A stretch of 63,552 nt of DNA, counting the filler, from Lenisia limosa (lineage: Eukaryota; Protista; Breviatea): the NCBI GenBank assembly GCA_001655205.1. It is 12 parts of 12 records of this genome, joined end to end, with 100 filler letters (N's around TTAATTAATTAA, not from the genome) between each part and the next. Parts side by side here need not be neighbours in the genome. Positions count along the whole stretch, not along the records: positions 1 to 4,497 come from LPNZ01008613.1; positions 4,598 to 5,843 come from LPNZ01002178.1; positions 5,944 to 28,692 come from LPNZ01007879.1; positions 28,793 to 34,033 come from LPNZ01010280.1; positions 34,134 to 38,632 come from LPNZ01001889.1; positions 38,733 to 40,703 come from LPNZ01007723.1; positions 40,804 to 42,095 come from LPNZ01010331.1; positions 42,196 to 43,221 come from LPNZ01007425.1; 4 more parts are not named here. One strand, 5' to 3'. Below the pieces are notes generated by a model, which searched no databases, had not been told where the DNA came from, and saw only the letters and a program-made list of their open reading frames with translations. The position numbers and the translations under genes were made by a program. Each line of letters begins with the position of its first letter. Within the stretch, counting starts at the first letter, position 1. Shown here in pieces: positions 1 through 63,552 of the stretch.

Positions 1-201
1 GGGGGGGGGGGGGGTCATTCTCATCTCTACCTAGTATATAGTATGTACATACAGTAACCAGGATAAGTCTTGACCGATTTGCAATATGATTGCCCAAGGA
101 AAATAGGTCAAGACTTATCCCTGTCACTGTATTGTAGATATTTCAGTTGATTTGGGCTTTTTTTTTTTTGTTTCATAAATGTTCCAATTTTACTCCTCCA
201 G

Positions 202-279
202 GCGGAGTATTCCTTCGGCAGTATCACGGCCATGTCCCTGGGAACCGCAGATTGCAACAGTGTCAGCATCGCTTTCAGG
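202..279 (+). CDS. Internal exon of an unidentified protein (AEYSFGSITAMSLGTADCNSVSIAFR)
   Basis: AG at 200-201 closes a family-C repeat. There are 26 open codons, then a GT donor at 280 followed by a G-run. A second probable exon lies at ~512-556. Confidence 0.5.
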
Positions 280-1317
280 GTGGGGGGNNNNNNNNNNNNN
301 NNNNNNNNNNNNNNNNNNNNNNNNNNNNNNNNNNNNNNNNNNNNNNNNNNNNNNNNNNNNNNNNNNNNNNNNNNNNNNNNNNNNNNNNNNNNNNNNNNNN
401 NNNNNNNNNNNNNNNNNNNNNNNNNNNNNNTTCAATGTCTAATCATAAATATTAGGCCCCCCGCTTACGTACTTCCCTTCACTCTCCATAAATATACCAA
501 TTTTACTCTCAGGACGCGTTTTATTTCGTCCATATTCCAATCCCCTCGCAGGACGAGGTGACACAGCACTGGTGGTGCAGAAGAGCTGCAAAGCTGTTCG
601 AGGTGCTGACCTATGTTCGTGAACAGTGTAATAACCGTCCTTCATCGGTGTCTTTTGTCTAATAGGGTGAGGGGGGCTTTCAGTGGGTTGGTAATGAGGG
701 GTGCGTTTTTGCTTTGTTTTGTTTTAAAATAAGATATTTTAAAGTTAGGTAGTGAAATCCTTCACTTAGCTTAGATTCTTACCCTTTTTTATTATTATTT
801 TTGTTCTATGTATAGTCAAAGCTCCGGACATCATTCAAAATTCCCTAACACATCAAAACTCCCGGACAGCTTGACTTGGGATTCTTGTGAACACGTTGGA
901 ATTCCCAAATTTTAAATGGGAATCCCATGGAAATTTGAAGAAATTTATGGGATTAACAAATAATATGGGAATCCAAAGTTGACGCACCGTGGTGAAGTCC
1001 ATTTACTCCTGCATTTCTGACCTTTTAGGTTCTGTATCGTTCTAGTGTATTTCTAATCTATGTGTAGTTTTGTTTCTTATTATCAATGAATTATTACGGT
1101 TTTTACGGTGGTAAAACAAAAAAATTGTCACAGTGCGTCCGAATAAATGATTTCCAAAAAAATTCGTCACTGCATCCGACAAATTCGTCACCATGCGTCA
1201 CCTTCGTTCGGGGTGGTGGTTGTAAAACTCTGAGATTACCATATTAAGTAGTGTATAATGGAGCTGAATGGAAATTGAATATTTAAATGACATTAGACGG
1301 TTTCCAAAAACAAGGTA

Positions 1318-4140
1318 TCCCCAATTCTCAAAAACAAAAAAATCGGGACCCAACCTAAGCATAATTCGTTATCACAAGGAAAAACTACGTTCACTCCTGT
1401 CTGAAAAGGACTGGTCAAATCTTGGTAGTTTTCGAACCAAATACTTCTCCCGTCATTTGCCCAAACCTTGTGCACACAGCTCTACTCTGTGTGTTTCTCC
1501 AGCATAACTTGATAGTGTATACATTATCCATTATCTTATAATTCTGTAACACGATTTATATCACATGTAGTTTCACGATAAGTTACCATTATAGATTCTT
1601 CTAATGTACGTATTGTTACAATGATAAACAAAAGTAGTGAAGTGGTGCCCAGTAAGTAAGTACGTGCTTACCATTGTAAACAACAATATTACCAGTGTAA
1701 ACAAAAGTAGTGTACATTATTATTACCATTACTGACAAGCCTGGTCCTCGTAGCCATCGTCTGTGCGCTCTCCCTCACTTGGAAATATCATCTGCCTGGG
1801 GGAAGGTGGTAAGATTGGAAGATTTATGAAACAGTTTGTGGTCTGGAAACAAAACACTGGGATAGCACAAAATATCAAAATCGCACCAATTAGAGTGATA
1901 TGGAACATTTATGGAACAAAAAAAAAAAAAAAAANNNNNNNNNNNNNNNNNNNNNNNNNNNNNNNNNNNNNNNNNNNNNNNNNNNNNNNNNNNNNNNNNN
2001 NNNNNNNNNNNNNNAAAAAGAAGAGCAAAGTGTTTTCATAAGAAATGCAAATCAATGCATACCGCTTCCTTTTCCTCCTTGATCTTCTGTTCATGATCAG
2101 GCTCATCCGAGTCTTCCTGCGAAGAAGTTAGAAAGATATTAAATATTTTTCCCCGTCTCAATCAACTACCACAAAAACGGAGTTTTATTATCAGATAATA
2201 TAATAAAACATATGGAGGCGGGGGGGGGGGNNNNNNNNNNNNNNNNNNNNNNNNNNNNNNNNNNNNNNNNNNNNNNNNNNNNNNNNNGAGAGATATTGAG
2301 ATTTATCTTGAGTCAATCGTGTCGGAACTGATCGCGGTCTCTCTAGGTTACGACAATACAAAGAGTATCCAGAAAGTATGTATAATATGCATATCATATC
2401 ATATGATAAAAGAAATACTTGTAATTTGAATCCTCAATTGAGTGCGCAAAAAAAAAAAGAGAAGAGAAACAGATAGGAGTAATTCAACCGGTCTCGTAAA
2501 TGGTATGAAGGATGATTTTTCTTCGCCCTTGTTTGTGATGATGACTTCGAGGAATTTGTCTAATGTGGTTTATCCAATGAAGATATCTCTTTCCATCCAT
2601 TCTTTCCTTTGAACAAATCCCTTTTCCAAGTTTGCATGTTTTCACAAAGCCTCCTTCATTATTTTAGATGTTCGAACTGCTGGGTATCTCACCCTTGAAT
2701 CACTTTTTGATTTTATTGCTGCCACGTGCTTATAAAACACATTTTAATTGACTGCGGTCAACAACCGACTGTTTGGTTTTCTCCCATCATGAAGGAACAA
2801 GTCATCGTGCCTTTGGAGGTATTTCACCTTACGACAATCGTTGCGCCTTTTACACTCTTTACCAAACACCGAACCCTCTTGTGACAAAATTTTGGTGTGT
2901 GTCATCCAGGACTACGTATATTCACGTGTTTAGGAGGTGCAGATTCCTTGTCATGCGTAAGGAACATGCGCTTCCATTGACGGCTATGGGGGGGGGGGGT
3001 AGCTCCNNNNNNNNNNNNNNNNNNNNNNNNNNNNNNNNNNNNNNNNNNNNNNNNNNNNNNNNNNNNNNNNNNNNNNNNNNNNNNNNNAATGTTTGCAGTG
3101 GGAGGAGGGCAAATAAGTCGGGCATCTCTGTCAAACACCACGTTTACACATTGTGGCAAGATAACGCCGTTATCATGAGGAGATTTCACCGACAGTTTAC
3201 ACGCCTGATAGATGTTGATAGGGCGGTACCGAAGGATGTTGAAATTCCCACCGAAGCAACAACACTTGGAAACCATATGACCACCAGTTCAACACTGACA
3301 TTCAAAAGGCAAAAAAATCCAAGCAGCTTCAAGCTGTTCCGCGGGCAAAAAACGCAACTTAAGATCTTGCCTTCCATTATCACCGTGCTATTGCCATGCT
3401 AACAAGCAAACTTGGTTCACATGCGATGATACCGTGGTGGCAAAGTGTTGCATGGCTTCCCCCCCCCCCCCNNNNNNNNNNNNNNNNNNNNNNNNNNNNN
3501 NNNNNNNNNNNNNNNNNNNNNNNNNNNNNNNNNNNNNNNNNNNNNNNNNNNNNNNNNNNNNNNNNNNNNNATTGCTTCGCGTCGAAATGTTGGTTTATTA
3601 CTTTCGGGACCACAATGTGTGAGGTATTGCCTTGAAGTGAACTGCGGGAGAGACTTCGTTTCACCTTTGGGAGGTCTGGTCATGAGAAAGACGATGCTCT
3701 GTAACAGCTATACATTTTAATGAGACAATATCTTAAGCTGTGCTGATGAAGCACGTACACGGCCACCAAGTGCATTGAAAAGGCCGTAGGAGCTGTGTAA
3801 CCTTGAGTGAAAAAGTTTAGATATTTAACGGACAAAGCAAATTCTTGTGAGATAATTACGTCGGAAGCTGTTCAGGAACTTCTGGCCGGTATCTGGACAG
3901 TCGGGTCCGCCAGTACAATTGCGTTCCTGGGCCCGTGGAACAATGTTCATGTTTGTTCATGTTTGTTTTAAGTAGCTTTATATCAACAGTTGTGACGTTG
4001 AAGAGAATGCGCTGGACCCAAACGTTGGCTCATAGGGGCAATATATGTATTTGTTCACTTCTCACCTCGCATAGCTTGTGAATCTCAACGAAGATGAGAC
4101 TTCGGATGGGTTGATCCTCTACCGGAAGTTGGGTCATACT
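1318..4140 (-). CDS. Multi-exon hypothetical protein, fragmented by gaps
   Basis: Minus-strand exon-like segments bounded by AG/GT: ~1727-1795 (QMIFPSEGERTDDGYEDQAC), ~2063-2118 (EDSDEPDHEQKIKEEKEA), ~2925-2983 (RQWKRMFLTHDKESAPPKH) and ~1318-1483. No family recognised, and the segments may belong to more than one gene. Confidence 0.35.
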
Positions 4141-4541
4141 CGTCACTATGACATACAATTGTAAATATTTATAGAAATGAAAAACTGTATGAAGCCTGAA
4201 TCACCGCACGACTCTGAAGGGACCTTTGTTCAGACTATTCTTAGATACAACGGTCTGATAAATCATGCACTCGAATGTTCTGACATTTTTAGAAGCACAT
4301 GTATGAACACATTATTTAATCATCTTGGCCAAATCCCTTTTAATTTAAGCAAACACCACTGGTCAGGACCGAGTTCAGGAAATTAATGCCTTTGGATTAA
4401 AGGCAAAAACAATCACTTGGAACTCATTGATGCATTTACTTGTTCAGAAAAGTAAACCTATAAAACCTTGATATGACTCAGCAACCCATTTTTTGGTNNN
4501 NNNNNNNNNNNNNNNNNNNNNNNNNNNNNNNNNNNNNNNNN

Positions 4542-4553
4542 TTAATTAATTAA
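4542..4553. other. Artificial TTAATTAATTAA contig-join spacer
   Basis: All-frame-stop 12-mer embedded in N runs. The same spacer occurs at ~5888, 28737, 34058, 38677, 40748, 42140, 43266, 46655, 53495 and 62415. Confidence 0.95.
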
Positions 4554-4859
4554 NNNNNNNNNNNNNNNNNNNNNNNNNNNNNNNNNNNNNNNNNNNNGTT
4601 TGTATACGGAAAAGGGTACAACTGGGGGTCGGGAGGCTCTCACTAGTTTTTTTTTACTGGGAGGGTAAGGCGCAAAGATTAGTATTAGTATATCAAATCA
4701 CTGTTCTTTTCCCTTTTTTGCTTTCTCTCACTTCCGGCTGTTGTTTGTCTTTATGTTAAGGGTCGTAAGAGATGCCATAAAACATCACGTGTCTATTTGT
4801 TGTGGATATGTCGGAAACGCAAAGATTGGCTCTAGTGAGTTTTCTCTGGGGAGGTACAC

Positions 4860-5000
4860 AGCAGGCTGTATGCACAGAGTTATAAGGTAAATGATTGGGT
4901 GCATTAGTATTATACAATATTCCAATATCTCTTATAAACGTGATGGTGTGGACGGCTTTGGCTAGATACAACCTTGTTTTATTTCTCATTGCTATATGTT
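4860..5000. repeat. Family D dispersed intronic repeat
   Basis: Core taaacgtgatggtgtggacggctttggctagatacaaccttgttttatttctcattgctata recurs at ~32380-32430, 38205-38275 and 46750-46850. It is inverted at 24655-24850 (several degenerate copies) and 60120-60240. Confidence 0.7.
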
Positions 5001-5243
5001 CTTATCCCTTTTTACGTTCATCACTTCGGGCTGTTGTTTATAATCAGGAATAGGTGCAAAGACTGGTGGTATCGCTAAGCTTAGATATTGTTGTTATGCT
5101 GTTCAGCTTACAGTGACCAGGATAAGTCTTGACCTCCTTTGGAAATCACATGGCAATTCAGTCAAGACTTATCCCGGTCACTTTACATTCCTTTTGCCTT
5201 ATATTCAGCTTGTGTATTGCTCCTTTTGCCTGATGCTATTCAG

Positions 5244-5762
5244 CTTAACAACGCGGTTGTGGCCCAAAAAAGGCAGGTGATCGAAGCTGCGAAATACGAC
5301 GGAATCATCATGCAGAGGGTCAGGACTCGACTTGACGAACTGCAGTCGAGTGGGAGGGGCGGGCAAAGAATGAAACAAAACAAGATTAATTACCGGTACA
5401 TTATCGATAGTTTTCGAGGATTTATCGAGAAATTCAGTCTTTTTTCGAATTGAAGTGAAGCTGTTCATGTTAAAGGATGGGTACGAAATCCCCCAGAATA
5501 ATTTTTTGATTTTTTTAAGTAGTTCGGGCTTCGAACTGACTTGAAGACCTGGGGGGTGGGGGCTTATGTAAAATACTTAATCACTTGACCTTCTTTATTC
5601 AGCATCCATTTTTGTTATTCTTTAATAGTAGTCTCAGAGAACAAGTTTCTAATTTCTTTAGAACCACAAGTTCTCGACCTTCAGTCTTTGGAACTTACAC
5701 TGCTCGCTTTGGTTGAGGAAATTGACGTTATTCTCTGCAAACGCCAGCTAGCAGTTGCTTCA
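5244..5762 (+). CDS. Two exons of an unidentified helical protein
   Basis: Exons LNNAVVAQKRQVIEAAKYDGIIMQRVRTRLDELQS (donor followed by a G-run) and SENKFLISLEPQVLDLQSLELTLLALVEEIDVILCKRQLAVAS lie on the small contig 4598-5843. Confidence 0.4.
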
Positions 5763-5944
5763 GGTGTGTGGAAAGGATTTTTCGCATTTTTGAACTTTTT
5801 TTTTTTTTGGAAATTCACACCCCCTCTCAATACATGAATACATNNNNNNNNNNNNNNNNNNNNNNNNNNNNNNNNNNNNNNNNNNNNTTAATTAATTAAN
5901 NNNNNNNNNNNNNNNNNNNNNNNNNNNNNNNNNNNNNNNNNNNC

Positions 5945-7111
<1,167 letters not shown>

Positions 7112-7436
7112 TTTTCCTAACGTATATCACAAATATGAAATAAACACTAAAAAGATCTAAAACGCTCAACCAAAAAATCAGCACAAAAAACAGTAAACAT
7201 GGAGGATGTATAATTTGCTTTTTCTTGAAATTTTTGCCCGAATTCGATTCATCTCGCCATCTATTAATTGTGCTTCATGTGTGTGTCACCACTAACTATT
7301 ATATGATTAGTTGACTCATAGATTTCGCTTGAACATCACTTTTCAAGTATCGCCTTTCTTCTGTGAACCCTAAAGGCATTGTTAACACTCGTCACCGTTA
7401 TTGACAGATTTTTTATATACGTTTGCAAATATTTAA

Positions 7437-7956
7437 ATGATCCTGTAAGTCATGGCTTTAAATCAATGTTGTGACCTCTTTTCAGACAAGAAGGTTACTT
7501 TGTCGATGGGATGTTTATCTTCCCTGGGGATGGGATGCTTCTTGAAGAGCCACCTAAATTGAAAGATCAGAAAAGCAAATTACAACGGCGTCAATCTGAA
7601 TCTCGCCGCTCTCGACCTTCCTCTTCTTCTACCCGTAAATCGAGCTCTAACAAGGTAATAAGTTCTTGGATTTGTGGTTAGCAGCTCATTCTATCTGTCT
7701 TCCCATTTTCTTTCCATCTCAGCTTTTTTTCATTTTCAAGGATACCCGTGCGTCTCCTTCTCCCAAGGCCAATTGCTATGGCTCTGCCAAGTTCTTAAAA
7801 ACACCAGAGCCTTCATCCCTCCCGTTGCCTTCCTTTGGGGTTGAAGATAGCTTCCCATCAGGCCCTAGGTCCGCCTCATCACTCTCTGAATCTAGTCAGT
7901 CTTCTGACGACCTTGATGATGCTTCCGATAAACTCAAGGCCCTTCTTCGCATTTAA
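7437..7956 (+). CDS. Small Ser-rich protein with PNRC/Edc1-type motif (putative decapping activator)
   Basis: Three exons, ATG at 7437 and TAA at 7954-7956. Contains YGSAKFLKTPEPSSLPLPSF, resembling the YAGAKF..P.P..LP.P motif of the PNRC/Edc1 family. Confidence 0.65.
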
Positions 7957-8362
7957 TGCGCTTTCTATTTCTATTTCTATATCTACATGCTTTGTCTATT
8001 ATTGTTTTTCCTCTTCTCCTCTTGTGTTTTACTGGTTTTTTTCTTCTGTTTTTTTATTTTTTTATTTTGTAAGTTTGGTTGTGTGAGGCCTTTCTTTTTC
8101 AAAGGTGGCTTTACGTTATCTGTTATCATAAGTGTTTTTGGAATGTTTGAGAGTTTTTCTCTTGTTTACTCTGGTTTGTTAATACCAGTTATCTAAATAT
8201 AAGTTATAATTACAATTACTCTTGGAGAATTTCAGGGTGACAAATATATTTATTGTTGACTCGAGTTATTGCAATATGGATTGGAGGATTTTTTTGGTAT
8301 AAAGATTTGATACAATAATATATGATACTGAGTGAAAGAAACAACCAAAGAAAAGAGTTCGT

Positions 8363-10882
8363 CTAATGGTATACCATCTGCTCGACATCCCATCCTGGAA
8401 TAGGGAAGGCCTAGGGATAAATTAAAAGAGCTGATGTTAGCTTACCTTTGAGAACTCCATTACATCATTTCCAAGTTCTTCAACCATTGGGTGCGAACGC
8501 TGTTGAAATTAAACGGTACACCAGAACAGCTCGGTATTGTTGCCATTGACTTGAAAAGAACACCACAATCCCCTCCCACTCCTTCCGTTTCCATGTACTC
8601 AAGGAAACCCTTGACCTTCTTGGGTGCTATAAAGTGAGACTTGTGGAACAACCATTGAGCCAACTCTTGTCTTCCTTCTTCAAAGCGGCAGTGATGTCAA
8701 CGCCACGAGCAAGGAAATCAGCTACCTTCAAAGTAAATCGAATATGTGTTTACTCTTTACCTTTTCGAAATCAGTTTCCACCATTCCACGAGTAGTGAGA
8801 GCAGGAGAGCCAAGACGCATGCCTCCTGGGTAGAGCGCAGACTTATCCCCTGAATATAAGAAAATCTTATACCAATGGATTTCAACTCACCAGGAACCGA
8901 ATTCTTATTGATGGTGATATGTGAAAGCTCCAAAACCTTCTCAGCTCTTGCACCATCAACACCCTAAACCCATCAGATGAAACAGTCGTCAAACCTTGTT
9001 CTTCAAATCAACAAGAAGAAGATGGTTATCAGTTCCACCGGATACAAGTTTGAACCCATGGTGGGCAAGGCGGTTACCAAGTGCTTGGGCATTACTCAAA
9101 ACCTTGAAGAGTAATACAAAAACCAACTGAGCTCTACCTGCTTCTGGTATTCCTTAAACTCCGGAGTTTGACTTTCAGCAAGCGCGACAGCAACTCCAGC
9201 AATTTGGTGCTGATATATGAGAACAAATATTGCACGATACAACGCACCTGATGAGGACCTCCCTGAAGAGCAGGGAAGACGGCAAAGTTGATCTTTTCTT
9301 CTAAGTCATATTTGGTGCCGTCAGCCTACTTGGTTAAAATCTATCCATTCAACCGTCCTAATTTACCTTGGTTCCCTTTCGGAAGAAGATCATACCAGAT
9401 CGGGGGCCTCTGAGAGTCTTGTGAGTGGTGGTAGTGACCTATTATGTTAGTGAAGGTAATGAAAGGCAGAAGCACCAGGAACTATCTTACGATGTCAGCA
9501 TAGTCGAAAGGCGACTGAGGAAGGAGCTTGGCGGCCTCCAATCCAGATACATGAGCCATATCAGCAAGAAGGTAAGACTTGTGCTGATCACATATCTGGA
9601 ATATTACATTAGCTTCAAGAATACGCTCCACATCAACATCAACACACGCACATACAGCTCTGAACTTTTCGTAGTCAAGAGACCTAGGGTAGGCAGAGAA
9701 GCCAGCGATAATCATCTTGGGGCGGACAACAGAAGCAGTTCTTTCCAGGAAAGTATAGTCAATAAGCCCAGTGGACTAAATTATAATCAAAACTCCGCCT
9801 AAGATAATTGAATATGAATGATACCTCATATCCACTAGCATGATAATTGAACTCCAATACACTCAGATGAAACCTCGTGTTATCTTCGTTCATCAATTTG
9901 ACTCGAACGTCGCCATATGATCATACCACTTGTGGATATGGCAAAATGTATTACTGTAAGTTCAGGCAAATAGTAGTTCACAAGGCAACTAAAGATTCCT
10001 TCCCAATTGCTTTCTTGTATTGACCAATATACCTCATCAAGAGTGTACGGGATAGACTCGAAGTACACGGATGTAGCAGAAATGCGCTTGTTGGGAGTAG
10101 CAAAGCTGTAAATAATGTTACACTTCTATCTTTGAGCAGTTTCTATCATCAACGGAGCCAACAAACCCGTGAGTGAGATGTCCGCCACCTGGGAGGTCCA
10201 GGCCCATAATACGGTCGTGGGGGTTGAGCACTGCAGTCATGGCAGCAAAGTTAGCTGGGGATCCTGGACCCAATTAGAACAGAAAATCAAAACACAATAA
10301 CATAAAGCCTCACCAGAATAGGGTTGAACGTTAACACCCCATTCCTCCGGGTTAAGGCCAAAGGCAGAGAGAGCACGGTCCTAAGAAGTCAACAGCTTGA
10401 CAAAGAACCAACCTGACATAAACGTTCGACTTGGTCAATGAACTCGTTTCCTCCATAATAACTAGGAAGTTATGACAAACACAGACTAAGAGGGTATTGA
10501 AAACAAAACCAAAGAAGAATGGGGAATCAGGGAAAAGCCTCCCACCGAGCACCAGGATAGCCTTCAGCATATTTATTGGTCAGAGCAGATCCAAGTGCCT
10601 CTGTGACAGCACGGGAGGTGAAGTTCTGCAGGTTATTATTAGGGATCAGGAAATACCTCAGATGCAATAAGTTCAAGTCCTTTCCATTGCCTGTTCTTTT
10701 CTTTTTCAATAAGATCAAAGATAACGGGATCAGACTCTCTGAGGGGGTTGTCGCTTCTCTAGAAAAGTGAACTCCTCAAACCAATCTGCAACTCTTACAG
10801 TGAGAGTAGCCAGCGAACGGCATGACCTTGAGACTTGAGTTGCCAACCTCCCTGCAAGTGATGCTTTGGCAATAGAGAGCAT
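8363..10882 (-). CDS. SHMT: Serine hydroxymethyltransferase, mitochondrial type
   Basis: Spliced translation contains [50 protein letters not shown] and LLADMAHISGL. The N-terminus [25 protein letters not shown] is Arg/Ser/Ala-rich with no acidic residues, like a mitochondrial presequence. Stop TAG at 8363-8365. Many 30-60 nt introns. Confidence 0.97.
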
Positions 10883-10970
10883 TATGAAGATTTCCTCAGG
10901 CTCTAGTTGATTCCTCTGTTTTTTTTGCCGTGTCAGTGCCGTCTCTTGGATCGTGTGGTCCTCTTGTTTC

Positions 10971-13900
10971 TTATTCTCCAATGCAAAAGGTTTTCTGAAG
11001 GCAACCTGAAGGTTTTTCTGTTTTCCGAACCAAACTCCCGGCTCTGGCCAGGAGGGAGGCATGTCACATCACATATATAATACATAGATAACATAATCTT
11101 AATTTCTTGCAACAAAGGAATTCTGTGTCTGTAACCTTTGACTTGTCCCTTGTCGCATCACAGGACGTTGTTGCCCAGTTTGTAAACGAGGCTGGAAAGT
11201 AAGCAAAAAAAAATGGTGCACATACGTTGCTTCCCTGAGTCATGAGGCGTTGCTGGCTATTGGACTGGTTCATACCCATGCCCATGTTGCCTAAAGGTTT
11301 AGAAATGATAATTAAAGAGTGATATCTACTATGGTTACTACAATAATAATATGACACTGAGATCTTTCACAAAAAAAAACACCTTGAGTGTTCATGCGTT
11401 GCGGGCTCATTTGGGACTGACCGGTCCGAGGGGGGCTCATCATGCCTGAATTCATGCGTTGTGGGGCCTAAAACATCAACATCGCTTTTGTTCCTGGTAA
11501 ACTAACCTGGCGCTGAACGTTACCCATGCTGCCTTGATTCTGCATTCCCATGCTACCCATGCTTCCCTGGTTTTGCATCCCCATGTTCATGCTGCCTTGG
11601 TTCTGCATGCTGTTGTTGCTCATTCCACTCATGTTGCTCATGCTTCCTTGCCCTTGCATGCCCATTCCCATCTGGTTCTGGCGCATTTGGTTGGTGTTGA
11701 TACTGTCCTAAAATAATATGAGAGACCCACACAACCTTACATTGCTCACAACCGAACTGTTCATTGACATTGAGATCTAAAGAGTAAACGGCCACTCCAG
11801 TCCAGGGTGAAGCCAACCTGGGAAGTTGACATTGCTGTGCCGAGTCTCGAGTCCATTGACGAAAACGTCTGGGCTGTAGTCATACGGTCCATGTTCTGAA
11901 TACCAGACATGGTGCTGCCGCCACCCATCATCATCTGAAAGATAACGCAAAAGCTTTCCAATAACCCACATCGGAAGCCGTCATAATATCACGAGAATAG
12001 TCATCCATGATAGGCCCTTGTGAATAGCAACCCGATCTTTAAAGTAAGGCTTCAACGCAAGCAAATAAAAACTTACGCCATGGAGCCTGCGGTGTTTAGT
12101 CTTTCCATGCCCATTGAATTGGCGGTGCCGAGCCGGCCGTCATTCTGCATGCCAGTCATTGGTCGGTTGACGAACTAAGAAGTCAGTTTGTCTCTCAGGA
12201 CTCGTCTAACTAACCACATTGGCCTGGGCTACTGTCTTTAATGTTGGATGTTGCCGACTAGCATTCTATGGGGTTACTTAGCAAGTAGGCTTTTTGAGCC
12301 AACCATTGTGCCCATTTCGTTCTGTGCTTCCTTTGACTCAGTTCCTTCGGTTTCATACTGAAATGTCTGTTATAAACATGAAATACCAACCTTCTCTCCC
12401 TTTTTGCCCTTATCCTTCGCCTTAACACTACACGCCTTCTCCAAGAAATCAACAGTGGCAAATTGTCCTGTCAACATGGCTGTATCTACTGGTGCCAGAT
12501 TGTCCTAAACAATGAAACAGACCCTCTACTCCTACAATATCCCGTTCAAGCGGCTTGTGCTTCATTGCAATGATGGCTTCTAAAACCTGAAGAAATCAGA
12601 TCAATTCTCCAAGGTACACACCAAGCGTATATTGCACATAAACAAAAATGAAGTTCATTATAAAACCAACGCACATTAATATGGCCGAAACCTGCAGCAA
12701 CATGAGCTGGTGTACGGCCATTTTTAGATTTACCTATAATTGTAAATAAGATGTCTTAGAGAGAAATAAGCCTACAATCAATTTTCAACTTGGCCTCATT
12801 AACAAGGAACTTCAAGGCCTCAACATGACCGTGGCGCGCTGCGTAATGTACCGCCGAGAGTCCGAGCTAGAGCATAAACAGCAGACGAGTTGACAAACAA
12901 TATCCCTTGCGTCCGATTGACATTTGTTAGCGACCAACCACTCCAACGCTGCCGTTTTACCTCCTTTAGCTGCAGCATGGATAGCTGTTTTACCTTCCTG
13001 ATAAAGTCAGCAACAAATAAGCAACGATAATACTACCCCCCTCCACCCCACCCCCCAACTCACATGGTCTTTACAATTAATATTAACACGATGAGTTTGG
13101 GCCAAATATGCCATAGCCTTTACTCGGCCTAAACAATGAGAAAACTATTTGTAACAGCCTACCCTTCTTAGCCGCACTATGAAACGGGGTCTTTCCAAAC
13201 TACAACAATTATAATAAGTAAGCCAACTTCATCAGCTGCAAAGGGATCTCCTCCTTTCGTTTCGGTCAAATATTTAAGAAGTTTAACTTTACCACCAGCA
13301 GCAGCATAATGAAGAATTGTTTTACCATACTAAACAATGAAAAACGAAGAGGACCTCACCATGTCAGCTTCATCAACTGCCATGCCACACTTCTCTATCA
13401 TCCATTTAATAATATCAAAGTTACTGTGTCTAGCAGCACAATGGCATGCTGTTCGTCCATCCTAATATAGCATATAAGTTTCTTGGTAACAATAAAAAAA
13501 AAAGCACCCACCGCATCTCTAATGAAAGGTGGAACCATACAGCTCTCAACAAGCCATTGTGCTACATTCAAATGTCCTCCAATACAAGCCATGTGAAGAG
13601 GGGTCACACCAGTCTAGAACGATAAAGACAGCCACTTTGATCTACTTGAGGAGGAAAGAAAATCTCTATCCACTCACCTGAGAATGGTCATCAGGTGGAG
13701 CGCCCATTGTAATAATACTCCAGTGAATGACTTCCATTTTCCCACTTGACGCTGCAAAATGGACCACTGATTGTCCCAGCTGTTTACGTCATTACAACTC
13801 TGTTGTTCCAACCTTGTCTCTCTTTTCAACATTAACACCAATAGCCTTAATCAACCAATTAACAACTTCAAAATGTCCTCCCGCAGCCGCAAAATGAAGT

Positions 13901-16080
13901 GGAGTGCGACCTTCCTGGAACATATTACTCATTAAATTCACAAGTGATACCAACAATGTCATCAACGTCCATCATCACGCCGCGTTCAGCCATAAACTGT
14001 AGGGCGTGGATCTTGCCTTCAGCAGCTGAAAAATGCGGACCAAATCGTCCTTTCTGGAAGTGTTATTTAGAGTTCAAATACATTCCCCAATGGTTATTCA
14101 TAAAATCCCACAAACACTATCACGAACATCAAGAGGAACACCACTTTGGATAAGCCACATCATAACCTGAAATGATAAGCGGTTCAATGACCCTGTGACT
14201 ACCTGAATATCGCCATGCGCAGCTGCGTAATGAAGAAGACACCGTCCAGTCTACAGAGTAAACAGGCTGAAACAATAACGCAAACTTTTTCCTCGAGACT
14301 AAGAACATCACCATGGCGGTTATCCAAAAGCCAACGAACGGTACTGAAATGATTGTTTCGGGCAGCATGGAAGAGTGGAGAAATTTTATCCTTGAACAGT
14401 GAGTCACAAAAACAGGCAAACCTTGTCCAGGACCTCCGGGTTGTCACCGCTTGCAATAAGCCACTTCAAAACGTCCGTGCGCCCTGCTTTTGATGCCATA
14501 TGAAGCGGAGTTTGGCCGAGCTAGGGGTGTGAAACAAAATGGTTGCTTTTTGACCGTGCTTTCGTGTATTGCTTGATGAACCTACCTATGTAGACAACCT
14601 TGACTATTTATATGTATATTGGAGAGCAAACAAAATATAATTTCCAAAACACCCAATAAAACACAAAAAAATAATCAGATTAAAGACATTTATTTAAAAA
14701 ACCGCTTACCGAATTAACAGGGGCCGGTGTAACATTGTGCTGGTTAAGGAGCCACTTTACTGCTTCTAAGTTTCCTGGAAAGTTTATAAAACAGAGGATT
14801 TGTAAACCGTACCAGACATGGCAACAAAGTGGAGAGGGTAGAATCCTGCCGAATCTGCGACATCTAAAAGATCTGGGCAGTTCTCAGCAACAAAACTTAA
14901 AAGCCGAAGATTTCCTATAAAGTTAAATCTTGAATCTGTAAAAGAAATTCAAACCGGAAAGAGAACTGTAATGTACGCTGCCACGACTGTTCTAAAATGT
15001 GAGGCCAAAACCTTAATATTATGAATTATCCATTCAGTGCATTAATCAATGTTTTAAAGAATAACGCCTCTCACGTTATCCATTTCACGAAGTGTCATTC
15101 CACAGCTATTAATAATCCAAAGTACGCCTGCCTCGTGTCCATAACGTGCAGCATAATGAAGAATTGTACGACCCTGGTGGAATAATAAAAGAATAGACTT
15201 ACATCAGAATCTGTTTCCCTAAATGGTGCTCCTGAGTTGATCTGGACTGTAAGAAATGGCAAAAGGGTTTTTAAAGAACAAAGATGACTCACCATTGTTT
15301 CAAGACACGGAAGTGATCCACTCTGAGCAGCACAATGAACCGCAGTACGTCCCATCTAGGTTTAAGAAACAGAAACTTCGCAAAAGCAGTCAATTTCATG
15401 CAACCTCTTCCTCCTACATAATCTTTGATCGAGAAATCACCACCCATTGAAGCAACAACATCAATGACATTAACGTGTCCTTTCAAGGCAGCCATGTGGA
15501 GGAGTGAAAATCCGTTCTGGGCCGTGAAAAACAGTGGCAATTTACCTTGTTGACAAGAGTTGGTGAGGCATTACCACTCTCGAGAATCTGAAGGACCATG
15601 TCGGCGTTTCCTTTGTTCGCAGCGCGCATTGCTTTGCGTTCAAGTGGAGTAAGACCATCATCCACAACTTGAACTTGAGGAGCTGGCTGATCAACATTCT
15701 TATGTGGTTGCTGATTCATATTCAATTGATTATGTTGCTGATTTTGTGAATTATATACAACATTAGAAATGCTGTCTTCGGCAAGGATGGAGTCAATCTG
15801 AGACATTTCATCCGCGGTGAAATCATTTTGAAGGTAGTTGTCTCCTTCGTTGAACGGCTCAAAATCTGCTTGCTCCATCTAAAAAACATAACATACTGGT
15901 GCTTAAGAGGGTAGGCTGTCAAAGCGGAAGTACTATCACCTCAGTATTATCAAAATATAACTATTAAAAGAGTGTACCAAATTTCTTCTATTATATGTGA
16001 ATATTTCTTACAAATTAACCATTATCCAGCCAGCTTACAAGCTCATTGAGCTCAGGGTCATCAAAGTCCAGGTCGTCCAT
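10971..16080 (-). CDS. Large ankyrin-repeat protein with a C-terminal M/G/Q/N-rich low-complexity tail
   Basis: Starts MDDLDFDDPELNEL. About 20 repeats of type G.TPLH.AA..G...V.WL lie between ~12400 and 15600, followed by QNQGSMGSMGMQNQGSMG-type exons at 11200-12160. Probable stop at 10971-10973. Confidence 0.85.
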
Positions 16081-16306
16081 TCTACTATTTTCAATTCGTA
16101 TTCAACAAACGACGATTAATAATAATTTAATAATATATAACTGTAAACTACCTAAAAAAATCTCTTTTTTTAACAACAATGATATCCCCGGTGGCGGACC
16201 GTCTGTACCTCTTTTCTTTTTCTAAGTTTCTAAGTTGCAAGGACGACATTCTTCTAAAGCATTCTATTCAGAACAACACAGCATGACGTAATTTAGTGAA
16301 TCCGAA

Positions 16307-19300
16307 ATGAATCCTGAAGGTGTGTTTGCCTTTACTTTTCATCTATTTTCCTTCAATTATAAATATTAACAATGTGTAGAGGAGGACAGCGCTCGCCTCT
16401 TGCCAAAGGTTTGTTCACTAAATATCTAAACACGCTTACCTGTCTTTGACTATCATTTATGAGTTAATATTACGTTAATGACTTATATCTGAGAGTTTAC
16501 CCCTTTTTCCCCAAACAATTTGCCGTTATGCTCTTCCATCTCTGTTTTCCTCTTCTGGATGCTGCCTGCCATTTTTATCAAAATATTTTCATGAAGTAAT
16601 ACCTTATATTTTGTTTCCGCGGTTTCACCCCCTTACCATAGCTTTCCTAATCTTGTTTAGAGGACCCCTTCAACCAACTCTCTGTAAGTCGTGTGACTTG
16701 CACTTATTAACTTTATTTGTTTATTTACTTCAGCAATAGGACTGCCCTTTCAACTTCCACCTCAACTCCAGTTCCTGACCCAGAAGACGATGATGATGCA
16801 CAAATTCTTCTGTTTGAGTGGTATTAACTTGATAAAAAAGGGGGTGTGGAAGAACTTCAGTAGATTTATGGGACAGGATTGTAATTTTATTTCTATTATA
16901 AACATCTTCCTTGAGTGTCTTTTTTTTTTTTTTTTGGTTGCCGTTTATAAGCCTAACGGTTTTAACCAACTTGTCAATATAGGGGCTTTCTTGCTGCCCA
17001 TGAGTCTCCGAATAGAAGTCGACTTTCTAGTTCACCAGGACAGCGAGTAACTCCGGTACTGGGATTTATTTTAGAAATTTCAATCACAAATCGATAACAT
17101 TTCAGCCCCAGCACCGCACGCCAAGTCCTTCTATTTCCTCGCTCCCCATGCCATCCCCATCAAAACATGTCAACCTCCCACCGACACACCGACCACGAAA
17201 ACAAAAACACACCCCCTTGGCTGTGTCAACAGACCAAAAGCCGCCAAGACCACCGTAGGCTGTCCACGTGTCTGACTTACTTCTTTAGCATGACACGGGT
17301 ACCGAAAGGATCTCTTTCAGTGGTAAGCATATAATATAGTCAATTTACATAAAACGGATTTGTCGGAATTTTTACTTGTCATATCCTCAGCCTTCCTTCA
17401 TTTCCCCACCACCGCTGACCAACAAATCGTTGCTTCCTTTATTTGTTCCATCTGAAGGGCAACGAAGATGGGCAATCTGTGAATTTGGATACTCAGGTTG
17501 GTAGAGCTGTTGGAGTTTTAGTGACCCTTCAGCAATTGACCGTGCTTACTTCCGACATAACGAGTTTGGTACCATTCTTGAGTCCAACGGAGTGTCGCCG
17601 GTTAGACTTTGCTTAACTCTAACGTTTCTTCAGAAGGCAAGGCTGACCCGGGCGGAATGGACAGCTATTCGTATACAGCACTTCCGCAAGCCGCGTCGAA
17701 TGTCCCCAAAGTTCGTTACAACACTGGGATTATCATCACTCTCCAGGTTCTTTCAAGAGGAGAGAACCAGGTTGCACCGACACAGGGATGGGATTCGAGC
17801 TCTTCTTTCTGGAGTAAGTCTCAAACCAAATCAGACCTGCAATAACGGATCAGAATTCCACGCAGCCTCTGGACACTCCACTGATCATTGATGTTCATAA
17901 TCCCCCTCAACTGTCACTTCAATCAGTGGGTGGTCATCTGATTTGTGTTTCCTAAGAATGAAAATCCAATAAATTTTTCATATTCTGAAAGCAACTCTCA
18001 TAACTGTTTCCCTAACACAGGTTGTCTCTGTTCTCCAGCCTAAATTCAATTTATTCCAAGGAGTCATTATCAGCTCTAATAAAGACTCGTAAGCAGCATT
18101 ACTGATCCCATGTAAACTACACTGTCCTAACTTTGTATGTAGGTATACGATTCAGAACCTCTCTTCCTTAGATCGAGTAGTGGTTGCTGACACGAGTGTT
18201 TTACCGGTTACTCCTCTCCCCCCTCTGGCCACTCCCTCAGCATCACAAATAGTGAGTTGGACGGATGATTGATTTGTTGCAAAATGTAAACTGAAGTGAA
18301 GCCGCTATGTTATGTATAAGAATTGAACTACAGCCCTATCTTCAATTACTTGTCTCACCAATTAGACCTCGACCCAAGACCTTCCTTTCCTGACGGTGAG
18401 TGCTCAATGCTATGCTCACTTACCATTCAGAATACTGAACGCCGTTCAGTGTCACCGCTCTTATCACGATTGTCATCTCCAATTACGGTGGGTTTCCAGC
18501 ACCTTTGCAAATGCAAATAGTTACTACTTGATATATTATTACATTTCCCCATTTTTAGCATGAGATACATGTATGCATGCTGACGAACCAGATGGAGACG
18601 GCAGCCGAAGGTCGGTCCGGCAGTGTGGAGTCGGTTGCCCCCGCCATGCCCATCGAAGAGCCGTCAACCAAGGCCATTCTCAGCCCATACCCCGGCGTGG
18701 CTCACCAGATCTCGACTTACAAGGGTGTCGCACTGGTGCCGCAGCATCATTTCCTCTCCGTCAAGCCCGAGACGGATAGGCGGCTGAGCGACTGGATGGG
18801 TTGGTGTCCTCTTTAATTGACTCCTCCAGGCACAGAATTCACATCAACCGCTCTTCGCCTCTTTTCCATCAAGGAGCAACTTCTCAGTCGACTCAAGACC
18901 GTGATCAATGAAGCCGAAAGTTGGTTACTCTTGTTTGATGACGTCGAAGGGTCCCACGAAGCTTCCTTGGCGTCAGAGTACCACGATCTTCTTGATGCTA
19001 TCACAACCGTCAACTCGGCGCTAGAACCTGTCAACATTCGACTTGCAAGGTGTCTGCACACCCTTGATACGGAGGAGGTTTGTCGGTTTCTGTTCTAATT
19101 CGACATAGGAGGCAACCCCATTACCGGTCCCCCCGATGGCATCGTGTCCACAGCTGCTTTGGGCAAGGTAAGAAGAGGCCTTGCTTTGTCACATGTGTAG
19201 GGAAGTGGTTTTGGCGTCCAATGCCACCAAGCGATCTGTCCTGAACACCATCCAAAACAAGCTCTTGGTAGGGTGAACACTTCTTTGGCAATAGCTTTCC

Positions 19301-19599
19301 CCGCTTTGACATCCAAGGAAGCGCAAGTAGTCCGCGATGCGCCCATGATCCTTGAGGAGCCTGTTGCCAAGGTAGTCCATGTCGGGTGTTATACATGTAA
19401 CTCTTCAGTTCGACCCGCAGACGGCCCTCCTCTCCGGACACTCTGCAGGACAACGGGGCACTACTCCCCTCACTATTCAAGAAACAATGGTGCGTTTCTC
19501 TCACACCGTCTATCTCACTGCCCCCAGTCCCAAGTCAGTGTGGTGTCAGCTGCCTCGAATCTGCCGTGTGACTTTCATGCAGAAGAGCGCCATAACCAG
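16307..19599 (+). CDS. Ser/Pro-rich multi-exon hypothetical protein, 3' incomplete
   Basis: Probable ATG at 16307 and more than 20 short exons with canonical sites (e.g. KARLTRAEWTAIRIQHFRKPRRMSPKF, TALRLFSIKEQLLSRLKTVINEAESWLLLFDD). The last visible exon ends in a GT donor at 19600. Confidence 0.6.
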
Positions 19600-19841
19600 G
19601 TATGATGGTAGAGTAGATACTGTTGTTTTGATACAGAACAACGTTTAAGGCTAAAACAACGAAAAGACAGAAGAAGTAGGGCTTCACTTCGGTTCGAAAA
19701 AAAGACTGATTTCTCGATAAATCCTCGAAAACTATCGATANNNNNNNNNNTCTGTTGGCTTACACGAGGGTTGATTACAACAAAACATCTTCATTAGAAA
19801 AACTAATATGCTTTTTTAGAGTATAACAACACTAAACCAAC

Positions 19842-22800
19842 CTCGTTAGCAATTGCAATGCAGCGGAGTGCGGATTGCCCATCCATTAGCACGTCGTTTT
19901 GGAAGGCAGCAAAGTGATACATTGCTGATGATGACCTGAGGGGGGATTGGAAAATTTATAAACAAAAAACGCCAACTCAACTCTGGTAATGATTTCACTA
20001 ATTTGCTTTATTTTCCCCAAAAAAAAACACACCACGCAGATCCTTATAGTTTTAGTATTTTCACAGTCTCTTAGTTGCTTCACCTCCCCCCCCAAAAAAA
20101 AATAATAAGACATCGCTTTAGATAATCGACAAAAGCAGGAGCTTCATTAGCCTTCAGTGCGACCCCCCCTTTGCATAACAACTAAGGTGCCGTGCAATTA
20201 ATTGCTAATTAATTGCACGGCACCCTAATAAAAACCATTTTATTGTCTCTTTCCCATCAACATTAATATCTCTCTATTTGCTTGTTTAACCCCCTCCCAT
20301 AAAAAAATATATAGTATATTATATACAAACGGATATCATATATTATATATGATATCCAATATACTAATAAAAAGAAACATTGCATAAATCCCCACTTTGG
20401 ATAATCAACGACCAGTCGGCTATAGGCTTCGTTGGCCTTGTCAGTGGACGCTTGAATAGTCTCGGCGATAACCGGCAACGACTGGAGGTCTGCGCCAGGC
20501 ACTACAAGAACCTGGGGGTGAGGTAAATGGGAAATAGTATATGAAACAAAAACAGCCTAAATTAGCTCTGTTGGCTGACAACACACAAGGTTAATGAGAT
20601 GATCTAAGCCACGATCCTCCATTGGTCATACTCCATTAATATCAGGGCTCCGTGAAATTGATTGACTAATTGATTTCATAATTTGAAGTGGGAAATATGA
20701 TGAGAACACCATTTCAGACATTTTAATTTCTAATTGTGTATCTCAACATTAATTGCACGGAGCCCTAATATATTCCCCCCAACCTGCCACAGTAATCTGA
20801 TTCTCCGGAGAGCGGTGGAGTGGGTCTTGGTTACTTCAGCCAATCGCCTCTGGAAGTCGACTGAGCCCTGGAAAGATGAATAAATTGCGGAATTGATATG
20901 CATTGTGTTTTTGTTTTGTTTTGAAGTGAAACATTGGAAGCGATATAATGGTATTGTTTTTGTAAATTGTAATATTGGAATCGATATTGATATAGTATGC
21001 TATATATGACATAATATATACAGCTATACATAATATACTGTTCTCTTCTCTCAGTGAACCCTGGAAAGATGACACCCCCCTTACTTCTCCAAGAGATACA
21101 GCAAGGGCCTTTTCACGAACATAGCGGGCGCAGTAGAGAGAATACACCATGTCAGCGGACATCATATTCTGAGTTAAATTACTTGAGTTCTAGACTGATT
21201 CCAAGAGATTTTACTCAGGAATTTAGAACCTTTTCGAAACCCACCTTTTTTGGGCCGATTTTCTTGAGGAACCGTACAGCATCACTGTTGTTCCTCTAGG
21301 ATTGGTGAGAATTGTTACTGTAGCTCCCCTATTGGGAAATTCAGTCTATTTTGAAACCGTAGGGAAGCCCTAGCTACTGTCAATATGAATCTGATACATG
21401 ATATGTGATTTGTGATAGACCTTCAATAAATCTGGGGTAAACACTGCGCAAACCCTCAATACAACCGGGATAATTACTTCATATCTGCTCAAAATACTAC
21501 TCAGCCCCACTCCCCTACTCCAACTTGAGCTTCACTTCGGTTCGAAAAAAAGACTGATTTCTCGATAAATCCTCGAAAACTATCGATATTGTACCCTTTT
21601 TCGAACCAAAGTGAAGTACTAAGAAGAAGTATTAGAAGTAGTATCCATCCATGACCATGCAGGTGCACCGTCGGCCTCCTCACTTCAATGATGCTGGCTC
21701 CTATCTCCCCGGCCTGGGCCACCCAACTCCCGTCGAGACAGCGTCAATACAAAGTGACAAGGACTTGCTGAAAAGCGCAATAGGGTTGGCAGGTGTTACT
21801 AGGTGACCTTCTAGGCTGGTCTGTCGTTATATTAAATTAATTGGAGACGTTTCTGCCACTGAAGTTGCTCTGACTATTGACACCTTGATGATGGCTGTAA
21901 ACCCAAAAGCTGAAATTTCTATTCGGTTTGTCCCTTCTCATTTAAACTTACATGTAGTGTTTCTCTCCCCCCTTCTCCTCCCCCTGAGTAGTCNNNNNNN
22001 NNNGCGTGGGCGAGGAGTCCTGAGAATGCACAGCAGAGCAGAAGATCGCATCCGTAGTCCGCACTACGGCGGCGGAACTGTCTATGAGCCACTCGCGACA
22101 CATCGCTTCAATATCGCTTTTGAAACTGGGGGGAGTAAAATTGGAAAATTCATTAATTTTGGTGGATAGTAATAAAGATAATATGAGGGAGGCGTGTTAT
22201 TGTACAAAATGGGGGGGGGGGGGNNNNNNNNNNNNNNNNNNNNNNNNNNNNNNNNNNNNNNNNNNNNNNNNNNNNNNNNNNNNNNNNNNNNNNNNNNNNN
22301 NNNNNNNNNNNNNNNNNNNNNNNNNNNNNNNNNNNNNNNNNNNNNNNNNNNNNNNNNNNNNNNNNNNNNNNNNNNNNNNNNNNNNNNNNNNNNNNNNNNN
22401 NNNNNNNNNNNNNNNNNNNNNNNNNNNNNNNNNNNNNNNNNNNNNTCTCTTTTGAAATGGCGGATAGTAGGATACTTGTTAAGAGAAGTAATACTCTATG
22501 TCCATGATGGGGCATCCAACTCCAACTAAATCAAGGATTTATCGAGACTGCACATATCTCAAGGATTTGTCTATTTTTTTTCAACACCTAAATAACGGAT
22601 TTATAGACAATTATCAATGAATGGATTGATATATTGTATCTATCAATAAGTATTTCGATTTATCAATATTTTTTAGAGCTTAATTAATATTATTAATAGT
22701 AATTGCCCGGACTCTAATATTGTTCCAACACCCACTATATCAAGGCATGGAGGTCCCTCTCTCTAAGGCTGCCAGACTGGCGAATAAGGTAGGGGATTCG

Positions 22801-25030
22801 CTGGAATGTTCGACGAAGACTGCCGTGTCGAAATGCTAAAAAAAAACGTTACATGGGGATTCGATGAATGGATTTAAATTTTGATGAATTTCTTTATCTG
22901 TGTGTGTGGGGGATATGTATGGATGGTGTAGTATTTGAGATATGCGCTATGTCGAAATGAGAAATAAAACAAGGGCATGTGATAAAACAAGGGCATGTGA
23001 TAAAACAAGGGCATGTGATAAAACAACTTGGTGTCATTATTTCCACTACTTCAGATGAAAAATAAATTCACGCTATATTTCCAATAATTATTGATGAAAC
23101 AATATACAAACCCTAAATTCCCTCACATTCATTACCAACATTTCCCTCGCAAACTGATAAAGACAAAGCCAAGACAAAGGCCAAAGACCATTAGAATACA
23201 CAGAATCCAGAGGGCAAAGAGGCGGGAAATGTCGCTCACTATAGAATGTCAAGGAATTATTCTAAAATTTGGATGAAATTAGAAATAAGCTTGTACACAG
23301 TAAGAGCGTTGAAAGAAATTTGTAGAATTTCAAGAACTTGCTTGAACCCGATCCTCCCTCAAATCGGATCGGTTTGGATCAATGTACCCCCCATACCTTC
23401 AGCAAGGAACTGCCCAATTGCAGCAAACGCAACCCCCAAGAATATTGCTCCTCTCTGGATATGTAAGAAACAAACTAATTGTTGTAATTTTTGTTAATAC
23501 TGTTATTTGTTTTTTCACCTTCAGAAAATCGATAAAATAAAAAAACAAGAAAACACAAATCAGGGCCCACAATTTTGTTGACAGCTGGCACGTAGTAAGG
23601 CAGGGAGTGGAAGATGAACATGAAGCAAAGGAGGGACATGAGCGCGCTGCAGGACGACAGGAGACTGTTCTGCGGGGAGGGGGAGTAAAATCGGAAAATT
23701 TATGAAATCATGATGAGAAATCATATAAAAAAAAACCTCACCTTATGGATGAAAGTAATCATGGCTGCCGCTGCGCATTTGTAGAGAAGTACCAGGAAAT
23801 CCAGCCGATTATGAACACTCCGCAACTTATCCGGTGAATTCGGGTTCGAATTGAATCCCCTAGAATGTGAATAAATGTTATCCCAAATGGCCAATAAATG
23901 TAGTTCCACTTGTTCATTTATCGTAGACACACCAGCTTAAACTGTTATCACGCCAAATTGCTGATACCACCCAAAACTGCCAATGCTGTTCCTCCAATTT
24001 GTGAAACAATAACCAAAATTTTTCGATAATATTGCATGATTGTGTGAATTGTTACCAAAAAAATTTAAATTGAGAGTATAACATCAGTTGATTAATTCCT
24101 GACGTTGTACTCCTCCCCCCCAAAGAAAAGAATATCCGCCTCACACACATGAAAGAAGAAATAACGTTCATATCAAGAAACCTACATGAGAGAGGAAACA
24201 CATGTGATCAGTAGAATCGCGGCAATCAGACTCAAAAACGCGGCCCTGGGGGGGGGGGGGGNNNNNNNNNNNNNNNNNNNNNNNNNNNNNNNNNNNNNNN
24301 NNNNNNNNNNNNNNNNNNNNNNNNNNNNNNNNNNNNNNNNNNNNNNNNNNNNNNNNNNNNNNNNNNNNNNNNNNNNNNNNNNNNNNNNNNNNNNNNNNNN
24401 NNNNNNNNNNNNNNNNNNNNNNNNNNNNNNNNNNNNNNNNNNNNNNNNNNNNNNNNNNNGATTATTAACGAAAAAAATAAAACCTGAATCAACTATGTTG
24501 GCAAAATAACCATTGTTATCAGAGTCGACCCCCTCTATCATTGAAATGCAACAACCCCATATACAGTGACCGGGGATTAGTCCTGACCGATTTGCAATAT
24601 GCTTTCCAAAGAAAACCGGTCACATCTAATCCGGGTCACTGTATATATATATATATCGCAATGAGAAAGAAAAAAACACGATGGTATCTGGCCGAAGCCA
24701 TCTACACATTCACGCATAAAAGATATTGAATTATTATAAGATATATTGAATTATAGTATCAGGCCGAAGCCTTCAATACCATCAGGCAACTAAGAGATAT
24801 TGAATTATGCATTTGGCCGAAGCTGTCCACACCCTCACGCTAAAGAGATATTGGAATAATACCCCGTACGCCCACTTCAACCCAAGCCGGGCAATCATGA
24901 GGTAATCATCGTTGTCCGTGTCATAGTGGTCGTCGAGTAGTGTGTCACTCTCATGGACAGCTTCGAAAAGGATCCGAAACACTGGTACAGCTAAAACCTG
25001 GAAAAGTGATACTTGGAATTGTAATGACAC
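19842..25030 (-). CDS. Multi-pass membrane protein with TmcB/TmcC-like TPR-like segment, partial
   Basis: Hydrophobic exons at 23140-25030 (e.g. RLFALWILCILMVFGLCLGFVF, NSLLSSCSALMSLLCFMFIFHSLPYY) are followed by ..ANEAYSRLVVDYPKSSSAMYHFAAFQNDVLMDGQSA, which resembles the Y..L...YP.S......A.F..DV..D...A signature I recall from Dictyostelium TmcB/C-like proteins. Linking all exons into one gene is inference. Confidence 0.45.
20183..20227. mobile_element. MITE family E (hAT-type), 45-bp hairpin copy
   Basis: TAAGGTGCCGTGCAATTAATT-GCT-AATTAATTGCACGGCACCCTA flanked by ATAACAAC/ATAAAAAC (7 of 8 match). Longer relatives at 20643-20767, ~25497-25597 and ~38308-38411. Confidence 0.8.
22965..23027. 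repeat. 18-bp tandem repeat, 3 copies
   Basis: taaaacaagggcatgtga three times, plus a partial unit. Confidence 0.9.
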
Positions 25031-25779
25031 CTTCAAATTGGGGGGGGGGGGTAAAATTGGACAATTTATGAAGCAAAAAAATAGCCCAAAATCCACTCTT
25101 TTGGCTGAAAACACACGAGGGTTGAAACCAGGCCAGTCCTTCTGCACCACTTCAGCATACGGTAATGTGGAAAATTAATAGGACTTATCGCGGTCGATAT
25201 AGCCCCGACTAAACCGCTCTATGAGAGATCATAAAATGGTATACAGATTTTTTGGGCTTCACTTTGGTTCGAAAAAGACCGGTAAAATATCGAGGATTTA
25301 TCGAGAAATTTAGTCTTTTTTTGAACCATTTTTGATTCCCATTTCTTCAACAAGACCCTCCACCCCCTGCAACTTCATATGTTTTACAACCAATTTTAAA
25401 AAAACCACCATTTCCAGTACTCCTGCTGTGTGTCTCATGTGATTCAACCTGGTCAGAGAACGAAATAATCCGTGCTCCGGACAAATTCAAGTAATTGTCA
25501 AAATTTGAAATTTAAGTGTCTGAAATGGAGTTCCCATGACAAGAGGTCTCACTTCAAATTTTGCATTCTTTTCCCAATTGATTGCATGGAGCCCTAAAAA
25601 TAATGCTCGCCACCCCCGTCAATCGCAGACAGTGAAAAGAGAGAACGTGGGGGGAAATATTACCTTCGGCAACATCCCCATGCATATCATGTTTTCAGAA
25701 AAACATCCGATCATTCATGATGACAAGAGTATGATTGCGTGATTTAACACGGGAAGTTTCAAAAACCATTCGATTTGTC

Positions 25780-26660
25780 GAAGCACACGTGAATGCTATG
25801 GGCATTTCTATGTAAGATCCCTATTCGAAATAATAATCTTCCGACTGACCCCTCCAATGACCAACCGTTCTCAGGAGAAAAAGCGGCGCGCTAACAACGA
25901 CGTAAGAAAGACGTGAGAGCTTGTTATGGCTCCTTTGAACGTTGCGAAGCACCACTGCCAGGATCGCGAAAAAGACAACACTTAGGCCGAAGACAATAAG
26001 TACCGCGGACTTGAGCCCGCTGTTGTCGGTGTGATAATCCCAGCCAAGAGGGATGTTTAAGACGTCTTGGCAGGAGGTGCTGAGGGATTGAGAGCTAAAA
26101 TACAGAGCTTACCAGTTCCAGTCCTTGCCATGGTAGAGCGTTATTGCCAGCAAGAGCGCTGTTTCCCACAGGAATATCAGGAAAATAAGGAAAGCTGAGT
26201 GGCCTTGAGACTCTCCTGTGTAATTTTGGGCGTTGTTCTAGACAATCACACACCCTTGACGTCAAACCTTGATGAAATGCTCGATAGAATGAAATAGCGG
26301 TACTAGTTTTCGATGTATGAAGAGCTCAAGCGCGCTAGCTTGTCCAGACTGGAGGTGTTAGCAACCCATCTCAAACCTTGTTGATGACCGCATCCCGCGT
26401 TGCCAGAATTGAATCTACAGCAATACGGGTCATTAAAAACGGGTGGGAAGGACACTTCCTCCTTTTAGTCACACCACTTGTGCCCTCGTCAGTGTCGAAG
26501 GCTGCTTAAGACTTCTCCTCCGTCCTAAACCTCAATCTTACTGTCTTAAACAGAAACCGCAAGAAGCTATTCTTCTAACTGAATCTGGTCGCTTTTTTTT
26601 TGCTAAATACGGTTACTTTCTTGTAGAACGGAAAAATCCCGACTCTCTTCAGTCATCTTC
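25780..26660 (-). CDS. Hypothetical membrane protein
   Basis: Probable start MTEESRDFSVLQE near 26660, then short exons and a hydrophobic segment AVLIVFGLSVVFFAILAVVLR. Confidence 0.35.
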
Positions 26661-27409
26661 TAATCCGTGAGTTGAATGACTCTCCCGTGTGCAATTCCAA
26701 TGCAATTGCAGATTAAATGAGAAATTAAAATTTTGTTTTGAAAGGATGAAGTGGGACATACAACAAGAAATTTTTTTCCTCAACAATTATGCACCGAGCC
26801 AAAATTTCTATCGATTGTAATAGATCAAGACTACGTCACTGTATATCAACTTCATTTTGCGACTAGACTATACCACGCATGCAATGATTTGATGAGAAAA
26901 TGAAATCTATTTTCATGAATATTAATAAATGTTTGATTGAGCAAAGAGCATCATTTAACAATTTCAAGATGAAACTGAAACAAATTTACTTGCAAATCAA
27001 TTATATACAAGGCTAATTCATAAATAAATACAAAAAACAATGCTTATTGATAATATTGAACTGAATAAGTATTATAAACTGAGCGAGAAAAGCTCTGACA
27101 CGGGTATTGAGCCAAGGCGGTATTGAACTTTCTCTTTATTATCATGTCAGGACTTTCCGCTCGAACTGTACGAGAATACAAATTTGGAATACAGTAAATG
27201 GCACTCTAGCCTACAAACACCAGTACAATATCGATATTTATTTATCAAGGATTTTTCGAGAAATTCAGTCTTTTTTTGGGACCTCAGAGTATCTGCCACT
27301 ATGTCAAAGAATTTGAGAGTGCATTCTATCACCCATAGACACAATAACAAAATTAAATAAAAAGAAAGAAATTCACGGCACAAATTCCCAAATAGGAAGG
27401 TGGCGGGGA

Positions 27410-27878
27410 TTATTTCCTATTTAGGAAGGCAACCACGGAGGAAATGAACTCTCGCGGGCGTGATTCATGCACCCAGTGATCCGACCCTGGGGGGGAGGTA
27501 AAATTGGAAAATATTCAGATATGATATCATACAGTATACATGTACTGTATATGAAACAAAAATGTCCATAATTGGGTAAATTGAAGGAAATTACCATGAA
27601 GAATATTGGAGTAAAGGTATAACCAGGGGAGGGAGGGGGGGTAAAATGGATGAAACAAAAAGGCCGAAAATCAACTCTGTTAGCATTTCCATCATTTATG
27701 ATGCCACCCAACTATAGCTTCACTGTGGTTGAAAAAGACAGGTGAAATGGATAGTTTTCGGATTTATCGAGAAATTCGGTCTTTTTCGAACCGAAGTGAA
27801 GCCCTATTCCCAACATACCGGCAATTGGAAGAATTTCCGTATTTCGCCCGAATAGCTAAAATGTTAAACATGTGATGA
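27410..27878 (-). CDS. C-terminal exons of an alpha/beta hydrolase (ABHD11-like esterase)
   Basis: Spliced LFGRNTEILPIAG|SDHWVHESRPREFISSVVAFLNRK* with a phase-1 join matches the GHWVH..P..F...V..FL catalytic-His motif. Stop at 27410-27412. Confidence 0.6.
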
Positions 27879-27938
27879 TCTTGATTGTTTACTATGCATA
27901 AAATAAGACAATATGATATGGTTATACTCTTTATTATA

Positions 27939-28015
27939 CAGTGACCGGGATAAGTCTTGACCGATTTATCAATGATTTCACAAGGATTATCGGTCAAGAC
28001 TTATCCCGGTCACTG
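27939..28015. mobile_element. MITE family A (Tc1/mariner-type, ~77 bp), best copy
   Basis: Perfect 27-bp TIR CAGTGACCGGGATAAGTCTTGACCGAT flanked by TA on both sides. Other copies at about 52-129, 5111-5183, 6089-6156, 24564-24641, 32257-32334, 34335-34445, 37283-37350, 53581-53640, 59105-59182 and 61322-61396. Confidence 0.9.
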
Positions 28016-28808
28016 TATATGATATATACATGTTTGTCTAGTATATAATAAATTTTATCTATATAGCAATATGTGTGAATNNNNNNNNNNNNNNNNNNNN
28101 NNNNNNNNNNNNNNNNNNNNNNNNNNNNNNNNNNNNNNNNNNNNNNNNNNNNNNNNNNNNNNNNNNNNNNNNNNNNNNNNNNNNNNNNNNNNNNNNNNNN
28201 NNNNNNNNNNNNNNNNNNNNNNNNNNNNNNNNNNNNNNNNNNNNNAGGAGCAGTTTGAAACTCCAGCTAAAAACCTTGAGGACAAATCAATAATTTTAGG
28301 CCTTCGTGCAATTTATTTACTGAAGAAATTTTTTGATAAAACTGGAAATTATCAAAAGGGGTTCTCTTTACCGCTTCAAAACTCATTCGACTTCTAATAC
28401 TGTGTGACGAATGGAAAACACAAATATTTATAATCGGCCAGATCATTATGATCATTACTGCTGCTTGAGAAAGCGTCATTTCCCTAGTTATTACCCATTA
28501 CTTACCCTTCTTACCTACCATTTCTTTCAATGTTAAAACTATTACTATTATGATGATGATGTTGAAACTATTATTGATGTTATGATGATGATGTTAAAAC
28601 TATTAATGTTAAAACTATTATTCATGGTATGATGATGATGTGACCCTCACCCTACAGTCCTCAACCTTTCGCCATTCATTACCAGATATAGTNNNNNNNN
28701 NNNNNNNNNNNNNNNNNNNNNNNNNNNNNNNNNNNNTTAATTAATTAANNNNNNNNNNNNNNNNNNNNNNNNNNNNNNNNNNNNNNNNNNNNAACTAATT
28801 TCCTCTAG

Positions 28809-29230
28809 ACGCTGGAATTGCTGCAGGCGTCGCCCTTCTGTTCATCATAATCTGCTGTTGCTGCTGTAAAAAGAAGAAAAAGAAGAACTCCGTGGGTTGG
28901 TAGTAGGGCTTCACTTTGGCTATTTACCGGAAGCCCAAGTTGATAGATATTGGCCATTAAAAGCCTTGGCCAGATTTGGCCTTTTTTTTTATTGTTATTA
29001 TTTTTTATTGTTGTTTTTGTTGTCGTTTTTTGAAGAAAGTCCATGTAAATTTTGAACTGCAATTACTCTATCCCTTTGATTTTTTTTTTTTTCCTCTCCA
29101 CCCCACCCTAGGGTTTTGTTTCATCAATTTTTGCCATTTTACTCCCACAGGTATCGCCAATGATCCCGATGAGTACCGGGCGTCCAAACGTGCGCCCGCG
29201 CAAGCTCTGAGCGCCAATTTTGAGAACCTA
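28809..29230 (+). CDS. C-terminal part of a single-pass membrane protein
   Basis: Exon AGIAAGVALLFIIICCCCCKKKKKKNS encodes a TM helix, a Cys cluster and a polybasic stop-transfer. The next exon starts at 29151 after a family-C acceptor. Confidence 0.6.
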
Positions 29231-30742
29231 TTAGTCATGTTTCTAGGGGGGTATTTGAGTATTTATTGTGGTTTTTTTGATATGATTGTTTCGGATCTTG
29301 ATCGTTTGATCGCAGTATGGTTAGGTTTGTTTGATTTATCATTATTTGAAATGTTAAAGGGTTTTTTTTCATTCACAATTCTTATGTGGGTGATTATTGT
29401 GAACAAGAAGGGGGGAATATATTCTATCAAAAAAAAATCTTTCGTTTTGGCTTCCAGGTTAAGGAATATCATCAAGGTATATTATCCATAAACGACCACA
29501 ACAAAAAATGAACTGAACGTCACCCAATTTGTGTTTCATGTTTTTTTTTTAAAAATAAATTTTGACTTATTCATTTTTTTTTTTTATTAGTTGGTTATTT
29601 TATTGATACAACATCTTCCGATTTTTCTTTAATTCATTACTGCATCATTTGAGTAAACGGACACAATAAACAAAAGAGTAAAAGAGCAGGTGTAAAACAT
29701 TCCTCAACATTCGTTCNNNNNNNNNNNNNNNNNNNNNNNNNNNNNNNNNNNNNNNNNNNNNNNNNNNNNNNNNNNNNNNNNNNNNNNNNNNNNNNNNNNN
29801 NNNNNNNTGGAGGGATACATAGTTAGTATGGAGTGGTGAGAGATGCGTCTTCTTTATATATTCAGAATGAGAGAACTATGTTTTAAAATTAATTAGGACT
29901 ATCTCTGATTAAGGGTAAAATTTTTGAGGCCTCCTGGCGATGCGAACAGAGGGATGTGTGGCGATGATCATGAATGGATGAATTGATATGGGGGTCATGA
30001 TGGTTAATGTTGACAATGAATATTGAGGGAAATCAGCACCATATCCCTCCGTTTGGATGCGGTGCTAGTTCCCGGTGTACTGCTCCGTGTTTCTCAATTA
30101 TTGAGAGTGTGTTTCTCAAGTTTCTCCAGTGTTTATTGAATGGTTCTTAGGGGTCATTGTGCGTTTATTGTTAATTTCTCAAGTTTTTTTTTTTTAATGT
30201 TTCTCAAGGTTCTTAGGGTTTATTGAATGTTGAGCCAGCAGAGTTAATTGTGAGCTTATAAATTTCCCATTTTNNNNNNNNNNNNNNNNNNNNNNNNNNN
30301 NNNNNNNNNNNNNNNNNNNNNNNNNNNNNNNNNNNNNNNNNNNNNNNNNNNNNNNNNNNNNNNNNNNNNNNNNNNNNNNNNNNNNNNNNNNNNATTTATT
30401 TTATTGTTTCATGAATTCAAAAATTTCCCTGTTTACCCTGGAGTTCTGGGATGCGGTGCTGCAGAAGCAACTGGAATGGGCTTTGTTTGTTTCAGCCAAC
30501 ATAATTAATTTGGGCTTTTTTTTTGTTTTATAAATTGTCCAATTTTACTCTACTGTACCGTCCATACCCCCCTCCCCCCACAACGTAATNNNNNNNNNNN
30601 NNNNNNNNNNNNNNNNNNNNNNNNNNNNNNNNNNNNNNNNNNNNNNNNNNNNNNNNNNNNNNNNNNNNNNNNNNNNNNNNNNNNNNNNTTCGGGAAATTC
30701 AATCTTTTTTTTGGACCGTCAGCGAAGCCCTAAATATCCCGC

Positions 30743-32150
30743 AGCTCTCCACGCAGCAGTCTACAACGGCGACATCATAGCCGTAATGGACAGTTTGTCA
30801 GCTAACCCCGAAGCTATCATGGAGTTTGACTCATGGTGGGGTTTTAAATAGGTCTTCACTTCGGTTCAAAAAAATAAAATATGGATAACTTTCGAAGATT
30901 TATCGAGAAATTCAGATATTTTTTTGTACCTAAGTGAAGTCCCATATAAACTACTGGGNNNNNNNNNNNNNNNNNNNNNNNNNNNNNNNNNNNNNNNNNN
31001 NNNNNNNNNNNNNNNNNNNNNNNNNNNNNNNNNNNNNNNNNNNNNNNNNNNNNNNNNNNNNNNNNNNNNNNNNNNNNNNNNNNNNNNNNNNNNNNNNNNN
31101 NNNNNNNNNNNNNNNNNNNNNNNNNNNNNNNNNNNNNNNNNNNNNNNNNNNNNNNNNNNNNNNNNNNNNNNNNNNNNNNNNNNNNNNNNTGAGATTGTGG
31201 GCATTCTCATTGACAGAGGCGCCAACCCCAATATGAACGTAGGTACGGGATAGTTTTTTGAGAACTGGAATGTTTGGAGTATTAATTAATAAAAACAAAA
31301 GACAAATATAAACAATACGCATTATGTACAGATACTATGAATCCTTTGAAGCAGTTTTTGTATGTTCACCTTCGGGGACGTTATAAATATTTAAGTTATT
31401 ATAGCTATCACTGCTATCGTCATAAACATGCAGATGACGATCCGCATTTAACCTTCGAATAGGACATCCACTTGAACAGTGCTCTTCACATAGCAGCTGC
31501 TGGAAGCCACATTGCCACTATTGAGCTTCTATTGAGGTTGGGGGTGGGGGGGATTGGGTTTCGTTTCGGTCTGAAATATTCCTGAATGTCGTCGAGATAT
31601 TCTATTATCTTTTATTGAGAGCAAAAGAATATTAAATGCAATTTTGGGGATTCTAAAGAATACATAGTCACACCATTAACCTTAATTATCACTTTGACTT
31701 ATCTCCAAGGATATCAATTTTTGTTCCGAGTTTTGTGTTCAATACATCCCATCTATAAATTACTTGTCAACTCGAGTTAGCCTGTCCAAAAACTCTAACT
31801 TTACAGGAGTGGTGGTGACATTCAGCAAAAAGACAGCAGAGGAAGAAGTCCTTTGCAATGGTATCCTGGGACTCCAATTGAACCGATTTTTCAACTTTAT
31901 TTGACATTAAGGCGGTTTCAGGACTGACAAGTCCCATAATGATAGACTACTTGGGATGAACCGTTGTCTTATTCTCTCTAATCATCTTCGCTCAATAAAT
32001 GGCCATATAATCGGAGCATAAGTTAAAAAGGTAAAACAAAACATATTACGAACTGGGTATCATCAATTCTGTAATAATTCATTTTTATTTATCCTTCAGG
32101 ATCCAAGAGAGATGTGCAAGATTAGAGAACTCACAACCCAATCAAATGTA
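30743..32150 (+). CDS. Small ankyrin-repeat protein, partial
   Basis: Exons ALHAAVYNGDIIAV, EIVGILIDRGANPN, NSALHIAAAGSHIATIELLLR and GGDIQQKDSRGRSPLQW. Confidence 0.75.
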
Positions 32151-34179
32151 GGCTAGAATACGTTATCCTTCACGTCGGTCCAAAAAAGACCGGTAAAATG
32201 TGGACAGTTTTCGAGGAATCATCGAACATTTAGTATTTTATGGAGAAGTGAAGCATATATGACCGCGATAAGTCCTGACACGGATATTGAGCTTTATCTT
32301 TAGTCAATCGTGTCAGGACTTATCGCGGTCAGTGCACTGTGATTGTAGGAACTGTTTTGGCTCTAATATGTGACCCAATATGATGTGGACTGCTGATACA
32401 ACCTTGTTTTATTTCTCATCACTGTATATCACCTAAACCAACGCAACGTGTCAACTGACTTGATTCTTAATAGTTGTGTGACCCTTGAGGTCTTTAACAC
32501 TAAGCTATTAGCGTAACGTTTAGAATTGCATACATAAGCGCTTGGAACAAAACAAACAAGTCTCAAAATCAAAATCAGTTAAACGATACGCTGAACAACA
32601 GCTCATAAAGATTCAGAGTGAACAAAAATTCACCCCCTTTTTGCTGACCCTTCAGTCGTCTTTTCTCCGAACTTCTGCTCTCCTTTGGCCACTCGGCCAT
32701 TCAACGACAGAGGCATGATGAAGTAAGGGGGGTGGACAGTGTATGTCTTAAAATTAGAGACATGTTTGTGCTTTGATGAGAAAAATAAGTTCGTATTCTG
32801 GTTCATTTTTATTTATCATCTCTACATTTGATTTAATNNNNNNNNNNNNNNNNNNNNNNNNNNNNNNNNNNNNNNNNNNNNNNNNNNNNNNNNNNNNNNN
32901 NNNNNNNNNNNNNNNNNNNNNNNNNNNNNNNNNNNNNNNNNNNNNATCAGGATGTTATGGACCAATTATGCCAGAAGGCTGCAGCAATGGTGATGGAACC
33001 TCAAAGCGTCCCAAATGTTGCTGATTTGTTATCAAGGTTGATGCTCTGAATGTATCTGAAACCTCTGAGTATAAAGATGTTTCCTGATTTGGTGAACAGG
33101 CCATTTTTTTGACAATAATTCGTCGATAAATAAATGATTTAAACAAGCCCTGATTTTGAAGGTCAAAAATGGCTGTATCACACACACAAAATCAAATACA
33201 AGGACTAAATTAGAGGGAGTTTTTCTGTTCACTTTCGGTGTAAGCGGGGGGAAGGTCAACANNNNNNNNNNNNNNNNNNNNNNNNNNNNNNNNNNNNNNN
33301 NNNNNNNNNNNNNNNNNNNNNNNNNNNNNNNNNNNNNNNNNNNNNNNNNNNNNNNNNNNNNNNNNNNNNNNNNNNNNNNNNNNNNNNNNNNNNNNNNNNA
33401 AATATCGATAGTTATCGTGGCTTTTGTGAGGCTCTAGCAAGAAGAAAGCAGAAACCTTCTTCGAGAGAAGGATAAGAAAAGAACAAAAACGCTACAACAA
33501 CAACTAGGACTAGGAACCATACCCGACATCATGACCACCAAAACCCAATCCGTACCGGAAGGAGAACCGCCGGTAGGAGGAGACAAAACGACGGGTTCGG
33601 AAGGGCGCGGCTGCTCGGAGGGTTGCTGGGGGGCCTATATGGTAAAATTATATTAATAAAAAAAGGTACACTATTTTCACTCCAAAAAAAACACTCCGAA
33701 CTCAATTTCCGCATGACTCCCGATATTTTTGATAACCCTTGATTGATTCTGGGTTATTTGTTTCATTTTTTTCCTTCTCTCTCACCAACCCCCTGCTGCT
33801 GATTTGCTTCTTGTTGCTTTGAAATGGCCATATCATCCATGCCATGCATAGCATACTACATGAGTCAATAATGGTGTTCACTTTCGCTTAGAGCTTCACT
33901 TTCGGTTACAAAAAAGAATGAATTCTTGATAAATCCTCAATCAATATCAATATGTCGTCAGTCTTTTGGAAGAAAAAGTGAAGAACATGAGGTGTTTTAT
34001 CGCAATAATCCACTCATCCTTTTGCCTGCATATNNNNNNNNNNNNNNNNNNNNNNNNNNNNNNNNNNNNNNNNNNNNTTAATTAATTAANNNNNNNNNNN
34101 NNNNNNNNNNNNNNNNNNNNNNNNNNNNNNNNNTTTTTTGTTTCATAAATTTTCCAATATTACCCCCCTCCTCTCCCAG

Positions 34180-37100
34180 CCACCAACATGGATTCCGAAC
34201 CAACCCGGCTTTCCTTTGTCATCTTACCAAAAGCCCGGCTCTCGCTGTACTATGAAAATGGCCCTGTTTCGTCCAAGGTTTCCGATTCGGTGAGGGGTGT
34301 GCTGTGATTATGATGGTGAATAGATAGATGTACACAGTGACTGGGGTAAGTCTTGACCTATTCATCATACGGTGACCTGGATAAGTCGTGACCTATTTTC
34401 CTCGAGAAATTATAAAGCAAATCGGTCAAAGACTTCTCCCGATCGTTCTATGCATATGTAGGTACCTCGTCTCTTCTACCTCTTTGGACTCTTTATTTTG
34501 CTCTTAGTTTTTGAAAAAAAAAAGATTATTGATTTTTATAAAACGTTATATGAGGGGGGTGGGATCAAAGGGCTGTGTATATATACAGTATAATGGATGT
34601 AAGAGGGGGCAGGCGGTTAGGGTTGAGCAAAAAAAAGTATGTCATATACTACATGCACACATTTATAATATTACGATGACCCTTGATAAAACTGCATTAC
34701 TATTCCTTCTTGTTTCCTTCCCATTATACATATGCTCGAGGTCCTAAACTATGTCGTTAATTCGAATTATTGTCGTTAATTCAANNNNNNNNNNNNNNNN
34801 NNNNNNNNNNNNNNNNNNNNNNNNNNNNNNNNNNNNNNNNNNNNNNNNNNNNNNNNNNNNNNNNNNNNNNNNNNNNNNNNNNNNNNNNNNNNNNNNNNNN
34901 NNNNNNNNNNNNNNNNNNNNNNNGTGCGAGCGTGGCGCTAAAAAAAATAAATTTCCACGATAAAGTGCTGATCTTGCAAAAAAAAAATTGAAAGGTTATA
35001 TTTTTCTTTTTCCTTCAGAAACAAATTAAGTGTGTATATCTCAGAAATATATTACTGTTTTGAAGGGGAATAGCTGATTTGCCGACCGTAAATAATTAAC
35101 GACATTAATTCGAAATAACGGCATAATTTTGGACCTTGAGCATATACATGTAATTATATACATGTATATACAAATACAATTTGTCAAAATTCATGATTTA
35201 AGGTATAAAAATGCTTTGAAAAGCAGGCGAGTTCTATTGACCTCATTATTTTCATGGATTTGATTATGACCCTTCAGATTACCCTGTCGCCCTATCTAGG
35301 TGACTACGAAACAATGGTCCCTTCATTTAACTGGACAATTACCAATGACGCTGACGGTTCCATCGTTACGCTTCCGTTCGTAAAGTATGGGGGGGGGGGG
35401 AGAGAGAAAGGGGGTTGACAAAAAGGGAAGAGTTATAAAAATATTGCCCTGTCAGCATCTTAAGATATGAATCGGTGATACAGATGCGAGGCTTTTTTTG
35501 GTTGTTATCAACCCTCGTGTTGTCAGATCACAGAGTTGATTTTGGGCTTGTTTTTCTTTTATAAATTTCCTAATTTAACTCCCCACCTCCCCCAGCAACG
35601 AGAAGGATTTAACCCTCCCCGCCAATATGCCGGTCGGGTCATTCACTGTCCAAATCGTAGTCACCTTCGACATGCCAGTGGAACTCAGCAAATCGGTCAC
35701 AGTTGAAATCGTCCAAGGTCCCACTATCACGGCGTTTAGCGTGTCTCCCACCACCGGTTTGGGGGATGAAGTAGGCTTCCCTTCGGTCCCAAAAAAGACT
35801 GAATTTCTCGATAAATTCTCGAAACCAATATTAGTTAGACGGCCTTTTTCGGACCGTATTGAAGCCCAAGGGATGAGTTTTTAGGGCTTCACTTCGGTTC
35901 AAAAAAGACCCACAAAGTATCGATAGTTTTCGAGAGTTTATCGAGAAATTCAGTCTTTTTTTTCTGACCGAAGTGAAGCCCAAGTGAAACCCTATAGTGA
36001 GTAAGGTTTCCCAAACCGTCAAAATATCGATATTTATTGAGAATTATCGGGAGGTTTGGTCTTTTTTGGGACCGTAGGGAAGCCCTCTCAGAGAAGGGTG
36101 AGTGAGTGAAAATGGAGTTTAGATGATGTCTTAATGTAGCAGAGGGGTCTTGGGTAGGGCACTTCGGTTCGAAAAAGACCGAAAATATCGATTTTCGAGG
36201 AATAAATTGTCTGTATTTGAATCGAAGTGAAGCCCTGTTCCTGGGTCTTATATGTTGGTTTTAATGGTTCTCTTTATGAATGTTGTTCTTTATGTGGTGT
36301 GGGGTGGTTTGTGTGTGTTTGTTTTCTTGTTCTTTTCTTATCGTTCATTTCCCCCCATTCTTTCAAGCCTTTTCAGATAATCTCTGTTATTGGTTTGATA
36401 TTAGAATGGATTGGAAGAATATATCATATTTTGATTCGTATCATAAATATAATCCCCTTTTCACCAACCATTACCCAGGTGTTTCCCTCGAAACGGTGTT
36501 TACGGCTACATATGCCGCCACCTACGAGGGTGCTGTTGACGACACTTATGCCGAACTGAAGTGCAATGGTTGGGGGGGGGGGGTTAGCAGGGNNNNNNNN
36601 NNNNNNNNNNNNNNNNNNNNNNNNNNNNNNNNNNNNNNNNNNNNNNNNNNNNNNNNNNNNNNNNNNNNNNNNNNNNTGGATCAAAGGAAGATGAAACTAG
36701 AATCATAGTGATAAAGTCTCTATTGAAACGGGAAAAAGTCTCTATTGAAACTAGGATCATAGAGATAAAGTCTCTATTGAAACTTGGATCACAGAGAAAA
36801 GTCTTTATTGAAATAAGAATCATAAAGATCCGGCGGTTAATGTGGAGTACCTTTCGGAGATGGGTAATTGTGGTGGTGTATGTGGGAGAGGGGGGTTGAA
36901 GTTGATTTTGGGCTTCATTGGTTTCCATAATTTTCCATTTCCACTTCTGGAGTGATGGNNNNNNNNNNNNNNNNNNNNNNNNNNNNNNNNNNNNNNNNNN
37001 NNNNNNNNNNNNNNNNNNNNNNNNNNNNNNNNNNNNNNNNNNNNNNNNNNNNNNNNNNNNNNNNNNNNNNNNNNNNNNNNNNNATATATTTTTCAATTTT

Positions 37101-38564
37101 ACCCCCCTCCCCCCAGAGGACAGCAGTATCTACGCCGAAGGCGAGTACGGACAGTTCTCGTTCACATTCAAACTGGGATCTGTTGGCGACTTCACTTTGA
37201 CCCTTGTGTTCTTTGACGAGAATTACGTTTACGATTTGGGTAGGTGGAGTGTTTTGTCACTCAACTTTGTCAACCAACATATACAGGGACTGGGATAATG
37301 CTTGACTGATTTGCTATGATTTCCGTGGAAAATAGGTCAAGATTATCCCAGGATGCGGTGCTGCAGAAGCGACTGGCCTTGGCTTTGTGTTTTTCAAACT
37401 GCTGTGTTTGAAGCCAACAGAGTTGATTTGGGGTGTTTTTTTATGTATTATTTATTATACATATCTTATATATTATGTATTATATATCGATATATAAATA
37501 TTTTTTTGTAATTGTAGATTATATTTTTTTATATTTGTCCAAGTTTACACTCTTTCCCCAGCCGACAGCCAAACCATCACAGTCACTGCAACAACCAAGG
37601 ACTTGACCGATACCCTCAAGCAGGTACTGTTTGAAATCAAAACTATCAATAAATCCTCCAAAACTATCCATACATCAATATATCTTCGATAAATGTCTAT
37701 AAATCCTCAATAGAAATCCATTAATACAAAATTTGATAGTTCAACAGCCGGTTGTGAACCAGAGAAACCCCTCTTACTCCTATTCGCTCTTCTTTTTAAT
37801 GATTTTTATCCCTGCGTTGTGTCACTCAATAAATCCTCTATTGATAAACTCTTGTTAAAAACAAGGTTCCCTCTCCTCTTACCTGTTCAGTGCATCGACG
37901 GCGACATCAGTGACGACGAATACGCTGGAATTGTCGGGGCCGTTCTAGCCAAGGAAGAAATGACTGATTCGGAGGTTGGAGGGGGGGGGGGGGGGGNNNN
38001 NNNNNNNNNNNNNNNNNNNNNNNNNNNNNNNNNNNNNNNNNNNNNNNNNNNNNNNNNNNNNTCCCAATAGTTTTCTGGTCTTTTGATACCAAAAGTAAAG
38101 CTCTAAAACCAACATTGGAGGGAAAAAAAACGAGGGGGCTCAGCGGATTATTAAACAAAGACATCAGGGTGAATTAATAACCATTATTCAATATCTCTGA
38201 TTCGGTTTCGGCCAGATACATTATCTTTTAAAGCGTGATGGTGTGGAGGCTTCTTTTTTATTTCTAATTGCTATACAGATAAAAATAATGTTGGCTTAGC
38301 ATTTTTATTGTGGCTCCGTTCAATTATTTTTGTGATGAAATTTGACATTTAAGTGTCCGAAATACTCTGTCCCACTTCAATTATTTATCCGATTAATTAC
38401 ACAGAGCCCTAATTTTAATATTCAAACGAGCGCACCTGAGAAAAGGGCTTACCAAATATCCTTTATATCCTCACATCCCCCAGGTTAAAGCCACAATGGA
38501 GGTTTTAAACGACATTTGGAGTAGCGATTTGTTGTTCTCAGCTGCTGCCACCCTCGTGGACTAT
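34180..38564 (+). CDS. REJ-module / polycystin-1-like extracellular protein, partial
   Basis: Exons join in frame: PSFNWTITND..KDLTLPANMPVGSFTVQIVVT..GPTITAFSVSPTTG|VSLETVFTATY..FSFTFKLGSVGDFTLTLVFFD..ITVTATT, then helical exons (CIDGDISDDEYAGIVGAVLA, VKATMEVLNDIWSSDLLFSAAATLVDY). This matches the REJ V.P..G..L.T.F motif. Confidence 0.6.
34727..35146. mobile_element. Probable ~420-bp TIR element (family F)
   Basis: The ~53-bp arm catatgctcgaggtcctaaactatgtcgttaattcgaattattgtcgttaatt is mirrored at 35094-35146 with a few mismatches. The interior contains an N gap. Confidence 0.65.
35470..35595 (+). repeat. Family C dispersed repeat ending at an intron 3' splice site (example copy)
   Basis: tcaaccctcgtgttgtcagatcacagagttgattttgggcttgtttttcttttataaatttcctaatttaactcccccacctcccccAG. 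About 20 copies in the window (see findings). Confidence 0.85.
36700..36830. repeat. Degenerate intronic tandem repeat
   Basis: aaagtctctattgaaac recurs 4 times with variable spacers. Confidence 0.8.
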
Positions 38565-38751
38565 GTGGGAAGGGGGGAGGTATTTGTACATAATTATGTA
38601 GTATTATTTGCAAATGCTCTGCCTATAAGTATNNNNNNNNNNNNNNNNNNNNNNNNNNNNNNNNNNNNNNNNNNNNTTAATTAATTAANNNNNNNNNNNN
38701 NNNNNNNNNNNNNNNNNNNNNNNNNNNNNNNNCCCCCCCCCCCCCATCAAG

Positions 38752-39734
38752 GTTGACAAGATCCTCCAGGATGTCTGGCGCATGCTCATCCGCGGCACCC
38801 GCTGGCACTCTCACCGGGAGGCCATGATCGCCGAACATGAGCTTGTGTACTCGGAGTGGGCAATGCGGAGCCGTCGTACAAGGGTTCTCGAATCTTTAAG
38901 GAAGGTTAGTACTGTTTATTTCTTTGAACCTTTTTGTAACATCATTTTCCGACAAATCTATTTATAGTGATATGACGACCCCCCCCCCCTCCTNNNNNNN
39001 NNNNNNNNNNNNNNNNNNNNNNNNNNNNNNNNNNNNNNNNNNNNNNNNNNNNNNNNNNNNNNNNNNNNNNNNNNNNNNNNNNNNNNNNNNNNNNNNNNNN
39101 NNNCTCTACCCTGAGATGAGTTTGTATAATTGTTAAGGTTTGGAACTGCAAATTGGAGATTGAAGTCCAGGCCATTAAGAGTGTCCCAGGATACCCCAAA
39201 AAGGGTTGCATTGTGTCTCTGGACATTCGATGGTCTAAGGTGAGGGTTGAGGGGGGGCGGGGCCACCTTGCGAAAATTTTCATATTCTTGGCAAAATTAA
39301 CGTATTAGCCCTGGGGTTGGTGCTCGCTTGACTCACCATTGGTTTCTGCAATGGCAAGGTCGTGGACTATGAGATCCGGCAAACCCCACCGAGTCCAAGT
39401 TCATCGCGATTGTTGATGTCAGCGCCAAGGTCCTTGACCCCATGGTGAGACTCTTTGGGATTCTAATACCTTTTTTTTTTTTCTTTTTTTCTGGATAGTG
39501 TTTAACATTGAAGGGATCTGTCAATATCATTGGGAACCTGTTACGAACCCACAAGCTATTCGTGACGACCGTAGTGAGTTTGAAGTTGTTTATTTTACTT
39601 CATCTTTCTATTTCTGAATAAGATTTTAACCTTTTATTAAGCTACATGATCAAGACTCCTGCGTCAAGCAGTCAATTGACGACGAAATGCTCAAGTGGAA
39701 GAAGGTTGTTAAAAAGAAGGAGGTCCGCAGCTAA
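38752..39734 (+). CDS. 3' part of a hypothetical protein
   Basis: Exons VDKILQDVWRMLIRG.., VWNCKLEIEVQAIKSVPGYPKKGCIVSLDIRWSK, DPANPTESKFIAIVDVSAKVLDPM and GSVNIIGNLLRTHKLF, with a terminal exon ending KKKEVRS* at 39734. Confidence 0.5.
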
Positions 39735-40229
39735 TACCCTACAAGTTTAAACCCGCTAAGAATAGTATTAATATCAAAAACAGTGACCACCTTAACCTTT
39801 GATTTAGCTGTATGATCATGACTCCTGCGTCAAGAAGTCAATTGACGTCGAAATGCCAGAGTGGGAAAAGGCTTGAAGAATGAAGAGTTGCTTCAATAGT
39901 CATATTTTTTTAGGAAAAGTTGAAGGTACTGAAGACAATAAAGAAAGTCCTCGCGGAGTTTCGATAAGGCCATAGTCAAGGCAGTTGCATCGGTTTACAA
40001 GACNNNNNNNNNNNNNNNNNNNNNNNNNNNGACCATTGTCTTTATCACTAAGCTCTTAACTGCTCATGTGCTTTTTACCGTAAGTCTATTTCTTATACTA
40101 TATTAAAAAAAGTTTGGTCAAAACTTCTTTTTTTTTGGGGGGGGGGGGTCTATAATTGCAATATTCAACAATAAGGAATGGTAAACATCATCGATACAAG
40201 GCAATGTTTCCTATTTGGAAAAATGAAAT

Positions 40230-40687
40230 CAACTCTATTTCTTAAGAATGGTGAAACAGAAAAAAGATAAGGCCTTTCCGGCCTTCTTGGCATTTCTAAC
40301 AGCAGGAGTGCGGCGCTTGGGGGTAGTAGCCTTGGGGACAGCTGTGCCTCAAGCTCTGACCTTCTTGGCAGCGGCATGGGTGGCAACACGCTCACGCTCC
40401 AAGTTGGCTTTATGCTCCTAGATAATAAAATTATTGATTCCTTGTATTGAGTAAAGTTAAGCAATGCGAGCAAACACTTCACCCAGTAATAGAATACAAA
40501 ATCTTTGTGATTTGAGAATAAATAGGAATGTGAACAGCATCAAGTGTATCAAGCAAAAATTGACCCTTTTCACACCTTCTCAATGGTACCCTTTATGAGC
40601 TTAGCTCGCTCGGAGATTGTAAGAGGGACTTCATTGGTGCGTTTTGCCTTCTTCTCAGAAGTAGGGGCATCGGAATCGGGGGCAGCC
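40230..40687 (-). CDS. Basic Lys/Ala/Thr/Pro-rich protein C-terminal fragment (histone H1-tail-like composition)
   Basis: AAPDSDAPTSEKKAKRTNEVPLTISERAKLIK..EHKANLERERVATHAAAKK|ATTPKRRTPAVRNAKKAGK, using a 30-nt intron at 40331-40360. Confidence 0.4.
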
Positions 40688-40921
40688 TGAGCATATTACA
40701 GCANNNNNNNNNNNNNNNNNNNNNNNNNNNNNNNNNNNNNNNNNNNNTTAATTAATTAANNNNNNNNNNNNNNNNNNNNNNNNNNNNNNNNNNNNNNNNN
40801 NNNGATATTTTGCAGTATGTGGTTTTTTTTTTGTTTGTTTTTTTGTTATATACTACATAATTATTATTTCTCAATTTTTTTTTAAAAAAATCATATTGTT
40901 CCTCCATCCTTACCCTCCCCA

Positions 40922-41895
40922 GGACTCCAGGCACTTTGTAGCCCGGGCCTTTCGAGCCATGAAAGTCAACTCGCGGGGCAAGAAACAAATGAGGTTGGGG
41001 GGGGGGGGGNNNNNNNNNNNNNNNNNNNNNNNNNNNNNNNNNNNNNNNNNNNNNNNNNNNNNNNNNNNNNNNNNNNNNNNNNNNNNNNNNNNNNNNNNNN
41101 NNNNNNNNNNNNNNNNNNNNNNNNNNNNNNNNNNNNNNNNNNNNNNNNNNNNNNNNNNNNNNNNNNNNNNNNNNNNNNNAAACTCACGATTGCATCCCTC
41201 CTCAACATCATTATATGACAATTTTAGACTTCACATTTTTTAATATCTGCAGACTTTTCAAACTAGATTTCATCGCCCTTATCCCAATAGACTGGTGAAA
41301 TTCACGACCACTTCCCTCCTAAACATTGACCCGCGGTCACGTAAAGTCCGAACTGAAACCAGGCTCTCTGACATAGTGGCTGTTGCCACCATCTCCCTCC
41401 GCCCTCTTGAGCTTTACTTCAGATTCCACCCCAACTCAACGGGTGAGGGGTATACACATTATCATTATATCATTTTTTGGATCATTTGCGCACATTTAAG
41501 CTCATATTTTCCACAGAAAATATTTGTGATTGCCCAACCAAGTCTCAATGATAATCTGATATACTCGGGTTCGCAGAAATTCAAAATAATGTACAATAAC
41601 CAATTGGTTTCCTACTTTTGTGAAAAAAAAATATAGTTCAAAGGGGCCGTCGTGTTATCTTTGTTAATAATATTGACTCGAAAGTCGGTCATATGATCAT
41701 ATCACGTGGATATTAGCCCAATTTATATCAAACAACGTCCTACACTTCCCCTAGGTTATCTGAAACAAATCAACTCAATTGTCACGTTCACCACTTTCCC
41801 CCCTGTATTCACGGCTCCACAGACGCCTCAGTGTCTCGCTACAAGAACAGCATCTTTGACCGGTTCAAGTCCTCTGTTGCTGACTCCTTGAATAG
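40922..41895 (+). CDS. PH-like (SIN1-PH-like) domain protein fragment
   Basis: Exons FVARAFRAMKVNSRGKKQMR|LVKFTTTSLLNIDPRSRKVRTETRLSDIVAVATISLRPLELYFRFHP resemble the K.N..GK.Q.R.L....I.N strand pattern of PH-like folds. Confidence 0.4.
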
Positions 41896-42310
41896 GTGGG
41901 TGTCTCCATAATATCAGTACCGCTACGGCTTCACTTCGGTTCAAAAAAAAGACTGAATTTCTCGATAAATCGTCGAAAACTATCGATATTTTAGTGTTCT
42001 TTTCGAACCGAAGTGTAACCACAATTACTACACCCTTAAAAACATCCTCCGACTTCGACCTGGAACAGGGGAGGGGGGAGTAAAACGAAGGAAATNNNNN
42101 NNNNNNNNNNNNNNNNNNNNNNNNNNNNNNNNNNNNNNNTTAATTAATTAANNNNNNNNNNNNNNNNNNNNNNNNNNNNNNNNNNNNNNNNNNNNCATAC
42201 ACACACATACAGACATACAGACACACATATACACACACAAACACACATAGGCACACATACAGACACACATACACAGGAAACCTATACCTCCACGACAACT
42301 TTTTACCCCC

Positions 42311-42651
42311 CATATTCTTCATCAAAATTTCCTTTATTACTACCTCCATTCTTCATCGAACTTTCCTTTATTATTACCTCCATTCTTCATCGAACTTTCC
42401 TTTATTATTACCTCCATTCTTCATCGAAATTTCCTTTATTATTACCTCCATTCTTCATCGAAATTTCCTTTATTATTACCTCCATTCTTCATCGAACTTT
42501 CCTTTATTATTACCTCCATTCTTCATCGAACTTTCCTTTATTATTACCTCCATTCTTCATCGAAATTTCCTTCATTATTACCTCCATTCTTCATCGAAAT
42601 TTCCTTTATTATTACCTCCATTCTTCATCGAAATTTCCTTTATTATTACCT
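42311..42651. repeat. 34-bp tandem minisatellite, about 10 units
   Basis: Unit (c/a)tttcctttattattacctccattcttcatcgaa, preceded by a CA-rich microsatellite at 42197-42275. Confidence 0.95.
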
Positions 42652-42668
42652 CCCCCCAGCTCCCCCAG

Positions 42669-42765
42669 TCGGAACGGTCGTGTCATGGATGCCACACGTG
42701 CCAGGAGCATCTCCACCGGAGGGCTGGATGATTTGTGACGGCTCGCTCGTTACCCTGGAGGGAAG
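42669..42765 (+). CDS. Exon encoding a phage tail-collar-like motif
   Basis: AG at 42667-42668 and GT at 42766. Translation (V)GTVVSWMPHVPGASPPEGWMICDGSLVTLEG matches the tail-collar consensus P.G.I..W....P.GW..CDG. Confidence 0.65.
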
Positions 42766-43321
42766 GTAGGTGTTTTATCGTAGTTTGTCTGATTTTTTTC
42801 TTTATCTTATTTTTATCTTATTTTTTATTTTTATTTTTCGTAAAAACGTCGTATTTTATCATTTTTTTTTATCGCAATAATTTGGAATAATATCATCATA
42901 ATATCTTAAATATGATACCATATGGGAGGGGTGAGCCTCACCATCGAAGGGAGGGCTGGATGTTGTTACTGATTGGCATTGTATCGTAGGTTAATATAAT
43001 TTTTATCGTAATAATATTGTATTAATCGTATAATATCATCATAATGTTATATTTTTCGTAATAATGTTGTATTTATCGTATTATCATAATAATCTTGCAA
43101 TGTTGTAATGTTGTAATTTCCTAAGTTTCTTTGTAACTATATCCCCTTAAATAGCATTATTTTAGGTGGATTTTGGGCTTTTTTTGTTTCATAAATTTTC
43201 TAATTTTACTCCCCCCCCCCCNNNNNNNNNNNNNNNNNNNNNNNNNNNNNNNNNNNNNNNNNNNNTTAATTAATTAANNNNNNNNNNNNNNNNNNNNNNN
43301 NNNNNNNNNNNNNNNNNNNNN

Positions 43322-44428
43322 TCGAGCGCCTCAAGCTACGTACGGCGCCGTGTCGACCGCGCCAAAAAGGGGCAGCACAGCGAGTCGTCCGCATCGGAGA
43401 GCGATATCTCGGACTCGAACTCGTCGGAGAGCTCTTTTGTGGATGATGAGGTAGGATAAACTTAAGGTTTTACTTCGATTCAAAAAAAGACTGAATTTCT
43501 CGATCAATCCTCGAAAACTATCGATATTTTATCAGTATTTTTCGAACCAAAGTGAAGCCCTGGATAAACTGGCTCTGTGGATGATGAAACTGGTTCTATT
43601 TTCATTTCCTCTAGGCGAGAAAGCAAAATCTATAAAACGGTGTCAACGAACTTTTTTGATGGAGCATATTTTCACCCATTAGGGTAACGACCGTGACCCC
43701 ACTCCTCCCCCCGCAACCAAGTCTCCTCCCAAGTTCCAGGCAAAATCGAGGCGTAAGCGCGCGCCCACTTCTGATAGCGGTACGAGGGTACCCCCTCCCC
43801 TTTACGCTGGAGTGATGGGATACGGTGCTGGCCTGGGCTTTGTTATCAAACCTTCTGTGTTGTCAACCAACAGAGTTGATTTTGGGCCTTTTTTTTTTCC
43901 ATACCCCTCCCCCCGCAGATCTACTGTCATACCCCTCCCCTCCCCATTTTATAAATTTCACTATTCCCTTTTACCCGGCCAGAGTCCGAGCTTTCTGACA
44001 ATGATGGCTTGGACGAGGAGTCCCTTCAAATCGACCTGTCAAGCGCATCTGAGAGGGTTTGCGGTGGTCTTATTGGCAACTCACCTTATTTGGAAGTCAG
44101 GACTTACCATATTTAGAATCCGCGGCCGGCAGCACCCCGGCGTAAACCTGGGTCCATTTCCGCCAGTTCCGACTCGTCTCTGTCCGGCTCTGACCTCGGC
44201 TCTTTTGACGGCTCCGTTTCGATGTCGAGCGATTCGGATGTATGGGGGGAGGGAGGGGTAGATCAAAGATCGAATATTTCGCTCTTTCAAATTCCTCTGG
44301 GATCTTTGACCTCCCCCCCTCCCCATTTTTTTCTCTACATTCATTTTATTACAAGTTATCTCCAATTCCTTTCGGTTTCTCTTACTTTGCAGTTGAGTGA
44401 CGGTGACGTCTCAGGCCTCTCGTCTTAG
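43322..44428 (+). CDS. Ser/Asp-rich C-terminal exons of a hypothetical protein
   Basis: Exons SSASSYVRRRVDRAKKGQHSESSASESDISDS.., SELSDNDGLDEESLQIDLSSASER and NPRPAAPRRKPGSISASSDSS.., with final exon LSDGDVSGLSS* ending at 44428. Confidence 0.6.
43463..43562. mobile_element. MITE family B (hAT-type, ~95-100 bp), copy with intact TSD
   Basis: Consensus TIR TAGGGCTTCACTTCGGTTCGAAAAAAGAC, with an 8-bp duplication GATAAACT at 43455-43462 and 43563-43570. Other copies at about 5392, 19678, 21525, 25254, 27225, 27713 (TSD cacccaac/ttcccaac), 30852, 32165, 33890, 35772, 35882, 36000, 36157, 41924, 47165, 54044 and 63175. Confidence 0.88.
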
Positions 44429-44607
44429 AGCTCTATTTATATCCAATTAGGTGTGTACGATATAGTGCTGGTTGCCAGTTCCATGTTTTGTGTGTTGTGC
44501 GAATATCCAGAGAAAATACCTTATAAGAGGATATTATTGGAAGAATATTCACTCAATCACTAAGACTATAGAATACAAATACTATACATTAAGAATACAA
44601 CCTTAAC

Positions 44608-46200
44608 ATTACACATTTGCCCTTGAGCCGAGCCCTGTCATCCGACTCGAGTCCCGCTCCATCCCACCATATCGCTGGGCAATAAGAGAAACGATAATAC
44701 GTCAACTTTAACCATAATCCGCAAAACATGGAAGGATGTGTGTAATACCATATGATATCATAAAAAAAATTTACTCCAGATGTCATGGATAATGAATGCC
44801 TGACAGTTTGCTTTAACTGCAACCCTTTGATAACCACATACCTGCGGAGACGACACCGTTTGGGTGAGAAGGTCTAACAAATGCTCGGTCCAAAGAGTGA
44901 ACTGGTATTATTAAAAGATGTTCACTCTCAAACATATCATATGTAACAATTATATTCCTGAATCAAAACAGAATAATTCTTTTTTCAGGAGTTCGAAACC
45001 AAATGTGGAATACATCAGGTCGGAAAACAAGCCTTTTGAGCAGCAGAAAAAAACAAGACTACTTCTGACACACCAACCTCGTGTGGAGACGGTGCCACGA
45101 AATCAAGGGTTCGGTTGACGCAAACAATAGAGAAGTGGCTCCCTGCAAAGCTCTTCTCAAAGTGCTTGCTGTTCAGGATCTGCTCTGATGGACCGGGAAT
45201 AACCGTCACAATTTCGGCTGAAAGGTGAGGCAAATGTCAAATTGAAATAAAAATGTTGTATGCCAAAGCCGAACACAAAAAGCAATTTGTTGAATGATGT
45301 GTTTATCCGTCAAAACAACAAATGGACCTTGATTACCTTGCTTCATTTTTCCATTGACTTCGCCCCAGAATATCATGCGCCGCACTGCGTTGAACACACA
45401 GAATCGCGTGTGGACTAGAAATGAGAAACGAAGGAAATCAGTGATGACATTGTGTTTCATCGATCAGACACAGCAAAAATCAATAAAGCAAAAAGCCCCC
45501 CCTCTCCCACGTTTGCCGTTACGGGTGTACTTCTGAAGCTTTGTGCCACGGAGTAGGGTACTTGCGTGTGTGGAGCGCGTGGACGGCGTACGCGGCCGCA
45601 AATCCTGGAGATTTCATGGGGAGCGGGAGGGATGCTTATTTATTAAAAACATAGAAGAGCGGGTACAGTTAATACAATGACAATGAGAGCCCCTAATCCC
45701 AGCAAATACAGCACACAATACACACACTACCACCCCCTACGGTCAGCGTGCTGCTGGTGACCAACCCGTCCGGCAAGGAGGCGATGGAGGCTGTCCTATC
45801 CCGCGGCGGCCGGAGTTCATTAACGCGTTTGTTAAAGTCTTCAACTTCGGTCTCTTTTTGCTGGGGGGGGGGGGGGNNNNNNNNNNNNNNNNNNNNNNNN
45901 NNNNNNNNNNNNNNNNNNNNNNNNNNNNNNNNNNNNNNNNNNNNNCACATAAAATCAACACTGTTGACTAAACTTTTTGAAAAAAACAACACCTGGGTAA
46001 GAACACAATTACAACTTCTTCAGTTATCTAAAAATGTGGCTGAAGATTGATTCATTAAATGTATTGTCACGTTCTCAAAAGAGGTTCTCACTCACCAGTC
46101 TTTGCTGAGCAGCCCCAATCAAAAACGTGAGGTGCGACACCAGCTCCGACGCTTGGGACGTGAACAGAACGATCTGAAGCAGGTCACTCATTAAAGATAC
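44608..46200 (-). CDS. Hypothetical protein, possibly PH-domain
   Basis: Exons QKETEVEDFNKRVNELRPPRDR, RFCVFNAVRRMIFWGEVNGKMKQ, FEKSFAGSHFSIVCVNRTLDFVAPS and FTLWTEHLLDLL follow PH-domain strand/helix order. Confidence 0.45.
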
Positions 46201-46906
46201 TGTCTCTGGAAAGCACAAGAGTGATATCCCAAAACCAAAACAAGTTTCTTATGGGGACATCAGGATTTATCCGAGATTACCAAGAATGCTACGTTTTTTT
46301 GTCAATAATCATTGATTTTTGTTTGTTCCAAATGACTGATATTTTGGATACATCCTTGCATACCTGTGAATGAGTATCCGTGAGTATTCTACACACAAGA
46401 CAGGATTCACTGTCGAGCTGTACAGAGGATATGGCCGTGAGCTCCACCGAATGCATTGACTCCTCTGAATACGTTGAGGATAGACATTGTTAGTGGTTGA
46501 TGGAAAGGAAGAAAGGAAAAAAAAAAAACGAAGGAAGGAAGAGTGTAGAGGATCATGCCACAAACCCAAGTCATCACGAAAAACCCATAGTTCTGAGTTG
46601 TCGTCTGAGANNNNNNNNNNNNNNNNNNNNNNNNNNNNNNNNNNNNNNNNNNNNTTAATTAATTAANNNNNNNNNNNNNNNNNNNNNNNNNNNNNNNNNN
46701 NNNNNNNNNNATCTAATCCTTGTAGGTATGCTGGGGAGGCACGCAGAAAGCTGTGTGCACAGAGTTGTCAAGCAAATGATTGGGTGAATTAATATTTATC
46801 GTACTATAATCACTATAACCATTATAAACGTGATGGTGTGGATACTCTTATTTTGTTACTCATTTCTACATATTCATTTTGGCTGTTCTAAGTTCACGAC
46901 TTTAGG

Positions 46907-49900
46907 CACTTCCTGAACTGGATGAGCTGGATACTTGAAGATGGAAATGTGGGACTTTTTTGAAGTGGCATTCACTTACCTCTTGCAGACTCAGCGGAGC
47001 ACGATTGAGTACTATGGGTTTGTCTCATTCCCCGAAGGAGTCCGTATCTCTATCTTGGACAAGCTCAACGACATACAGGTACGACGGCAGAAATCGTATA
47101 ATACTATAAGAAATCAGATACAAGAATACACAGTTGGATACGCGAACGAAAGAGGATTCTTTGAAGGACTTCACTTCGGCAACAAAAAGACCAGTGAATT
47201 TTCGATATTTATCGAGGATTTATCAAGAAATTTCGTCTTTTTAAAAACCGAAGTGAAGCCCAAGTGATATGTCACAAGTTCATGGCTGATACGGTGTAGT
47301 GTGTTTCCGAGATACTTGAAGACGGAACTGTCGTCTTAGAACCTGCCATTTGCCCCTATGTTGAGGGTGTGAAATGCAATGGAAAGGTGAGTGGTCGGTT
47401 TTGTACAGCCCAGCTTTTTATGGTTTCGTATATCATATTGACTTGTTAGGGCATTTGTAATGACGGAGAGTGCGAATGTGAGGAAGGCTGGCTTTTAAGC
47501 AACTGCACCGAATGTATTCTACCCGAGTGTCTGGATGAAAGTTGGTAGTGGTGTTTTACTGCGAATATCTCTTGGGGATTTCTCACTTTTTAGGCTCGAG
47601 CCTGTTTATGGTCTATCTTATCAGTGCTGGAGTTGTGCTCATTTTTGTTATTGTGGCAGTTGCTGCAATGCATCTCAAGAGCAAGGTAACAGAACTAAAT
47701 AATGGGTTTTTGTGTTGCAATTTGTCAATCGCAATTGGGGATTTTGCTAATCATGCAGGCCGCACTGAGGAAGCAACAACGCGAAATGTCGAAGCCCTTC
47801 ATCGTGGACATGGCTGACCTTGTGTTTGGAGGTGCGTGGCGGGGGAGTCATAACATGCGTGGTGGGGGACTCATGACTGTTTCACTAGTTCCTCATGCCT
47901 GTAGAGATTATTGGCGAAGGCAGTTATGGCGTAGTTTACTCTGGGTTGTGGAGAGGCACGCCAGTTGCACTGAAGGTTAGCAATGCTTGCATCGGTGGTT
48001 GTTACCGTCTAGGTTTTCAGACGGGACTTCTTCGGTTCTGGTACTACAGACAAAAGAAAAAGCAAAAAGACTTCCAAGAGAAGCAATGCCAGTAACACGT
48101 TTGCTTGCTCCCTTGCTGTACCACCTCACTCCTCAGGACTGCCAGCTCCTTCCCTAACACTGAAGCTGATGTGACTGTTACGAAACCCATTCTCAAATCG
48201 GTTTGGCGATACCTTTTCTTTTTTTATCTTTCACACTTTTTTCTCTCATGGAGTTCAGAGGAAAGGTGACGCTTCTTCCTCCAATGGCAAGCACCCCTTG
48301 TCAACTACGCATCTCAGGAGTCGCGTAGGAGGGTTAATGGTTGCTTTCTTGATTGTGGAAAGCCCATTTGACAATTTAGCGCTCTATGCTTGTGCCCACT
48401 ATGGGGAATCAAAGAATGACATCGATCCGGTTCACCGAATCCGGCTCAAAGGGAGTAGGCTGGTGTTAACTTTCCGTTTTTGGATGTTCATAAGAGGATG
48501 AGCTTGGAACTAACGTTTCAGCGCAATGTTACACGTCAAGAGCTGCATGATGCCGCAAAAGAAGAGGTTCAGATCTTGTGCCGTTTCAGGTTCACGAAGG
48601 GAGATTAGCACCAAACTCCAATTCAGTTGTGCAACCTAACCTCTCCAGACATCCCAACATTCTTCTCTTCATGGGGGTCTGCTTCTCCAACGATGATATT
48701 ATTGTGGTGACAGAGCTTCTTGAGAATGGCTCATTGTTTGATGTTATCCATGATGAATCGATTGAGCTTGCCAACGAAGAGGTGTGCTTGGGTAATGGGC
48801 AGTGCCACTGTAAAGAATCTGGCTGCAATTCCCACTGGACCGATTCCCTTCTCATCCCTGTAGATTCTTGACATGGCGTTGGATATCAGTCGTGGTGTTG
48901 GTATGTGGTTCTGTAGTTCCGACCCTTTCTCATCTCCTCAGAGTACCTGCACAACTGCAACCCTCAGATTTTGCATCGGGACCTCAAGTCGGCGAATATC
49001 CTCGTGGACTCCAACTTTGGCCTCCAAGTCAGCTGGGTTTTGGACCAAACCGAATCGATTATTCCTTTGCTGGTCTTTTTACTTACATCATTTGTTGACC
49101 TTTGCAGGTTGCAGACTTTGGCTTGTCGCAATTCAAGGAAAAGCTGACGAAGGGGGCCATTGTCGGAACCGTGCCTTGGATGGCACCTGAGGTAGGCTCT
49201 TTGTCTTCTGACGGTGCAGATTATCAAAAGTGGCATGTTCACGGAAGCTGCTGATGTGTATTCCTTCGGTATCATCCTATGGGAACTCTTGACGGGAATG
49301 GTGAGCTGTCTGACCGCTTACTTACTTTGCAGGAACCATACCCGTCTTTCTCTATTGAGGAAATCCGTGAGGAAGTTCCAAATGGACTGAGGCCCGAAAT
49401 ACCACCAGGTTCTAGGGGTGCTGTATGATTTGCCCCGTTGGTCAGATATAACTGTTCAGAGACGTCGCCTTTCTTCAGTAACTTGATTCAAAAATGCCTG
49501 GCCGCGGATCCGTTGGACAGGTCGGCATGGCTTCTGCTTGCTTGTTTGACTATTCAGACCACAGTTTGTTGAGATTTCGGCCATGTTGAACTCCGAAAAG
49601 GGCGATAGGAAAGCGTATAACCGGACACAGCACAACAAAAAGAGAGTGTGTCCACTATGACAAAGGCACATTGGTCCTTCTTATTTCCTTCTTCAGTCAC
49701 AGCATATGTTTTTCACAGTAACCCCCAGGCCGAATTGACGAACAAGATTCTTCCACCCCATATAGCGGCTGCGTTAGCTGAGGGCCGACCCGTGGAGCCG
49801 GAGACTTTCGAAGATGTTTGCCAGCTTTTTCACTTTTGCAGTGACCCCCTTCGAGACACTCACCCCACAGGTGACGATCATGTTTTCGGACATTGTGAAT

Positions 49901-51610
49901 TACACCTCTCTTGCCTCAAAATGCTCAGCGGACCAAGTAATGGTACGTCGTCTCTCGTCGCATGCACTTGCTGACACACTGCTTTAGAAACTCCTTGATG
50001 AGTTGTTTTCCGTCTTCGACAACCTGACCCGGAAATACGACCTTTACAAAGTCGAAACCGTTGGAGGTGAGGGTCCCTATGTTGCCTCACAACACAGACT
50101 GCTACATGTGTGTCGGAGGTTTGTACCCAAAGATCCCTGATCACTGCGAAAGAATGGCGAAAATGACCCTAGAACTGGTCTCAATCCTGGAGAACCCTGA
50201 CACCATGGTGTGTACGGCTGGTTGTTTGCTCCGCTATTGTTTTGCAATAAGAGCATTTATTGAGGCTATTAAGGCATAACCCCTATAGATCATGGACCCT
50301 CTCGGTAAACAGGTTTTGGTTCGTTTGGGATTCCATTCGGGTCCGGCCGTTGCATCAGTTGTGGGCTCCCTCAACCCGCGATACTGGTAAGCCATATGGT
50401 ATCTTCTGTTCACTATGCATACCTACTGTGATATCCAACTAATCGTTTAGTCTCTTTGGCGACTCCATCAATTTTGCATCCCGTCTTGAATCGAATGGTT
50501 TGTCAAAGGGGCTCTGGGGCTGACGGTATTATTGATGTTTTCTTTCCATGTGCTAACGCGCTCTTCTTCACACGTATCGTTTAACAACCCAGGCGATCCC
50601 CTCAGAATCCACGTTTCCAAGGAGGTAGCCTTCCGTCTTCAAGGCGCATTCATCCTCCAGGCCCGTGGCAAGGTGTTCCTGAAGGTGCGTAACACGCCGT
50701 TTGGGTTGAGCACTGATACTTTAGGGCAAGGGCAATCTTGAGACCTTCTTTGTTGTCGGAATTCGACAGACCATTTTAAGCCAGACAGAGCTTGAAAACA
50801 GCGCATCGTATATTGAAGAAGTCGACGATAAGTCCTCCGTAAGCCATTCCTAGCGTTATTGGTTCTGATTGTTCTCGCTCGAGTTGTATAATCCCTTCAG
50901 ACACTGGAGCGGATCCAATCTGACATATCCATGGCCCTCGCAATGAGCCGGGATGCGTCCACAGCATCAACATCGAGGAGGAAGCCAATAGTGGGTCTAT
51001 GAGATCGTTTTGATACAGACCTGAAGCTATGGGGTCTTTGCGTTAATAGACTTTACCCGTCTAGCCTAGGCAGTTGATGGGCCAATCCTCAACTGAGTCA
51101 ATGGATGGTAGGCCATGTGCAGATCATTTTTTTCAAGAAACAGTTTTTAATGCATCACTCTATTTTGAGCCTCCTGGACCTTAGTTTTAGCCCCTGAGCT
51201 TACCCCTCAGAATACTCCCTCCTCCCAGTAGTCCGACGCAGGCCTAGCCCAACAGTAGTCCGGACTCTGTTCTTGAGATGCATCATCTATTAGTCTAATT
51301 CCAGTCGTAATGAATACCGACTATCTAATACAACAGAACCGGCCAACCCCGATATTGGCACCGAAAACAGCGGTACTCTGCGCCTCCCCCGTCATGTCGC
51401 CAAGAGCACCGGCGGCCTTGGTTGGCGATGTGAGTGTGGATTTTCTCTTTCTTACCCCTCAGAGCTACCATATGAACCAGTCACGAAGCACGTCTTCGCC
51501 TGATCTCTGCAGCTCACCCGTGTCTCTCAGGTAGGTAATGAAGAGCAGTCCTTTTGACGCTCCAGGCCAGGGTTGTGCGAAGAATCCATCGATATGGTCG
51601 AGGAATAATA
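46907..51610 (+). CDS. Single-pass receptor: PstS-like ectodomain end, EGF repeat, TM helix, TKL kinase and guanylate cyclase (5' incomplete)
   Basis: EGF: [25 protein letters not shown]: [23 protein letters not shown]. Kinase: [71 protein letters not shown]. Class III cyclase: [40 protein letters not shown], where the Glu/Cys pair indicates GTP specificity. Confidence 0.9.
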
Positions 51611-51859
51611 GGTCTCTCATATTTCATATTTCAGCCCTTTTTCTACTGGTTTTTTATTTTATTTATCAGATGTTATGTTAGTTGTAAATTAATGCACTTT
51701 TCTAATGTTCAAATGGCTCTCACTTCAGCCACCCCATTTCTCTATAGATACTACATATTAACAACCATGTTACAGTCTAAATCTAGAGGGATCGTTGTTC
51801 CTTCGTGACGGTCCGGGTCGTGGGTCATTGTTATCTACTCTGTCAGAACAATCTAAACA

Positions 51860-53440
51860 CTAATCTCATCAACCGGGTCCCCCTCCCACAAATGGTTCTT
51901 TGGGGCACTGAAGGGCCATAAGTCTAAACTGTGAGCAAATAGAAGGTAGTAGATTATGATTATCACATCAGGCATTGCATCAATAGGAGTTAGTGACATT
52001 CTTACCCCATAAGGACCTTGACGTTGCGAAGGTCGCGATTGTGTGGATGTTACCTTGATAATGAGCATTACAAGGCAAAGATATTGTAACAAAGGCTCAC
52101 CGTTCGTTCAATGATCCGTCTTGGCTCCTGTCTCGAACTCGAACCATACCCCATGTAGCCCTAGGTGGTGAGAAAAGAATGTCTGAACCACAAGTTCAAA
52201 TCCTCATAAAGTAGAGAGGAACATAAAAGACTTTAGTTCCCAGTCCCCCACCTGGCTTTGAGGTTGATAAAGGTCCAAGCTTTGGCTAGTATTCTGCCCA
52301 TATGAGCTTGAGCGGTTAGCATAAGATTGGTCACGTGACAAGCCCGGTGGTGGTGCAAATTGCGTGTCTTGACGCGAAACACTGCGCTGTTGCGACTGGT
52401 AGGGCTGGGCGACAAACTCAGGCTCGTCACGCCTCTCGCAGGGAGCGTAGGTTGGCCGTGAGTCTCTACCCCAGTCCTGGCCCTCACAACAGTATGCCGG
52501 CGCATTTCTCTGGTCCCTGGGGGGTTGGCTTCGGCGGTATGTCGCAGGGTTCTGTTGTTGGACAGGCGCAGCGGGTTTGGGGAGGGGAAGGCGTTGTGAT
52601 CGAGGGGGCAGCTTGGAGTTTGGGAATCGTGGGTTGTGTCCATCAGGAATGCGAATGTTGAAACTGAATCAGTTAGCGGCTGAAAGAGATAATACAGGTT
52701 CAAGGATACTGATTACCCCCAGCCCGGCCACCATGGCTCCTCAACAGCCGGCCGTGACTGGCTCATTCTCGGTTCCCGCTCCGGTGACAGACGATGTTTG
52801 GACTCGTTCGGCCTGAGGGATAAGGAAAGCATCAAATGGTGCTAGCTGTACGCTGCTTACTTTGATGGCCGGGCTGGGTAGTTTGAAGAAGCTGGGTTGG
52901 CAAAACGGTCGTTTCTGCCATTTCTGCCATATTGATCATTGCCAATTCTGTCATTTCTGCCATATTGATCACTGCCAATTCTGTCATTTCTGCCATATTG
53001 ATCATTGCCAATTCTGTCATTTCTGCCATATTGATCGTTGCCAATTCTGTCATTTCTGCCATATTGACCATTCCTGTCATTTCTGCCATATTGATCATTT
53101 CTGTCATTTCTGCCATACTGATCATTCCTGTCATTTCTGCCATACTGATCATTCCTGTCATTTCTGCCAAAACGATCATTTGCGAAACGGTCATTTCTAT
53201 TCGGCCTGTCAAGTGTTTGTGGAGGAGGCTCGTAGTTGGAGCTAAAAAGTACCATGAGACACACATAGGGAATGTCATGATTGGTCCCAAAGTACCATGA
53301 GACACACATAGTACATGTCGTGATTGGCTCACTAGGAATTCTGCTGGGGAAGATTTTGCCAAAAAGGGGTCTGCGAAGGAGCTGGGAACTGCACGCGGAA
53401 GTTTGTCATATCGGGAGCATTCTGAGAGTTCTGCATGGGC
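51860..53440 (-). CDS. Low-complexity Q/P/R/N-rich protein with tandem GRNDR(IG)NDQY repeats, partial
   Basis: The 381-nt exon 52861-53241 has a minus-strand AG and GTAAG. Flanking exons RPMQNSQNAPDMTNFRVQFPAPSQ and RPNESKHRLSPEREPRMSQ. Confidence 0.6.
52915..53175 (-). repeat. Coding tandem repeat, 27/33-bp units
   Basis: tgtcatttctgccatattgatca(ttgccaattc) repeated about 9 times. Confidence 0.95.
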
Positions 53441-53791
53441 CGAGGGGTGANNNNNNNNNNNNNNNNNNNNNNNNNNNNNNNNNNNNNNNNNNNNTTAATT
53501 AATTAANNNNNNNNNNNNNNNNNNNNNNNNNNNNNNNNNNNNNNNNNNNNAGTATTATATGATATGTATTATGTGATATACAGTGACCTGGATAAGTCTT
53601 GACCGATTGTCCTTGGGAAATCAGAAAGCGAATCTGTCTATCTATATACTATATAATATACATGTAATATACATATGGTGGTGTATATAGTATGCATATT
53701 CCTATGATAAATAGACTATCTTTCTGGGGGGTTACTATCGTCTAGTAATTGATACATATCACTTTTTAGTTACTTCTCTCACCCTGATCAG

Positions 53792-54511
53792 ATCATCAAA
53801 GAGTGTTTGGGCACCGTTTCTTCACAGCGAGATTTGCCCATTGAAGAGTCAAGCAAACGTGGGTGGCAAATAGGGCTTATATCTCCCCACTTCCTTTTTC
53901 ACCCCACATACACATTTGCTTCACGGTTAACAGTCATATTAGGCTTGTACCCCCCCCCCCCACTCNNNNNNNNNNNNNNNNNNNNNNNNNNNNNNNNNNN
54001 NNNNNNNNNNNNNNNNNNNNNNNNNNNNNNNNNNNNNNNNNNNGATTTCGAGGATTTATCGAGAAATTTAGTCATTTATCGAGAAATTTAGTCATTTTTC
54101 AAACCGAAATGAAGTCCTAATAATATCATTGCTTTGCTAGGCCTCTGTTATATTGTTGGGAACAAGCAAAAAATAACGCTTTAGTGCAAGCCGCCTTACT
54201 GATGGATCCGGAAGTCTCAATGGCTGTCATTAACGAGGTGTCCAAGTGGTGGGGGGGGGGGGNNNNNNNNNNNNNNNNNNNNNNNNNNNNNNNNNNNNNN
54301 NNNNNNNNNNNNNNNNNNNNTAGGTACAATGAATCAGTTAGAGATGAAGTATACATAGCATTATCATAATATATCAATCTAAAATAGATACCAGTTCAAC
54401 AAACCTGTGTCTATCATATGATATAATACACCACAATTATTGCAGTAGTGTGGAAACCAGGTTACAAGAAGACCCGGACGCTGACCCCTTCAAGTTCCCC
54501 AAGGCCGCGCG
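53792..54511 (+). CDS. Hypothetical protein exons
   Basis: Exons IIKECLGTVSSQRDLPIEESSK, PLLYCWEQAKNNALVQAALLMDPEVSMAVINEVSK and LQEDPDADPFKFPKAAR with canonical splice sites. Confidence 0.4.
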
Positions 54512-55429
54512 GTGGGGGGCTGTTATTATATTGGGATCAAGACTCTGGATATATTGTATGATTGCCTTGCTGTTGCTTGTTTTGTGTTTGGCTTTTCAGA
54601 TTATTTGTTCATGATAAGTACCTTTACGCCAATATTCTTGCCCCCGCGCCCTCCTGCTGACCCTTTTAGTAAGGAGTAGACTATCTCTGGTGTTTAGTTT
54701 GGTGAATGTATCTGTTACTAATGTAACTGATGTAAGTATCTCATTCATGTTATGATTTATGGAGAAATGTGCATGAAGCAATACACAATTAATATACGAA
54801 ATAATATTTTGATGTTGACATTATGCTCATATGACCGGCTTTCTAATCTAGGAACGTATACGGGTCGGGAACTATTAAACAGTATCGCATCCTAATGTGA
54901 AGAAAGAGATGCGTATTCGCCACTGGAGGCTCTCCGAATCATATTTTACAAAATATGATTTCAATATTTCATAATTCACATAATTATTTTAATAATAAAT
55001 AACAAGGACGACTAATGAAAATATACCTACTGGACCACAATCCAAATTCCCAAGCTGCCATGTTTAGCGTCTATAGCAGCAGGGGAGCAAACAGTGTGAA
55101 TGCTGGCTCGTCCCCTTCGAAATTACATACATTTCGTAACAAAACATATATCATATAATATATATAATATAATAAACAAAGCAAAACTCAACTATCTCAC
55201 ACAAAAAACAAACACATCAATTAGGGATCCAATGACAGATGATCAAAGTCAAGCAAAATGGCTTTAATTTGTCCCAAACATAAAGAAGGGTACCAAGGTA
55301 ACTAAATACGTTAGGATGTCCTTGACAAGAGTTATGTTTATTATTCAGTTTCGTTTTACATCGTGTTAAAGATCACAAAAACCAATATGAAGAATAACGG
55401 AATAAATGAAGTCATATTGAATGGGTGCT

Positions 55430-58400
55430 CACTATTCCAAGCAGCTTGTCACAAGAACACTCTGCACCATTTTCAACGAGGGGAATCATGGTTGGCAAGC
55501 AGTTTTTCTCAAAGGCGTATTTGAGGGGTGTTTTTCTCTGTTGAATGAAATTCAGCCAATTAGGAATGATCACTTAATACTTGAATATTATGGCAACCGA
55601 ATGAGTTAAGTGGAGTACAATCTTACCAAAGCACAGCGGCAAGAAAAACTTTGCACAAGATAAATAAAACTTAACATCTTAACCACCAACTTGTCTGTCA
55701 GCTTTATCAATATCGACGCCCTTTTCAATGAGGTACTTCACGATGTCCAAGTGCCCACATTGAGCGGCATAACTGAGAGGTGTTCTTCCCTGTTTAATTA
55801 AGGTCATAGAACCCGACATCAAAACTAATGAAACAAATGTGAAAAAGATAGTAGCTGCCCAGATCAAGAATGTAATTCGAATAGCACAAAGATGTTCACC
55901 CACGACTTGATCAGCTTTATCAATTTCGTCAATCTCCTCAGTGAGGTACTTCACGATATCCACGTCACCATACTCAGCCGAATAACTGAGGATATTTCTT
56001 CCCTGATATAAAAGGTCATCCATGGGCCATAAACACAAGAGAACCAAATGGTTAAAACTAAACTGGGCAGCAGTTATTACCCATAGTAGGAATCGTGCAT
56101 CTGACTTCCACAAATGTGACATTTCTGGCGCAAAAAGACAGGTGGAACTATTTATTCTCAGGTAACATATTCTTCATGGACCATCCTGACCACCCACAAA
56201 TCTGTCAGCCGTATCAATATCGGCACCATTCTCAACGAGGTACTTCATAGTAACCAAGTCGCCACATTTTGCGGAATAACTGATAGGTGTTCTTCTCTGT
56301 TTTAATAAAGCTTGCCAAAAAGGAGTATTCGATTATCTATTTGAACCGAATCAGATATTTGAAAAGTTTGCAACCTAGAGGGAATGCAGCTTAGAACATC
56401 ATTCAAACACAAAGCCTTACACACGTTAAACATTCAATCATCTTTACCACCCACATCCTTGTCAACTATATCAATATCGGCACCCATCTCCTTGAGGTAC
56501 TTCACAACATGCAAGTGGCCATATATAGCGGCATATCCGAGGGGTGTTCTTCCCTGTGTTAAAAGGTCAGCCAATGAGATATATCTGAATCCATACAGCG
56601 GATATGTTTCAACAAACAGGTAATTTACTTTTCATTGAACCTTGACCACCCACAGTTTTTTTATTAGCTTTATGAATATCGGCACCCTTCTCAATCAGAT
56701 ACTTCACTAGATCCAGGTTGCCACCTTCAACGGCAAATCCTAAAAGTGTTCTCCCCTATTTAATGAAGGTTCGCCAAATGATGGATCAAATAGTGACATT
56801 GAACAAAAGTTTGAAAATAATTGCAAAACAAATGTGAAATGTAGCTTAGAAAAACGCAATCACAAAGGCAAACAACACACAGGTTAAATTTAACTCAATA
56901 CCATCAAGACAACCCACATTTGAATCAATTTTTTCACTATCGGCACCCTTCTCAATGAGGTACTTTAACATATCAAAGTGGCCACATTTAGCGGCATAAC
57001 TTAGTGGTGTAAATCTCTGTTAAATTAAGGTCAGCCAATGAGGAGTGCAATGTAGTACCAAAGGCTTGAATTGAACAGAATATCACAAACACAAAGGCAT
57101 ATACAACAACCTGTCAAGTATTTATTACCGTTGTGACCACCATACAAATTTGGCAGCTTTTTCAATATCGGCACCATTCTCAATGAGAAACTTCAAGATT
57201 TCCAAGTGTCCACGTTCAGCGGCAACTGAGAGGGCTTTACTTCCCTGTTTAATGAAGGTTTGCCAACAAGGATTGATCGACATTATATCATACAAATGTT
57301 TGGAAATGTTTGTGCCTCAAATACAAAATGTAGCTTAAAATACTAAAACTTACAGATCCGATATACAAAAACCCACCCCCCACAATATCGGCACCTTTCT
57401 CGATAAGCAACTTTAAAAAATACAAGTCACCATGAAAAGCGACGTGACTGAGCACTGGTCTTCTCTGTTAATGAAGGTCAGCCAATGAAGTGTAATCAGT
57501 TTGACAAACAATTATTAAAAATGTTACCACCCAAAACAATGCACGCATATTATCTCACCAAAGCGAAACGGACAGAAGAAGTATACATACTTCTAATAAA
57601 CCATTTTAAACCCACTTCAACATTAGAGCTATCAATATCGGCACCCTTCTCAATGAGGTACTTCATGGTATCCACGTGGCGAAACTCTACGGCGTAGCTG
57701 AGTGGTGTTCTTCCCTGTTATCAAATGTTANNNNNNNNNNNNNNNNNNNNNNNNNNNNNNNNNNNNNNNNNNNNNNNNNNNNNNNNNNNNNNNNNNNNNN
57801 NNNNNNNNNNNNNNNNNNNNNNNNNNNNNNNNNNNNNNNNNNNNNNNNNNNNNNNNNNNNNNNNNNNNNNNNNNNNNNNNNNNNNNNNNNNNNNNNNNNN
57901 NNNNNNNNNNACAGACAAAAAAACCAAATCAAAAGCCAAAATTAAATAAGATACCCAAATGAGGAAATAATACAATATCACCATTCCCCTCATTAAAATA
58001 TCACAAGATCAAAAAGACAAGTGAACTATTCATTATGACATATGATATTCTTTTTTGAACCATCCTGACCACCCACTTGAGAAGCTTTATCAATATCGGC
58101 ACCCTTCTCAATGAGGTACTTCAAAATTACCAAGTGGCCATACTGTGCGGCGTAGCTGAGGGGTGTTCTCCTCTGTTTAAAAAGGTCAGTCAATAAGAGT
58201 TGATAAAGGCATACAACAGCCAGGTTCAGTATTTAATAACGCCCTAAACACCAACATTTTTATCAAATTTATCAATATCTGCACCCTTCTCAATGAGGTA
58301 CTTCACGATGTCAAAGTGGCCAAATTCAACAGCATCGCTGAGGGATGTTCTTCCCTGGTTAAAAAGGTCAGTCATTGTGTCATTATATACAAAATAACCA

Positions 58401-59381
58401 AGTCAAAAGCTTTAAATGAAATAAGATACCCAAATTAGAAAATGATGCATTATCACATTCCCCTGATTAAAATATCACTAGAGCAAAAGACGAGCGAAAC
58501 TATTCTTTATAAAGTCAAAATTATTTCATTAAACCATCTTTCCTCAATACCCACTTTTGGATTAAGTTTATCAATTGCAGCACCCTTCACTATGAGATAC
58601 CCCACAACATTCAAGTTCCCATTGTTGGCAACTCTGATTGCTTTTCTTCCCTGTTTAATAAACGTCTGGCAAATGATGGAGCAAATATTTACAGGAAACA
58701 AATGTTTGATAGAATATCACAATCACAAAAGCATATGACACACAGGTTCAGTATTCACAAAGGCGTATAAAACACAGGTTCAGTATTTACTTTAAAAACA
58801 TCCTGAGCACCCACATCTTCATCAGTTTTATTAATTTCGGGACCCTTCTCAATAAGGTACTTCACGATGTCCAAGTGGCCAAATTTAACGGCATCGCTGA
58901 GGGGTGTTCTTCCCTGTTTTAAAAGGTCAGCTAATGGGTCATATATACAAAAGAGTCAGATATACAAAAGAACTAAATCAAATATATATCAGCATTCTCC
59001 GAATTAACACATCACCAAAGCAAACCGACAACTGAATCAAGTAACAGCATATTCTCCATGAAACCATCCACTTAAGGATTAGGTTTAGACACTCTTATCA
59101 AAGACTACAGCGAACGGGACAAATCCTGACCGATTTGCAATATGGTTTCCCAAGAATATCATCAAGACATCCCTATCACTGTATTTTAACCCATTTAAAT
59201 GCTGCTCGAACCATACCACCCTAATGGAGTTCAAAATACGAGCAGGATAAAAAAAATACTTTTATCAACAGTCCTTTTTCCTTACAAGGTGGTTAGAGGA
59301 ATTAATATTACTTTCGTCGGCTTCCAGGAGCCGCTGGACTTCCTTAAGATTCCCTTTTGAACAGGCATCAAAAATGTCCAT
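55430..59381 (-). CDS. Ankyrin-repeat array protein, one repeat per exon
   Basis: Starts MDIFDACSKGNLKEVQRLLEADE at 59381. Thirteen visible phase-0 exons of type GRTPLSYAA..GHLDIVKYLIEKGADIDKAD, mostly 99 nt, plus a degenerate terminal repeat at ~55430-55535. The 3' end is uncertain. Confidence 0.9.
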
Positions 59382-60017
59382 CTTAGAAGGCTGGGTGGGT
59401 ATGGATCTAAATCTAAACGCAGTTACAATATAATCGACTCAGAATCTTGGTTCTTCAAAGATAATGAGATCTGAGAACAATTACCCTGATAGTTCAGGTG
59501 TCACTATTGTACAAAAAAAAAAAAGAAGAAGTAGGGGTGGGTGGCGGCAGAGTCGACCAAGTCCGTTATTAATATGAACAAGTCCGTTATAAATATAAAC
59601 AAGTGTACCTCTTCTCTTGTTTAATTCTTGTTCTCCTTCTTTGATATATTCTTACCGCCACCCTGCAACAAGTCTACTTTTCTTGTTCTGTGGACAATGC
59701 TGCATGCTGCTTGTGTATAAAAAAACCGATACTATAATACACCCCATGATGGATGATTTGTTGTCAGTAATGTAACTAATGCAGCTAGTGTAACAGTTGA
59801 TAGATATTTCCTTTTCCGGTTGCACCATCGTCACATTTCCCTTGTTCGTTTGCATTGTCCGCTGTTTTTCTGTTTTACACTCTGATTCTCCTGTTTCTCA
59901 TGATCGGTCTCCTTCAGACCCACAAAACACACACACACAGTAACATACACAGCTTCTATCAATCACAATTACCTCCAAGCCTTGATTACCGAGACCCAAC
60001 TGTTTTTTCATTATCAT

Positions 60018-60610
60018 TATAAAGAAGATGGCCATTTGGATATCGTGAAGCACCTCATTGAGAACGGCACAGACATTGATAAATCCAGTCATGAGGTGTG
60101 AGGAAAGTGATCCTGGGAGGATGTATCTGGCCGAAGCCGTCCATGCCGTCACACTTATAAAAGCTATTAGGGCAGTGTATACATTAATTCACCCAATTAT
60201 TTGACTTACAACTCTGTTTTCACTGCTATCTGTGTGCACCACCACCATATCTACAATGATTAGAAATCACGAATAAGGACAAATCCCCCTGTTCAATAGC
60301 TTCAGTATGCCCTCTTAAATCTGTCCTGCATCACTGATTCAGGAGGTTTCAGTGGGTTAGAGTTACGGGTATCAAAGGCTTTAATCTTGCCCTGAATAAT
60401 TAAACGATGAACAGATGAATGATATTATATCTTCTGATTTTAAAATACGAGATAAAAAGCATTTGTTAATAACTCATGATTACTTTTAAAACATGGAAAA
60501 ACACCCCATAGCAATGCTGGATTTAACCATTTGGATATCTAGAAATTGCTCATGAAAAGAGTGCCGGTATTGATAATGCTAATAATGGAGTGGGTGTTCA
60601 GGATGGGTGA
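60018..60610 (+). pseudogene. Degenerate inverted paralog of the ankyrin array
   Basis: EDGHLDIVKHLIENGTDIDKSSHE at ~60018-60093. A second copy at ~60490-60590 has in-frame TAG stops and is followed by the array's intron motif gtgggtgttcaggatgg. Confidence 0.55.
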
Positions 60611-62470
60611 TTAGATATAATTAGCTATATACTATACATTTTACTTGGCTTGTGCTTTTGGAATGTAACATTTCGTATTTGGTAGCCAAGTTGTCTATTT
60701 AAGGATGAAAATTCTCAAATGATTAATGAAACAGGGAGCTCAACTCTGCTTTGCTTTTATAAATCACGTGAATATCATTTTTCACCTCCTTGAGAAGAGA
60801 ATGGTGCAGATACGCTGTTTGTTGTCATTTTTCGAATTATGACTTGAGTATTTTTGGATGACAATCTTCAAAATTCTGAAGTACTCACATAATGTCGCAA
60901 AGAAAAATTGCCTTACTCTCCAAAACATTTTTTTGTATGATATCAACACCCTAACATTTTAGTATGCGGAACGCAAGCGGCCATTTTGTTAGATTTTGAT
61001 CAAATTGTGGTTCATCTTTGGGCAACTAATCTACCACTATTTTGAGATTGTCGATTAGCATTTTGCTTTTTGGTGTATGATACAATAGTGTTGTTGTTAA
61101 GAAATGATTGTTGTACTTTTCCATCATGAAGGGGACGAACCAGATAAAGTCATATGATGAATATAATAAGAAGCTGCCTCTTTGTCATTTAATTTTAGTG
61201 TTTTTTCATTCTCGTTTGTATTGGAATTTAAACACGAGAGAAATTATCGAGATAACAGAAACATTTCCTTTGAAGAATCCTATCACTTTTTGGATCATTT
61301 TCACACATATGAGTGAACATAAAGTGACCGGGATAAGTATTGATGGACAGATTTAACTTAGAAAATCAAATAGCAAATCGGGCAAGACTTATCCTGTAAG
61401 TATCATAGTTGTAATCAATGTGCCATCTTATGTTCTCGGGGACTGTAACTCGCGATAGCCTGAGATGTTAGAAACTGTTTTAGGGTCATGATCAGGTTGT
61501 TATACCATACTTACATATTCCTATGTATTTATTTGTTCCCCTAGATTTCTCATGTATATTATTTCTCTTGTTCCATTTTTTGTGAAACATTTTCAACAAA
61601 ACAAAAAAATTGGGATATTTCGATTGATGATAAAAAGTTCAAAGAAGGGTTTAGATATGCTGATTATGACTCTGACACAATGGTTTCTTACACCTCAGAC
61701 TAGGCTATCGTCAAAGCGTCCCCTGTTAGAGAAGTTGATGTGTCCTATTACAACAACTATTATATATGATACTCTATTTTTAATACGCATAGCATATTAT
61801 GGAAAGCTAGAAATCATAGATCAGAATTTGCTCTTGTCTAACCATAATCAAAGTCAATTATCAAAAAAACAAAATCACAAAACATATGCAACATTACATA
61901 GCGAACTCCTTGATAAGAGCAAATTGCTTCTTCACCACACTAAAATGGTGAACATTAAANNNNNNNNNNNNNNNNNNNNNNNNNNNNNNNNNNNNNNNNN
62001 NNNNNNNNNNNNNNNNNNNNNNNNNNNNNNNNNNNNNNNNNNNNNNNNNNNNNNNNNNNNNNNNNNNNNNNNNNNNNNNNNNNNNNNNNNNNNNNNNNNN
62101 NNNNNNNNNNNNNNNNNNNNNNNNNNNNNNNNNNNNNNNNNNNNNNNNNNNNNNNNNNNNNNNNNNNNNNNNNNNNNNNNNNNNNNNNNNNNNNNNNNNN
62201 NNNNNNNNNNNNNNNNNNNNNNNNNNNNNNNNNNNNNNNNNNNNNNATTACCTTGACTCCAACCAACACTAGTATTCCGCCTCGGGTAAACAGGAAGGGG
62301 CTGTGGTCGTCGCAGGTGTATTCATTCGAGAATATTGACCTGGTGAGGGGGGTAAACTTGGAAAATTTAANNNNNNNNNNNNNNNNNNNNNNNNNNNNNN
62401 NNNNNNNNNNNNNNTTAATTAATTAANNNNNNNNNNNNNNNNNNNNNNNNNNNNNNNNNNNNNNNNNNNN

Positions 62471-63552
62471 TTTTTGAGACCGGCAACCTTCGCTCGACCC
62501 GAGTTTTAACGTCATCGGCGTCTAAATGGGTCATATAATAAGTAGTATCTCTAAAAGTAGAGCTCAGAGCAATTAATTACAATAGAAGATATTGATGATA
62601 TTAACAGAAATAGAATCCCATAGAAATCAATAGAATAGATACATTAATAGAAAAGAGAAACAATTACCTTAGAAACGGAAACAAACAAACAGATCCTCCT
62701 AGAAAATGAGTTTATATTATTTCAGAAATTAAATAAGTCAACAGAAATAAAACAAGGATGTAACAAACCAATGGCCAGCCGTCTCCAACATTACGTTTAT
62801 TAGAGATATTGGAATATAAGTCTCCACACACCTTATATTGGATGATAGAATACTTTCACCAAATCATTTGCCTTGCTCGTCGTATTTATGACATGATCCA
62901 AAAACGCTTCAAGACGCTTACCCGTAATTCCCTTGTCTTGTTTGTATTCAACACATGTTATACATATTAAACAAAAGGGGAGTAGCCCTCCCTCATAGCC
63001 CACAAAGCCCCAAAAAATCGAGTCAACTTACGCCCCCTCCCCACTTGTAGAGGATGGAGAAATCTAATACCTAAGACAGTGGTTACAGAAAATAATGAAT
63101 GCAAAAAGAAGATCATTTTTACTAATTTCATAAAATTGGTTTAATAAGAGCAATCATCCTGAAATTGAGACAAATCGGTAAAATTATCAATATTTTACGG
63201 GTCTTTTTCGAACCGAAGTGAAGCCTAATGTCAAGTAGAAGAACCCTACCTGGACTGCTACGTCATCGACACACAGTTATGGAATCCGAGCCACAAGGCT
63301 CTAGCGGCCGACAAGACGGACGGTCGTACTCGGGATGCGAAACAACCTGGTCATTTGAATGGGCGTTAAGTTGAATAAACTGCGATTCGAGCGCCTTGGC
63401 TGTGGACGCTGTGTCTTTGTAGTTATATGGTGGTACTTCACCGCAAGTTGTGCGTATCACTTGTGGCATTCCATCAGGTAGTTCCGCGAGAGTTTTTGAG
63501 ACCGGCAACCTTCGCTCGACCCGAGTTTTAACGTCATCGGCGTCTAAATGGG
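62471..63552. repeat. Last contig bounded by an identical 60-bp direct repeat (period 1022 bp)
   Basis: 62471-62530 is identical to 63493-63552. Confidence 0.9.

Follow-up and report, generated by a model that had tools for sequence, protein, structure and literature searches.

Introners that carry a 3' splice site and recruit their 5' site have been published (PMC9860276), and according to the available portions of this paper and of PMC11282704 many of them have target-site duplications (TSDs) or TIRs, and some do not. The closest published system resembles the repeat studied here, family C, in that homologous introns are found in unrelated genes, with the homology running up to the acceptor and following the sense of the gene. 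In the accessible part of its description that system has clear 4-bp TSDs, inverted termini and homology across the whole intron, whereas family C showed neither TSDs nor inverted termini and its introns have just their 3' part in common. Fungal introner-like elements are similar to family C in having a gene bias and, so far as the available text of PMC9860276 and PMC11282704 goes, no TSD or TIR, but they are copies of whole introns, which family C is not.

A published Introner screen demands likeness at both intron boundaries (PMC12130899). The likeness to our case is that intron families are found by similarity and that some of them, in the text available, have no known mechanism; the difference is that family C fails the both-ends filter and would be dropped as a secondary insertion. 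In the species table of that paper, as far as available, 19 of 19 'amoeba' rows have zero families, which is of limited weight for family C. Since their 5' ends are no more alike than shuffles and neither TSDs nor inverted termini were found, the family C introns fall outside the published definition of an Introner, though the repeat acts as if it were an element bringing a 3' splice site with it.

The U12 introns of Physarum are also comparable, being a class for which derivation from transposons is proposed and which has a branch motif of its own close to the AG (10.1101/2020.10.12.336362, in the part available). They have RTATCYTT donors and inverted ends, and the donors of family C introns match in 0 of 12 cases; the same 0 of 12 was obtained for the U12-type donor RTATCCTT, and the consensus of the family C tail differs from the TTCCTTRAC branch. 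The literature search, with most subscription journals outside its scope and several sources available only in part, returned no 3'-only, strand-locked acceptor repeat. Family C is real and unusual, and probably represents a variant of element-derived intron signals that is new.

Census and anatomy of the repeat

The window, that is the whole stretch of 63,552 nt that was analysed, consists of 12 short scaffolds joined by N44-TTAATTAATTAA-N44 spacers. A hand census found family C to be a dispersed repeat; 30 segments of it were counted, at the 3' ends of about 22 introns whose genes are unrelated. The repeat described in the earlier note, with about 20 copies of which about 15 end at acceptors, is real. 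A profile search seeded with 10 copies from the window gave 30 matches, of which 22 scored 5 bits or higher, as compared to 1 in the reversed window. A matrix of the tail (26 nt, from 17 copies) gave 23 matches, and 0–3 in each of 10 block shuffles. We read these 23 as 20 family C tails, one minisatellite and two chance matches (10035 and 63167). The match at 10035 was rejected as a tail; it lies antisense across a donor of the SHMT gene, without C-run and without upstream homology. The 34-nt minisatellite at 42300-42659 was likewise not accepted as an amplified family C tail (p 0.10 only).

The repeat is not confined to the window. Its tail is present in 28 DNA contigs from other places, in which the sequence beyond 22150 keeps to the family consensus, and one DNA unitig breaks on the tail at 23678-23707. 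Together these imply at least dozens of copies elsewhere, while sequencing depth gives no copy number. An exact-motif scan for relatives of family C gave 0 and 0 hits in metagenome contigs and 0 in viral contigs.

Family C is about 150 bases long and is arranged in the order head (CTGGAGTGATGG...), body (...CAGCCAACAGAGTTGATTTTGGGC), T-run, tail (GTTTCATAAATTTTCCAATTTTACTC), C-run, 0–8 nt and AG. The homology weakens toward the 5' end; 7 of the 22 profile matches cover column 10 and 19 of 22 cover column 95. Pairwise identity among the five longest copies is 57% in the head, 72% in the body and 67% in the tail, against about 50% for shuffled sequence (51% for the body). In these copies the tail is no more conserved than the body, which speaks against the Introner-like origin discussed below.

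Copies, host exons and strand

On the plus strand, the first copy is a body end with tail at 145..201 (AG 201; profile, tail matrix, two-exon chain), and the second a tail alone at 485..512, which closes the intron 280-512 (AG 512; exon chain, tail matrix). Another tail, 29114..29150, ends the intron 28892-29150 (AG 29150; exon chain, tail matrix), and at 30232..30273 a body end with tail enters a gap (profile). The stretch 30400..30744 holds a tail-head-body-tail dimer (30400-30582), then a gap and a MITE, then AG 30744 and an ankyrin-like exon (tail matrix, dimer test). The tail at 34134..34179 stands at a scaffold start (AG 34179; exon chain, tail matrix). At 35385..35595 an intron of 211 nt has a G-run at its donor and a near-full copy at 35469-35595 (exon chain). 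A tail-head dimer at 36900..37116 spans a gap (AG 37116; profile, exon chain, dimer test), and 37251..37561 is made up of a body fragment, a MITE remnant, head and body, an AT-rich insert and a tail (AG 37561; exon chain, tail matrix). The copy at 43165..43221, with body end, tail and C-run at a scaffold end, belongs to the intron that follows a collar-domain exon (profile, Pfam). Last, the 203-nt intron 43780..43982 has a near-full copy to 43918, a second tail and an in-frame AG at 43982 (exon chain, coding score); of the two acceptors named earlier, 43918/43982, it is 43982 that holds, 43918 being out of frame with a coding score of -7.3.

On the minus strand, two tandem tails lie at 1796..1924 (AG 1796, intron 2062-1796; profile, tail matrix, exon chain). 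A body fragment interrupted by a MITE was found at 19751..19782, in an intron whose acceptor looks ordinary (profile), and a body end with tail at 19936..19998 ends an intron of 460 nt (AG 19936; profile, exon chain, DNA unitig). The near-full copy at 20512..20637 sits in an intron of 272 nt, the remainder of which is mostly one nested MITE (AG 20512; exon chain, DNA unitig). A tail at 22126..22158 ends the intron 22735-22126 (AG 22126; tail matrix), and the 3' half of the 72-nt intron 23670..23741 is a family C tail (exon chain, tail matrix, DNA unitig). At 24246..24531 a body fragment is followed by an assembly gap, a C-run and AG 24246 (profile, exon chain). The near-full copy at 24998..25157 does lie upstream of AG 25031, as had been claimed, but this acceptor is doubtful: it is an AAG (coding score -10.7), with an in-frame CAG at 24998 (-3.7) as its rival. 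The stretch 27487..27709 has body and tail at 27709-27623 and a second tail to AG 27487 (RNA at the acceptor, profile, tail matrix). The earlier note had set 27622-27685 apart as a mid-intron exception, whereas 27622-27709 turned out to be a copy in sense orientation that lies 135 nt further upstream in the very intron ending at 27487. A weak body fragment (3.4 bits), gap, C-run and AG 45861 make up 45861..45969 (profile, exon chain), and a tail at 62340..62370 stands at a scaffold end (AG 62340; tail matrix, coding score).

The 16 AG positions listed before our analysis are all NAG (15 CAG, 1 AAG) with family C upstream of each, and the copies at 512, 24246, 45861 and 19751-19782 and several tandem ones are additions to that list. 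In 13 of the 16 listed positions the coding score of the 45 nt after the AG is above zero, as compared to 13 of 77 intronic YAGs. This score is uninformative on strand because the antisense scored alike, and strand therefore rests on exon chains, a collar match and RNA. On this basis 29 of the 30 segments in the window appear to lie in host sense, in agreement with the orientation bias reported earlier. The remaining one is a weak tail-like copy on the minus strand, 42060..42095, which may be in sense with a short terminal exon, if there is one, or may lie antisense within an intron of the plus strand. None of the 30 segments was seen between genes.

Phase-consistent GT-AG chains join 8 exons at 34180-38564, and 5 and 4 exons at 19842-23861, with shorter chains elsewhere. 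Pfam searches with 22 single exons gave a collar match on the plus-strand exon before the 43165-43221 copy (E 1e-4, below the curated cut-off), a weak TPR_TmcB match (E 0.11) and 20 blanks. Beyond these matches we describe host exons as REJ-like, ankyrin-like, hydrolase-like and TmcB-like by general resemblance. Protein searches with two of the single host exons gave no match.

It was also possible to follow one acceptor in RNA. An RNA contig (X1 record 3) lies on 27319-27485 and then continues elsewhere, stopping 1 nt short of where the exon behind AG 27487 is predicted to start; the donor of this RNA-supported intron falls in an assembly gap. The remaining acceptors, those of the gene at 34134-38632 included, rest on exon phase. 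Among the matches listed, at least 1 of the 7 family C acceptors in 8700-28690 has such an RNA piece (27487). The idea that the repeat instead serves as a donor on the opposite strand (G-run then GTAAAA) was rejected, as the RNA at 27487 stops on the AG side. Four DNA unitigs, from a run that may itself be the source of the assembly, cross copies unchanged at 19936 with 20512, at 23670, at 25031 and at 27487 with 27622.

Origin and competing explanations

The last 60 nt of the family C introns are alike, with a score of 30.0 as compared to 19.2 for shuffled sequence. Their 5' ends scored 15.3 against 14.9 (36 pairs from the 9 of 12 introns without N), which bears out the earlier remark that the 5' halves of the host introns are unlike; the best pair appears to share a nested MITE. 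The exons downstream scored 15.2 against 14.5, and 1 of 153 pairs exceeds the shuffled maximum. Homology of more than 100 nt between introns followed by unrelated exons rules out gene duplication, and the same homology makes some form of copying necessary. Repeats at the intron's own junctions averaged 1.67 nt, as compared to 1.64 nt for swapped junctions, with one 6-nt repeat in 12 introns, so that no TSD was found in these, which age could have erased. Inverted termini were absent from the 12 introns as well; own ends scored 16.3 and swapped ends 14.5, with only G/C runs and a 4-nt CTGG/CCAG match. The earlier remark that the repeat does not look like a classical whole-intron Introner agrees with these results on ends, TSD and termini. 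By eye neither a 3' hairpin-CTRR, as in Helitrons, nor a poly(A), as in non-LTR retroelements, was seen.

Insertion at random would be expected to leave copies in antisense and in mid-intron, and as these are missing, either intron creation or acceptor targeting remains, the former with nearly an even chance and the latter with a lesser one. Our reading, held tentatively and a little short of even confidence, is that family C descends from an Introner-like mobile element and is what age has left of it; branch point, C-rich tract and AG would then likely come from its tail. Such an element would insert into exons and survive only when facing the direction of the gene, the spliceosome removing the insert with the 3' signal that the element brings along and with a GT close to the 5' side of the element. 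The unconstrained 5' part could then decay, be deleted or gain MITEs and AT-rich inserts, and the tail would be retained, often duplicated in tandem. This origin is favoured because it calls for no new mechanism and because, in the introns that have expanded least (203, 211 and 272 nt), the copy occupies much of the length, about half or more. The unlike 5' ends and the missing TSD and inverted termini speak against it, as does the use of hand-made intron models that were chosen around the copies. MITEs lie within or after family C copies at 19751, 30690 and 37281, which suggests that family C predates some of the MITE insertions. An origin as an aged Introner would make the repeat an example of the appearance of such introns once their 5' halves have decayed, and would suggest that present screens undercount introns made by elements.

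It is conceivable, though rather unlikely, that the element instead targets acceptors, inserting in sense just upstream of the AG in existing short introns or in its own earlier copies and replacing the branch point and pyrimidine tract. With the same restrained likelihood, an acceptor-homing family C would rewrite the 3' splice signals in a large share of the introns of the genome. The head is found at a variable distance from the donor with unique sequence between, and these unique 5' remainders are like ordinary short introns in length (28–60 nt). Several copies stop 40–160 nt before the likely acceptor (25031, 30582, 43918, 27622), and in two dimers a tail precedes a head, at 30400 (equalled by 0 of 500 shuffles) and at 36900 (p 0.004). 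Remainders, prematurely ending copies and dimers alike favour acceptor targeting, as do the variable spacing of 0–8 nt from C-run to AG, the lack of a TSD in the introns tested and a 5' truncation gradient that resembles 3'-primed copying. Repeated tails at 1796, 27487 and 43982 point the same way, and the repetition is significant at 27622, but slippage duplication also accounts for tandem tails, and the dimer test was not significant at 4 of the 7 places tested (43780, 25200, 37240 and 20640). Furthermore, neither an enzyme nor a full-length partner was seen, nor any pair of young identical copies, and the targeting mechanism is conjectural. Should it be correct, capture of the 3' splice signal gives a mobile element a means of staying hidden in a compact genome, and introns would be changed in a manner that both-ends Introner screens are unable to detect.

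It is improbable that family C is a domesticated 3' splice cassette that gene conversion has spread and that is retained since long introns need it. The relation to intron length was studied in 68 hand-modelled introns with both ends, picked partly around the copies and mostly without RNA; non-GT-AG models, the uncertain exon pair 5350-5602, a duplicate ankyrin donor and gap-ended introns were left out. Family C is in 0 of 21 introns below 60 nt, in 1 of 23 at 60–199 nt and in 11 of 24 at 200 nt or more, and the enrichment of the last class over the middle one (Fisher p 0.0018) is what the cassette would predict. However, a 150-nt insert alone lengthens any intron, 13 of the 24 long introns lack family C (among them introns of 988, 722 and 561 nt), and the 72-nt intron has it. 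A loose RNA end at 28267 also indicates an acceptor without family C, in an intron of more than 425 nt. Fungal introner-like elements have a shared fold, and the family C bodies show none, with 0 consensus pairs in 8 bodies, the body hairpin included; Rfam gave no match on any copy in 19600-37400, and no tRNA was found. The earlier note had seen either a mobile element or a cassette required to splice expanded introns, and of this the homologous, strand-locked acceptor repeat stands while the requirement does not. Its further claim that MITEs are without positional bias could not be confirmed, as a MITE lies 12–44 nt past 7 of 10 donors, a hand-picked set without a null.

There is a small chance that family C is an ordinary intronic repeat that inserts at random and is filtered by selection, in the way that antisense Alu gives a pyrimidine tract. 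Orientation-dependent supply of acceptor signals by a repeat has precedent in Alu (PMC3629564, in the part available), and the reverse strand of family C reads as a G-run then GTAAAAT, which is donor-like and could be purged. But intronic Alu occurs in both orientations, 282,706 sense and 342,016 antisense, and, in the available text, is mostly turned into cryptic exons itself (PMC3629564), whereas family C stands before host exons in one orientation. Its 30 segments include no clear antisense or intergenic copy, and nearly all are at an intron end.

Pairing of the C-run with a G-run after the donor, bridging the intron ends, is very improbable as the explanation. GGG/CCC and AC/GT bridging has been proposed for human introns with G-rich 5' and C-rich 3' ends (PMC4691745, in the part available), and the own 5'/3' duplex is slightly stronger here than the swapped one (p 0.046). 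That test is weak, however, with p 0.29 once two introns are removed, and the bridging sequences described in PMC4691745 are simple repeats, not a 150-nt homologous element. G-runs at donors track length and not family C; without the repeat they are found in 0 of 21 short, 3 of 22 middle and 8 of 13 long introns, and with it in 6 of 12. The homology of more than 100 nt is left unexplained by pairing. An assembly artefact, a collapsed repeat glued beside exons, is largely refuted, for although the window is 12 joined scaffolds and 11 of 26 sized gaps adjoin G or C runs, DNA unitigs cross copies and exons unchanged, an RNA contig ends at the acceptor, the copies differ among themselves and the exon phases chain.

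Two kinds of intron end

The two leading readings, the Introner-like remnant and acceptor targeting, have in common that two kinds of 3' end would exist in one genome, which makes branch-point choice directly testable. Ordinary introns have a YTNAC motif with its A mostly 9–11 nt from the intron end, and in family C introns the A of a motif of the same type is 8–18 nt from the end. YTTAC is found in the last 24 nt of 9 of 12 family C introns as compared to 9 of 56 others, and YTRAY in 1 of 12 as compared to 22 of 56. From the sequence, the branch point of family C is predicted to be the A of TTTAC.

Genes with short introns and genes with family C lie on one scaffold (5944-28692) at a similar DNA depth (25–39), so that they are likely to belong to one genome. 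The window is eukaryotic, and its gene content looks protist-like. The SHMT gene aligns to a homologue across 10 GT-AG introns of 31–257 nt, and a protein search with an SHMT exon gave 6 matches at 67–68%. In the ankyrin-like gene an RNA contig skips four introns of 28–30 nt.

Donor ends of short and long introns

The ordinary introns in 8400-16100 and 49100-50500 are 28-60 nt long, and their predicted branch A lies mostly 9-11 nt before the intron end. Among the hand-modelled introns of the window, none of the 21 that are shorter than 60 nt has a run of G directly 3' of the donor GT; of the 25 introns that either are long or hold a copy of family C, the dispersed repeat found at intron 3' ends, 14 do have one. 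Donor G-runs, which occur across the window (for example at 31537, 35385, 36569, 37975, 40994, and 44240), are a mark of the longer introns and resemble G-triplet enhancers. A foldback of about 90 bp was also seen at 44240-44326, its left arm being the donor G-run and its right arm C-rich.

Mobile elements and family C copies

A palindromic MITE of about 100 bp, present in about 21 copies within the window, starts 12-44 nt 3' of the donor at 7 of 10 donors checked in a hand-picked set (5394, 28905, 30849, 32168, 35772, 41925, and 43464). It is likely that these introns were formerly short and were then invaded by the MITE. A second MITE, about 85 bp long with TACAGTGAC termini, occupies about 12 loci, among them 49-132, 5108-5185, 6086-6159, 24561-24644, and 27936-28018, and a third is located 3' of donors 20783 and 22735.

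Two RNA-library contigs, which stop matching the window at 20569 and 22150, bear family C from other loci, and represent either unspliced RNA or carried-over DNA.

Repeats and individual genes

In the ankyrin-like gene at 55600-58950 (minus strand) each exon has one repeat, and the introns are related to one another, with the donor GTGGGT and often CTGACC close to the AG. These shared features, together with the single repeat per exon, imply that exon and intron were copied as one unit.

The minisatellite at 42300-42659 has a 34-nt unit, resembles the family C tail with p 0.10, and terminates at the acceptor of an exon matching the phage tail collar domain PF07484 (42662-42763, E 1e-4, below the cut-off). 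The gene with this match contains introns. At 47500-50800, plus strand, one apparent gene holds a region that resembles a membrane kinase and, after it, a region that resembles a cyclase. The last scaffold has the same sequence of about 60 nt at its start (62471-62530) and end (63495-63552), which is either an overlap artefact or the sign of a circular or tandem unit.
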